64,000 nt of DNA from Octopus vulgaris (lineage: Eukaryota). Position numbers and translations under genes: made by a program. Shown one piece after another: positions 1-64,000 of the stretch (within the stretch, counting starts at the first letter, position 1; each line of letters begins with the position of its first letter). Under the pieces are notes generated by a model. It worked only from the letters and a program-made list of their open reading frames with translations. It did no database searches and was not told the DNA's origin. The stretch spans positions 41,912,001 to 41,976,000 of the forward strand of contig OX597818.1 in NCBI GenBank assembly GCA_951406725.2. The letters run 5' to 3'.

Positions 1-339
1 ACACCAGTGTCTCAGTTTTGTCATGACTTCCACGGCTGGCTGCCTTTCTTATACCAACCACTTTGGAGAGTGTATTAGATGCCTTTTTTGTGGCACTGTC
101 AATTGTAAGACCACCATGTAACTTGCAAGACTCACGCATATATAAATGTATGCATACATATATACGCACACATACAGACACAAACATATGCACACACACA
201 CACACACACACACATTTATATATATATATATATACCGGAGTAATCACATAAAATGTGAAACAAGGTGGAAAAAAGAGTACTCAAATACCAGGGGTAGAGT
301 AATATGCTTTATTTAAAAGTAGCAGAAATACAACAAAAC

Positions 340-378
340 CTGTTACTCGGAGTTTCACGTTACCGTTCGTCGGACAGT
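340..378 (-). ncRNA. Minimal type I hammerhead ribozyme motif (U4C variant)
   Basis: CUGU CCGACGA ACG-GUAA-CGU GAAA CUC-C-GAG UA ACAG: helix I CUGU/ACAG, helix II capped by GNRA, palindromic helix III, GUA cleavage triplet. Confidence 0.75.
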
Positions 379-424
379 TTTAGTTAAAAAAAAAAGATTA
401 AAAAAAATTTTTTTTTAACAAAAA

Positions 425-462
425 CTGTCTGACAAATGGGAACGTGAAACTCCGAGTAACAG
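425..462 (+). ncRNA. Minimal hammerhead motif, decayed copy
   Basis: CUGU CUGACAA AUG-GGAA-CGU GAAA CUC-C-GAG UA ACAG; G8 is lost, consistent with CpG decay. Confidence 0.6.
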
Positions 463-1027
463 GTTTTGTTGAATTTCTGCTGCTTTTAAATGAAGTATAT
501 ATATATATATATAGATATGCCACAGAACCTTCCCAAAACAAGGCACCAATATCTAAGCATTATCTGAGCTTAATAAGATCCTCTGGGAAGAAAAACAACC
601 AATATCAATGTAAGTAATCCCCACAAACCATGAATCCACAAACACTTTCCCACTTTACTAGAATGAAGAACAACTCAGAATAATGAGTCTAAGATATAAA
701 AATACACAAGCAAGCATAACAAATATGTATTTCCATCATCAGCAGCCAAATGGATATTACAATGGTTTTGACACCTGGGCAGTCTGGCAGTGTCAGCAGC
801 ATTAAAAGCATACATTTGTCTTGAAATCTTTAGTAATCAGCAGGAGTGAAAAATTATCTGAAGAAAAGGTCTGTTTTTACTTTGATTCCCCATAAAGAAT
901 AGTCAATTTTGGTTGAAATTGTTAAACTGTTGAGATTTTAGTGATAATTAGTAAGGTCCTTTTAAAATATTATTGTTGATTAAACACATCCAAAAACACT
1001 CAAACTCAAATACATCTACACTCGTAA

Positions 1028-1066
<39 letters not shown>

Positions 1067-1927
1067 CACATGTTAACAAGAGTTGATAGAAATGTTTCTT
1101 CATTGATACGATCTCTTTTTTTTTTATCAATCAGTCCTGGGATGATTCTAGCAGCGTATAAGTTTTTCTACGAGAAGGGATTGCTAGCCTGTCCCTCAAC
1201 CCCACTCTATTTTGGGAGAAAGAAACTGTGAGTGGTCCCCTACAATTCTTCTCACAGCACAACACAGCTTATTCAGAGAGTGAACGAGTGAGTGAGAAAA
1301 AGAGAAAGAGAGTGAATGAGAGACATTGATTAGCTTCACTGCTTGACTTGCATTTTATTAATCAATCCTGGAAGGCTGAAAATCAAAATTTACATAAGTG
1401 GGATTGAATCTAAGAGTTCAGAGAGCTGGAGCAAATACCAATAGGCACCCTATGTATTTACAATATATGTATATGCTTTGAGTGGTTTAGCTTTTACACA
1501 CTTCTGTTTCTCAATGCCAACCAATGTTTCTTTCATCAGTTCTTCAAGTACAGTAATGTCTATATTTTGCTAATGAGGTCAGAATAATACCATAAAATGT
1601 TTGGTGTTGTCTCCCATACTTGACAAAATAATTAAAATAATATTAGTCATTAACTCATTGTTTTTCTTCCCTCACTGAATAGTTATTTCTAGGTGACTTT
1701 TTAATACTCACCACATTAACTTGGAACTTTTCATATTTTCTAGCATCCTTGTAAAAGTTTCAAATTTAGATAATTTGTAACCTCCTGAGAGAAGATAGTT
1801 GAGATTTAATGCAGAGTAACAGAAAAAAAAGTACATAAAATTGGTTAAAACAAAGTGTATATTGTACTCTATATTTGAGAAAATTTGTCAGTTATAAATT
1901 ATATCTGTCTGTCTGTCTGTCTGTATG

Positions 1928-1960
<33 letters not shown>

Positions 1961-2004
1961 GCGTATGTGCATCAGAGAGACAGACAGACAGATAGGTTGA
2001 GAAT

Positions 2005-2035
<31 letters not shown>

Positions 2036-2824
2036 GGGAAAAAGGAAATGACAGAGTAGAGGGAAATAGCAGAGAAAGTACATATATGTATGTATATATA
2101 TTTATAGAGAGAGAGAGTGTGTGTTTGTGTGTGTGTGTTGGTATTTGTTAAAAAATAAGTTGACTAAATGCCTAGAGAAGCTATTTTCAAAATTTTTCTT
2201 GAAAGGCTAACATCATAATTGGTTACTGTTGGTGTTCATCTTACAAATGATTATATTAATGAAGATTGCCTTTGAAAATTTAATATTGGAGATGTGTATT
2301 GTGTAGCCTATGGCACACTTTGTGTGAGCTGCAACACTATGGCTTAGTAACAGTTTAGTTGAAAGCCACTACGCAACATACTATCTCTCATAAATCAGAA
2401 TTTATTATTTACAAGCCTACAGCCAATGTAGCTTGAGGCTTCTCTGGGACAAAACTGAGACCAGTCTTTTCTTCAATTAGTCTCAATTAGACAAATGAGG
2501 TTGCCTGAAAATGTGTGTAGTTCAGGGAACTAAAAGTAGTCTTGTGACACATAATCTATTCATATATTCAAGTATAAAACAAAAAAAGGTTATATTGGAA
2601 ATGATGAATGAAATATTAATTTCAAGACTCACAGGCTACAATTGGAACTGCTTCACATATACCATTGACCATTTTGTTATCATATTTCTGTCGAAATATA
2701 ATGCTTTTGTTTCAGTTAATTCTAAAAGTAATGAAAAATTTATTAAAATAATTTTGTCATTATTAAGCTGGTATTTGGAACATAAATGAACATGAAATTC
2801 TGAAGGAAGGTTTTAATTTGGATT

Positions 2825-3677
2825 GGTCATGTACTACGGATGGATGAGGAGAGATGTGTGAAGAAGTGCCACTCCCAAACAGTTGAAGGAATCCGGAGTA
2901 GAGGTAGACCCAGGAAGACATGGGATGAGGTGGTCAAGCATGACCTTCAAACGTTGGGCCTCACAGAGGCAATGATGAAAAACTGAGACCTCTGGAGATA
3001 TGCTGTGACTATGAAGACCCGACAAATAACATGAGTCCATGGCTGTTTCCTGCACCAGTTTCACATCGCAGCCCCAGCCCATCCATCATCATCATCATCA
3101 TTGTTCGACCGTGGTCGAGACAATGGAATTTACCATGCTACGCCAGACTTCACGGTCCATCATGGCATTACAGAGGTCCTGTTGCTGGATGCCTGTATCC
3201 TTGGAGATTACATCAGGGTAGGAGAGTGTGCGCCCTCTGGTATTGTGAGTAGATGGCTTCCAGAGGAGAAGAGTAGAAATTACCTCTTTTTCAGCTCTAC
3301 AACAATGTCCAGCAAACTGGACTCTCTTACCTTTCACAGCCCATCCAAAGTACCTTGAATTGCAGAACAGCCTGCTGTGCTTACCTTGGATTGTATGGTG
3401 ACCTGCTCTGTGTAAGGAGACCTATTGAGTCAAGTACATCATCAACATCAAAATAAAAATCAAAGGGAAATTGTAGTTGTGATACCTGTGCCGGTGGCAC
3501 GTAAAAAGCACCCACTACACTCACGGAGTGGTTGGCGTTAGGAAGGGCATCCAGCTGTAGAAACACTGCTAGATCAAACTGGAGCCTGATGCAGCCTCCT
3601 GGCTTCCCATTCCCCGGTTGAACCGTCCAACCTATGCTAGCATGGAAAACGGATGTTAGACGATGATAATGATGATA
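2825..3677 (+). mobile_element. RTE-clade LINE 3' end with 3' UTR and (ATG)n tail
   Basis: Encodes GHVLRMDEERCVKKC...RGRPRKTWDEVVKHDL; tail shared with many copies in the window. Confidence 0.9.
3086..3336 (-). mobile_element. RTE-like LINE 3' fragment with 11-bp TSD
   Basis: RVQFAGHCCR...RGR..SYPDVI...MMDREVWRSMV C-terminus and (ATG)n tail; TSD CAGCCCATCCA at 3075-3085 and 3337-3347. Confidence 0.88.
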
Positions 3678-6600
3678 AACTTTGTAGCATAAATCAGGGA
3701 TGGTTTCAGTTAGTATGGAAATGGTTAATGCCCTCTAAAATATAGGCATGAATATCACAGGTTCCTATCATGTTCCGTAAATTACAAACTACAATGCTCA
3801 GCTAACAAACATCACTCCTCTTTATCTTCCCTATCAAATCATTGCTGCATGTCTTTACCCTTGCACCAGACACAGTTCTATAAACCTTAAACATGTACAA
3901 TTTTTCTTCGTTTTTTGTTAAGGTCTATGAGTATATTTGCAAATGTGCACATTTATATCTGTTATATACAACAGAAGCAGTATTAGATTAAAATGGTCAA
4001 TTGTGCATCATACTTAATGTTAGTACATTGTGATAGGCATGTTTACTGTGGTATTCATTCTGAGCTAATATCTCATATGAATATGCTGTGTTTAAAAACA
4101 CAAAATGTATCAGAGGCAGATGAAAATCAAGTTGGTAGTAACTGGTGAGAATTCTAGATGATTTTTCTGCCTCATTGGGCTTTGTGAAGAGCATGTAATC
4201 ACAGCCAAGCATTTAACATCTGCACCAGCTACTAAGATGTTTTATGTCTGCCTCCAATATATTTTGGGTTTTATAAAACACAGCACATCCATTTGAGATA
4301 TCTCAGAGGAAATGTAGTAAATTTGCCAATGACTTTTAGTATGACATACACAGGACACATTTAGATATTTTCACCGTGGGACTTGGTTTAGCAAACAGTA
4401 TAGAACTTAACACAGATGATTTAATAGGTAGCTACATGAATCTTGATTTCTTACTCAGTTTGCATCCTTTTAAGCAGTTTCCACGCATTAGGAATTTGTC
4501 ACTCAAGTATAAGTCTTTTTTTTTTCCATACTGCTAAGTTACGGGGGTGTAAACAAACCAACACCAGTTGTCAAATGGTAGTGGTGGAGGGAGGGCAAAT
4601 ACAAAAATGTACACGTGCACACACACATTGTGTGTATATGTAGATATATATGTGTGTGTATGTATGTATATATGTGTGTGTGTGTTTATGTATTTATATG
4701 TGTGTGTGTATTTTATTTATATAATATATTTATATTTATACATATAAATTTATATACAATGGGCTTCCATACAGTTTCCATCTAGCAAATTCTCTCATAA
4801 GGTATATTGGTCAGTCCTGGGTTATAGAAGAAGACATGTGACCAAAGTGCTGCACAGTGAGATTGAACACAAAACCATGTGGTTACAAAGTGAGCTCCTT
4901 AACCACACAGACATGCCTGTGCCTGTACACAACCATACCTGTGTCTATAGAAAATATAAAACAAAAATTTAAGGAAAATAGTTTGTTAGATGAAATTAGA
5001 ATGCTGACAAACAGTCTTTTTTTGATTGATGGTTTTTCAAAATATTGTCCAAGTAATTTACATTTATGTATCTTTCATATGTCATAGTAATCACCAATGT
5101 GACCATGGCTAAGTTATTTTCAAATATAATTTGTTGTGCAGGTTGTGGTAATTGTTTTGTAAACCAAATTCATACTACTAGAATTTCCATTGTACAAATC
5201 TTCCCATCCTATTTGTTGTACATGTTTCTATGTTTACATTTTCTTAAGACTGCATATCTTAGAATGACATTATAATTGTAGCTGTGGTACAAGTTTAGAT
5301 ATGTTGAGACTATGTTTTAAACTATATTCTTTAGTGGTGATATTCTTTTTAGCTCATTGAATATGTAGGTTAGTTTTTTTATTCCCATTAAAACATAGCT
5401 TTATTTGTTGCATTAATAAAAACAGCAACATGTTACCATTAAAAAAGGCATTTTGAATCGGTTATTGATGTTGCCAGATATTTTATTGGGCTTCACAGTT
5501 ATGGATCAAATAGCATAACATAAACAGCAGTTACAATTTGTATGCTTTTTTGAATTGGAGGTGCAAGGTGGCAATTTTCAAAATCTATCTCCAGAGAATT
5601 GGGTATCTATTGTGCTGGTGATTGTATAACTGGCAAGTAAACAAAAGATTGTAGTTTTAGGAATAACTATCCCATAAATTTGGTATAATTTGTCAAATAG
5701 CCAATGATAACAGACGGAATAAAAGGAATAGTATGTTAGTATGAAAAAATGATGCTGTGTTAGTTACATTACCAACAGCAGCAATAGAAACAACCAAAAA
5801 ATTGAGAGAAGGAAAAAAGATCATTTACACAAGCGTTAGATTATGAACAAAAATAGTCTTGAGTAAAGTAGTGTTAGTGTGAAAAAGCTGTTTAGAAAAA
5901 GGCTGAGAATGATTACTTATCGTTAAAGATTTCAACTTCCCAGTTTGTGGAAAGATTTTCAAGGAGATATGGCCACAATTGGCAGCTTAACTTGGGTCTT
6001 GCTATGTTTTCTTGTTATTTATCCCAAAATCAGTTTTGACCGAGTAGACCTATGATTAAAGGCATTTCAGCCATGACCATCCCACCAGTTTGTTCAATGT
6101 GTTGATCCTTTTTAGGATGAAAGGGTGTGATGTGAGGGACATTTGACTATGATTTCTAGCAGATTGTTCTATCACACACAGACTCCTTCTCAAGCTGTTC
6201 TTGTGTACAAATAGTTTTCATTGTAGAAAAGAAATGAAAAGGAAGATAAAAGCATAAATACTGTTGAGAAATTCAGTTCTCTCTTTCTATAATTTAGAGA
6301 GAAATCTGGTGATTTTTGATGTGGATTATGGTGTCCAGGTTATTCAAGGTATTGTCTGGAAAAAAACCCCCCAGAGAACCCAGATTTCTTTAACGAAACA
6401 GAAACATTTTATGGAGCATGTATGATACCATTGTGTTAGAGGGGGGTTTTGGATGGGTTGTAAAATCCTCTTAAATGTGTTCAAATAATTCCACTATTAT
6501 AAGTTACAGACTGTATGTAGGTAGAGTTCATAAATATTCCTTCCTCTCTCCCTTCTTATCATTGACTGTCACTTCATGTTCTTTCACACTGCCATTACTG

Positions 6601-9600
6601 TCTTTAGTTGTAAGTGAAACTTTCCTGATGTGCTTTACATAAATGTATTTGTATTCACACTGAGCATGTCTCTCCAGGTCAAGGCACTACTTCTCTGCAT
6701 TGAGAAGTCACAGCTCCAGTACCACAAACATGTGATTAGAATGTTGCAGGAAAGAATTGCAAGATGAATTCTTCAAGCCAATCCAACTGACTGGAGACCT
6801 AAGTGTTGACCTAGAAGAAGATAGTTGAATAATATCCATTGCCCTAGTTAGATATTATCCATGATGTAATTTGAAGGAGATTTAGTTTCTATTTTCTGTA
6901 AGTTGAACAATCACATAGAGCTTAGGTGGGGAATCTTTTTAATACCTGGAGAGAATTGCCAGTGCATCAAAACCAGTAGGAATGTACTTGTACTGAGAAA
7001 AATAATGTATTGTCAATTTTACAAATTAATAGGTATGCAAATTATATTAAATTACTGTTTTGCTCTGGAGGTTTAAGTACTTTTAGTATATGGTTTTTGA
7101 GATTTCATCGTTAATTAGTTTGAATGTGAGCAAAATTATGCCCATAGATAAGTAACTCACTGTTGATATAAAGACTTATTTGATGGCTGGAGAGTTGAGA
7201 AAAGTTTGTCATCAAATGGTTGTGGGATTATTTATCTGTTGAAATGTGATGGTATTCACACTTCAGTGCTATGGCTTCTTTATCAGTATCACAACAATGC
7301 TAAGGATAGCTATGGTAAATACTCTGCTCTTTACTACTACAACAGCAACTACCATTACGGCTGCATGAAAGTATTCTATAAATGTATAAGAGCTTAAATA
7401 TTTCATAAAATTATCTGATCCTTTGAATAATATTTTTAATTAACTAACATGCGGCTAAAATATCAGTGGAACATTATTTAATCATAGACAATTCACGGGA
7501 GATTACAAGTAGTAGAAATAATGTTGGTAATATACTTAACCTGCTCTTCAACTCGGCATCTCATACTAACAGGAAGCTCACAACCATTTCCAAACAGAAA
7601 TCAATAAATTGCTACTCTTACTTCATAATATTTCTCAGTCATTCATTATTGATTCGAAAATGTTTTCTTTATTTTTTCTTCCATCTATAAGGAATAAATT
7701 CAAATTTTCCTTTCTGGTTTACCAAAAATCATTATCTCAGTTGCTCTAAGTTTTATATAATACCTTTATATTTAACTAGTTATCTTTGTTTTTTTTTTTT
7801 TTTTTTTTTTTATCTACGTGGGGAAACAGTTATATTATTTATCTGTAATAGATAGAGTGTAACTGGATTCTTCCATTGTTCATGTATTCATTGTAATTTA
7901 TCTAATTACTTTCCACAGGATTTAATTGGCAAATCTACTCTTCACTTTCATTATCATAATGTTACCAATCAACCGAGATCAACTAAAGGAAAAAACAAAC
8001 AAAGAAACAAGAACAAAGACAAAAAAACAACTGTAATTTAAATGAAAAGAATATCAATTTTGAACTTTTCTATGGAATATTATTAATGCCTTTTGTTGGA
8101 AAATTATAAAGGCTCCATAGTTTCAATAGAATTTGGATACAAGTAGCTCCCAGATAACTAATTCTAATAATTAGAAATTATTATGTTCAATCATTTCTCC
8201 TATCAATAATGTATGCCAGTATTCAAGTTGATTTTATTTTTTGATTGTCATTTTTATTTTATACAATTTAAATAAGCATTAATTTAAATTGCTGAGTGCA
8301 CACACATACATATGCATATATGTGTGCACAAATGTGTGTGTGTGTGTGTGCACGTGCAGTATGTATATACCAATGTATACAAATGTTTGTTTTAAGTATT
8401 GTTGTGAACAAACACAGCCAAACGTTAATGGAAGGATCACCCAATATATTCCAGTAGAGAATTACATCTTGCTTTTAAATGGAAAACATTAACAGAGGCA
8501 TTGAGGTTTCAACTCACTTGCCTTTGTCAGACTGTAATTTTATTCTTTTTTGTTTGCCAAAACTTTATTGATATTTTCTATTCTTCTTGTAGATGGGGGC
8601 TTAGTGGTTGCAAAGTAGGTGTGGTGTAACAGTGAACATACATGTGTATGTAAATGTGTGTGTGTGTGTGTGTCTGTATGCACATGCCTTTTCCATGCTG
8701 GCATGTGTTGAACAAGTTACTGCCTTCATAGACAGGTCGAGGAACCACATCTCACCTATGATTTCTATAACTAGATACATCTTCTAACAGCACCCACTTT
8801 ACAGAATGTACCGGAGATGTTTTACTCAGACACAAGCAATAGTAAGGTTGCCTAGTACTCTGCAGGACAAAAGGGTCCCTACTATTTTATGTTGACTCTG
8901 TTCAGGGCAATATGGCCGAGAAAGTGAGAAGAGAAGGCAACTGCAGAAGATGAACTAGGATGTCTGAGACAGAGAATCAAAAATATGAAGTGAGGAAATA
9001 CAATGATTGAATGACAGTGTAGAAGAGGAGGAGTAAGGGAGCGACAGTGCAAAGAAGAGTAATGGCTGAGTGTAACAAGAGACAGTAATGGCAGAGAGTA
9101 TTCACTGGTCATAGAGAGTGTGAGTGAGGGATAGTTGTAGGAGTGATCAGTATAGCAAAAGGGGCTGGTTGCTACCTAGGTCAGATACCAGGAAACCCCA
9201 AAATGGCAGAAATTCAAAAGACAGTGCTCATGGGAAATGCCCATATCCTATGCAAAATACTTTCTATGTAATCTCAAGTTTAAAAACAAACACTTAATTT
9301 TCTTATGGTTTCTTAAACTGTCTCTAGAACAACACTATGTACAAAACCAAATATATGGCACCCTAGGGATAGCACCAACATGAACTTCCAACTTGTCTCT
9401 TGAGGTCTCTGGGTGAGACTTGGAGCCAACTTGTACAAATGTAAAGCAAAAGTAAAACATAAAATTATAATAATAATAATAATCCTCTCTACTAAAGATA
9501 CAAGGCTTGAAATTTTGGTGGAAGGGACTAGACGATTATATCAACCCCAGTGTTTCACTGGTATTTAATTCATCAACCCCGAAAGGATGAAAGGCAAAGT

Positions 9601-9734
9601 CGACCTTGGCAGAATTTGAACTCAAAACGTAAAGACAGACGAAATATTGATAAGCATTTCATCCAGCACGCTAATGATTCTGCCAGCTCACTGCCTTAAT
9701 AACAACAACAATAACAACAACAATAATAAAAAAC

Positions 9735-10525
9735 ATACATTCATACAAGCTTAAGATCAGAGCTTACCTACCAGAAACTACCATGCAAACATCCTTAATG
9801 ATGGATCTGACACCTCGTGCCGAATTTGCGGAATATTCACAGAGACAATTGATCATGTTGTTTTTGGCTGCCCAGTCCTCACTGAAAAGGAGTACCTCAT
9901 AAGACATGACAGACGAGGGCAGTACATCCACTGGGATGCTTGTAAATACTACAAAATTAAATTCTATGATAAGTGGTACAGGCACCATCCAGTGGATGTA
10001 GTAAATGGTGAGGGCATCACCATCCTTTGGAACTTCCCAATACTAACAGACAGAAAAATTGATTCCAATCGACCAGACATTGTGATCAAGGACTGCAACA
10101 GAGGAACTTGTCTGTTAACAGATATATCTGTCCCACAAGATCAAAAGAAAGAAATACAAAAAACTTTCTCACTATAAAGATCTGCAAATTGAAATCACAA
10201 AAATGTGGAAGCTTAGTACTATGATAATACCAGTAATAATTGGTGCATTGGGAATGATAAAGAAGGGAGCTGAGGAGTATATTAAGCAACTCCCTGGTAA
10301 CTCCAGTCTCCGTGAACTACAAAAGACAACCTTGATGGGTACAGCCCATATACTAGGGAAAGCCCATATACTAGGGAAAGCACTCTCCATCTAAAATGGA
10401 ACAAATGTGGTGATAATTTTAGCATGCATAGCAAAACAAAAGTGCCCTCCCTACTCTTGGCCTCCGGAGGATGCCCAGTACTAAGGCAGCTGAAATAAAG
10501 TTATAGTGAAATGAAACCATAATTG
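9735..10525 (+). mobile_element. R4/Dong-type (restriction-like endonuclease) LINE 3' portion
   Basis: Zinc knuckle CRIC...ETIDHVVFGC, then RHD, RPDIV...DISVP, KYKDL-like and PVIIGALG motifs across frameshifts; flanked by (AAT/AAC)n; 18-bp tandem duplication giving AHILGK twice. Confidence 0.92.
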
Positions 10526-13367
10526 ATAACAATAATAATAATAATAGTTTCAAATTTTGTCACAAGGGCAGCAATTTTGGGGAAGGGGTTAAGTCAATTA
10601 CATTGATCCCATGGTGTTCAACTGGTACTTATTTTATTGGCCCCAAAAGGATAAAAGGCAAAGTTGACCTCGGCAGAATTTGAACTCAGAACATAGTGGC
10701 AGACAAAATACCTATTTCTTTACTACCCACAAGGAGCTAAACACAGAGAGGACAAACAAGGACAGACACATGGATTAAGTTGATTATATTGACTCCAGTG
10801 CATAAATGGTACTTATTTAATCGACCCCAAAAGGATGAAAGGCAAAGTTGACATTGGCGGAATTTGAACTCAGAACATAGTGGCAGACAAAATACCGCTA
10901 AGCATTTTACCCAGTGTGCTAATGATTCTGCCAGCTCACCGCCTTAATAATAATGATAATGATAATAATAATAATCTGTACTTATTAGCAATTAATATGT
11001 CTATTGCTTGTGTGTATAGCATGTCTATGTTTGTATATGTCTATGTGTGCATGCATATGTCTGTACTGAATTGAAACAAACATTGTTGCCCTTTGTAATT
11101 TGACATACTTTTGTTTTTTAATACCTTTTAATGAACATTTTTCTGTGACGATAGGGATTTGAAGTATTAAATATTAAATAAAAAATGAGAAAAGGCTGAA
11201 ATGATATTTAGACAGAGTGCCCCATTGGGAAACAAATACAAAGACATAAGAATGAATTGCTCTAAATAAGGACCAATTTATTTTTATTTCAATAGTTATT
11301 CATACAAACAACCCCACAGATAGACACATATCATTGACTAGGTCAATTTTCAGGCTATAGATATTTCATCCATATATCATCATCACCACCTCCACCACCA
11401 CCATTCTGATCATTGGCTCTGTTGTCATCATCGTTATCACCAGCGCATCGTTATTGATTTAGTGTCCACTTTTTCCATGTTTGCATGGGTCAGACAGAAT
11501 TTGTTGAGGCAGAGATTTTTTTTTCATGGCTGGATGCCCTTCCTGTCACAAACCCTCATCCTTTTGTAGGCAGGGTATTATTTCCCTTGACCAGATATTT
11601 TCATTCATGAAGGACAGGAAACAAACAACAGCCTCACTTGTTTGATAGTGATACTCATTTGCAACCGTCATGTGATGTCGGAACAAGGGTACACATATGC
11701 ACACACTTAGCTACCAACCTAGCTATCTGCCTACATATATACATATGTATATAAATACATGCACACATGCATGCATGCATGCACACACACACACACACAT
11801 TGATTTTAAATTTTGGAACAAAACCAGCAATATCAGCTTAGGAGTAAGTCGATTACATTGACCCTAATCGTTGACTGGTATTTGTTTTATCAACCCCAAA
11901 AGGATGAAAAGTAAAGATGAATTTGAACTCAGAGCATAAAAGCAGACAAAATGCTGCTAAACATTTTGCTTGACATGCTAACGATTCTGCCACCTCGCTG
12001 CCTTACACATACATGCATCATCATCATCATCATCATCATTTAACATCCGCTTTCCATGCTAGCATGGGTTGGACAATTTGACTGAGGTCTGGTGAACCAG
12101 ATGGCTGCACCAGACTCCAATCTAATCTGGTAGAGTTTCTACAGCTGGATGCCCTTCCTAATGTCAACCACTCCGAGAGTGTAGTGGGTGTTTTTATGTG
12201 ACAATGGGCTTCTTTCAGTTTCTGTCTACTAAATCTAATCACAAGACTTTGGTTGGTCTGGGGCTGCAAGTAGAACTCACTTGCCAAAGAACTGCACAGT
12301 GGGATTGAACCTGAGACCACATAGTGAAGAAGCAAGCTGGGTGACTCTGTAGAAAAACCTTCCCTATTTCCAACTATTTTTATATAACTCAGTGCTCAGT
12401 ATGATAATGGATCTGTCTGGAGCATTTCATATATTTAGTGAGAGACCATAGGTTGCTCTGAAACTCTCGTTAGGTTATTTCCTTCCATATCACTGAAATA
12501 AAACACGCTTAATTAGACAACTCAATAATAACATAACAGTAGTGACAACAGATGTTCGGTAATACAATGTTTGATGACACTAACCTCTGCTTACCTCACA
12601 ATAGCAGCTTAGTTGCTATTTTTATGATTTCAGAAAAGGACTTTTAATTAGTAATTAAAAACTTGTTAATAAGTTTTATTTAAATACTGAAAACTTGCAG
12701 GAGACTCTAACTCATTACAGAAAGAATGTTTATCAAATAGTAGTTTGTGATGTTGTCCTTTGAATGTAAATGCATGTGTGTGTGTGTGTACAAATATGTA
12801 CACACATGCACATGCATATAGTTGCAATGCACATGCATCTGTGTGTGCTAATTCATGATGTTTATATACTTCTTTGGGTAGGTAAGATTAATAAATTTGG
12901 ATCACTAGCCCAGTTAAAAGAAATTCATCTCTGATTTAAAAAGTCTGCTGCATAACAGCTGTACTCGAACACTATTACCAGTGCAAAAGAGTAAACCATG
13001 AGGTTGAATCTGGAACTGGAGTCATTATGGCATTTTCTGTGCCAACTCTGGTTCTAAGTTCCATTTTCTTTGTGCCATACCAGTGTTGTAGAGTAGAGAA
13101 AACTGTTGTGTGATCAATAACTGGTTATCCACACCACCCTGCACCAAAAGTAGACATCAGTGGAATAGTTCCGTTGTCCTTTGAGAGTGACGGATGCCAA
13201 AAATATAATATACTTTGTATTATATATTTATATTCAAGTAACATACATACATGCGAACATATATACATTCATACATACATACATACATACATACATACAA
13301 ACACACATACATACATACAAAAATACATACATACATACAAACACACATACACACATACATACATACA

Positions 13368-13398
<31 letters not shown>

Positions 13399-14364
13399 TT
13401 GTCTATGTGTGCATATGTGCGTGTATGTTTGAAAGCCTGCAAATATAATTTCATGGTGCAGTGACAGCCTCAGATCTTTCCCTCATTATAATTAATGAGA
13501 TGAAAAAATTTCTACTTGTAACCCTATCATTTGATGAATTAAATTTCCCTTGAGCCCCATTGAAATTTAATCTGTCTGTAACATTTTGAAACTCCATTCT
13601 GCAAACTTTTTTTTTTATCAACAATGACCCCTTGACTGTTCAAGTAACTATCAAATACATACATCATCACCACTTTTCACTTGTTTACTCACCTCATCTG
13701 AAAAAAAATAGTCGGATAGATATATTGTTTTAAAGCTTTTTCTTTATATTGTGTTTCTCTATCCGCATACTTTGGCTTGAGCCAAGGTGGGAGCTTCTAC
13801 AATGTAACAACCAAGTCTTCCTAAAAGAATTAACTTCGAAATAGTTATTCATATTTTAAGCTTTAAATCTTATGACAATACACCCCACAATAAAAAAATA
13901 AAAACTGAAAAGGAAGGAAAGGAGTAGGATACTGATCAAATGCTGATGTTTGACCCAAATTGACCAACCTTGTATCGGCATAGAAAGGTTAGGAATGCAA
14001 GGAATCCATTACCTCTATGTTCTATTTTTAATTACTCTAATCAAAATTTTGGAGTTGTCTCATTTGTTTTCTAGTTCAAGATTGATCGTTACACAAATGA
14101 ATATTCCTTTTCACTTTTCTAACATAATGTAGTAAGTCATGATATTATGGTTCAGTACATTACTTTCACCATTACATCAACATATCTTGGTTGTCAGTCA
14201 TGCACTTCTCTATGCTTGGGCGTTTGATAACTTACTGTGGGTCTGGGCTTGTAATGTTCACTTGAAACTTCTCAAGTACTACAGTTTATGTTTCTCTTAA
14301 CAATACATTAAAAAATAGTTGTTTTTTTAAAATTATGTTATATAAAATAAAAATTTCTATATTG

Positions 14365-14700
14365 CACCTGTCTAACACCCGTGGACATGTTTACAAAGTC
14401 AGAAAACAGCACAGTTCCCATGACTTTCGAAAACATTTTTTCACGCTAAGATTTGCTGAAGCATGGAACAGACTGCCAGCATCAGTTGTTAGTTGTCGGA
14501 GCACTGCATCCTTCAAAACTTCCATGCTTCCTGAGATTCGCCAACACTACACCTGATTTTCCCCCCTCCATACACATGCAAGCATGTATCTGACTCATAC
14601 ACTGTTCGCTTTCCAGACATTTGTACATTACTGCATATACTTTATATGCACTTTTGACAAATTATGGTGCACCTGAGCACTGTATACAATAATTTCATTA
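14365..14700 (+). mobile_element. CR1-group LINE 3' end
   Basis: TRGH.YK...RKHFFTLR..EAWNRLP...FK motif; near-identical tails at 25088-25345 and 33950-34018. Confidence 0.88.
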
Positions 14701-14914
14701 TATATATATAATCTAGGCCATTTTCAACCCTAGATTCTGGTCAAAGAACTTGATTAATTCATTAATCTATTAATTTATTCTAGGCTTTCTTCTGCTTCTC
14801 CTTGCACCTATAATGTTTAATCATTTTGAATCCTGTATGTACAGTTGTTTGTTCTTGAATCAAAGTCTCACATTTCATATTCTGAAGCAATTCCATTTCT
14901 TATTCTTAATGTTG

Positions 14915-15060
14915 CAGCATTGAAGATGTTTGTAAGCCATTTAAGAACACACAAAAAACCATTAGATTCACTTCAACATGTAAATTTAATTTGTGTCAAA
15001 ATATTTTTGTCACTTTGAAACCATGAACTGTTCACTGACAAAACTTTGTGCTGCATCTCT
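14915..15060 (-). mobile_element. Penelope-like repeat with G3:C8 hammerhead variant (decayed)
   Basis: Homologous to 33690-33890 and 55867-56058; keeps UUUGUCA-GUGAACA-G. Confidence 0.6.
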
Positions 15061-15574
15061 TGATTCAGCACATAATCTCAATCACTTAATACCTTTGGAA
15101 GATATATATCTCATTTTCTTATATTCTATTTGTTCCTCTCAAAATAACCTACAACTGTTGAGTTGTCACTATACAGTTCACTTAACTGATCAATTCTGAT
15201 CACAAAGGGCAAGAGAGACAACTCCAATAGAATGTAGACAACGGTAACATGAGCAACTATATGGTCATTGAACTAACATAGAGTATCACTCAGCACATTA
15301 TTTCATACAGCTTTGATGTTCCCTGAGCTATTTTGTATTCAATGTGCGAGTTATGTCCCTTGATTTATAAAACCGTTTTAGTTAATATTACAATAAGTTA
15401 TTTATGTAAATGAATGAACGAACGTTTGTTATAGTTTACAATATTATATTCCAGTGTGTAACGCAAATGAATTTACTAAAACAACATTTTAGTTAATTCA
15501 TTTACTGTACAAATTGAAATATAACATTGTAAACAGAACATTTCTTAGCTCAAATTTATATATTTATATAATCA

Positions 15575-15735
15575 ATTCAAATAAACGAATAAGAACGGAT
15601 ACCATAATGACGTGCATAAGAAATGTATTAGCTTGATGCTTATTGAAAGGAGAGAATTTGATGTTTTGAGCATAGCTCTTCGTCGGAAAGATGAAAGGGA
15701 AAAGTTCAAAGAAGGAAAAGAAATCACAATCAACA
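15575..15735 (-). mobile_element. Penelope-like repeat with decayed minimal hammerhead
   Basis: UUU CCGACGA A GAGC-UAU-GCUC (g>a)AAA C(g>a)UC AAA at 15689-15657; next to TA/CA repeats. Confidence 0.55.
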
Positions 15736-17655
15736 CACATGTAGCTACATTACTGTGTGTGTGTGTGTGTGTTATGGATTCTCTCATTGTGAACGACAAA
15801 TGAGGGTTCAGTAAAATAAAATGGTAATCATGTTCTATGGACATGAATGTGTCTCTTAAGGCCTGCTGGTGCCTTGCAAGCCTTTTTGGCAAATGGAATA
15901 AGTTAAAGACTCAGTTTGCCTGAATGCTTGTGGATCATTTACTAGTGTTTTCTTGATTGGACGGCAAGGTCTACTTTACTCTGTGCCACAAAAGGACCAG
16001 TAAAGAATAGAAACAAATAAATCCACCATAATAGTGGTTCTCAAACTGACGCATATCAACACCCCCTCCCCATCCAAAATATTTGTGAATCTTTTTGAAT
16101 GATCCCGTCCCTAACTCCTTTTATTAATAAGTAGAGAAGATAGTTTGTATCCATTTAATTCTTCTTTTTCTTTTTCTTTTTTTGCCATGGTGCATTCTGG
16201 AATTAGGATAGCTACGATCCACTGTTGCTTCTGAAAAAGATCTTGGCTGGTTACCAATGTGTATATTACTAACGTGTATATACATAGACAAGTTCTCAAG
16301 AATAGCAATAGTGCAGTAGTCATTAATCTTGAATATTTGTATGCATATTTTCCAAAAGATATTATACATTTTTTTTTTATTTGGAACATAAGAAATACAA
16401 ATTTTGATCTATCTTTCACATCTCGTATGTAAAAATAGAAACTAATAATGATTTATTTTGGCTGAGAATAACCAAAATAGATATTGATGATATATTTTAT
16501 TAAGCTTAGTTTAAAATCTTTGAAGGAAAAAAAAAGCAAAATGAACCTAAGTGGAATTTGAACTCATAACAGTTAGGTGCTAATCTCGATATTGTAGAGT
16601 ATTCTGTTCAATGTGCTTCATGCACGTGTCCTCAGCATGAGGAGTGTGTAATAAAACTGATAATATATTTGTCATAAAGGATTTTTTAAAAACGACATTT
16701 ATAATTTTTCAGGAATTTTCTTTTGTATTAGAAGATGAAGGTTACAATAATTGTGATATAGAAGTACTTGTATTAATATTCTTATATTTAAGAAGAAAAT
16801 AGAGGTTGTGTGCTAAGAAGTTTGCTTCCCAGCCACATGGTTTCAGGTTCTGTCCCATTGTGTGGCACACTGGGCGAGTGTCTTTTATTATATCCTCTGG
16901 CTAACCAAAGTCTTGTGAGTAGATTTTATAGATGAAAACTAAAAGAATCCTGCCGTATATGTGTATGTATGTGCTTGCTCACATGTCTTTGTATCTGTGT
17001 CTGTCCCCCCCTCCCACCACCACCACCACCACAACTTGACAGTCAGTGTCAGTGTGTTTATGTTCCCCATAACTTTGCAGTTCAGCAAAAGAAATGATAG
17101 AACAAGTACCAGACTTAAAAAAAAAAAACAGTATGGGGAAGATTCATTCAACTAGAATTCTTCAATTCTTCAAGGCAGTACCCCAGCATGACCACCATCT
17201 TATGACCGAAACAAGTAAAAGAATAAGAGAAGGTGTCATCCTCTGAACACCTTTTGAGCAGCACTTCCATCATCAGTGTGACAATATCCTTGCCACCACC
17301 ACTGTTTATTTCACTACTTAAGCTTTTACTGTCACAGAAATTGACTCATGAATGTCAAATGTAATTTTTGTCCTTGAGTTTCATATTCCTCATCAATTAT
17401 CCACTCAAAGTTACCTAAAAATAACTTTCACATGAATGGATCTATGTAGCTTTCAATGTATGTACTCTATCACATTGGTCATCAAATTGCCCTTAGTCAT
17501 ATTTTCTGTTGGTGTGCTAAAAAGTCATTAGAATTACCATACATTAGTTGACAGTTCATAGTAGATAATCAATTTATCAACTTTAGTCAGTGTGTTAATA
17601 GTTCTCATATAGATATATATTTTTTGGGTTGTAGAGTTGTATATATATATATATA

Positions 17656-18044
17656 CTAGCAGTATCACCTGGCGTTGCTCGGGTTTGTTTTGACCCTTTA
17701 GAATTGGAATTTTTGAAAAGTAAAAGGTTTGCATTATGTAGCTTGTTATTCTCTTTAAGTGAACATTTTTCTGGTTGAAATACACCAAAAAATGGCGACA
17801 CAGCAGTCAAAAATCGTAAAAAAACCCAGATTTTCATAGAAAAAAAAGCACCTCTTTGATGTAAATAATTTTTGGTCTTAACATGGTCCAATTCAAATTT
17901 TATCTTCTACGGAATGAAGAGCAAGCCTTCTTCTATCATACTCTCAATTTTGGTCAACTTGCGCCGCAGGGTCTCGGAGGAGATAATGTTAGTTGAAGGC
18001 TACCAAACCTGCCACACATAGACAACTTCAGCTTTATATATAGA
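17656..18044 (-). mobile_element. Non-autonomous Helitron
   Basis: Minus strand starts TC(TATATA), ends CTAG, carries a subterminal GC hairpin CCCGAGCAACGCCAGG, and is inserted between A and T. Confidence 0.8.
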
Positions 18045-18099
18045 TATATATATATATATATCATTTGAATTATCCGTAATAAGATAATTCATTTATCTA

Positions 18100-18134
<35 letters not shown>

Positions 18135-19508
18135 GTGAATAAGTATGAATGTTATGACTGTGTGTAAGAACTCCTGAATGTGTATTGTTGAAATTTATTA
18201 CTTTATATGATGACGGAGAAGTTAGAAAAGCTGTTTTCTCTAAAACTTGTGCAATACACCACCATTTCATATAAGAAAGATACAACAAAGAAGCATCAAT
18301 TGCTAAAAGTGATTCTGTATTGATTAAGTTAAAAAGTAGATTCAATCACAGTAGGATTTGGATATGGAACATGAAAGGATGTTAAATAATGCAAGGAATT
18401 TTGTCCAGTGTTTTATTGGTTCTGCCATCCTCAGTCCTTCAACAAAAGCAAAATAAATAATATCATTATAAATATTTACACTATCATAAATGATAACACA
18501 TTATAAAAAGTAGAAATAGTAGGAGAAATATATGTTAAATATACTTCATGTTAGAAATTTTAACTCTAACTCGATGTTAGCATTTTTAATAGATGGAACA
18601 TTAAAAATCCTATTAGAAATAAATATGCAGTGAGAAAAATACATTGTTTGGTCAATGACTAATTTTATTTTCATTTTTATAGTGTGTAAAAGAGACAACT
18701 CCTAACATATTTCTGTATTATTCTGACCTTATCTGTATATCATAGCATTATGGGCATTTGCCAACAACCAGTGCTAGCACAGAAAACGGATGTTAAACGA
18801 TGCTGATGATGATGTTCATTCAATTGTATAGGAAATGAAAATTAAAAGTAAATATATTAGTAACCAATAAATTACCAATTAGAGTTTAAATATGTTAATT
18901 GCCAACAAACTGAAACAAAGTGATTTGTTCTTAAATGTGTTTTAACACCAGTTACTTTCCACAAATTAAGATTAAGAATAAAACTGATCACATATCTACA
19001 ACATTTAAACAAATTATTTTTCAAGTAAAGTTTTAAGATATTTTTGGAAACAAACTTTGAAGTGCTGAATGAGTTGGTATTTTACAGAAAATAAAGGAAA
19101 TCTCAAATGGGGAATAGCTGTGAAAACACCTTAGAAGATCAGATAAATACTCTTAGAAGATGTAAAAAAGTGATAAGAAAGCTGGAATTTGAGAGGTACA
19201 GGGTTCAGTTTTCTGTAGTGGCTTGCTGGCCACTTTTTTCCTGTCTTCTAAGGGTATTTGCTCAATCTTCTAAGCTACTTTCACAGTTATTCTGTGTTTG
19301 AGATTTCCATTTTCTTTAAAATATTATTAATAAATAAAATCACATATTGAAATTATCTTTATATGGCTGGCTACGCTACATTGAAAAGGCTAAAATTCAT
19401 CTTGCATTCTCTCTGGCCACTGTTAAGACAAATTTTAATGTCCCTCTGTTATTTATTGTGTTTTAACTCAGCATGTCCATAAGAAATGTTATTTCAGGAT
19501 AAATAGCA

Positions 19509-19765
19509 TCCATTCTCGTTACATGACCATACCAGTGCAGTCATCTCTCTTGCACACCACAACTGATGCTTCTTAGGTCCAACTTTTCTCTCAAGGTACT
19601 TACACTGTCGAGTCTGCACACTGACATTACACATCCATCGGAGCATACTGGCTTCATTCCTTGTAAGCTTACGCATGTCCTCAGCAGTCACGGCCCATGT
19701 TTCACTGCCATGTACCATGGCTGTTCATACAAATGTGTCCTACAGTCTACCTTTTACTCTGAGCG
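19509..19765 (-). mobile_element. Internal RTE fragment flanked by a 24-bp direct repeat
   Basis: Encodes HGSETWAVTAEDMRKL.RNEASMLRWMC; AATGTTATTTCAGGATAAATAGCA at 19485-19508 and 19766-19789. Confidence 0.88.
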
Positions 19766-21249
19766 AATGTTATTTCAGGATAAATAGCACTAGAATAGGT
19801 TTACCAACTGTGTGCATATATCATTAAGTATGACACTGTAGATGGAAAATGAGGTTGTATAACTTTTATGTCTTTGCCTTTAAGGGATGTAAATCTTCTG
19901 TTAGGAAACAGAAATGGGTTGTAAACTTGGTTGGCAACAAACTTATTGCTCACCTCCACCCCTCACCTTTACTATCTGAAGAATCATTAAAAAAATCCCC
20001 ACTAGTTGCATATGTTAACAGCAATAATTGTGTAACTAAATGTATCTCTATTCATAAAGTTGGGTTAATACATCATCACCATCATTTTAATGCCTACTTT
20101 TCCATACTTGCTTGGGCCAAATGGAGTTTTTTTAGGTAGATTTTTCTACAGCTAGATACCCTTCCTGCCATTAATCATCACATGTTTCCAAGCAAGCTAA
20201 TATTTCTCCATGGCCAGGCATTAAGCAACGTCAAGACAAGGAGACTCAAACACACACACACACACACATATATGCAACAGGCTTCTTCACAGTTTCCATC
20301 TATCAAATCTGTGCACAAAGCTGTGGTTGGCTTGGGTCTATGTAGAAGATACTTGTCCAAAATGCCACACAATGGGACTGAACCTAAAACCATATGGTTG
20401 GGAAGCAAACTTTTTAACCACAGCCACACCTGTACCTATATGAAAATGGAAACAAAGAAATATTTTAAACTTACATAGAATCAAACTCATTATGTATTGC
20501 TGTTTTTCTTCATAGAGATAATATCCTCCTAATCGAAGCTATCATTTAATAATACTGATTAAACATCACAAATCTATAATATTTGGCATGAAGAGGGGCT
20601 TGAATCGAAAATATCTTTTATTTATATCTCATAAAAATAATTAATTGCACATCTCTACCACCCTTGTTTATTTCATTCCTCTGTATTTGGCAACATACCA
20701 GGATCTGTATCAGAAGAAATTATTAGCGAAAAACTAAAAGTTACTGCTTGTATGAGAAAATTAAGTGATTGTACTCAATGGTCTTCAATAAAGTAATACT
20801 TTTACTTTTAGATCACTAATGTGGAAAATTTGAAGGTTAAATTTTGTCCAAATAAATTAGTAATTAAGGGATTAATAACATATATGCATACATATATATT
20901 TATAATCTATTTTAGAATATAGAAAATAGATGCATGTGTGTGTGACTATGGAGTGATATGGTGATGGTATTTATATACTGTTACTAGCACTGTGCAGTTT
21001 CTACAGCCAAGATCCTTAACATTCAATTGGCCCAGGTCTCCAAGCTTTTGATAGGTGCCACAAAACAAGAATTTATTGCTATGAGTGTTAACTACAGGTG
21101 AAAAATAATGACTGTTTTGTGAGCATGCAATGTCCAGTTCAAATCTTGCCCTGGACATAGTTTGGTGAGTGATCAATTCCATGCAGCTGACATGCCCCTG
21201 ATATATGTAGTATATAAACAAAGTCTTCTGTGGGATTTATTGGACTTGG

Positions 21250-21282
<33 letters not shown>

Positions 21283-21873
21283 AAGAAAAGTTTCAGGCTA
21301 TCTTCACATTTATACTTCCTCAACTGCATTATTAATTATATTGTTAATCATTTTAAACTTGCATATATGTATATATGTAGCATGTGCTGGGATCCCAGTT
21401 ATACATAAATATATATAGCTGGGATCTCAACAGGTGCTGTTACTCTGAGTCAGAGCTGGCCTGAGAACAATACTGGCCAAGAGGTGCAGTTTATAGTCAT
21501 ACCCATTTGCCAGTATGCAAGTATGTTGTTTCAATTCTATGCCATGGTAATATATATATAAAGATCACTAGCAGATAACACATTGTTTCAAAAATGTCTG
21601 TATGTAACTCAAACTCTGTAAATATTTTGATTTTTGGCAAATGCATTTGGGAGAAATAAGTTTAAATTTGTTAAGAATGAATCAGAGATTTTGGGAGAAG
21701 AGGGAAATAGAAAATTGGAATGTTTTGTCCTTCTTAACTGTGAATTGAAATTTTGACTCTCTGAGAGAAAAACAATAGTAGCAACTCTCTCTCTCTCTCT
21801 CTCTTTCTCCCCTCTCTCTCTTTATCTCTTCCTCCCCTCTTGCTTTATATACATATATATGTATGTGTATATA

Positions 21874-21904
<31 letters not shown>

Positions 21905-22049
21905 GTATATATATGTGTATGTTTTTCAAATATACACTTGTTTAGTGTTGGCAAACTTTTGATAAATATTTATAAGTTAAATTCTGCCTGCTAGAAGTTT
22001 TATTTCCCAGTTGTTGATTTTATGTTAATACACAAAAATATTATTTTTG

Positions 22050-23500
22050 AGTAATTGTTTGTACACAGAATGAAAACGTCCATGTCAAATAGAGCTAACT
22101 TCAGATCCATGAAATCTGCTGCTTCAAAATATTTTATAAATATTTTATTTTTCCTAATTCTCTGAGCTGTACAAATCTTGAAGAGATCTGTACAGTCACA
22201 ACCTTTTGAACTTCTTTAAACTGTTTTGCATAGTGTTCGAAATGTTTATAAATAGTTTCTTCAAAAACTTTCTTTGCCCTTGCAAAGCACTTAAAACTTT
22301 TATTTTCTGATTCACTGTGTAATATGTTGAGTTTACTCTCAAAACTCTTAATCAAGCCAAACAGCACATCAACAGATTTCCTAAAACTTGGAAGTTTAAT
22401 TTTAAATTCATTCAAATGCAGTAAATAAATCCATGAAAAAACTAAGTTTACTGAGTCAAGCAAAATAATTTAACTTAGGAAAATCATGCTCCATGTTTTT
22501 GTTTAAATAACAATAGTCTTATTTCACTTAAACATTCAACAAATCATTTAAGTATTTGACTATGCCTGAACTATCATGCACATTATTAAACTGAATCAAT
22601 TTCATTTAAAGGTAAATTATATTGTTGTTTATGTAAAATCCTGGTCGCTGTCAAATTGGTTATTTTTGTCACACCTCATCAATCACATTATGAAAATCTT
22701 TAAAGCTTACTTCCTGCACACAGTGCTTCCAGAGGTATAATACACTGAAAATAAACAAGGAAATGACCAACAAATTTTGTAAATTGCCCTACAATACCAG
22801 TTTTCAGCTTACTGTAGTAGGGATATCAGTTGTAAACAAAACTATTTGTTTTTCATGAAACATATTAACAACTATGATGCAAACTATTACTTAATCAAGT
22901 CTTAATGAATAGGAGAAAATATTGTACAATATTAGCAAGTCAAGTTGATATCAATGGTCTTATCAGGTCTCAAGACAAATAAAAAATAACTGTAGGTATT
23001 TAATTATTTTTGAACTTGATTTTCTATGTTAACACTTGTTTTCATAAATTTGTTTTTAACATCATTTCTAAATCACATACTTATAATGGTGTTCTTATTA
23101 TTATGAAAGCCATTAGATAAAAATGGGGCATTTTTAACAGAAGCCTCATTAAAAATTGCCACCATCACTTAGTGATTTTCCATTATCAACAATAATATAT
23201 GAAATATTAAAACTTGCAGCTTGTAAATGATAAATTCTTGTTGGGAACTTAAATAAATTCTGTTGTTTCCACTTTAGCTGTTGGGATATGTATGCTTTGT
23301 GGTCTTCAATAGTTTTTTTTTTCTTAGGAGTAACTGGCGCTGGTTGTAAAAGTGCTTTTTACATTCCTAGTTCTATTCACAGCAGCCTCATCACACAATA
23401 TACAAAGAAGTTTATCAATCTTATCTAGCTCATAATTTGTTCTGCCCACTAATCTGGAAATTTCGTCCACTTCCCTTTTGTGATAATTTAATTTTTTTAG
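22050..23500 (-). pseudogene. Heavily decayed hAT (Charlie/SPIN, GTF2IRD2-like) transposase
   Basis: BED-like KLLCILCDEAAVNRTRNVKKHF near 23410-23350 and HLNE.NxKL...DLFGLIKSFESKL-like segment in ORF 22134-22463; many stops. Confidence 0.6.
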
Positions 23501-26500
23501 TATTTATTTTATTAATTGTTCATTTAGAAAATAAGAATGAAAGAATTGAAGGAAAAGAAGAGCTAAAGTCATACACTTGTTATATTGTGTTAGCAGCCTA
23601 CGATGGGTTGCAACTTTTCAATTTATGGGTTGTAATTTAAGTATAGTGTTATTAGATATCTACCCACATCCCATCTAATGTGAATTTTTTTTAAGGACTG
23701 CTATTTTAAACTTTTAAAACTCTATGTATAATTTAGTGAACTTTTTATAACATATATTATTAGGGAAACTGATTCTCTAAAAACTTGCTGCATGTCTCTG
23801 CTGATATGCATGTTATAGGTTCACTGTCTTTATCTAGTTCTATAATAATATTTATATAAACATTTGTTAAATTCTACCTATTAAAAAAAGTTGTTTTTTT
23901 TCATAATTGTTTATGTTAGCATAGATAGTAAGATTTTAGTTATTTATCTTTTTTAATTTATTGATTGGTTGATTTTGGCTGCAGTAATTGTTTTTATATA
24001 GAAAGCAGATCTCCAATTCCATGGGATAACAGACAACCTGCCTCGTGATAGGTGGTTTATGCTTTGTAACCTGCACAGTATTGTACAGGTTACAAAACCT
24101 GTACAATTTCTCTGTAAACTCGTACCCAAGAGATAGCAACAACTTGCTGCAGTAATTAGCAACAGTAATAGCCAGGAATTTGTTAGTTTGCAATGCAGAG
24201 TTCTAGACTTGCTTATATAGTAAATAAAATCTTAATTCTGAAGAAACTAGTAATAATTTGTGTTGGTGGCAATTATTTTGGTTGGATAAATAAGTATTGT
24301 GAGTGGAGACTATGACAAAAATACATATTTAAGTTGTACTTCTTCCTGAATCTAATTTTATGTGGCTAGTATATCATAAGACTACTGTAAAAATTAATTA
24401 GCAAATAGAAATTATTTTAATTTGATTTTGCAACTTCCAGTCTTCCAAAAAATACATATAATTATTTTTCAGTAACTATTTTCATTAACGTCAGCTGTTG
24501 GGGAATCATAAACAGTTCAAAAATAGAATGAATTGGTTTATTGTGAGAAAGAAGAAAAATCTATTATCAGAAAATATCATCCTCCACAGAAGGATATTGT
24601 CCCAAATCTTAAACTATTTCTGTTGCACTTTGGTCTGTTTCTACTCACTAGCTGCTAACATGGACCATCACTAGTGTTTTTGGACCTTACTTATTACTTG
24701 GTTGAATGATTAGAACTTTTGATAATTGGACTATTGATAATGGTTTGAAAATGTTACAAGAATTATATTGTGTTCTAATGAAGTATCAGCTTGTGTTAAT
24801 CTGCCTCACTTAAGAATAATATCTATCAAGATATCCTATTGGTGATTTGAAGTTTGAAAATAACCAATAACATAAGTAGTGACCTAACTAAAGGATTAAG
24901 TTTCAATAAACAATATCTATCAATAGTATTTTTTGTGGGATGGTTCATCTAAAATTTAATCAGGAATTTTTTAAAAATTTGCAATTATGTAGGAATCTTT
25001 CATGCTGGATGACAGATTTATTGTTGAAGGGTAACATCAATCTGAATATAACAAACTCTCTTCAATTTAGTGACATGCTATCTTGAGTTGCTGAAGCATG
25101 GAACAAACTGCCAGCATCAGTTGTTAGTTGTCGGAGCACTGCATCCTTCAAAACTTCCATGCTTCCTGAGATTCACCAACACTACACCTGATTTTTTCCC
25201 CCCTCCATACACACGCAAGCATGTATCTGACTCATACACTGTTCGCTTTCCAGACATTTTTACATTACTGCATATACTTTATACACACTTTTGACAAGTT
25301 GTGGTGCACCTGAGCACTGTATACAATAATTTCATTATTATTATTACATTTAAGCAACTATAGAAAGTAATTTACTAATCAACTTTCATAAATTTCAATA
25401 TTAGCCTCTCCCACGCATACAAATAGTCCTCACATACAAATTCTATGTCGCTTGCTTGTGTGTTCTGCTGATGCCTGTACAGTGGCATGTTTTGTACAAA
25501 TAATATTCTGTGTTCCCTACATTTATATTTCTTTCTGTTAATATCTTCCTCCTAATTTATTACCCAGTATTATTTTTCTACTTTGGTTAAACTGTGTGCT
25601 GTTGTTTTCATTTCAGGATTGACTCTGATTAATTATAACTAATACTATTCTCACGACCACTTCAGCAACGAGAGCCACTAATATCATTGTTATTTTCATC
25701 CTCATCATTATCACTACCACCACCACCATCATAGTTAACACTTGAAAGCAATAACACACATTCCAGCCAGTTCTCATCACATAAGAGCAGCAAGAGAATA
25801 AAACCGCTAAAAACAGTTAAAGGTGATCAGTTATTCAAGAATTCACAGATTATAACTAAGGAACATGGACAAACCAATATTCTTTTATGTTCTTTCAGGA
25901 CTCTGTAAAAACTGATTTTCTTCCATCAAAATTTTTCTGATTGTATCTTATTAACTGGATCAGCTATGGCAAAGCTACAGGCTTGGCACCACAACTGTGA
26001 TTTTGACAATGTTTATCAATCTGGCATCAGAACAACTTCTTGCTTTGACATTATATCGTTTTGTGGAAGAAGGAAAAGAAGAAAAGGAATTTTATTAAAT
26101 TATTATGTAGGGTGTTAAAAAAAAAAAAAAACGTTTTAAAACTAATTCTGTCTTCTGTAACTTCTATCCAATGGATTCATTTATTTCAGCTCCCATATAA
26201 ACAATTTGTTGTTTTTTTCTCTCTTTCTTATCCCTACCTCTTTTCTCATTTTTCTTCTGCTCTCACATCTTAACTATCTTTCTTTTGTTTCCTCTCATTC
26301 TGTATTCAGTAACTTCTATCTTTATAGTAGATGTGATATGAACAAATTCTAAAATACTATTTATTTGTTTTGTTTATCAAAATTTCCATTTCTCTTTCTT
26401 CAAATTGCTTTACTTTCCCTGACCCTTGTCACTATTTTCTCTCAAATTTCTCCCATTTTTTTTTTATTAATTTTATTTTTCTGTACTTCAATTTTTATGA

Positions 26501-27603
26501 AAGTTGTTAATGTGTTAACATGTTAGTTGTATGTTATAAAGATATATATATAAACCTTTCGCTTTCAAGTGGAAATGTTCCTTTTACTTTTAACAATTGT
26601 TCAAAGAAAAAAGATTAAAAATAAAAAAAAATTATAAATATGAATTTATGGTTTTTACATGTTATTTTAAATATATTGTTATTTTCAATTGTTTTGCTTA
26701 TTTAAGAATTAATTAAAATTAAATTATTATGCTTTAATCTTTTCATTACATATTTTTCACTGCATTTTATTTCATTTCCATTATAATATTGAAGTAACAT
26801 TATACCTGGTCTCAATCAATATTTTAATGAAAAGAATTAAGATAACTTGACTGGGTGAAAAATTTTTTGTTTCTTAAATTAAATATTCAACAATATGGAT
26901 CATAAACATATTAATGAATTGTCTGGAATTTTTTTCTTTGTTACTTAGTCATCCTAGAGCCTTAGCAGATATGAGAATACTTCTGTAGCACAGCTAAAAT
27001 AATACTGTAGGTAAAACGGAGTGAAGTTAGTGCTAATGATGTTCAACTTGAATTATTACAGGTTAGTGGACAAACATTGATCAGGAAGAAACTTTTTTTT
27101 AGGTAGGAACTGCTTTGGAGAATAAATGACCAAGAAAAGTGTTTAAAGGCAGTGCTCCAGCATGGCCGCAGTCAAATGACTGAAACAAATAAAAGAGTAA
27201 AAGAGTACAGGATCTGTTGAGTGTAAATCAGCAGAGTAATGGAAGAAAGAAAAGAGAAAGTAGATTTAAGTGGTAGATAAATTGTCAGCAAATTTGATAG
27301 AGTGGGTATTGCTGCAAAGGTGTACAGCTCGATGGCGCGACAACAGTTGTAAAAGTCTTATGCATTTTTAACTTACTTGTCCAGAAGATATCAAATAGCT
27401 CAAGTGTTTTGAAATAATGGCTGTTGACTGATGAGTAAAAGGTTTGCCAAAAGTATCTGTAAAAAGAACTGAAAAGATCTCTAACACAATGATAGATTTA
27501 CAACAAAATTTCTGAGAGCTTTGTAATATAATTTGGCTTGCTCAAAAAGTACAAATATATAGAATATTTTTGGAACTTGCCAATGTTTGAAAAATATTAA
27601 CAC

Positions 27604-27643
<40 letters not shown>

Positions 27644-27646
<3 letters not shown>

Positions 27647-29540
27647 CAAAATAAGCAACAGGATATCAAGAAGTGATGCAGTACAACCGTTTCAAGCAGC
27701 TCCATTTAATTGGACAATGCAATCATTACATCAATTTAAATGTTGGGCTATCCTCAGCTGCACAAATAAATAGATAGTATTTTAATCAGTTGGACACATT
27801 AATATAATTATACTCAAATACTCTAATAGAGCAAGAAGATAGAAGAAATCCATGTTGTCGTTATGGTAGCTAAGAATACACTACACTTCTAAGAACTACA
27901 TGACGTTTGTTGGGGGTCTTAGCTTGTTAAGGATTGTGGTTCATTTTTAACTTATTTGTCTTTTTATGTTTAGAATGGAGGACAGGAGTGAGTTGACAGC
28001 TCATAGCTAAGTATGGTCATAAATATTGTCAAGATTTTAAGAGTAGTATAAAGTAACTGTCTATAAAGGAGGTTGGGTAGGTGAAGACACCGAATCAAGA
28101 TATTAATTACCAGTTAAGACACTAATAAAACCTATGATGTTAATACAGAGGAAATTTTATCATGGGGTACAATGGGTGATTGTTTGAGTATAATTATATT
28201 AACCCTTTCGTTACCAAACCGCCCGAAACCGCCCAAAAAAAATTTTGGTTAATGTGACCAAGCCGCCCCAAACTGCCCGAATTTACCTATTCATATTTAA
28301 ATGAGAATATCAGAGTAAATCTCTTTAGTACATTCGTGAAAACACGTATTATACTTCGTAAACAGTTCAACTACAGTTTTGTACAAAAATCGAAGTGTAA
28401 TTTTAATTCCGTGAATTATGGGAGATTTTTTTCTGAAATTTGTTCCTATTGTGTTTTCAAAATTTGTAATTCTGACAAAAAAATGGATACGAATTTCATT
28501 ATATCAAGCAGCGAGTCAGAATTCAAAGGATTTTCTACTGAAGATCATAAATCTAACTCTATGACTGAAAAAAAAAAGCATGTGGTATTTGATAATGAAT
28601 CTGATGTTTCATTTTCCGAAAGTGAAAACAGTGAATTCGAGATCTCCGACAGCGATAAAGAAAATGAATTGGTACCTGAATGGAGTGAAAATTTAAAAAC
28701 TGTTTCTTTCGGTGATTTTTCTGAAGAAACTGGACCAAGCCACAGACTTTCCCAGAAGAGTAAAGGCTTAAATTATTTCTTTTTACTTTTTCGAATGAGC
28801 CTATTTGAAATCATTACGGCGGAAACGAACCGTTACGCTAAACGTAAACAAAGCGAAAGAAACGATAGTTTGTGGTTTCCCACAACCTTAAATGAAATTA
28901 AGGCCTATTTTGCCATAAATATTATTATGGGTATCAGAAAGTTACCCAGAATAACAAATTCTATCGTAAAATTTTGTTGTATACCCAATTGAATATTAGC
29001 TAATAACCCATTTTCTATAGCGATGTTTGAACAAAATTTTAATAATTTTATATTTTGTTGAATTTACCTGTATCTACCTGCAATTAGAGTCACTTTGTGA
29101 CAAAAATTATAGTATAGAATTGGTTGAGAACATTTCATTAAATTATCTTCCAAAATTCATGTTAATATATTGATAAATAAAAAAGTTATTGTTGTTTAAT
29201 GAAACCAGACTAAATTTATGATTACGTTAGAAATTAATTGAAACACATAAGGGGTGTATTTTGGTCAGAAATATAGTAACGAAAGGGTTAAAGTTTCCAA
29301 CTGATTAAAATTCTATTTATTTATTTGTGCTACTGAGGATAGCCCTACATTTAAATTGATGTAATGATTCCATTGTTCAGTTAAATGGAGCTGCTTGAAA
29401 CAGTCGTACTACATCAAGTCTTGATATCCTGTTGCTTATTTTGATTTTATTCACCTTACTTTGAGTTGTCCAGATAATACCGCACTGACTTGGTACTTCA
29501 ACTTAAGTACCTAATTCAAATGAATCTCAATTATTTCTTT
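27644..29540. mobile_element. Penelope-like element with ~135-bp inverted terminal repeats in (TA)n
   Basis: 27644-27776 is the inverted copy of 29312-29447; each arm has CUGAGGA...GAAAC..GUA; related fragment at 36214-36265. Confidence 0.65.
28203..29287 (+). mobile_element. Internally deleted piggyBac transposon
   Basis: TTAA TSDs at 28199-28202 and 29288-29291; 12-bp TIR CCCTTTCGTTAC; ORF 28336-28992 is a truncated transposase N-terminus (acidic tract, YFFLLF...ETNRYA...W.PTT..EIKAYFAI.IIMGI). Confidence 0.95.
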
Positions 29541-29765
29541 TATATATATATACACACACACACACATATATATGTTTATTTTTATGTTTAATTTTCAAAA
29601 AAAACAATTAAAAATTAAATTGAAGAATGACTTTTTTGAAGAATACTTTTTTTTGTATAGGAAACATACCTATTAAACTTTTATAAGAAGAGATGCTTCA
29701 TAATTTCAGCCTGCTAGCCTTTGCTGACAAAGGCTAGCAAATCTTCAAAATTACTGTAACCCACC

Positions 29766-29803
<38 letters not shown>

Positions 29804-30730
29804 CACACACACACATTGGTGGGTATGTCATACTGATGTATATTAATTCTCCAAAAGAATGTCATATTACTACTGAATATGCAGACTCATTCCATTATTA
29901 AAAAGTCATATTCAATATTTTTATTATGCTCTTAGAGTCAACCCATTAAACTTAGTTTAACTTATTTATTTCTTGACAATGTTAGATGCATGTTAATAGG
30001 CATTTACAGGCATTTATATGACTATATGTACATGTATTTGTGAATAAATTAAAATATAAAGTAACTGTCTATAAAGGAGGCTGGGTAGGGGAAGACCCTG
30101 AATCAAGATATTAATTACCAGTTAAAGAGGCAGGATGCTAATAAAACCTATGATGTTAATACATCATCTCTAAACATGTTTTAAAATGTGTGTGGGATAA
30201 AATGCACTCAAAAGCATATAAGTTCATATTAACATCATTTTTTATTGAATATCTTCTGAAGGTTAGAACTTAAGGAAATTCTTAAATAATGGTTTGAAGT
30301 ACTCTTTGTAACAAGTATATATACATAAATATAAGTATTAACATATGTATGCATACATGTATCTATTGATACATGGACTTACATATACAGATATGTGCAT
30401 ACATATACATATTCATTGTATGTGTGTGTGTATACACGTATTATCTGAAAAGTATAGTATTAAATATAAATCATGGCTGATGGTTTCACATAAAGAATAC
30501 AATGGAGTGTTAGGTAACAATCCGGTTATATAACTTTATGCTCATCAGAGTTAGCAGATACATAACACTCTATTATATTCTTTATGCAAAACAGATTGGT
30601 AAGATCAGACTTGATGGATATTTAATACTATACTTTCCGGATAGCACACCCACTCTACAGAAACATATACAAGTGCATATTTTCCCTGAATTATGGTCTT
30701 TCAAATGACTCCCACACGTGTGTGTGTATG

Positions 30731-30773
<43 letters not shown>

Positions 30774-30774
30774 T

Positions 30775-30935
30775 AATTAAAAAAACAGAGGAATAAACAA
30801 AAACGGGAAAAAAAAACGACACGATGTGATACATGGTAAGTATTAAGATGCTCAGGGAAGGAAAGAAAGGGTGTTTTATGCTTCAAGCAAAGCTCTTCTT
30901 CAGAAACAGGAGAGAGAAGAAATTGCAAGTAAAAA
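30775..30935 (-). mobile_element. Penelope-like repeat with decayed minimal hammerhead
   Basis: UGUUU CUGAAGA A GAGC-UUU-GCUU GAAG CA UA AAACA at 30908-30872; abuts (TA)n. Confidence 0.6.
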
Positions 30936-31000
30936 GGGACACAGACACAGACATACACACATATGCACACATATATATGTGTGTGTGTGTGAGTATATAT

Positions 31001-31032
<32 letters not shown>

Positions 31033-31161
31033 CACCATCACCGTGATCACCGTGACCGACCAGGCTATCAGATGTTGCTACACATCGCTGGTCACAATGC
31101 GCTTCACATTGTTTTAGCCTTCAAATGACACCACCCCGCTGGCTAAGCGAGCAGGCCAATA

Positions 31162-31206
<45 letters not shown>

Positions 31207-31422
31207 TATATATACACATATATATATAAATATACAAATATATAATTTACATACTGCTGCAATAAATCTGTAAATTTGAGAGGGGAATATGTTGAATAAA
31301 ATCATAATTAACTGACACTCCTGTATTTTCTTTTACCCAAAGCCAGGAACTTTTCAGCACACCCTCATATATACAAACATACATATATATCTATGTATAT
31401 ATATATATAAGTACATATTTAT

Positions 31423-31507
<85 letters not shown>

Positions 31508-31514
31508 GACATTT

Positions 31515-31559
<45 letters not shown>

Positions 31560-32099
31560 AATGCACTGACATTTACACACACACACACACAAACTCACAT
31601 ACACACCCAAACATGCATTTAGTTTAAGTACTGAGTCAAATCTATAGTTTGATTTAGAGGTGTTGGAGTTATATTGGGCCCTGTTGATGTATTATATGTA
31701 CTGAATAATTGATATAACATTTTGTGTTGTTCTCATAAAAGTACACAGCTTGGAAAATCAATATGACCAAACAGTTATCAAAGCAATTCCCTAACTTCAA
31801 AAATAGTTTTATATTTAATGAAAACCTGCAATAAAAAGCAACATATTAATTACATTAATTGATACGTACATATATTTGTGCATACTTTTAGTAATAATCA
31901 AAGATTGAAAAAATCCCAGTTAGTTTATTATGATACTATATTTAATAATGGTTATGTGCATACACATTATATTGTGTGCGTTTGTGTATGTGTGTATGGA
32001 AGTATATATATACACACACACACATATATATTATATATATGTACATATATATGTGTGTGTGTGTGTGTGTGTCTGTGCATATGTATATATATTTGCCAT

Positions 32100-32281
32100 T
32101 ATTGATCGCTAGCCATTAAACCTTTTTTATTTTCTCTCTCTACTTTTTTCTGTGTCCCTTTCTGTCGAAGCGCATAGGCTCAAAATGTAAAACAATTTCT
32201 CAATTCCCGAGTGTTAAACTAATACGTCTGTTGTTTACACACCTATCTTTGTCTTTTGTTTTGTCTTTTCCTGTAAATTGC

Positions 32282-32285
<4 letters not shown>
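32100..32285 (+). mobile_element. Penelope-like repeat; second copy at 35347-35530 on the minus strand
   Basis: Inferred consensus CUUU CUGUYGA A GAGC-GUAG-GCUC GAAA CG UA AAAG; both copies adjoin (TA)n. Confidence 0.5.
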
Positions 32286-32323
<38 letters not shown>

Positions 32324-32402
32324 ACATATATATGTGTGTATACATATATATATTTATGTATATATATATATTGGTATATATATGTGTGTATGTATATATA
32401 CG

Positions 32403-32446
<44 letters not shown>

Positions 32447-32453
32447 TGTATGT

Positions 32454-32485
<32 letters not shown>

Positions 32486-32548
32486 GTGTATATATATATA
32501 TGTATGTATATGTATATATATATGTACATATCTATATATGTATGTATG

Positions 32549-32581
<33 letters not shown>

Positions 32582-32722
32582 ACATAGGCTATAAGAGGGA
32601 ATGGTGCCAATAAGACCCAAAGGTGTCAGGTAATGCTGAGTAAGTGCTATGGACAGACTATAGTTAAGCTCCAGGTTCAGTGATTATGCGAATGAGGTGT
32701 CCAACATATGTCATATATCAGC

Positions 32723-32768
<46 letters not shown>

Positions 32769-32800
32769 GTGATGTATATATATATATATATATGTGTGTG

Positions 32801-32844
<44 letters not shown>

Positions 32845-32972
32845 TGTACATATATATATGTACATGTATGTATATATATATTTATATATGCATATATACA
32901 TATATATGTATGTATATATATATATGTGTATACATATATACATGTATATACACACATATATTTGTATATATA
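32285..32972. repeat. Large compound (TA/TG/CA)n microsatellite field
   Basis: Direct inspection; similar fields at 13240-13400, 31160-31610, 35535-35730, 55415-55810, plus (ATG)n/(AAT)n at 59876-59960. Confidence 0.98.
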
Positions 32973-33250
32973 CTAGCAGTAATACCCGTCGTTGCTCAGG
33001 TAATTACTTTTACTGCTTCTTGGGCTGAGATGCTACAAAAATGGTTATATCATATAGAAGAATATCTTTATGGAATCCAGTTGACTGCAATGGCCCTGAA
33101 AAGGCTGCAGGTTAAGTGGAACATCACTGTTCATATAGAAAAAGCATTGCACCTTGTGCATTTGCTTGGTGTTTGTTTTTTGACAGTCTTTCTTTTAGCA
33201 GACATTATTTGATTAGAATTATCAGTAGGTAATAGTTCATTGAAATTACA
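32973..33250 (-). mobile_element. Helitron 3' end fragment
   Basis: Same CTAG terminus and hairpin (acccgtcgttgctcagg) as the element ending at 17656; the far boundary is approximate. Confidence 0.55.
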
Positions 33251-33689
33251 AATGCTATGTCCTGTCAGATTTAGGTTTACTTGTCTTGTATGTGTGTATT
33301 ATATAAGAGAAAAACATGTAATAATTGAAGTAGAAAAAAGATGGATTTCATATACGAACACCTGTTTGTTCTTCAAGTTGCAATCCAGCAACTTTTAGTG
33401 TTTGGCCTAAACTTTTATTCATGCTCCTGGCAAAAGAAAGCAGGATAGGAAACTGTCATTGGGACATTAGATGATATAACTGGCATGTGAGGAATGAAGA
33501 CGGTGTCATGGTGTCACATTTACCACAACCAGTTAGAATATTTGCCTCAATGCAGTTTGCCATAGGTTTGTGCACACAATTAGTGTTATCTCCCTTGAAA
33601 CATTTACTTCCATTTTTATGGGACAAACACGCAAATGGACAGAATCTCTCTTTTATATATGTGTGTGTGTATGTATATATATATATATA

Positions 33690-33890
33690 AATTTTATTTG
33701 GCAAAATATTTTCGTTGCTTTGAGACCGCGACCTGTTCACTGACAGCACGGAATTTTGTCAGTGAATAGGTTGTGGTCTCAAAGCAATGAAAATATTTTG
33801 GCAAATTAAATTTAAATGTTGAAATGAATCTAACGGTTTTTGTGTGTTTCTTAAATGGCTTATAAACACTTTCCACGCTGCAATTGTTTA
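33690..33890. mobile_element. Fold-back Penelope-like repeat with two G3:C8-type hammerhead motifs
   Basis: Inverted arms 33690-33745 and 33757-33813; both flanks are (TA)n. Confidence 0.7.
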
Positions 33891-34020
33891 TATATATATA
33901 TATATACATTTATACACAAATACATACATACATACTTTATGTACATACATGTACTTTATATGCACTTTCTGACAAGTTGTGGTGCACCTGAGCACTGTAT
34001 ACAATAATTTCATTATTATA

Positions 34021-34575
34021 CATGGTGGCTGCCCCCTTGTTATCGAGTATGGCCATTGCACGAAGCTTAATCAATGTTGTTATCATGCAATTCCTGTGCA
34101 AGAAGATTTTTTTTAAAGTGAGGAAAGGCTGTGCACTGAGTCAATCCCACTCACTATGCAACAACAGCCATAATCCGAAAAGAAGAACAAGTCAACATCA
34201 TCAGTAACCACTGAGCTGCAGGTTTTGTCGGAGTTATCCCAGTTACCTGAGTTACCTTCACCTAGAAGGATGCCCTAACAAAGGCTAGGAGTCCTTCACT
34301 CCCAATGATTTAAAAGTGCGATCGGGTATTCAGTCTGATTATTTCTATGTCCCTGCACATGATACATCCTTAAGACATTTATTGGATGGCTGTTGACTCT
34401 CAAGAGTTCCTCCGCCCTTTGACAGGTTTTGTTTTTCATCCCGCAGGGTGTCCAATAAACACCCTCCTCACCAAGCAAGCATGGCGGGGTTGCCGGTTTA
34501 GTCACTGATGACCCGACCATGCAACAGGTTGTACTGGGTTACATGTTACCAGTAGCACTCGAAAGTGACCTGACA
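34021..34575 (-). mobile_element. Short non-autonomous RTE (BovB-like) derivative: 5' UTR joined to 3' tail
   Basis: GC-richer than its flanks; RTE-5'UTR-like blocks (ggtgaggagggtg...aaaacctgtcaaagggcggaggaac; ctaggtgaaggtaactc) and a tail ...ccatactcgataacaagggggcagcc; no RT coding remnant seen. Confidence 0.6.
34493..34570 (-). ncRNA. HDV-like ribozyme fold at the element's 5' end (CpG-decayed)
   Basis: P1 GGUCAC/(A)UGGUC, P2 CCAGU/ACCGG, L3 ACCUGU with CC:GG P1.1, P4 UCA-UCAG-UGA, J4/2 CUAA. Confidence 0.55.
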
Positions 34576-34674
34576 TAAACATACATACATACATACATTC
34601 ATATATATATACTCTTTTATTCATTTCAGCCATGCGGCCATGGTCATGCTGAAGCACCACCATGGTCTTTCTGA

Positions 34675-35328
34675 CTTCCTTAGTCTGGGTGTTTCACATC
34701 ACCACTCCTGTATGTGCCTTTGTCCCAGCTGTTGGTACATTTGGTGTATAAGGGAGTTTGATTCTGCTGCCTTCGTCTGTACCTTATGTCGGGCTGTTTG
34801 TTCATCCGGTATTGTGGAGAGGAGTTCCTTTTTGAAGACATCTACTTCCACCTTATGCAAATTGCTTAATTTTTGTGGCAGAGCATGGAAGAGCTGTGGG
34901 CCTTTAAACCCTAGACTATTGCAGTACCTGGTCTTGAATTTAGTTGGAGTGGATGGTATCTTTGGTACAATACAATGGTGGCTAGTTCTGGTATTTGTAT
35001 AACACTCAATGCCAAAGTTAGGTACTAGCTCTTCTAGGATTCTCCATTTGTATATTATTTCATATCTCTCGCGCTTTTTCTCCAGGGAGTAAATCTGTAG
35101 TTTTCTCACCCTACCCCTGTAGCTCATTCACTGCTCTGTTCCAATCATTTTAGTGCAGTGGCATTGGACTGTTTCAAGGTCCACTCTTAATTTGGCACTA
35201 TGTGGTGACCATAACTAGGAGCAGTAGTCCAGGTGACTGAGAACAAATGTTTTCCATGGGATCAACATAGTTTCTCGGTCTCTTGTCTAGAAGGACCTCA
35301 GAATCTATCCTGCTAGTTGTCTGCACTA
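34675..35328 (-). mobile_element. CR1-group LINE ORF2 C-terminal fragment
   Basis: LDYCS.LWSP, LETVQCHCTKMI, L.IYSLE.KRER.EIIY.WRIL and GPQLF.ALP..L motifs. Confidence 0.88.
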
Positions 35329-35564
35329 TATATATATATATATATAGTTGAAATTTATAGAAAAACAAAAGGTGAAGACAGGTGTATGAACAACATGCAA
35401 ATGTATTAGTTTGACACTCAGGAAAAATGGAAAAGTCTTTTATGTTTTGAACCTACACTCTTAAACAGAAAGAAATAAGAGAAAATAAACAGAGAGAGAA
35501 AGAAAAAAACTTGTAGATTTTATCGGTCCAACATATATATATCTATCTATCTATCATATATATG

Positions 35565-35614
<50 letters not shown>

Positions 35615-36381
35615 ACAAACACACACATATATATATAAGTATATATATATATGTGTGTGTGAGTGTGTGTAGATATGTATATGTATATATATATACATAC
35701 ATACATATATATATAAATATATATATATATCATCATCATCATCAACATCGCTTAACATCCGTTTTCTATACTGGTATGGGTTGGATGGTTTGACTGGGGA
35801 CTGGAAAGCCAGGAGGCCTCACCAGACTTCAAACTGATCTGGCAATGTTTCTACAGCTGGATGCCCTTCCTAATGCCAACCACTCCAAGAGTGTAGTGGG
35901 TGCTTTTCATGTGATACTGGAATGGGGGCCACATTTAGATGGTGCTTTTTATGTGCCACCAGCACGGAGAGACAGTCAGGCAGCACTGGCAATGACCCAT
36001 ACATGAATGCCACCAGCACGAGTGCCAGTCAGATGGCACTGGCATCGGCCACAACTACAATCTAATATATATACACACATATATATATTTATATATACAT
36101 ATATATGTGTATATATATATACACATATATATGTATACACACACACATTTATATACATACACGCACACACACACACACATATATATATATATAGATATAT
36201 GTAAAATATAAGTAAGATTCATTTGAATTAGGTACTTAAATTGAGGTACCTTGCTTGAAACAGCCATAATAAATTGACACCTGTACATCTTTGTTACTTG
36301 TTACTTATTTATATCTGTCTGTCTGTCTATCTGTCTGTCTGTCTGTATGTATGTATGTATGTATGTATGTATATCTATCTA

Positions 36382-36419
<38 letters not shown>

Positions 36420-37944
36420 TACACATACATATATAATCATCATAATCGTTAACATCATCATCATCATCATTTGATATCTATCTTCTATGTCAGCATGCTG
36501 TGGATGTTGTTTCAACAGGATCCTGTGAGTTGGAGCACTGAATTGTGCCTCTTAACATCAACTGCTTTATATAGTGTACTGGATAAAATTGTTTCAGATG
36601 TAAAATGCCTATACTTTCAGATGGCTTCTTATACTTTATCAAGAGAGTACTACAAACAAAAAAGAAACCTACTCATATATGCTTGACTTGAAGGGCCTTT
36701 GCAGACTGTGATGTTGTTTCTTCACAGTGATGTTTGGACTTTGTAATTTAAATAAAGGTTTGATTTGGTGCTTTAGAAAAGGATATTGCTAAAGGGATTT
36801 TCTGAAAAAAAAGAAAAAAAAAGAAGCTTTTAAAAAAATATATAATTGAGATTCAGATGATTTTTTACTGAATTTAAAATAGCAACTATAAGATAAAAAT
36901 ATCTTATTCTTCCATGGTGTAAAAACATTCCAGAGATTCACCTCTAAAGTGTTAAAAAGAGTGAATTTCAATAAAAATAACAACAACAATATGATAATAA
37001 TATAAATAATAATAATTTCTAATTTTGGCAAAAGGCCAGCAATGTTTAGGGAAGCAAACAAGCTGTTTACATCGGCCCCAGTATTTGACTGCTACTTTAT
37101 TTTATTGAACCTCAAAGAATGAAAGACAAGGTTAACCTTGGTGAGATTTGAACTCAGAACATAAAGAGCTGGAAGAAATGCCATGAATTATATTCTCTGA
37201 TGTACTAAGGATTCTGCCAGCTCATCACCTTAAAAATAGTAATAATGGTTTCAAATTTTGGCACAAGGCCAGCAGTTTTGAGGTAGGTTGATTACATCAA
37301 CCCCAGTTCTCAACTGGTACTTATTTTATTGAGCCTGAGAGGATGAAAGGTAAAGTCAGCCCTGGCAGAATTTGAACTCAGAATGTAAAGACAGATGACA
37401 TGCATGCTAATGTTTCTACCAGTTTGCTGTTTTAACTACTACAACAAAAACAACAATAATAATAACTATAATGATGATGACAATGATGATGATGATGATT
37501 GTGATAATGAGAAAAATTAACAAAAGTTTATTTCAAACAGAGTTCCAAAATCCAACAAATAACTTGTTTTTTTTCAAAATTCTTTCTTTATATAATCAGG
37601 ATTTCCCTTATCTTTCTTGAGCAGGTCAAATTGATATTCAACCTATGTTTAAAGAACACTATCTGGGTTCACTTCCTCAAAATTCATCCCATAAAATTCA
37701 TCCCACAACCCCATAAAAGTTAATAATAATTTCTAACATAGGTACAATGCCACAAATTTTGTGGTAAGTATATTAGTTGATTAGATTGACAATATAAGTT
37801 AACTGTCACTTTATTTTATTGATCTCTCCCCAGAAATATGAAAGACAAAGCTGACTTTTGGTAGGATTTTAACTCTAAATGTAATGACCAAATAAAAAAA
37901 AAATACAGCGAGGCATTATCTGACACCTTAACAATTCTACCAAT

Positions 37945-38337
37945 TCAGGGATAAAAAGAAGTGCCTAATAATTGATGTGGCAGTGCCAGGAGATCAACAT
38001 ATCATCATGAAAGAAAGAGAAAAGGCTGATGAATATGGAGATCGCTAAGATGAGGCAGCTATGAGAGTCAAACATAAAGGTTATCCCTATTGTCATCAGA
38101 GCATTGGGTTCAATACCATTCAATCTGAAAAAAAAACATCTAAAAAATTTAGAGATACCCTACAATCTAGGTGTATTGTAAAAGTTGGCATTACTTGGAA
38201 CTGCATGAATATTGCGAAAGTACTGTCTCTCTGAGGTCCTTGTTGTGACTTGACAAACAGTATAAACCCACAGTAGACACAATATCTTCAATCAACATCC
38301 TCCCAATATTGTATACTGTGCAACGTTTATAATAATG

Positions 38338-38370
<33 letters not shown>

Positions 38371-38680
38371 GCAACAATAATAATGATAAAAAGAAATATG
38401 TATATCAAGAAATATGTATATCAGAGAAATTGGAATTGACATGAGGACAGAGCATGCCTAAAAAACTGCTCTACTTGGGACAGCTTGGATTTTGAGATTG
38501 GTGCTTGAGTGTTGAATATCTTTCACAGTACTTAACATCAAAATACCAAGTATTATAATTTATGGAAAGACTCTCTGTGAGATCTCTGACAACAAGGTTG
38601 CTGTCCACTCTCACAGACTCAACCAGAGCAAGTAATCTCTGAGAAGTAAAATAAAATAACAACAACAACAACCACAACCC
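37945..38680 (+). mobile_element. Decayed R4/Dong-type LINE 3' ends in (AAT)n
   Basis: CLIIDVAVPGD, PIVI.ALG and ALLGTA.IL.KVL remnants; similar tails at 9180-9480 and 38400-38680. Confidence 0.75.
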
Positions 38681-39027
38681 TGTGAGACCTTTGACAACAT
38701 GTTGTTGTCTACTCTTGCAGAATTAACTAGAGGAAGTCAAATTTAGAGCTCTGAGAAGTAAAATGGAAATATATTGGAGAAATATTTTAAGCAGAAGGAT
38801 GTTGAAATAGCTATAAAGCATTTGATTGAATGTAGAAATGATTTTAATAAGAAAAAACAAAACAAAAACAGACACAAATTGTATAGATAATATAAATGTG
38901 CACCATCCAGTATATAAAATATAAATAAATGTCTCAAGATTTTCTTTAAAATCAAAAGTATTACAAGAAGCAAAAATATTAATAAATGAACTCATACAGT
39001 AAAATTCTGATATACGGTGTCATATAA

Positions 39028-39074
<47 letters not shown>

Positions 39075-39149
39075 TAATAATAATAATTCTGAACAAATGG
39101 ATAGATGAAATAGATATAATTTGAACAGATGGCTAGAAGAAATAGGCAT

Positions 39150-39560
39150 AAAACCCAGTGTAGTGATCCTATATAACGGTGCGCACGCGCGCACCGTCCA
39201 TTCCTGTTTCGCGCATGCGGAGTCTGTACCTTCACCAAGGCAGAGAGAGGAAGGGCCCTCTCGCGCATGCGCGAAGCACCGGAAGAAGGATCCTTTTGCC
39301 TACGTGGCAGTTAGCCGAGGCAGGGTGATCGTAGGACGTTGACCACTAGCGTCCAGCAGCAATCATTGACTTGAGACAAAGCGACCGAAGGCAACGGACG
39401 TATATTTTCTCTCTGTCCGTATTTGATAGCAGTTGGCTGAAGACTTTAACCAAATTGTTGCAGACCACATCTTCTCCCTGTTCCGGACTCCATCTTTGAC
39501 CAGTGTCATTAGCATTTGAACACTGTAAATTCTACAGCGATAAAGTTCAGCTCTGACACA
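39150..39560. promoter_or_regulatory. CpG-rich promoter-like island
   Basis: The only CpG-rich segment I could not assign to a repeat. NRF1-type motifs GCGCACGCGC (39181), GCGCATGCGG (39211) and palindrome TCGCGCATGCGCGA (39261-39274); ETS CCGGAAG (39279-39285); TATATAA at ~39171. Confidence 0.7.
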
Positions 39561-41704
39561 TCTATACCAAAGGGATACCCAGATATACCACTTATTTGTT
39601 ACTGTCATAAGAGAATAAAGTAGATATATATATTTTACGTCTGCGTCTTGTACGAATAGAAAGCAAAAGTCAACCCTACTACTACTACTACTACTATTAC
39701 AATCCTTTCTACTGGAGGTACAAGGTTTGAAATTTGTAGGGAAGGGACTAGTCGATTACATTGACCCCCATTGTTTCACTGGTACTTAATTTATCGAAGC
39801 TGAAAAAATGAAAGGCAAAGTTGACCTCAACAGCATTTGAACTTAGAATGTAGCAATGGGTGAAATACTGCTAAGCATTTTGCCCAGCATGCTAATGATT
39901 CTGCCAGCTTACTGCCTTAAATAATGATAATAATAATAATCCTTTCTACTAAAAGCAGAAGGCTTGAAATTTAGGTTGTTATTTTATCAACCCTGGTGAG
40001 ATGAAGGATAAAATTGACTCTAGCAAGTTTTGAACTCAGAAGTTACAGAACCAGAACAAACACCATAAAGAAATTTGTCTCCTGCTGTAATGATTCTGCT
40101 ATAACAATAAACGAATATGCAGAAAGCCATGAACATGTGGAGAGGTGTTAGTTAATTAAATCAGTTTAGTACGTGACTGGTATTTTGTTTTGTTAACCCT
40201 GAAAGGATAAAAGTTGATGCTGCCCTTGATATGAACTGAGAGTATAAAGAACCAATACTAAATACCACATGGCATTTTGTCCAATACACTAATGATTCTG
40301 CTAATCTACCTCATGAAATGGTTAAGTAAAAAAGAATATTCTAGATATTACTATATTGATGATATATAATCCATGCCCTGTCATTTAGGCTGAAAATATC
40401 GCTCAATTGTAATATTTCCTGATCAGATCAAGTTGACCAAATATTCTTAAAAATTAACAAGGAGAGCAGAGTATGGCAAATAATGACTATGACCTTGTTG
40501 GACAAAGGAGAAGTCAAATGTATGAACTAAAAAGTTGAAATGCTCTAATTCTTTTGCGACAATATTTGGATGGAACTTATGAAGGAAGGAGACCCAGAAA
40601 GACATGAGACAAAGTACTGAAGGCCGATCTCAAGACACTGAACTTTACAAAGTAGATGACAAAGGACTGAGATATTTGGTGCCTTGTATTCAAGAAAACC
40701 CTTCCACCACAGCAGAATTGGTGCTACACGAAAGGCACCCCATACACTCTGGGGAATAGTTGGTATTAAGGAAGGGAATTCAGTTGTAGAAACGATGCCA
40801 GAACAAACAATAGAGCCTGGTTTGGTCCTTGGCCTTACCAGCTCTAGTCAAACCGTCCAACCCATGCTAGCATGGAAAATGGACGTTAAATGATGATGAT
40901 GATTTCTGTTGAAATACACCCTTGTATTTCTGTTAATTTTAAAAATAATGATCATCCAATAAAATAACCTTGTCATTATAAAGCTTATGTTTAGAGCATA
41001 AATTTACATGAAATTTTAATGGAAAATTTTAGTTTAGATGCCTTTAAAACAGGAAGGTTGTTCCAGAGAACCAACAGACTGAGGACAGTCTCATTTGGGT
41101 TGGTATCCAAAGGATTATTTTGTTACTGATGGTTGCAATGACAAGATTGTTAGTAATTGAATCAACTGATTTCATTTTTAAAATAAATATGTACTGACCA
41201 ATACTTTTGAGAACACTTGTTAATATTAAGCTGTATTAATTCTAGAATAACATCTTTGTCAGATATCAGATATTGTTATAGTTTGAGATGGTCATCAAAA
41301 AAAAAAAAAAAAAAAAAAAAAGAGAGAGAGAAAAGAAAAAGAAGGAAAAATGACCGTCCCGAAATGTAACAATAACTCTACCAGAATTTTCCATAAACCT
41401 TGTTGAACACTGCAGAACATTGTAGACAATCTCATCAAAATGTGTTTAGTATATCTTTATAGGTTTTTTTTCTTACATAGTAATTGAGACATTTAAAATT
41501 ATTAACAAATATAATTAATTAATGACAATTTCATCCAGTCTTTAAGAGCCCTCACCAGTCTTGAAAGCAATGAAAGAAGATCATGAATGCTGCCCTAGCC
41601 ATTAAAAAAAAGAAAGAAAATAATTGCAGATGGCTTGGCACCAAATCTCAAAAATGGAGATACTTTTACTATCTCTTCTCTCTCTCTCTCACACATATTT
41701 ATAT

Positions 41705-41754
<50 letters not shown>

Positions 41755-41789
41755 AGATGTAAGTATGTACATATATGTATGTGTATATG

Positions 41790-42192
41790 CGGCTGTGTGG
41801 TAAGTAGCTTGCTTACCAACCACATGGTTCTGGGTTCAGTCCCACTGCATGGCACTTTGGGCAAGTGTCTTCTACTATAGCCTCGGGCCAACTAAAGCTT
41901 AGTGAGTGGATCTGGTTGAAGGAAACTGAAAGAAGCCCGTCGTATATATATGTATGTGTGTGTGTATATATATATGTGTGTGTGTGTATGTTTATGTGTG
42001 CGTGTGTGTGTCCCCAACATCGCTTGACAACCGATGCTGGTGTGTATACATCCCCGTAACTTAGCGGTTCGGCAAAGAGGCCGATAGAATAAGTATTAGG
42101 CTTACAAAGAATAAGTCCTGGGATCGATTTGCTCAACTAAAGGCGGTATTCCAGCATGGCCGCAGTCAAAATGACTGAAACAAATAAAAGAG
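41790..42192 (+). mobile_element. tRNA-derived SINE family B (internal TA/TG microsatellite)
   Basis: A/B-box-like head and accttgggcaagt core; copies at 42968-43380(+), 47950-48360(-), 60655-61047(-), 16800-17225(+), 4520-4920(-), 20270-20430(-). Confidence 0.9.
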
Positions 42193-42929
42193 TATATATA
42201 TATTTTATATATTTATATATAAACACAGTATCTATATCTACACAGACAATCCTGATGAACAACTATAATAATTTTTACAAATTAGCAAGGTACGTAACTG
42301 CAAATCTATGACGTATTGAGTGTAAGGGAGGTAATTCATTATCAATGCATTTCATAGCTAACATAAAATCCTTTTTGTCCCAAGTGGGAAAACGATTTTT
42401 ATTTTAAATCTTGATGAAAAACAAAACTTTCATTAAAGATATGAATAAATAAATATAAAATACAAATAAAATTGTTGTTGAAATTATTAAATATGTAATT
42501 TGGAATATTTGTTGTTAATAACTGTAAAAAGTTATTTTAAAATTTAGAATAAAATTATGCACTTTGTTATGTGTCTGCTCAGAAATTATAATATATGCCT
42601 ATGATTATTATTGTTAATATTGTTATTGGTGTTATTATTGATATTGCTATTAAATTGCCTTCCTGAAGAAACAGTTTCAGTTCTTTATCCTATAGGTGGA
42701 AATACCAATTGCTAAGCTAAGCTATTCTTGTTTCATTTGAATAACATTGAAAAGAGAATCATGCCTTCAAGATAATCAATGAATATAGCCATTAGTATTA
42801 TTTTTTTCATTTTGGTAGAGAAAATTTTAAAAATTGCAACTTCATTCACAAATAAAATGTTTTTGTAGGCTGTAAGAGATAATACACACACACACACACA
42901 CACACACAGATAGTATGTATGCATGTATG

Positions 42930-42967
<38 letters not shown>

Positions 42968-43130
42968 CGAGTGGCTGTGTGGTAAGTAGCTTGCTTACCA
43001 ACCACATGGTTCCGGGTTCAGTTCCACTGCGTGGCACCCTGGGCAAGTGTCTTCTACAATAGCCTCGGGCAGACCAAAGTCTTGTGAGTGGATTTGGTAG
43101 AAGGAAACTGAAAGAAGCCCATCGTATATT

Positions 43131-43161
<31 letters not shown>

Positions 43162-43556
43162 GTGTGTGTGTGTTTATGTGTCTGTTTGTCCCCCCCCACC
43201 CAACATCGCTTGACAACCAATGCTGGTGTGTTTACATCCTTGTAACTTAGCGGTTCGGCAAAAGAGACCAATAGATTAAGTACAAGGCTTACAAAGAACA
43301 AGTCCTGAGATTGATTTCTTCAACTAAAGGCAGTGCTCCAGCATGGCCGCAGTCAAATGACTGAAACGAGTAAAAGAGTATTATTATTATTATTTTATTC
43401 ATAGAGAATGAGTGGAGTTGCACAAGAAGCTATAGTTTCGTATCAAAACTTTGAAAATTATTGTGACAAAACTCTTGGTTTGAATAGCTTTAGTAGTAAT
43501 CTCAGGTTTTATATATATATATATACGTTGCTTTATGTATTGAGTTGTTGCCCTAT

Positions 43557-43724
43557 CAGGACTGGCCCTAGGGTTCCTGGCACCCCCCAGGCAAGCTGAA
43601 CTTTGGCAAGCACAAGTTGATGGTTGTGGAAATTTTCTTGTCTTTGTCACGCCCTCCTTGGTGCCCCCTAGCACATGGCATCCCAGGCAACTGCCTAAGT
43701 TGTCTGTACCTTGAGCCAGCCCTG
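43557..43724. mobile_element. hAT MITE
   Basis: TIRs CAGGACTGGC / CAGGGCTGGC; 8-bp TSD TGCCCTAT vs TTCCCTAT (7/8). Confidence 0.85.
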
Positions 43725-43780
43725 TTCCCTATTTGAAAACAAAGCACACCCACATGACTATCACAGAAATTTGCATAGAA

Positions 43781-44935
43781 TCATCATCATCATCATCATC
43801 ATCATTTAACGTCCGCTTTCCATGCTAGCATGGGTTGGACGGTTCAACTGGGGTCTGGGGAGACCGAAGGCTGCACCAGGCCAGTCAGATCTGGCAGTGT
43901 TTCTACAGCTGGATGCCCTTCCTAACGCCAACCACTCCAAGAGTGTAGTGGGTGATTTTATGTGCCACCGACACAGGTGCCAGACGAGGCTGGCGAACAG
44001 CCACGCTCGGATGGTGTTTTTATGTGCCACCGACACAGGTGCCAGACGAAGCTGGCGAACGGCCACGCTCGGATGGTGTTTTTATGTGCCACCGACACAG
44101 GTGCCAGACGAGGCTGGCGAACGGCCATCTCGGATGGTGTTTTTATGTGCCACTGACACAGGTGCCAGACAAGGCTAGCAGACGACCACGCTCGGATGGT
44201 GTTTTTTTTGTACCACCGACACGGGAGCCAGATTAGGCTGGCGATCGGCCACGATTGGATGGTGATTGTTACGTGCCCACAGCATGGAGGCCAGTCGGTG
44301 CGGTACTGGCTACGGCCACGTTCGGATGGTTTTCTTGTGTGCCACCGGCACTGGTACCACAAAGATACAAATTCCATTGATGTTCATCTATTTTGATTTT
44401 GTTGATTTTCACTTGCCTCAACAGGTCTTCACAAGTGTCACAAGAAGGAAGGTATGCACAGGTGGACTGACTACGTCCCAGGTAGGGGCCACGGGTTATG
44501 GCCTGACTAGTCTTGCCGGGTCTTCTCACGCACAGCATACTTCCAAGGTCTCGGTCTCTAGTCATTTCCTTGGTGAGACCTAAAGTTCGTAGGTCGTGCT
44601 TCACCACTTCGTCCCAGGTTTTCCTGGGTCTACCTCTTCCACAGGTTCCCTCAACTGCTAGGGTGTAGCACTTTTGCACACAACTATCTTCAGCCATTCT
44701 CGTCATATGACCATACCAGCGCAGCCGTCTCTCTTGCACACCACAACTGACGCTTCTTAGGTTCAACTTTTCTCGCAAGGTACTTACACTCTGACGATTA
44801 TGAACACTGACATTACACATCCATCGGAGCATACTGGCTTCATTTCTTGCGAGCTTACGCATATCCTCAGCAGTCACGCCCATGTTTCACTACCATGTAG
44901 CATGGCTGTACGTACATATGCATCATAAAGTCTAC
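43781..44935 (-). mobile_element. 5'-truncated RTE LINE with tandem-repeat 3' UTR and (ATG)n tail
   Basis: ORF 44269-44883 has RRLRWYGH.TRM...GRGRPRKTWDEVV; tail at 43781-43805. Confidence 0.93.
43955..44350. repeat. ~62-bp GC-rich minisatellite, about 6.5 units
   Basis: Unit anchors (tgtgccac) at 43961, 44023, 44085, 44146, 44209, 44272 and 44338. Confidence 0.95.
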
Positions 44936-44939
44936 AATA

Positions 44940-45130
44940 TTATGTTCATTAATTTAAACCTGGCTTTAATAATCGAGAACTGTTTTTATTTAATGTTATA
45001 TTGAAGTGGTTTTTGCATGCAACTTAATGAAAAATCTAATATAATTGTATTGTGGAATTTTGGTTTGAAGACTAATCAAATTGCAGGTAAGTACAGGTAA
45101 ATTCAGAAATATTAAGTTTTTAAAATTCTG
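44940..45130 (-). mobile_element. Degenerate piggyBac 3' region
   Basis: Aligns by eye to the reverse complement of ~29040-29220 (aattgcaggta..tacaggtaaattca). Confidence 0.6.
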
Positions 45131-45482
45131 TTTAAATACCACCTGGTGGGAACACTAGAGTTTTCAGACTGTCCTCCTTTGTTTACATTTTGTAAAGCAA
45201 TTTATCTGCCATTATTTTGAAAACTTGAATTGGAATAAACAAAATAAATAGTGAATGGCTTTGAATCATGGGGATGACTGAGTGCGTTTGAAAGACATTT
45301 CAAAAGAGAAATTTGATGTTTTGGCAGCATTTTCTTGGAAATTACTGCCATTATCACACCCATTAGTCATTCTTTAAATGTTTAGAGTACACAGTACATA
45401 GTAGCAGGTGATTTTAATGTTTCAATCATGTGACTCTGTTTTGTCCCTGGCTAGTCATTTATACTTCTACAGATAAACTCTA

Positions 45483-46700
45483 TAAGGTGGTATCAAAAAG
45501 TTCCTGGACTAGTTGTGTTTAATAAAAAAACAACTTATCCTAAGTTTTAACATAATCTCCTTTGAAATAATCACCTTGTGCAGTAAGCAATCCACCGGTC
45601 CCAGCATTCTTGCCACCTTTGGAATCGGACCTGGAAGTCGTTTTCCGTAAGCAAGTCGAGGACCTTCTGTGATTTGCTCTGGATCAGTGTTAAAATGGTG
45701 ACCTTTGAGCTGCCTTTTCATCTTGGGGAAGAGATGGAAGTCCACAGGTGTTAAATTTGGAGGATACCAAGTTGTCTTTAGTGAGGAGAACTCAGTGACA
45801 CACTGCATTGCGATTGTGAAGAATGCAATTCTTCACACTTCACAGATCTAGTTGCTTTCACTGAATGTCCTCCCTCACACACTTCAAAAAAATCACAGCA
45901 GAACTTTCAATTGATGGTCTGGCCCTGGGGTCAAATTCTTAATGCACAATACCTGGATGTTGTAAAAAAACGTTGAGCATGCTCTTAGTTGAGATGTATC
46001 TTTGTCATGCTTTCTTTGGTCATGGAGATGAAGGGCTCTTCCACTGTAATGACTGCTGCTCTGTCTCAGGGTCATACTCATAGACTCAGCTCTCATCGTT
46101 GGTGATGATCCTTGACATGAAAGATGAGTTATCAGCAGCACGTTGATGGAGATCTTGACAGACTTCAACACAATGTTCTTTCTGCTTAGTGGTCAGAGAC
46201 ACACCTCATGTTCAATTTAGATGTTAGGATTGCTTGCATGGACCCATACAACAGACTAACAATATCAGCAATGTCCTTGATTGTCCTCCTACAATCCTCA
46301 TGTACAAGCTGATGAATTTTCTCCACATTTTCGGGGGTGATGCCTTCCAGATTGCTCATTGTCTTCCAAGGATGTTCTGCTTCTTTTGAAGTGCTTATGC
46401 CACTCAAAACATTGCATACAACCATTGCCTTGTTGCTGTAACCTTGCTGAAGCATACTCAATCTCTGTAGCAGACTTCTCAAATTTAAGGCAAAATTTCA
46501 CGTTGGCTCTTTCTTCCTGTCTATGACAAAATTCACAGACTACAGCATACAGGTGATCGCAAAAACACAAATTTCACCACTTGCAAAGTGAACACAGTGA
46601 TATCACTCGGCACACTGCTAGCTCTCACTGCACACACAACTGTGCTGCCATCTGTTAGTGTGCTACAAAACTAGTCTGGGAACTTTTTGATATCACCTCA
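45483..46700 (-). mobile_element. Near full-length mariner element with pseudogenised transposase
   Basis: ~32-bp TIRs (aggtggtatcaaaaagttcc.ggactagtt) with TA TSDs; ERANVKFC.K..KSATE N-terminus and YPPNLTPVDFHLFPKMKRQLKG (YSPDLAP.D motif). Confidence 0.95.
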
Positions 46701-47039
46701 TAAAACCAGAAAAAAACCTTGACAGAAAACAAATTATTTTAAGCATATAATTGATATCTACAACTTCAGAATTCACAGTCTAAGGAAACCAGTGAAACTC
46801 CGACTACACGCACACATGCACCTTATTTAATAACAGTTGGATTTAGATCCATGCGACTTAAGTTTCATAGGTTACTCAAAAGAACCTAATTCATCAGGCT
46901 CATAGAAACAAAATGAGGTAAGTCCAGCTGATGGTGAATGCAGATGACATGGTGTTATCAGTTTAGTAGCAACCTCAATTTCCATTCTGAATTTCTAGGA
47001 CCACATGCTAGGAGAGGATGTTGGTGGAAACATTCTTAT

Positions 47040-47450
47040 TTTTTTACTGCCCATAAGGGGCTACACACAGAGGGGACAAACAAGGACAAACAGATTAATT
47101 CGATAATATCGACCCCAGTTGGTAACTGGTACTTATTTAATCGACACCGAAAGGATGAAAGGTAAAGTCGACCCCGGCGGAATTTGAACTCAGAACGTAG
47201 CGGTAGACGAAATACCTATTTCTTTATTACCCACATGGGGCTAAACACAGAGGGGACAAGCAAGGACAGACAAACAGATTAATTCGATAATATCGACCCC
47301 AGTTGGTAACTGGCACTTATTTAATCAACCCCGAAAGGATGAAAGGTAAAGCTGACCTCGGCGGAATTTAAACTTAGAACGTAGCGGTAGACGAAATACC
47401 ACTAAGCATTTCGCTTGGCATGCAAACGATTCTGCCAGTTCGCTGCCTTT
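47040..47450 (-). mobile_element. tRNA-SINE family A, dimeric form
   Basis: Core gtcgactttgcctttcatcctttcggggtcgat..aagtaccag (resembles the Meta-SINE central domain). Intact monomer at 61281-61510(+); other copies at 9483-9697, 10548-10945, 11805-12003, 37020-37430, 39700-40310. Confidence 0.88.
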
Positions 47451-48158
47451 ATGAATGTTGGTGGAAACATTCTGTCTAGGAAGAGAGCTTTGGCCTGGTG
47501 TGTGTGTGTGTGCACATGTGCAAATAATGGTATATGAGTGTGTGTATGTAGTATGTGTATGTAGTATGTGTGCGTGTATGTGCTCTGTGTGTGTCTGTGC
47601 ATACATGTGTACATATATAGGAGTGTTTGTGTACTGGCAACATCAGTTCATTGGTGAATGTATGCATGTGTACTTGATGTGTGAGTGTGTGTATATGGTA
47701 CATGTGTGTATGTACAAATGTGTATATCTGTGCATTTGTATCTACTGTGTGTATGTGTGCATGTGCATTTGGTATGTGCACATTCCTGGTGTGTGTGTGT
47801 GTGAGCACATATGTGTGTGTTTGTATCAGATGAAGGTTGGTGATTGGAAGAGCATTCAGTTGTAAAGAAATCCACTTCAACAAATTCCATCCGAGTCATG
47901 CAAGCATAGAAAAAGGAATGTTAAAACAACAATGATGGTGAGGATGATACTCTTTACTCTTTTACTTGTTTCAGTCATTTTGACTGCGGCCATGCTGGAG
48001 CACCGCCTTTAGTCGAGCAAATCGACCCCGGGACTTATTCTTTGTAAGCCCAGTACTTATTCTATCGGTCTCTTTTGCCGAACGGCTAAGTGACGGGGAC
48101 ATAAACACACCAGCATCGGTTGTCAAGCAATGCTAGGAGGACAAACATAGACACACAA

Positions 48159-48192
<34 letters not shown>

Positions 48193-48399
48193 ACATACAT
48201 ATGTACGACAGGCTTCTTTCAGTTTCCATCTACCAAATCCACTCACAAGGCATTGGTCAGCCCAGGGCTATAGCAGAAGACACTTGCCCAAGATGCCACG
48301 CAGTGGGACTGAAACCGGAACCATGTGGTTGGTTAGCAAGCTACTTACCACACAGCCACTCATGATGATAAGAAATAGTTTGAAAAGAAAATGATAGGA

Positions 48400-49314
48400 A
48401 AGACAAATACTTGCAAGTGATTTTATTCATGAAAAAACAATGACAACATTAGTTTCATGAACTATATTTCTAGTTGATAAAACTTTCTCCATAAATAGGA
48501 GACATTTTCTCTACACCAGTTCTGATTGTAGTCTTGCCTGTGTCTTTGGATAGAAATGAATCTTAGTTGGCACACATTTAATAGTCATTGTTAATTCTTT
48601 AACAGAGAAAAAAATAATAATAATAATTCTAAAATAAAAAAAAAACAAACAACAAAAACCAAACATACACACACACACAAAAAAAAAAGCAAAACTGAAA
48701 TAAAGCTATTCAGAAGAATTTAACCATCTTTGGAGATCAACATCAGATTGTTTTAATTTTAGATATCAAAGAGACAAAGTAAGTGCAGACATCAGTGGAA
48801 AATATTCCGAAAAAAATATTCTCATTAGCATAATATATTATAATTATAATAAAAATTTAATTCATTTATAACAACAGTCTTTTGAACTTTTAAATCATAT
48901 TAAGATAAAATAAATTTTTTAAATCCAAATAAATGTAAGAATTTAGTTTTCATAAATAGGCTTGCTAAAGTTTCCAGACATCATCATTTCAGAACTGATG
49001 TTATATTTCATGTAAAAATACAGCACACATCAACAATATCACATACATTAATATATTATATTATATAATATGACGAAAAATATACAGATGTGTGTGTAAG
49101 TATATACTTACATAATAGATTTTAATTGTTATTTTTATTATGTAAGTATTTATAAAATAATTCAACTTTGTGGGGAAGAACAAATTCTTGGTGGTACAAA
49201 AGAATTTTCCAAAATTAAAAAAAAAAAAAATCACAGAAAAAAAAAACACTCAAAAAGAAACACAAATTCCAAACTGCAGTTCTTTCTGTATTGTTTGTAA
49301 TGGTGAGTCAGCAT
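48400..49314 (-). other. LCMT1: Probable LCMT1 3' UTR
   Basis: U-rich, transposon-free stretch after the stop. Minus-strand AATAAA at 49134-49139 and at 48422-48427, the latter followed by a U/GU-rich tract. Confidence 0.55.
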
Positions 49315-49441
49315 TCAAGGAGAGAAATTCACAGTGTAAAGGCCAATCTTGTTGGGATCTTTGAACGCATAAGTGATACAATAATGAGAGAGCAGCTGCT
49401 GTAACAGTTCATGCTCATCTAGAAATTCCACTTTCTCGATC
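49315..49441 (-). CDS. LCMT1: LCMT1 terminal coding exon
   Basis: ttacag|G ATC... encodes (R)IEKVEFLDEHELLQQLLSHYCITYAFKDPNKIGLYTVNFSP*, the IE..EFLDE.ELL.QL..HYC motif; TGA at 49317-49315. Confidence 0.96.
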
Positions 49442-49504
49442 CTGTAATAAAAACAAAACAGAAAATAATATCATCAAAAAGGTATACAACCAGCCCCATA
49501 TATA

Positions 49505-50275
49505 CGAGGAATAGTAAAAAAGTATCTAACTTTTATTTTTACCTAATGCTGCATGGGCAAAAGGTAACATCAACCTTCCTGTGTATGCATGAAAATTTTC
49601 ATTTTGATAGTTTGCATCAGTTCCCGGCTGTTACACCTTGAGCACAGATATGTAGTTCACGCTTGTTGGATTTTTGATTTTCACCAAATGCGTTGAGCAG
49701 AGATATTGCATCAAGTTTGGTCAAAACCATCCAGAAGATTCAGCAAGCTTTTGGTGATGATACCATGGGAAAAAGTCAGATCAAGGAGTGGTGCGACTGC
49801 TTCAAACATGGTTGCACTCAAACAGGCCATCCACAAGCCAAAACAAGGAGCCAATTGAGAAGGTTCAGTGAATAGTCATGGAAAACCATCATGTGACAAT
49901 CCTGGAAAATTGCTCACAAAGTGGGAATATGCACAGGATCAGTGCATTCCATTTTAATGGAGGGTTTGTGCATGCAGAGAGTGTCAGCAAAATTCGACAC
50001 CAAGGTGCTAGATGAGCAGCAGAAGCAACTTTGTATGGACATTCCAGACTGTGAAAACCATCACCACTGAAGATAAGACATGGGTTTATGGTCTCTGCTC
50101 AATGTGTTTGGTTATCTTGAGTGGAAACGAAAATCTGATGAGTCTATGCTCCACATCTGTACTCTAAGCATTTTTTCATGCATGCACAGGTAGAGTGCTA
50201 TCATCTCTCACCCAAAGGATTTTTCCCAAGCAGCACTAGTTTTGACAGGAAAAAATAAAGCTGGAATGCATTTCA
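49505..50275 (+). mobile_element. Internally deleted mariner in the last LCMT1 intron
   Basis: TA-CGAGG... terminus; EQRYCIKF, IQQAFGDD.MGKSQIKEW..CFKHG and V.AKF remnants. Confidence 0.8.
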
Positions 50276-51059
50276 TATATAAAAAAGATCTTTGTCATTT
50301 TATTAGTAATCAGCTTGAATTCTGTGAATGAAAAAAAAAAAACTTTCAAAAATCTTCAGGAAAAACATACATACTCCAAAGAAAGTTGTCAGTTCTGTTT
50401 ATTTTTGGTACTAAATCTACTGTCATTTCTTTTAGAAATATCCAGTGGATGTATGTTAGGGTCTACAACAAGAGATACCAATATAACTTTATTTCTTTGA
50501 AGACAATCTAAAGATCTATACTAGAAATATTTACAATACTAAGAAATAGCTGGATTTAGTGACATTTTCTGTGGATATAGGGTTAGAATTTGACCAAATG
50601 ACGTGTGCATATTTGACAATTGAACGTGAAATGAACTTTTTAACCATTTAGCTATAGCCACAGACATACAAAGATGCATACACATGCATCTTTATATAGT
50701 GGATATATAAGCTCATATATCCACTCACATGCATATTTATACATACATTCATACATATATGAACACACACACACACATTCACAAGTACATATAGTTTTTA
50801 TATAATTGCATCCACACAAAGAATGCAGCATATATGTTGGTACACAAGAATATAAAAATGTGCTCAAATGTTATATTCCTTATGCACATATAGACACAAA
50901 GAATATTGTGTGTGTGTGTATACAGACACACACATGTATACTCACACACATATATGTATGCATACACACACAGCCATATAGGTTGTTAGGCTAAATATAT
51001 CAATTTGCATAAAAGGAAAAGAAAACATAAAATCCCATTCAAAAACAAAAGTATCTTAA

Positions 51060-51280
51060 CCCCTTCATTGCCAATCCGGCTGAAACCGGCTCTGACTCTG
51101 TAATATAATTGTCTTATTTACATAAGTTTTGAATAAAAATCTTCCACCAAACCTTAGTCACAATTTATGTTCCTAACACTAGCTGAATGACAACGAAGTT
51201 ATTTTACTAAATTCTTTGTTATATTTAAAATAATTGAAAGAAACATTGAGCATCTCAAGAGAAATACAGTAACGAAAGGG
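51060..51280 (+). mobile_element. piggyBac MITE
   Basis: TTAA at 51056-51059 and 51281-51284; ends match the 28.2-kb element (gtaacgaaaggg); degenerate copy at 40903-41117. Confidence 0.9.
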
Positions 51281-51289
51281 TTAAAAAAA

Positions 51290-52385
51290 TCAAAAAATAT
51301 TAACCAGATTATAGCTGTGAGATAACAGTTTACTCCAAGTAGCCACCCTCAGCTTCCACCACAACCTCAAGACAGCTCCAAAACCTAGTGGATGCGTTTG
51401 TGACTGTGTTTGTTGGAAGATCTTCAAATAGCTCATTGATCTTGGCCATAAGATTAGTCTTGGTGTTGCAGGTAGAGTGGTTGGTGTCTTTCTCAACTGC
51501 ACCCTACACATAGTAATCCATGGGATTACAATTGGGAAAATTAGGAGGCCAGGAAAGGGGCTGGTGAAGTTGTAAAAATTCTCCAACATTTACTTCTGAC
51601 ATTGGTCAGTTAAAGTTGAGACAGTGTCATGTGACAACTTGCTGGGCTGCCTGCTGGAGCTTAGCAGCAGGTATTTAAAGGGAAAAAATTTGACAAGACA
51701 GTCAGTCACCCACTGACACTTGTTGACGCTACATCGAAGAGGCCAGGGAAGAGAAGAATGAAGAAGAAAGAAGACATGTGCCCAACACCAGAGCTGAAGA
51801 CACCTCCGAAGGGGGGGACTCCGCCATGTCAAAACGGTAGAGGAGTAGGGGCTGAAACGGGACGTGGTTCCTCCTGATGATGCCTTGAGCAAACTGGATC
51901 CTATAAAGGAGATGTTGTGGTAGCAGACCACGAAACACAGTTGAAATTTCCAGAGGAATAGCAAGGAAGTGAATCCTGCTGCTACATACAGAGCTTCTTG
52001 CAGCAACGCTCTCCAGCAGTTTCTCATAGCAGTCAGAATTGAGCCTAAGGCCCTGTTCAAAGGTGTAGAATTCTGGCATGCAGATGTAGTTAGAATGCCT
52101 GCAGTGGTCCTTCCTGCTGGCCACAGCTTCATAGTCTGTTACGGCTGTTCATGTCACAACCATTACAATGTTCACAAAGCATTGCGCATCAGTTATGATG
52201 GTCAGCATTTTAATACTCATTGCGAATCATCATGTTACAGATATCTCTCTTCCAATATTCAGATGGCTTCCTGTCCCTGTCAGCTAACTTTTTCTCAATT
52301 ACAACTTTATCTTTATACTGACTAACACCTCTTACTTTTCACCAACACACCAAGCTGTTCCTGAAAAAAGGAGACTCGAAATTCA
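51290..52385 (-). mobile_element. Decayed Tc1/mariner (maT/DD37D-like) element interrupted at 51601-51945
   Basis: FEQGLRLNSDCY, QQDS and WPPNFPNCNPMDYYV.GAVE motifs across frameshifts; coding remnant resumes on both sides of the insert. Confidence 0.75.
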
Positions 52386-52679
52386 TCAAATTTAGCCTGA
52401 ACACCTTGTAAACACATGTGTATATATGTATGGACATATATAAGTATGTGCGCATATATGGATGTTGTTTACTAGATGATACCCCTACACGAGTATATCC
52501 AGAAATTTATACCTATGAATACATCTAGACATACACAATGTATAATAGCAGTTGCATGTACCTATATTGCTCTATATGTACATAAGTACATGTGAACATA
52601 GATACATGCTTAAATACACACACACACACAGGCACATAAGGACGTACAAACATAAACATGTGAATGTAAGCAAAAATTA

Positions 52680-52919
52680 TAGGGCATGTTACATAACAAC
52701 AATTGAAAGAGAGGGGCTTTCTCCGTCCGGGTTGCGGATCCGTGGAATAAGCTGCCAGACGAGATGGTGAAGATGCCAACGACCGCTCGGTTCAAAGTCT
52801 CCCTTGACCTCAAGTGGCCTGAACTCTTTACATGAACACCACCCTGTACATAACTCCATGTCCCCCTACATGGCCTTGCTTTTTGCTTTTTGAGCCAAAA
52901 AATTAACTAACTAACTAAC
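52680..52919 (+). mobile_element. CR1-group LINE 3' end with (CTAA)n tail
   Basis: RGAFSVRVADPWNKLPDEMVKMPTTARFKVSLD motif. Confidence 0.85.
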
Positions 52920-53109
52920 AATGTATAAGAAGATGAAATATATGTAAATACATAATAAGGAGAGTGGAAAATTCAGTATGGATCTAGTAAGAGTTACCAT
53001 CTGTGCAAATTGTTCAGTGAGGGTGGGCACAGGTATAAATAGATTATATAAATTTGGTTTAAAAGATGTGTACTGACAGTTTGGTGAAAGGTCTATAGTA
53101 AACTTGAAG

Positions 53110-53449
53110 ATGCTGAGACCCCCTTCGGTCATGACTGACCATGGGATTGCACCTAGAAAGTTACCCTCCCAAGCACAAGTCCGGGCAAGGTTGTTTATGG
53201 AAGACCAGCAGTTTCCCATGCATACCGGCCTCCCCTCTCCATGCCACCAGTGTTATCTAAGGGAAAGGCAACGGCCGATACAGCTTGGCACCTGTGACGT
53301 CGCAACTCATTTCTACAGCTGAGTGAACTGGAGCAACATGAAATAAAGTGTCTTGCTCAAGAACACAACATGCAGCCCGGTCTGGGATTCGAACTCACAA
53401 CCTCACGATCGTAAGCTCGACGCTCTAACCACTGAGCCATGCGCCTTCA
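53110..53449 (-). mobile_element. tRNA-derived SINE family C
   Basis: GGCGCATGGCTCAGTGGTTAGAGC...GTTCGAATCCC head followed by gtgttcttgagcaagacac; degenerate copy at 56860-57105(+). Confidence 0.9.
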
Positions 53450-54599
53450 AGAAGATATCTGCAAAAATATGTGTATCACGTCTATAATATATATTTGAAG
53501 CTGAGTGAAAGAGAGCATTAAAAGGTGGTGAATTAAAAGACAAGAAGTAAAACAGGGTGAAATACAATAAATTAAAAAATAAAAAGAACTAGTGAAAATA
53601 AACGAACAAGGAAGATTCATAAGTGCAAAAAGATGTGTTGTGAAATCTTACAAGGGTACGCAATATTATTCAATGAGCAACATAAAGGTAAGTAGTATAA
53701 ATTTCTTTTGATGAGGATACGAAAAGACCAATTCTAATTTTGTAGATGTAATTGTTGCATCAGGATGTTCTATTCCTGTATTTCTTCTATAGATGGAATA
53801 ACATTCAAAGCTAATGATATATGCAGATTTGGATATAGGCAGATTTGATAACTGACCAGTACCAGTTGATACTGTAATTATGAAAACTATTGTCCTTGAA
53901 ATTCCAGAAGTACTTGGATAGTGTTGTTCTTTTTTTTTTTTGTCTTCATACTTGAATAAAGATTTATGCTGATTATACTTGGGTTGAAAGTATTCTGCAT
54001 AAGGCCTAATAAACTTCTTAGACTACCAATGATTGAGAGCTTAGCACAGTATATAACACTCTTTTGAAGATGTTTACTCTTTGAAGGACTGGAATTGCTG
54101 GTAGAGGTGAAATTTATGTGAGTACATTGACTCTAACTAAAGAAGAGGTGAAAATATCAGTACAACTTGAGACTCACTTATCAAAAATTTTATGAAACTT
54201 ATGGCTAAAAGGAAAATGTTTAGGACAGTAAAGGCAATGTCAGAGGATTCAAAATAAATGGTAGATTATAACATAAAACCATTTTTTTCTAGTATTATTA
54301 GAATTAGAAGTGCTCTGTCTGGGTATCTACTGAATTTTATTTGTGAAGACACTCCTGCTTAAAGCCTCATTATAAAATTCTGCAGTGCAATGCTTGTAAC
54401 AGGATGAGAGGTTCCTGCACTGGATGGGTGCAGCTTGCATCCTTTACATTAAATATTAATCAAAGAAAGAGTCAAAGAGTCAAGATTTTCCGTTAACTTC
54501 AACAGTATAAATATTTATTTCTCGATTCGCAATATGAACATTTCCTTCCTCTGGGCGAATCTTCAGCCTTGTAGTGATACCATCTTGGAAATCTCAAGC

Positions 54600-55410
54600 A
54601 CGCATGCAATAGATTCAGAGAGCCTACCAACAAAATTAACTCTAGCTTTCATATCTTGATGCAAAGCCCTGATCATGTTTACAAATTTTTCTGGGCAACC
54701 TATTTCCCTTAGAATTAGTCACAGAGCATTTCGATTAACAATATTGAATGCTTTGCTCAAATCAACAAAGCAATGGTATAGTGCAAGATTCTGTTCAGTG
54801 CACTTTTCTCGTAACTGTCTGAGAGTAAAGATACAATCAGCTGTGCCCCTGGAGGAACGAAAACCACACTGAAACTCAGTTCTCCAACAGTGACAAATTA
54901 ATACATTTAAGAGTTCAAACATTTTGTCACCCCCGTATTTCAAGACTTCTGTGTGGATACCATCAGACCTTGGAGACTTATTGCTATTCAGCTTATTCAC
55001 AGCTAAATAAATGTCATTTAGAGTTGGTTCAAATGCCATCTCTTCTATAACTGGAAAGTGTTCAATTTTTTCTCTTGTCCTCATGTAAACGGATGATGGT
55101 CTATTTAAAAGTGCAGAAAAATGTTCTACCCAATGCTTATGAATAAAAGAAAATGACCATTTGTCAGTCAAAAGAAAATGACCATTTGCTGTTGTCACTA
55201 GAGCTACTGAAGAAGATTTTGGGCCATATACCTCCTGAACATAAGAGTACAAACCCTTGGCATCATTTCTATAAGCTGCTTCTTGTGCCACTTTTGTTCT
55301 ATCATTCCACCTTTCCTGTTTAATTTTCCTTACAGCAGTCTGCACTTTTCCTTTCAGCTTTCTGTAAGCTTCGTTTGAGTGGGGGTTCAAGGACTGAGAA
55401 AGAAGTATAT
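54600..55410 (-). mobile_element. RTE (BovB-like) ORF fragment with internal deletion
   Basis: W.EHFS.LLN, KSP..DGI..EVLK, QCGFR..RGT.D.IF.LRQL.EKC.EQ and FVDL.KAF motifs; the K.KG..C.NYRGI block is missing. Confidence 0.92.
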
Positions 55411-55626
55411 TGCCTACATACATACACATACACACGCACACACACATATATATATATACATATATACATATACATATACATGCATATACATATATATATA
55501 TATATATATACATATATACATATATATATACATATATACATATATATACATATATACATATACATATATACATATACATATATACATTTATATATACATA
55601 TATATATATATACATTTATATATACA

Positions 55627-55667
<41 letters not shown>

Positions 55668-55866
55668 ACACATATAAATATACACATATAAATATATATA
55701 TATATATATATATAGATATATATACATCAATATATATATATATGTACATACACACACACACACATATGTATGTATATATATATATATCTATATATCTATA
55801 TATATATATTACGGAGATGTACTTGCATAGCAAGTGACCTGATCTGAGATCGTGTGCTGGAACAAT

Positions 55867-56054
55867 CTGTTCACTGAGCTGTTCACTGACAAAATTCCAT
55901 GCTGCACAGAGATGCAGCACAGGATTTTGTCAGTGAACAGGTCGTGGTCTCAAAGCGACGAAAATATCTTGACAAATTAAATTTAAATGTTGAAGTGAAT
56001 CTAACAAATTTTTCTGTGTTTCTTAAATGGCTTATAAACACCTTCCACACTGCA

Positions 56055-56058
<4 letters not shown>
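55867..56058 (+). mobile_element. Penelope-like repeat with the best-paired G3:C8 hammerhead variant and a short fold-back arm
   Basis: UUUGUCA GUGAACA G GUCGU-GGUCUCAAA-GCGAC GAAA AUAUC U UGACAAA at 55926-55976; inverted arm at 55879-55907. Confidence 0.7.
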
Positions 56059-56130
<72 letters not shown>

Positions 56131-56463
56131 CATATATATATGTATATATACACACACACATATATATATATACATATATAGTGAGTGAGTGAGTGAGTGT
56201 ACGCGTGCGTTATATCACGTATGCAATAATGTTCATTCATTTAAATCTGAAAAGAATCCCTTTTAAGGTAGTGAAATATCAGCAGATAAAGCTAGCAGTG
56301 TTAATCTCCTTGCAAGAGCATTCAGTTGAAAGTTCTAAAATTAGAACAGTATTCAAATGGAAGTCCTAAAATGTGTTAATTAACCAACAGACAACAGCCA
56401 ACAATGTTTTAGATATAAATGTCGACTCCAGCTAACGACAATGAAAGAGACAGGTAAACTTAC

Positions 56464-56547
56464 CTCTGAACATCCGCTTGTGGCAAACTAGCGTAAACAT
56501 GAGTCATTTCTACCATGTCAGCAACTTCCCAGCCATTTGTCAAGAAT
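56464..56547 (-). CDS. LCMT1: LCMT1 coding exon (84 nt, phase 2 to 2)
   Basis: ctttag|ATT...CAGAG|gtaagt. Encodes (R)FLTNGWEVADMVEMTHVYASLPQADVQ(R); frame is continuous with both neighbours. Confidence 0.95.
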
Positions 56548-59361
56548 CTAAAGCAACAGATTATAATTAGTAAATTAGCTGTTTAATTACATCCAGTGCC
56601 TGGTAAATAACACAAGAAAAGAAATAACAATTTCCTCCATAGTTTGATAGGAAATGGCAAATTAATTGTGAGATGTTCATGCTTTTCTCCCAAGGCTATT
56701 GCTGATGTAAGTGAAATGATATTAATTACAATGAAGAAGCAAAACTGGTTTACACAGTTTACCAGAAACTTAATTACTGAACCCTATTTGAATTCTTGCA
56801 AGAGACACAAGAATTATTGAGGAAGCAAGTATTGTAGAACCTTATAACAAACTAGGTGGAGGCACATTGCATAGTGGTTAGGGTGTTGCACTCATAATCT
56901 TAAGATTGAGGTTTCAATTCCTGCTAATGCATTTCAAGACCAGGTAATGCATCGTATTCTTGAGCAAATAACTTCATTGCACACTGCACTCAGCTGGAAA
57001 AAACGAGTAATCTGATGGAGGGTTGGTGTCTTATCCAGTGGAGGAATTTACATACTACGGAATCTGGGAAACCAGTGTTATGAGTCCGTGGCTCAGGATA
57101 GGCCTTTGGTCCTTTTTTCTTTTTGTTTTTTGATAACAAACTATATCGTCTATAGGTGCAAAAATGTCTGTGTGGTTAAGCACAAAAGAGGTTTTGTGAA
57201 GCCTTCCCCAACACCTTATTTTTTAACACCTATACTTCCACCAAATCTTTTAACTACAATACTTCTCACTCAGGTGCTATAAATAATACCATTTATCTCC
57301 TTACACTTCACATTATATCCCTACTACTGTCCCTTATCAATCCCCCTCTTCCCGATCCACTCCTATTTCCTTTCCATTATTTCTCCTCTCCCAGACTGAT
57401 ATTCACTGTGTCCACCTCAATTCCCACCTCAATCTCCATCATCCACTATGCTCTTTTCACATGCCAACACTTGTCTACAATCACCTTTTTTTTGTTCCTT
57501 TTCCCTTATTCTTTCACTCATATCCACCTAGTATCTTTAGGACAAGGCTAGCCAAACTGAGGCTTTTATCTAGTGGTCAGCATGATACTTTCTTGAAGTA
57601 TTGTGTTTAATTTCAAAATAAAATTGCTTGTGTAAAACATTTGTTTCAAAATAAATTAAAAATTTATAAGTGGCAAGAAAGCAATAGCTTACAATTTTAT
57701 AAATTTAAACAAATGAAAAGTTTGAAAAATTCTTGATTCTGTAATTTGATTATTTGATTATGAGGGCATGAAGTATACAAGCGGACCTCAGAAAACTTTC
57801 TGTGATTAAAGTGGCCTGCAATATAATTCAAGTTAGCCAGGCCTGCTATAGGATATATCTTCATTAACCCTCTTTCTCCCTCTCTCTTTCCAACTGGGAA
57901 AGGCATATTTTCACCTCTTCAGTAAGACAGAAACTCCTGTCCTTCTTTCATACTTTTACATTCTTCAAAAGTATAGTCCACTCTGTTGAGGGGGTCTTGT
58001 CTTGTAAGTACTTCATCAACTCACTAATGCTGGTGCCATAGAAAAAAGGACCTCAGTACACTCTTTAAAGAAGTTTGCATTAGAAAGGGCATCCAGCCAT
58101 AAGAATCACGAAAAGCAGACATTTAAGCTCTGTGGTACAGCTCTCTGGCTATTTGGTTCCTGTCAAACCGTCCAACCCATGCCAGCATGGAAAAAGGAAT
58201 GTTAAATGATGATGATGATATATGACTTTATATAAATAATGCTTGTGTAAGCATTCTTGTTTTTATCTGTGAGTCATCATAATCAGGATTGTTTAACATC
58301 CGCCTTCCATGTTGGCATGGGTTGGATGGTTTGACAGAAGCTGGACAGGCAGAGGACTGCACCAAACTTCTGTGTCTGTTGTGGCATGGTTTTTTTTTAT
58401 GGCTGGACGCCCTTTCTAACACAAATCACCCTGCAGAATGGATTGAGTGCTTTTTACACAACTTGCAGGACAAAGAACCTTTGAGAGGGGAGGGGCATTG
58501 GAGGAGGTGATCTTGTGTCAGATGATAAAAAGGTTAGAATGCAACAGAGAGACAGAGTATTTGTGTGTATATGTTATTTATCACAACAGATTTTTTTTTA
58601 CATATATATCTACACATGCACATACATGTATAAGAGATAAAGACACTTGCAGACCCCACCATTCTACACCATACTAGTGTAGAAAACATCAGCTGTTGCT
58701 CAAGAATGCCCACGAGATACTTCAATCTAATGAAACATGTTGTCACAGAAACTGTATGAAACATCTTTATACAAACCAAGATCATCACAGAAAGAGAATA
58801 CATCTAAGCATTTAAAAACATATTTACGTAACATTTCAATAAAAACAATATTGTTCTCTGGGACATTTAATAAAATCAGTGAACTATTTTAGGGATCAGC
58901 TGTCAAGCAAATGTGAATATATCTTGTCTTAAAGGACAGAGAAGATTTAAGGTCTACAGTGAATTACTGCAAAATCTACAGCTTTTTAGCTAAATTCTGT
59001 TGTGTCTGGAGAGAGTCATTTTCTTTTTGTGCCTTACAATTTAACACACTCACCTAAAAATCTTCATAAATAATGAACCATCATTACTGACTTGATTATG
59101 AAACAAGATTTATGTAGAAACTTTGATAAGATTCTCAAGAGAAAAAAAACTATTAACATCCTGAATATCTGCTCAATCAGTGGTATAATGATATAATGAA
59201 GATTTATGAAGCATTCTTCAAACGTTTTTCATTTGGCTTCCGTAGAAGCACATGTCTATAAACACTTGGCTGCACAAATACCTAGAGTTACCTTGACACA
59301 AACAAATTAACCAAGTCATTGTGTTGGTAATCAAATTTAATTATGTTAATAATAATAATAA

Positions 59362-59717
59362 CTAGCAGCTGTATATGCATGTTAGTGCATGCATATACAG
59401 CTGCGTGCGTGTGCACATATACGCGAGTACTGTCCAAATCTCCGACCAATCACATACAGCTAGCTGGCATTCAATTGGCGTATCAAGTTTCGGGCGTTTT
59501 GATTGGGTTTTGGATAGAAAATTCACAAAAAAGTCACTTCTATTGATTTTTTTAATGGTTTTGCGGGGTGGCTGGGGAAATGTAAAGATATGCACGACCA
59601 CCCTTGGACAGTTTTAAATGACCATAGAAAGTGCGAGCCCTCAAACTGAAAAATTGTGGATTTGTATAAAGGATATATACACACAGACAGACATTTTGCT
59701 ATTTATATATATAGAGA
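59362..59717 (-). mobile_element. Non-autonomous Helitron-like element
   Basis: Minus strand TC(TCTATATA) start, CTAG end, A|T target; 17-bp perfect hairpin near the 3' end. Confidence 0.7.
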
Positions 59718-59875
59718 TAATAATAATAATAATAATAATAACTACACTCACGGAGTGGTTGGCGTTAGGAAGGGCATCCAGCCGTAGAAACACTGCCAGA
59801 TCTGACGAAGCCTTCCAGCTTCACAGACCCCAGTTGAACCGTCCAACCCATGCTAGCATGGAAAGCGGACGCTAA

Positions 59876-59937
<62 letters not shown>

Positions 59938-62119
59938 AATAATAATAATAATAATAATAGCAGCAGCAGTAGTAGTAAGAAGAAGAAGAGAAAGGGAGAG
60001 AGGGGGGAGAGAGGGAGGGAGAGAGAGAGAGAGTGAATTTGGCAGAAGAATGAGATATTAGTACATTTTATCTCAAATTCTAATAGAGACTGAACTTGTT
60101 TTCTGTTACTTAAGGACAACAATACAGAGTTGAAAAAAACATTAAAACTGAAAGAAAACATGAGATAAAATGTAATGTAAAAAATTATATCCATTGTTAA
60201 TAAATGATTAATAAATTATTAATATGAATTCTTAATGTCCTGCTTTGTCATACAAAGTGGTTGAATTGTCAGTCCACTAGCTAATTGCTTCTTGATTTTT
60301 ATTGAACAAGTGGCACTGTGCCATTGGCAGAGATATATACTTTTAAATGTTGTATTATAAGTAGGGCTCCAAACAGAAGTACAATACACTGCTGTGAACT
60401 GTGAGACATTGTATAATTGATGAATGCTTCATTAGTGTACAGTGCTAAACTCAACATTTGAAATTAATGCAGTTTTTGGACGAAAAGAATCCATTCATTT
60501 AAGCAAAATTGCCGTTGTAGTACAAAAGATGAAAAGTGTATAGGTTAGTAAGAATAGACTTATAAATGCTCATCTTTTTGTACTAACTTCAACCAGATTT
60601 TTTTAGTACTAGTTTTTATTTGTACAAGGAAGATCAGAAAAGTGAGAAACAGTTCTTTTATTTCTTTCAGTAATTTGACTGTGGCCATGCTGGAGCACTG
60701 CCGTTAGTCGAACAAATCAACCCCAGAATTTATTCTTTGTAGGCCTAGTACTTATTCTATCAGTCTCTTAGGCCAAACTGTTAAGTTATGGGGATATAAA
60801 CATGCCAACATTGGTTAAGTGATGGTGGGGGGGGAGAAACACAGACACACAAATACATACACACATATATATATATATATACATATACAACAGGCTTCTT
60901 TCAGTTTCCGTCTACCAAGTCCACTCACAAGGCTTTGGTCAGCACAAGGCTATAGTAGAAGATACTTGCCCAAGGTGACATGCAGTGGGTCTGAACCCGG
61001 AACCATGTGGTTGGGAAGCAAGCTTCTTACCACACAGCCACTCCTGCACCTACAGATTATTTTTTATTGATATAGAGCCTGGAAAATTGCATGTTAGGCC
61101 AATGTGAAAATATAATAGAGGAAGAAGATGAGATAGTCCAAATAATGGAGAATAACATATAATGTGTGGTTTTGCAAAAAAGAGGCAGAGCATGAGTGAC
61201 TAAGAACAGCAAAGTTATTGCAGTGAGTTAATTTAAATGAAGCTGGAGTACAACAACCATGATTTGAAGAATAAGATTAAGGCGGCGAGCTGGCAGAAAC
61301 GTTAGCACGCCGGGCAAAATACTTAGCGGTATTTCGTCTGCTGTTACGTTCTGAGTTCAAATTCTGTCGAGGTCGACTTTGCCTTTCATCCTTTCGGGGT
61401 CGGTAAATTAAGTACCAGCTATGCACTGGGGTCGATGTAATCGACTCAATCCGTTTGTCTGTCCTTGTTTGTCCCCTCTATGTTTAGCTCCTTGTGGGCA
61501 ATAAATAAATATGATTTGAAGAATAAGTAAATTACAATATTGATAGAAAAGACAGAGTAATGCTACAACTTAATAGAAGGTTTGTCAATGAAACAAACAG
61601 CTTTTTATGAACATGAAGGTGTGCCAGCCAAGGTTTATATGTACAGTATATGTCTATTAAGCTCAGATGTCCCAGGAAACAGATGAGAAATAAATCTTCT
61701 CCTGGACAGGACACCAGTCTACCACAAATCATATTTCTAAATGATCTACTATTTATTCTTGCCAGTCAAGTCAAATGGTGTAATTTAGTATAAAATGTTC
61801 TTCCCAGAAACACAACAAAATACAGATCTGAACTCATAACCCTTATACTGGTAGTTCAATATCCTATCTATTTAACCATTACACTTTACTATATATAAAT
61901 CCATAAACACCACACTAAACATTTTTCCCATTCATCCATCTCCAGATTTACAGACTTGTGGAATTCTCTCCCAGTTTAAGTTTTCCACAGAAGGCATTAA
62001 CCTAGAGCTGTTGAAGTTGACCATCAACCACAGTGAACTAACTACTCCAGGAAGGCCTGCAAAATTCATAGAAGCTGTCTTCCTTCTCTGATAAAACAAT
62101 AAAAAAGTTGAAAAGTTAC

Positions 62120-62229
62120 CTTTGAGTTTGGGACTGGAAATCTGTACAAGCACTTACACCAGGCAAATCACATTGACGAGCTTTCAGATTACAGATCATA
62201 ATCTGACCAAATTTATCATTCATATGAAC
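62120..62229 (-). CDS. LCMT1: LCMT1 coding exon (110 nt, phase 0 to 2)
   Basis: ttttag|GTT...AAAG|gtaact. Encodes VHMNDKFGQIMICNLKARQCDLPGVSACTDFQSQTQ(R), the D(R/K)FGQIM..NL motif. Not in the ORF track. Confidence 0.95.
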
Positions 62230-63286
62230 CTAAAAGCAGAATGAAAAATATAAGAACATTCTACACTGTATATTACTGAATTATATCACTCTGAGATTAA
62301 TTCATTTTAATCAACACTGGCAGATAGATTAATGAAATGTTTCTAGAAATTCTAAATTATTTAACTGTTTTCATAGACATTAAATTATGAATAACTGGTT
62401 ACTGTCTCCAGAGACATGAGTATGCACTGTAATTCTTTCAACTATAGGCACAAGGCCTGAAATTTTGGGGGAGGGGTCAGTCAATTATATTGCCCCCAGT
62501 ACTTGACTGGTACATATTTCATTGACCCTGAAAGGGTGAAAGGAAAAGTCAACATTCCTAGAATCCTAAGATTTGAAATCATTCATAATCTATCAAAAAC
62601 CTTAATAATTACATACTACACTGTACATTCTTGTGGTACCTGTTTACAGCTAGGTGGACTGAGCCATGAAATTAAAGAGCCTAGATCAATACCACAACAC
62701 AGTACTGGTGATCGGATTCAAACTATTAGCCTTTCAGCTGCCAAACTAAACTTTCTTGACTCAAAAAACTGTGCCTCTAATTGAATTGATTACCAGACAA
62801 ATCTCTGGTTAAAGGTCATTATATAGAATTATGGAAGTGTTTTGAGAAAAATTATCTAAGTATTACATTAAAGATCAAAATCACTCTTGAATGCATTCCA
62901 TTTTAAATTATTTTAACTTTTGGGATTGTCTCTCATGTCTTGCTTGACCAGAATTAATTGTTAAGCTATTGATTTAGTTCACTATATTTAGTATGTTAGC
63001 ACTGATGTATATACAAAATTACAGCTAAATCAGTTGTGGCTACTGGTAAGATTTAGTAAATAACATTTATGGGAGAAAATAAACTTATATTATATCATAT
63101 AATTAGCTACATGGTGGATACGAATTTTCAGAACAAAGACTAAATGCATCACCAAATCATTGAGTCAGGTACATAATAATACATTAATTACTGAAAATAT
63201 CAACATCAACAAATTAGTGTTTGAAATCTGATTCTTTTTTAATTTGATAATATTAATTAAAGAGGGATTTCACTCAAATGTTTTAC

Positions 63287-63528
63287 CTGTTCATAGTTAA
63301 TGAAAAAGGCAGTTTGGAAGTTGTCAGCAATCCATTTGATCAAATTATTTGAATGGTTAGTCTCCATATATACAAGAACACACTCGGTAACAAATACAGT
63401 TGGCAACGTGTAGTCAACATTACAAGACTTCAGTTTGGCTTCTAACTCATTCACATTCCGAAGGTCAGCACCAATTAAATGATAAATATCACTATGAAGA
63501 TCATAATGATCAAATTTGATTTCACCAT
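63287..63528 (-). CDS. LCMT1: LCMT1 internal coding exon (first visible; upstream exons lie beyond the window)
   Basis: Acceptor tttcag| and donor |gtaaaa. Encodes (D)GEIKFDHYDLHSDIYHLIGADLRNVNELEAKLKSCNVDYTLPTVFVTECVLVYMETNHSNNLIKWIADNFQTAFFINYEQ; the GADLR, PT..ECVLVYM and FINYEQ motifs match LCMT1/Ppm1. Confidence 0.96.
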
Positions 63529-64000
63529 CTGAAATTAAATGAAGAGCTTTTATTTATACAACATCAACATCACATCACAACTACTTCCCAAATATGAAAT
63601 AGCACTGAAAAATGTGTGAAAAACAAAACAAAACAAAAACCCACCACCACCGCTGCCACCACCACCACCACCATCTTTATATTATGAAGTAAGCAGTGAT
63701 AAAAGCAAGTATCTATGAGCTTAGAGAAATTTTGCTTTTCATAATCTGTTGTCAACTAACTAAAACATCTGGGATCAAAAATGAAATTCTGAGGCCAAAA
63801 TGGGAGAAAATTTGACTAAAAAAAGATGAAAATTTATGCAAGCAATGATTAAAAGTAAATTATTTTCAAATTTCTCATATTTTGAAACATTTTTTAGAGT
63901 GTCATAATCTGTTGATCATTTTAGAGGGAATTAATCAATGGGAAATATAAGGAGATAGGTTGTCATCAAAAGCATTATAAAGTGGTTTAATGATGATGAT

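Follow-up and report, generated by a model that had tools for sequence, protein, structure and literature searches.

Hammerhead-like motifs in the window

What kind of element carries the dozen hammerhead-like motifs in a 64,000-nucleotide stretch of the Octopus vulgaris genome (contig OX597818.1; hereafter the window), and could their unusual cores be active ribozymes? A first-pass annotation had proposed at least four sequence families, representing a radiation of (TA)n-targeted Penelope-like elements (PLEs) with family-specific cores, or retrozyme-like elements. All 12 motifs were found at the places given there (Table 1). Profiles of four families, A to D, made from other genomic copies and applied at a threshold of 12 bits, recovered 12 of 12, the weakest scores being 13.8 bits (15.67 kb) and 13.1 bits (30.9 kb), with 0 matches at or above 12 bits in 20 locally shuffled windows. 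Recovery by profile shows family homology, not catalysis. The proposed A6U group at 15.67, 30.9, 32.17 and 35.45 kb held in part: the loci at 32.17 and 35.45 kb belong to family C, while the core at 15.67 kb is U4C and that at 30.9 kb is canonical.

The suggested descriptor scan against shuffled sequence revealed only weak enrichment in the window. A relaxed descriptor gave 39 matches versus 28 ± 6 (8 shuffles), and a strict family-blind descriptor gave 5 matches versus a shuffle mean of 0.73 and a maximum of 3 (30 shuffles), two of the 5 being first-pass motifs, the only ones of the 12 to pass. With so weak a signal, generic descriptor density was set aside as a test and the family profiles were used instead. 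No hammerhead was named among the listed matches (150 of 265) of an Rfam search of the window, and Rfam gave 0 gathering matches on four near-modal copies; the family-wide G3:C8 and A6U cores cause Rfam and strict descriptors to miss such motifs. Direct reading indicated that all family core bases are kept in 4 of the 12 motifs, among which helix I is also kept only in 373(-) and 27757(-). Most window copies are decayed, dead through later mutation.

Table 1. Features of the window by position; PLE types are predicted.
Feature	Position	Strand	Core	Remarks
TA runs flanking family A fold-back	217-234 and 496-513
Family A long arm, Hydra-type PLE 3′ end	235..389	-		66-nt tail
Family A long-arm hammerhead, minimal type I	core start 373	-	U4C, intact
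Family A short arm	413..495	+		no tail; head-to-head with long arm
Family A short-arm core	429	+	decayed, G8A
Family B stub	14912..15059	-	core start 15035, G3:C8	decayed by G12A; extra G at 15059(-), ahead of putative start; no long TA run adjoining
C-related hammerhead remnant	15657..15691	-	15686, U4C, G12A	weak profile match
TA19 beside family D long arm	27607-27644
Family D (Hydra-type) long 3′UTR arm	27645..28198	-	27757, canonical, long helix II	no tail
Insertion at D fold-back junction	28203..29287	.		inverted ends, TTAA duplication; presumably piggyBac-like
Family D short arm	29292..29540	+	29333, canonical	with tail; helix I broken
C-related remnant	30771..30940	-	30903, canonical, A15.1G	adjoins TA16; outer boundary approximate
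Family C, Neptune/Nematis-type PLE 3′ end	32091..32284	+	32162, A6U, G12A	3′ end in TA run at 32285
Family B fold-back between TA runs	33690..33889	.	33740(-) G3:C8; 33762(+) G3:U8
Family C remnant	35347..35516	-	35468, decayed	3′ end in TA10
Family B inverted tail, second priming end	55809..55863	-		after TA run
Family B stub	55909..56056	+	55933, G3:C8, decayed (U16.1C)	3′ end in TA12; extra G at 55909, putative RNA start at 55910

Coding remnants upstream of the motifs

Sequence upstream of each of the four families leads into PLE coding remnants, in support of the proposed PLE radiation. Open reading frames with a PLE-type reverse transcriptase (RT) together with a GIY-YIG endonuclease (EN) at the C terminus precede the motifs in A, B and C, as broken remnants. 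The family A remnants are L224, L503 and L504, with RT and EN together in L224 and EN in 4 of 30 loci. Family C remnants are L186 and L189, and RT/EN precedes the hammerhead in 8 of 20 loci, 8 of them extended. Family D has an Asn-rich insert, and its 3′UTR follows EN in 15 of 20 loci; in 20 loci with 1.5-kb flanks and one 7-kb locus, only the thumb-end and EN were seen, with no RT core. In family B, an RT thumb and EN lie ~1 kb upstream in L500 and EN is found in L502; its coding remnants (L500, L471 and homologs) give Pfam matches below the cut-off. Homologs of the family B RT piece were found with HMMER and could be aligned, at E 8e-12, with an intact PLE protein (RT+GIY-YIG) from the same genome; a homolog search with this piece among longer proteins returned nothing.

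Analysis of the translations revealed a CxCX5C linker in A and D, read directly in L224, L504 and L505. Together with the lack of CCHH, the (TA)n targets and the 3′ hammerhead, this corresponds to the Hydra clade (C-terminal EN+ PLEs; Craig 2021, PMC8557442). The translations of L471, L500 and L186 (B and C) contain a CX2-5CxxC linker and a CCHH endonuclease, fitting Neptune or Nematis alike. On these predicted features, A and D are Hydra-type and B and C are Neptune/Nematis-type PLEs, and the 12 motifs are the 3′ ends of 5′-truncated PLEs of at least four families, each with a putative minimal type I hammerhead motif. For A to D, the loci fetched yielded neither an intact ORF nor a full-length copy that is intact and bears two pLTRs. 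An intact ORF of 781 aa does occur in a fifth, young family. Several candidate readings were rejected. An apparent fixed 5′ end of family A was due to query bias, as long copies exist; family B as a stand-alone short element was ruled out by its long form and ORF; the upstream match of L268/L269 was a local duplication; and the ORFs adjoining L178 and L182, two D copies, are those of other families.

The minimal hammerheads reported in metazoan PLE pLTRs by Cervera and de la Pena (PMC4209133, 2014) resemble those found here in being type I with a short or palindromic helix III, in the extra base between 9 and 10.1, in their thousands of dispersed truncated copies and in opposite-strand pairs 100-700 bp apart. 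The core covariation U3:A8 described there also occurs in the young family. By contrast, the accessible text of that paper does not name G3:C8, A6U or U4C as family majority cores and presents no 5′-end analysis. Helices I and III of family A match the layout of Hydra-2_aMil and Hydra-2_aJap, whereas the Hydra cores are all given as canonical and the Hydra-1_Obim hammerhead differs from A to D in the parts of PMC8557442 consulted; of six family words sought in the accessible supplement, five were absent and the sixth matched another species.

Core variants and putative catalysis

The first-pass assignment of core variants to families stood for the majority forms of A (U4C), B (G3:C8) and C (A6U), and for the long helix II of D, but the core of D is the canonical CUGANGA. 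Among the 100 matches listed for each family, C4 occurs in 92 for A (521 matches), U6 in 95 for C (10,253 exact matches) and the canonical core in 75 for D (114 matches). In family B, G3 occurs in 98 of 100, C8 in 95 and C3:G8 in 0 among the matches listed, out of 1,280, a total that overstates independent events because ~30 of 70 fetched matches are one insertion amplified inside another repeat. Reversed-pattern controls for the four family cores gave 0 matches. Descriptor and fold indicated three helices around the core and GAAA, with a short helix III, in near-modal copies; helix III is absent from the monomer fold of B and C. Given the short helix III, such cores would cleave only slowly and as dimers.

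The most serious rival concerns this putative activity: the variant cores may be inactive relics carried by successful families, the motif being retained as a structural RNA element or as a site where protein binds. We give this reading a substantial probability, though one clearly below even. Changes at A6 and U4 lower activity in vitro (PMC3088659), and insertion in vitro proceeds without cleavage, with no RNA ends seen at the site (PMC11167929). The family B templates also appear uncut. Ends at the family B cut site number 28 versus 10 and 6 at neighbouring bases; 13 are left after exclusion of 9 accounted for by helix I microhomology and 6 that are internal changes. Against loss of function, G3:C8 is a double compensatory change that is partly active when engineered (PMC11167929), and position 7 is free in C, where all four bases occur, and in D, while the other core bases are fixed. 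The cores look selected in their source lineages. The relic reading concerns catalysis only and is compatible with the PLE reading. A catalogue of PLE hammerhead variants is reportedly provided by Lunse et al. 2017, and G3:C8, A6U or U4C may already be catalogued in it.

A single start base and an extra G in family B

Short copies of family B stop at one base, which lies ~30 nt downstream of a TATA-like word. A count by pattern gave 380 copies in which a non-template letter precedes the start word; this letter is G in 75 of the first 100 listed (21% expected, p 3e-31). The extra G is present in 13 of 15 armless copies; it lies outside the target duplication in three of four script-called cases, and inside it in one armless copy, L349. 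No upstream sequence is common to the G-marked loci (0 of 23), and long family B copies have C at this position, with a TATATAT word at -30. T replaces A at the start base in 199+25 copies; a source subfamily with T at +1 was too rare to be the origin of this class. Inspection of A, C and D by eye showed no sharp start marked by a G.

In full-length L1 insertions an extra G reflects capping (PMC11702581). Both systems show one non-template G at an abrupt 5′ junction, whereas the products here are short stubs from internal priming, not full-length copies. The extra G in family B stubs likely copies the mRNA cap, which would make the family B templates capped, sense and uncut by the hammerhead. 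Transcription of family B likely begins 23 nt ahead of the core, at a Pol II promoter within the terminal repeat, and priming near the front end of the RNA would run off the cap to leave a 150-210-nt stub with an extra G. In contrast, Arkhipova 2013 (PMC3846280), in the text accessible, favoured self-priming on an antisense template, with sense not excluded; the extra G points to a capped sense template by genomic inference. A literature search found no report of a cap-derived G in PLEs, its matches concerning non-PLE systems.

The sharp edge might instead be a splice acceptor, the stubs coming from spliced RNA with a first exon ending G-A-G. The sequence before the start does read like an acceptor (branch-like word, pyrimidine run, AG), and a PLE intron in D. 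virilis ends at helix I (PMC4209133). However, an exon would give constant upstream letters, and in 23 of 23 loci the letters beyond the single G are random. A start site is compatible with the TATA-like word at -30; we regard splicing as very improbable.

Family B was also covered by reads in both directions in three ordinary RNA-seq runs from a differently labelled organism (~6% of each run examined), with no pile-up of RNA ends in these data. The presence of this RNA, the sharp 5′ edge and the length of most copies (150-210 nt) would suit the retrozyme-like alternative of the first-pass annotation, in which short non-coding hammerhead units cleave and circularise and a PLE enzyme copies them in trans. 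PLE terminal repeats have been proposed as the source of animal retrozymes (10.64898/2026.07.22.740005), and non-LTR retrozymes likewise have hammerheads of type I, carried in short repeats that are dispersed in animals (PMC7229834). This alternative was not supported: A, B, C and D all continue into coding remnants and are the ends of coding elements, and family B starts precede the core instead of falling at the cut site. Retrozymes are described as non-coding tandem arrays of 150-450-bp units with mostly canonical motifs and circular RNAs (PMC7229834), a combination not seen here; the window holds no hammerhead-bearing tandem array, and in the suggested search for circular junctions the RNA joints listed (RNA-seq without recorded circle enrichment) included no back-joint at the cut site. 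A retrozyme origin is highly unlikely.

Probable insertion at (TA)n and proposed formation of fold-backs

Nearly all motifs had been said to abut (TA)n; 7 of 9 loci lie beside at least 6 units, the exceptions being those at 15.0 and 15.67 kb. The four reported fold-backs (0.2-0.5, 27.6-29.5, 33.7 and 55.8 kb) were confirmed. The anticipated (TA)n enrichment was evident in all families: a TA zone is present at the genomic 3′ ends in 27 of 30 (A), 21 of 30 (C) and 20 of 30 (D) loci versus 0.16-0.20 in flanks, and in 12 of 20 family B loci versus 0.07, the microsatellite target bias of EN+ Penelope-like elements. The 3′ ends occupy two fixed points within TA runs, one including and one lacking a tail of 60-100 nt, and genomic copies combine 5′ truncation, a head-to-head inverted copy and an optional 3′ tail. 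An inverted arm is present in 18 of 30 (A), 5 of 30 (C) and 8 of 30 (D) loci. Comparison of the two arms revealed 34 common non-majority letters in A (8.1 in mismatched pairs) and 27 in B (8.7 in mismatched pairs).

The element endonuclease likely cuts (TA)n, and the reverse transcriptase would copy RNA from sites inside it, with both cut DNA ends priming on element RNA at two internal start sites; the two cDNAs would then join head-to-head to form the fold-backs. In such systems the tail is a sign of two internal RT starts, and in vitro the hammerhead need not cleave (PMC11167929). Head-to-head pLTRs described previously (Arkhipova 2013, PMC3846280; Frangieh 2024, PMC11167929; Schostak 2008, PMC2377424) share the inverted pLTR, one-sided tail, palindromic junctions, a TATA/Inr-like promoter inside the pLTR, internal RT starts and an uncut RNA substrate in vitro. 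MITE-like DNA transposons with inverted repeats resembling hammerheads by chance would give the fold-back shape and high copy number, but the junctions differ in every copy, the tail is on one arm only, many copies lack a second arm and the RT/EN links already contradict this reading; its probability is negligible.

Implications for PLE replication

We consider it highly probable that the motifs are 5′-truncated PLE 3′ ends, produced by (TA)n insertion and two-ended internal priming, from capped uncut templates in family B, and now mostly dead copies. Targeting of (TA)n, arms placed head-to-head and tails on one side only have already been published as PLE traits; as the overall architecture has been published (PMC4209133, PMC8557442, PMC3846280), the novelty is lowered, and the addition beyond it is the single-base start of family B with its extra G. 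A stronger joint claim, that family B stubs record a capped, sense, uncut Pol II template and that G3:C8 and A6U are selected, active dimer ribozymes, may be correct but falls somewhat short of an even chance. It would place the RNA start 23 nt before the hammerhead and internal priming at both cut DNA ends, with A6U in >10,000 exact copies. If it is true, G3:C8 and A6U widen the accepted catalytic core.

Neither the antisense-template model nor the cleave-and-circularise model of PLE replication and of the role of the hammerhead has been proven in vivo. Should the extra G be a copy of the cap, the RNA start would be placed at a single base by hundreds of stubs, and uncut sense RNA would be shown as a working PLE template. 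The family-wide G3:C8 and A6U cores are natural test cases for the tolerance of the hammerhead core.

Hammerhead motifs in the window

The window covers positions 41912001-41976000 of contig C5, and the source animal genome (2.8 Gb, 34% GC) is rich in TA repeats. Direct reading located all 12 hammerhead-like motifs of the first-pass annotation where it had placed them, at nine loci of four repeat families (A–D), and profiles built from other genomic copies recovered 12 of 12 (two as weak matches), with no match of at least 12 bits in 20 shuffled windows. A family-blind descriptor was far less convincing than the profiles: its strict form gave five matches against a mean of 0.73 in shuffles (maximum 3), two of the five being motifs of the annotation, and its relaxed form gave 39 against 28 ± 6. 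Rfam named no hammerhead in the window among the matches listed (150 of 265), and none on four near-modal copies at the gathering cut-off. The full family core bases are retained in four of the 12 window copies, and helix I as well in two, by direct reading. The four claimed fold-backs, each of two head-to-head arms of one family, are all present; the proposed (TA)n adjacency holds for seven of nine loci and the proposed A6U group is mixed, two members having other cores.

Features in the window and their coordinates
Position	Feature
15059	Family B copy retaining the start, with extra G
15.67 kb	U4C core, annotated as A6U
28203-29287	1.1-kb element with TTAA duplication, presumably piggyBac-like, exactly at the family D fold-back junction
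30054-30163	Detached piece of family D 3'UTR, lacking the hammerhead
30.9 kb	Canonical core, annotated as A6U
43951-44277	Tandem units of 62 bp, from another dispersed repeat
47037-47400	Tandem units of 184 bp, from another dispersed repeat
55909	Family B copy retaining the start, with extra G

Core variants across the genome

Exact genome-wide patterns, with seven core places left free, matched 521 (A), 1,280 (B), 10,253 (C) and 114 (D) times, against 0 matches for the reversed control patterns in the same genome. Core letters, tallied by hand among the first 100 matches listed per family, were C4 in 92 for family A, G3 in 98 and C8 in 95 for family B (C3:G8 in 0), U6 in 95 for family C, and the canonical core in 75 for family D. 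Lunse 2017 reportedly may already list these core variants. Position 7 is the free position of hammerheads; in families C and D all four bases occur there and the neighboring positions are fixed, suggesting that the motif was under selection in the source lineages. The family B count overstates independent events, since about 30 of 70 fetched matches are a single insertion multiplied within another repeat: one fold-back amplified passively inside a larger carrier on contig C1 (loci L250, L257-L259, L267, L272-L275 and about 20 of L300-L339). A family A insertion on contig C7, TA and unique flanks included, stands as three 400-bp tandem copies (L211-L213), probably from a local duplication. Further families near other PLE (Penelope-like element) copies, with more U4C cores and long helix II (L178, L077, L182, L168, L069, L064), extend hammerhead diversity beyond the window's four.

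Parent elements and insertion anatomy

Family A extends 1.3–1.5 kb upstream to a reverse transcriptase (RT) and to an endonuclease whose linker is CxCX5C (L224); the endonuclease is present in 4 of 30 loci. In 15 of 20 loci the family D 3'UTR lies downstream of an endonuclease of similar type; no RT core was seen among the 20, and the family D ORF remnants may lack it; their long Asn-rich inserts (L229-L247, L505) resemble those described for rotifer PLEs in the available part of PMC3846280. Families A and D match the definition of the Hydra clade in section 11 of PMC8557442; identity with the Hydra-1_Obim hammerhead was rejected, as the sequences differ from the one listed in the accessible supplement. 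Family C has RT and GIY-YIG remnants upstream in 8 of 20 loci, with eight of the loci extended. A stand-alone family B was dropped when loose RNA read ends exposed an upstream word (674 genomic matches); walking upstream reached an RT thumb together with an endonuclease, roughly 1 kb from the hammerhead. An intact PLE protein of the same genome aligns with homologs of this RT segment (E 8e-12), which also give weak RVT_1 or GIY-YIG matches. Since CX2-5CxxC and CCHH are both present, families B and C are assignable to the Neptune or Nematis type. Of the 30 loci that the long family B 3'UTR retrieved (L471-L499), 20 are on contig C16. A young Neptune-type family on C16 (L091, L092) has many intact 781-aa RT+GIY-YIG ORFs and a coiled-coil-like ORF upstream; its minimal hammerhead, of U3:A8 type, lies about 870 nt past the stop.

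A TA run sits at the 3' end in 27/30 (A), 21/30 (C) and 20/30 (D) copies, against 0.16–0.20 in flanks, and family B ends adjoin TA in 12/20, against 0.07. An inverted arm accompanies 18/30 copies of A, 5/30 of C and 8/30 of D; the arms stand head-to-head, with junctions varying from copy to copy and the tail (extra 3' stretch) usually confined to one arm. Non-majority letters common to both arms exceeded those of mismatched pairs (34 vs 8.1 in A, 27 vs 8.7 in B), as expected from one source template. TA targets, head-to-head arms and one-sided tails are published for PLEs in the portions available of PMC3846280, PMC8557442 and PMC4209133, and the tail is read as a mark of two internal RT starts in that of PMC11167929. 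In the scheme proposed here, both cut DNA ends would prime the copying. The window motifs are very probably the ends of PLEs that carry minimal hammerheads and lie in TA repeats, a known kind of element.

Family B start and the extra G

Among about 40 independent, unbiased family B copies, one retains a long upstream sequence and the others end at most about 22 nt from helix I. In long copies a C precedes the start word of short copies, with a TATATAT word at -30. The start word follows C in 248 matches (84 of 100 listed continue as template) and a non-C letter in 380, where G stands in 75, T in 13 and A in 12 of 100 listed, a G share well above the 21% expected (p 3e-31). Letters beyond the extra G are random in 23/23 loci, and armless copies have G in 13/15 (two of the 15 from a query-ranked search); in four armless copies with script-called target duplications, G lies outside in three and inside in one. 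The two window copies that retain this end (15059, 55909) both carry the G. The available part of PMC11702581 interprets an extra 5' G in full-length L1 insertions as a cap that was copied, and PLE promoters sit within the terminal repeat in that of PMC2377424. The extra G of family B is, on this pattern, likely a copied cap. Short copies would arise by run-off copying at the capped 5' end of a sense RNA, the template still spanning the predicted cut site. Against a copied cap stand 224 copies with T at +1, the inferred start base, for which junction microhomology may account, the resemblance of the upstream sequence to a splice acceptor, and families A, C and D, in which no comparably sharp start is visible.

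Possible catalysis of variant cores

In the portions available, PMC3088659 describes U4C as natural in a viroid and A6C as of low activity, and PMC11167929 reports partial function of engineered C3G/G8C and in vitro insertion that did not need cleavage. Family B copies begin at the predicted cut site in 28 cases, against 10 and 6 at adjacent bases; nine of the 28 follow helix I microhomology and six are internal changes, leaving 13. Three RNA runs contain family B reads of either orientation whose ends do not pile up, in libraries of a type not expected to show such a pile-up. In the RNA reads on family B loci L262 and L287, A>G ranks with the most frequent substitutions; the fold-backs may be targets of RNA editing, but copy differences account for the changes equally well.

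The literature searches returned no report of a cap-derived G in PLEs, and ribozymes go unmentioned in the accessible part of PMC13282606. Relative to known PLE ends, the variant features are the family-wide altered cores and the putative cap mark of family B.
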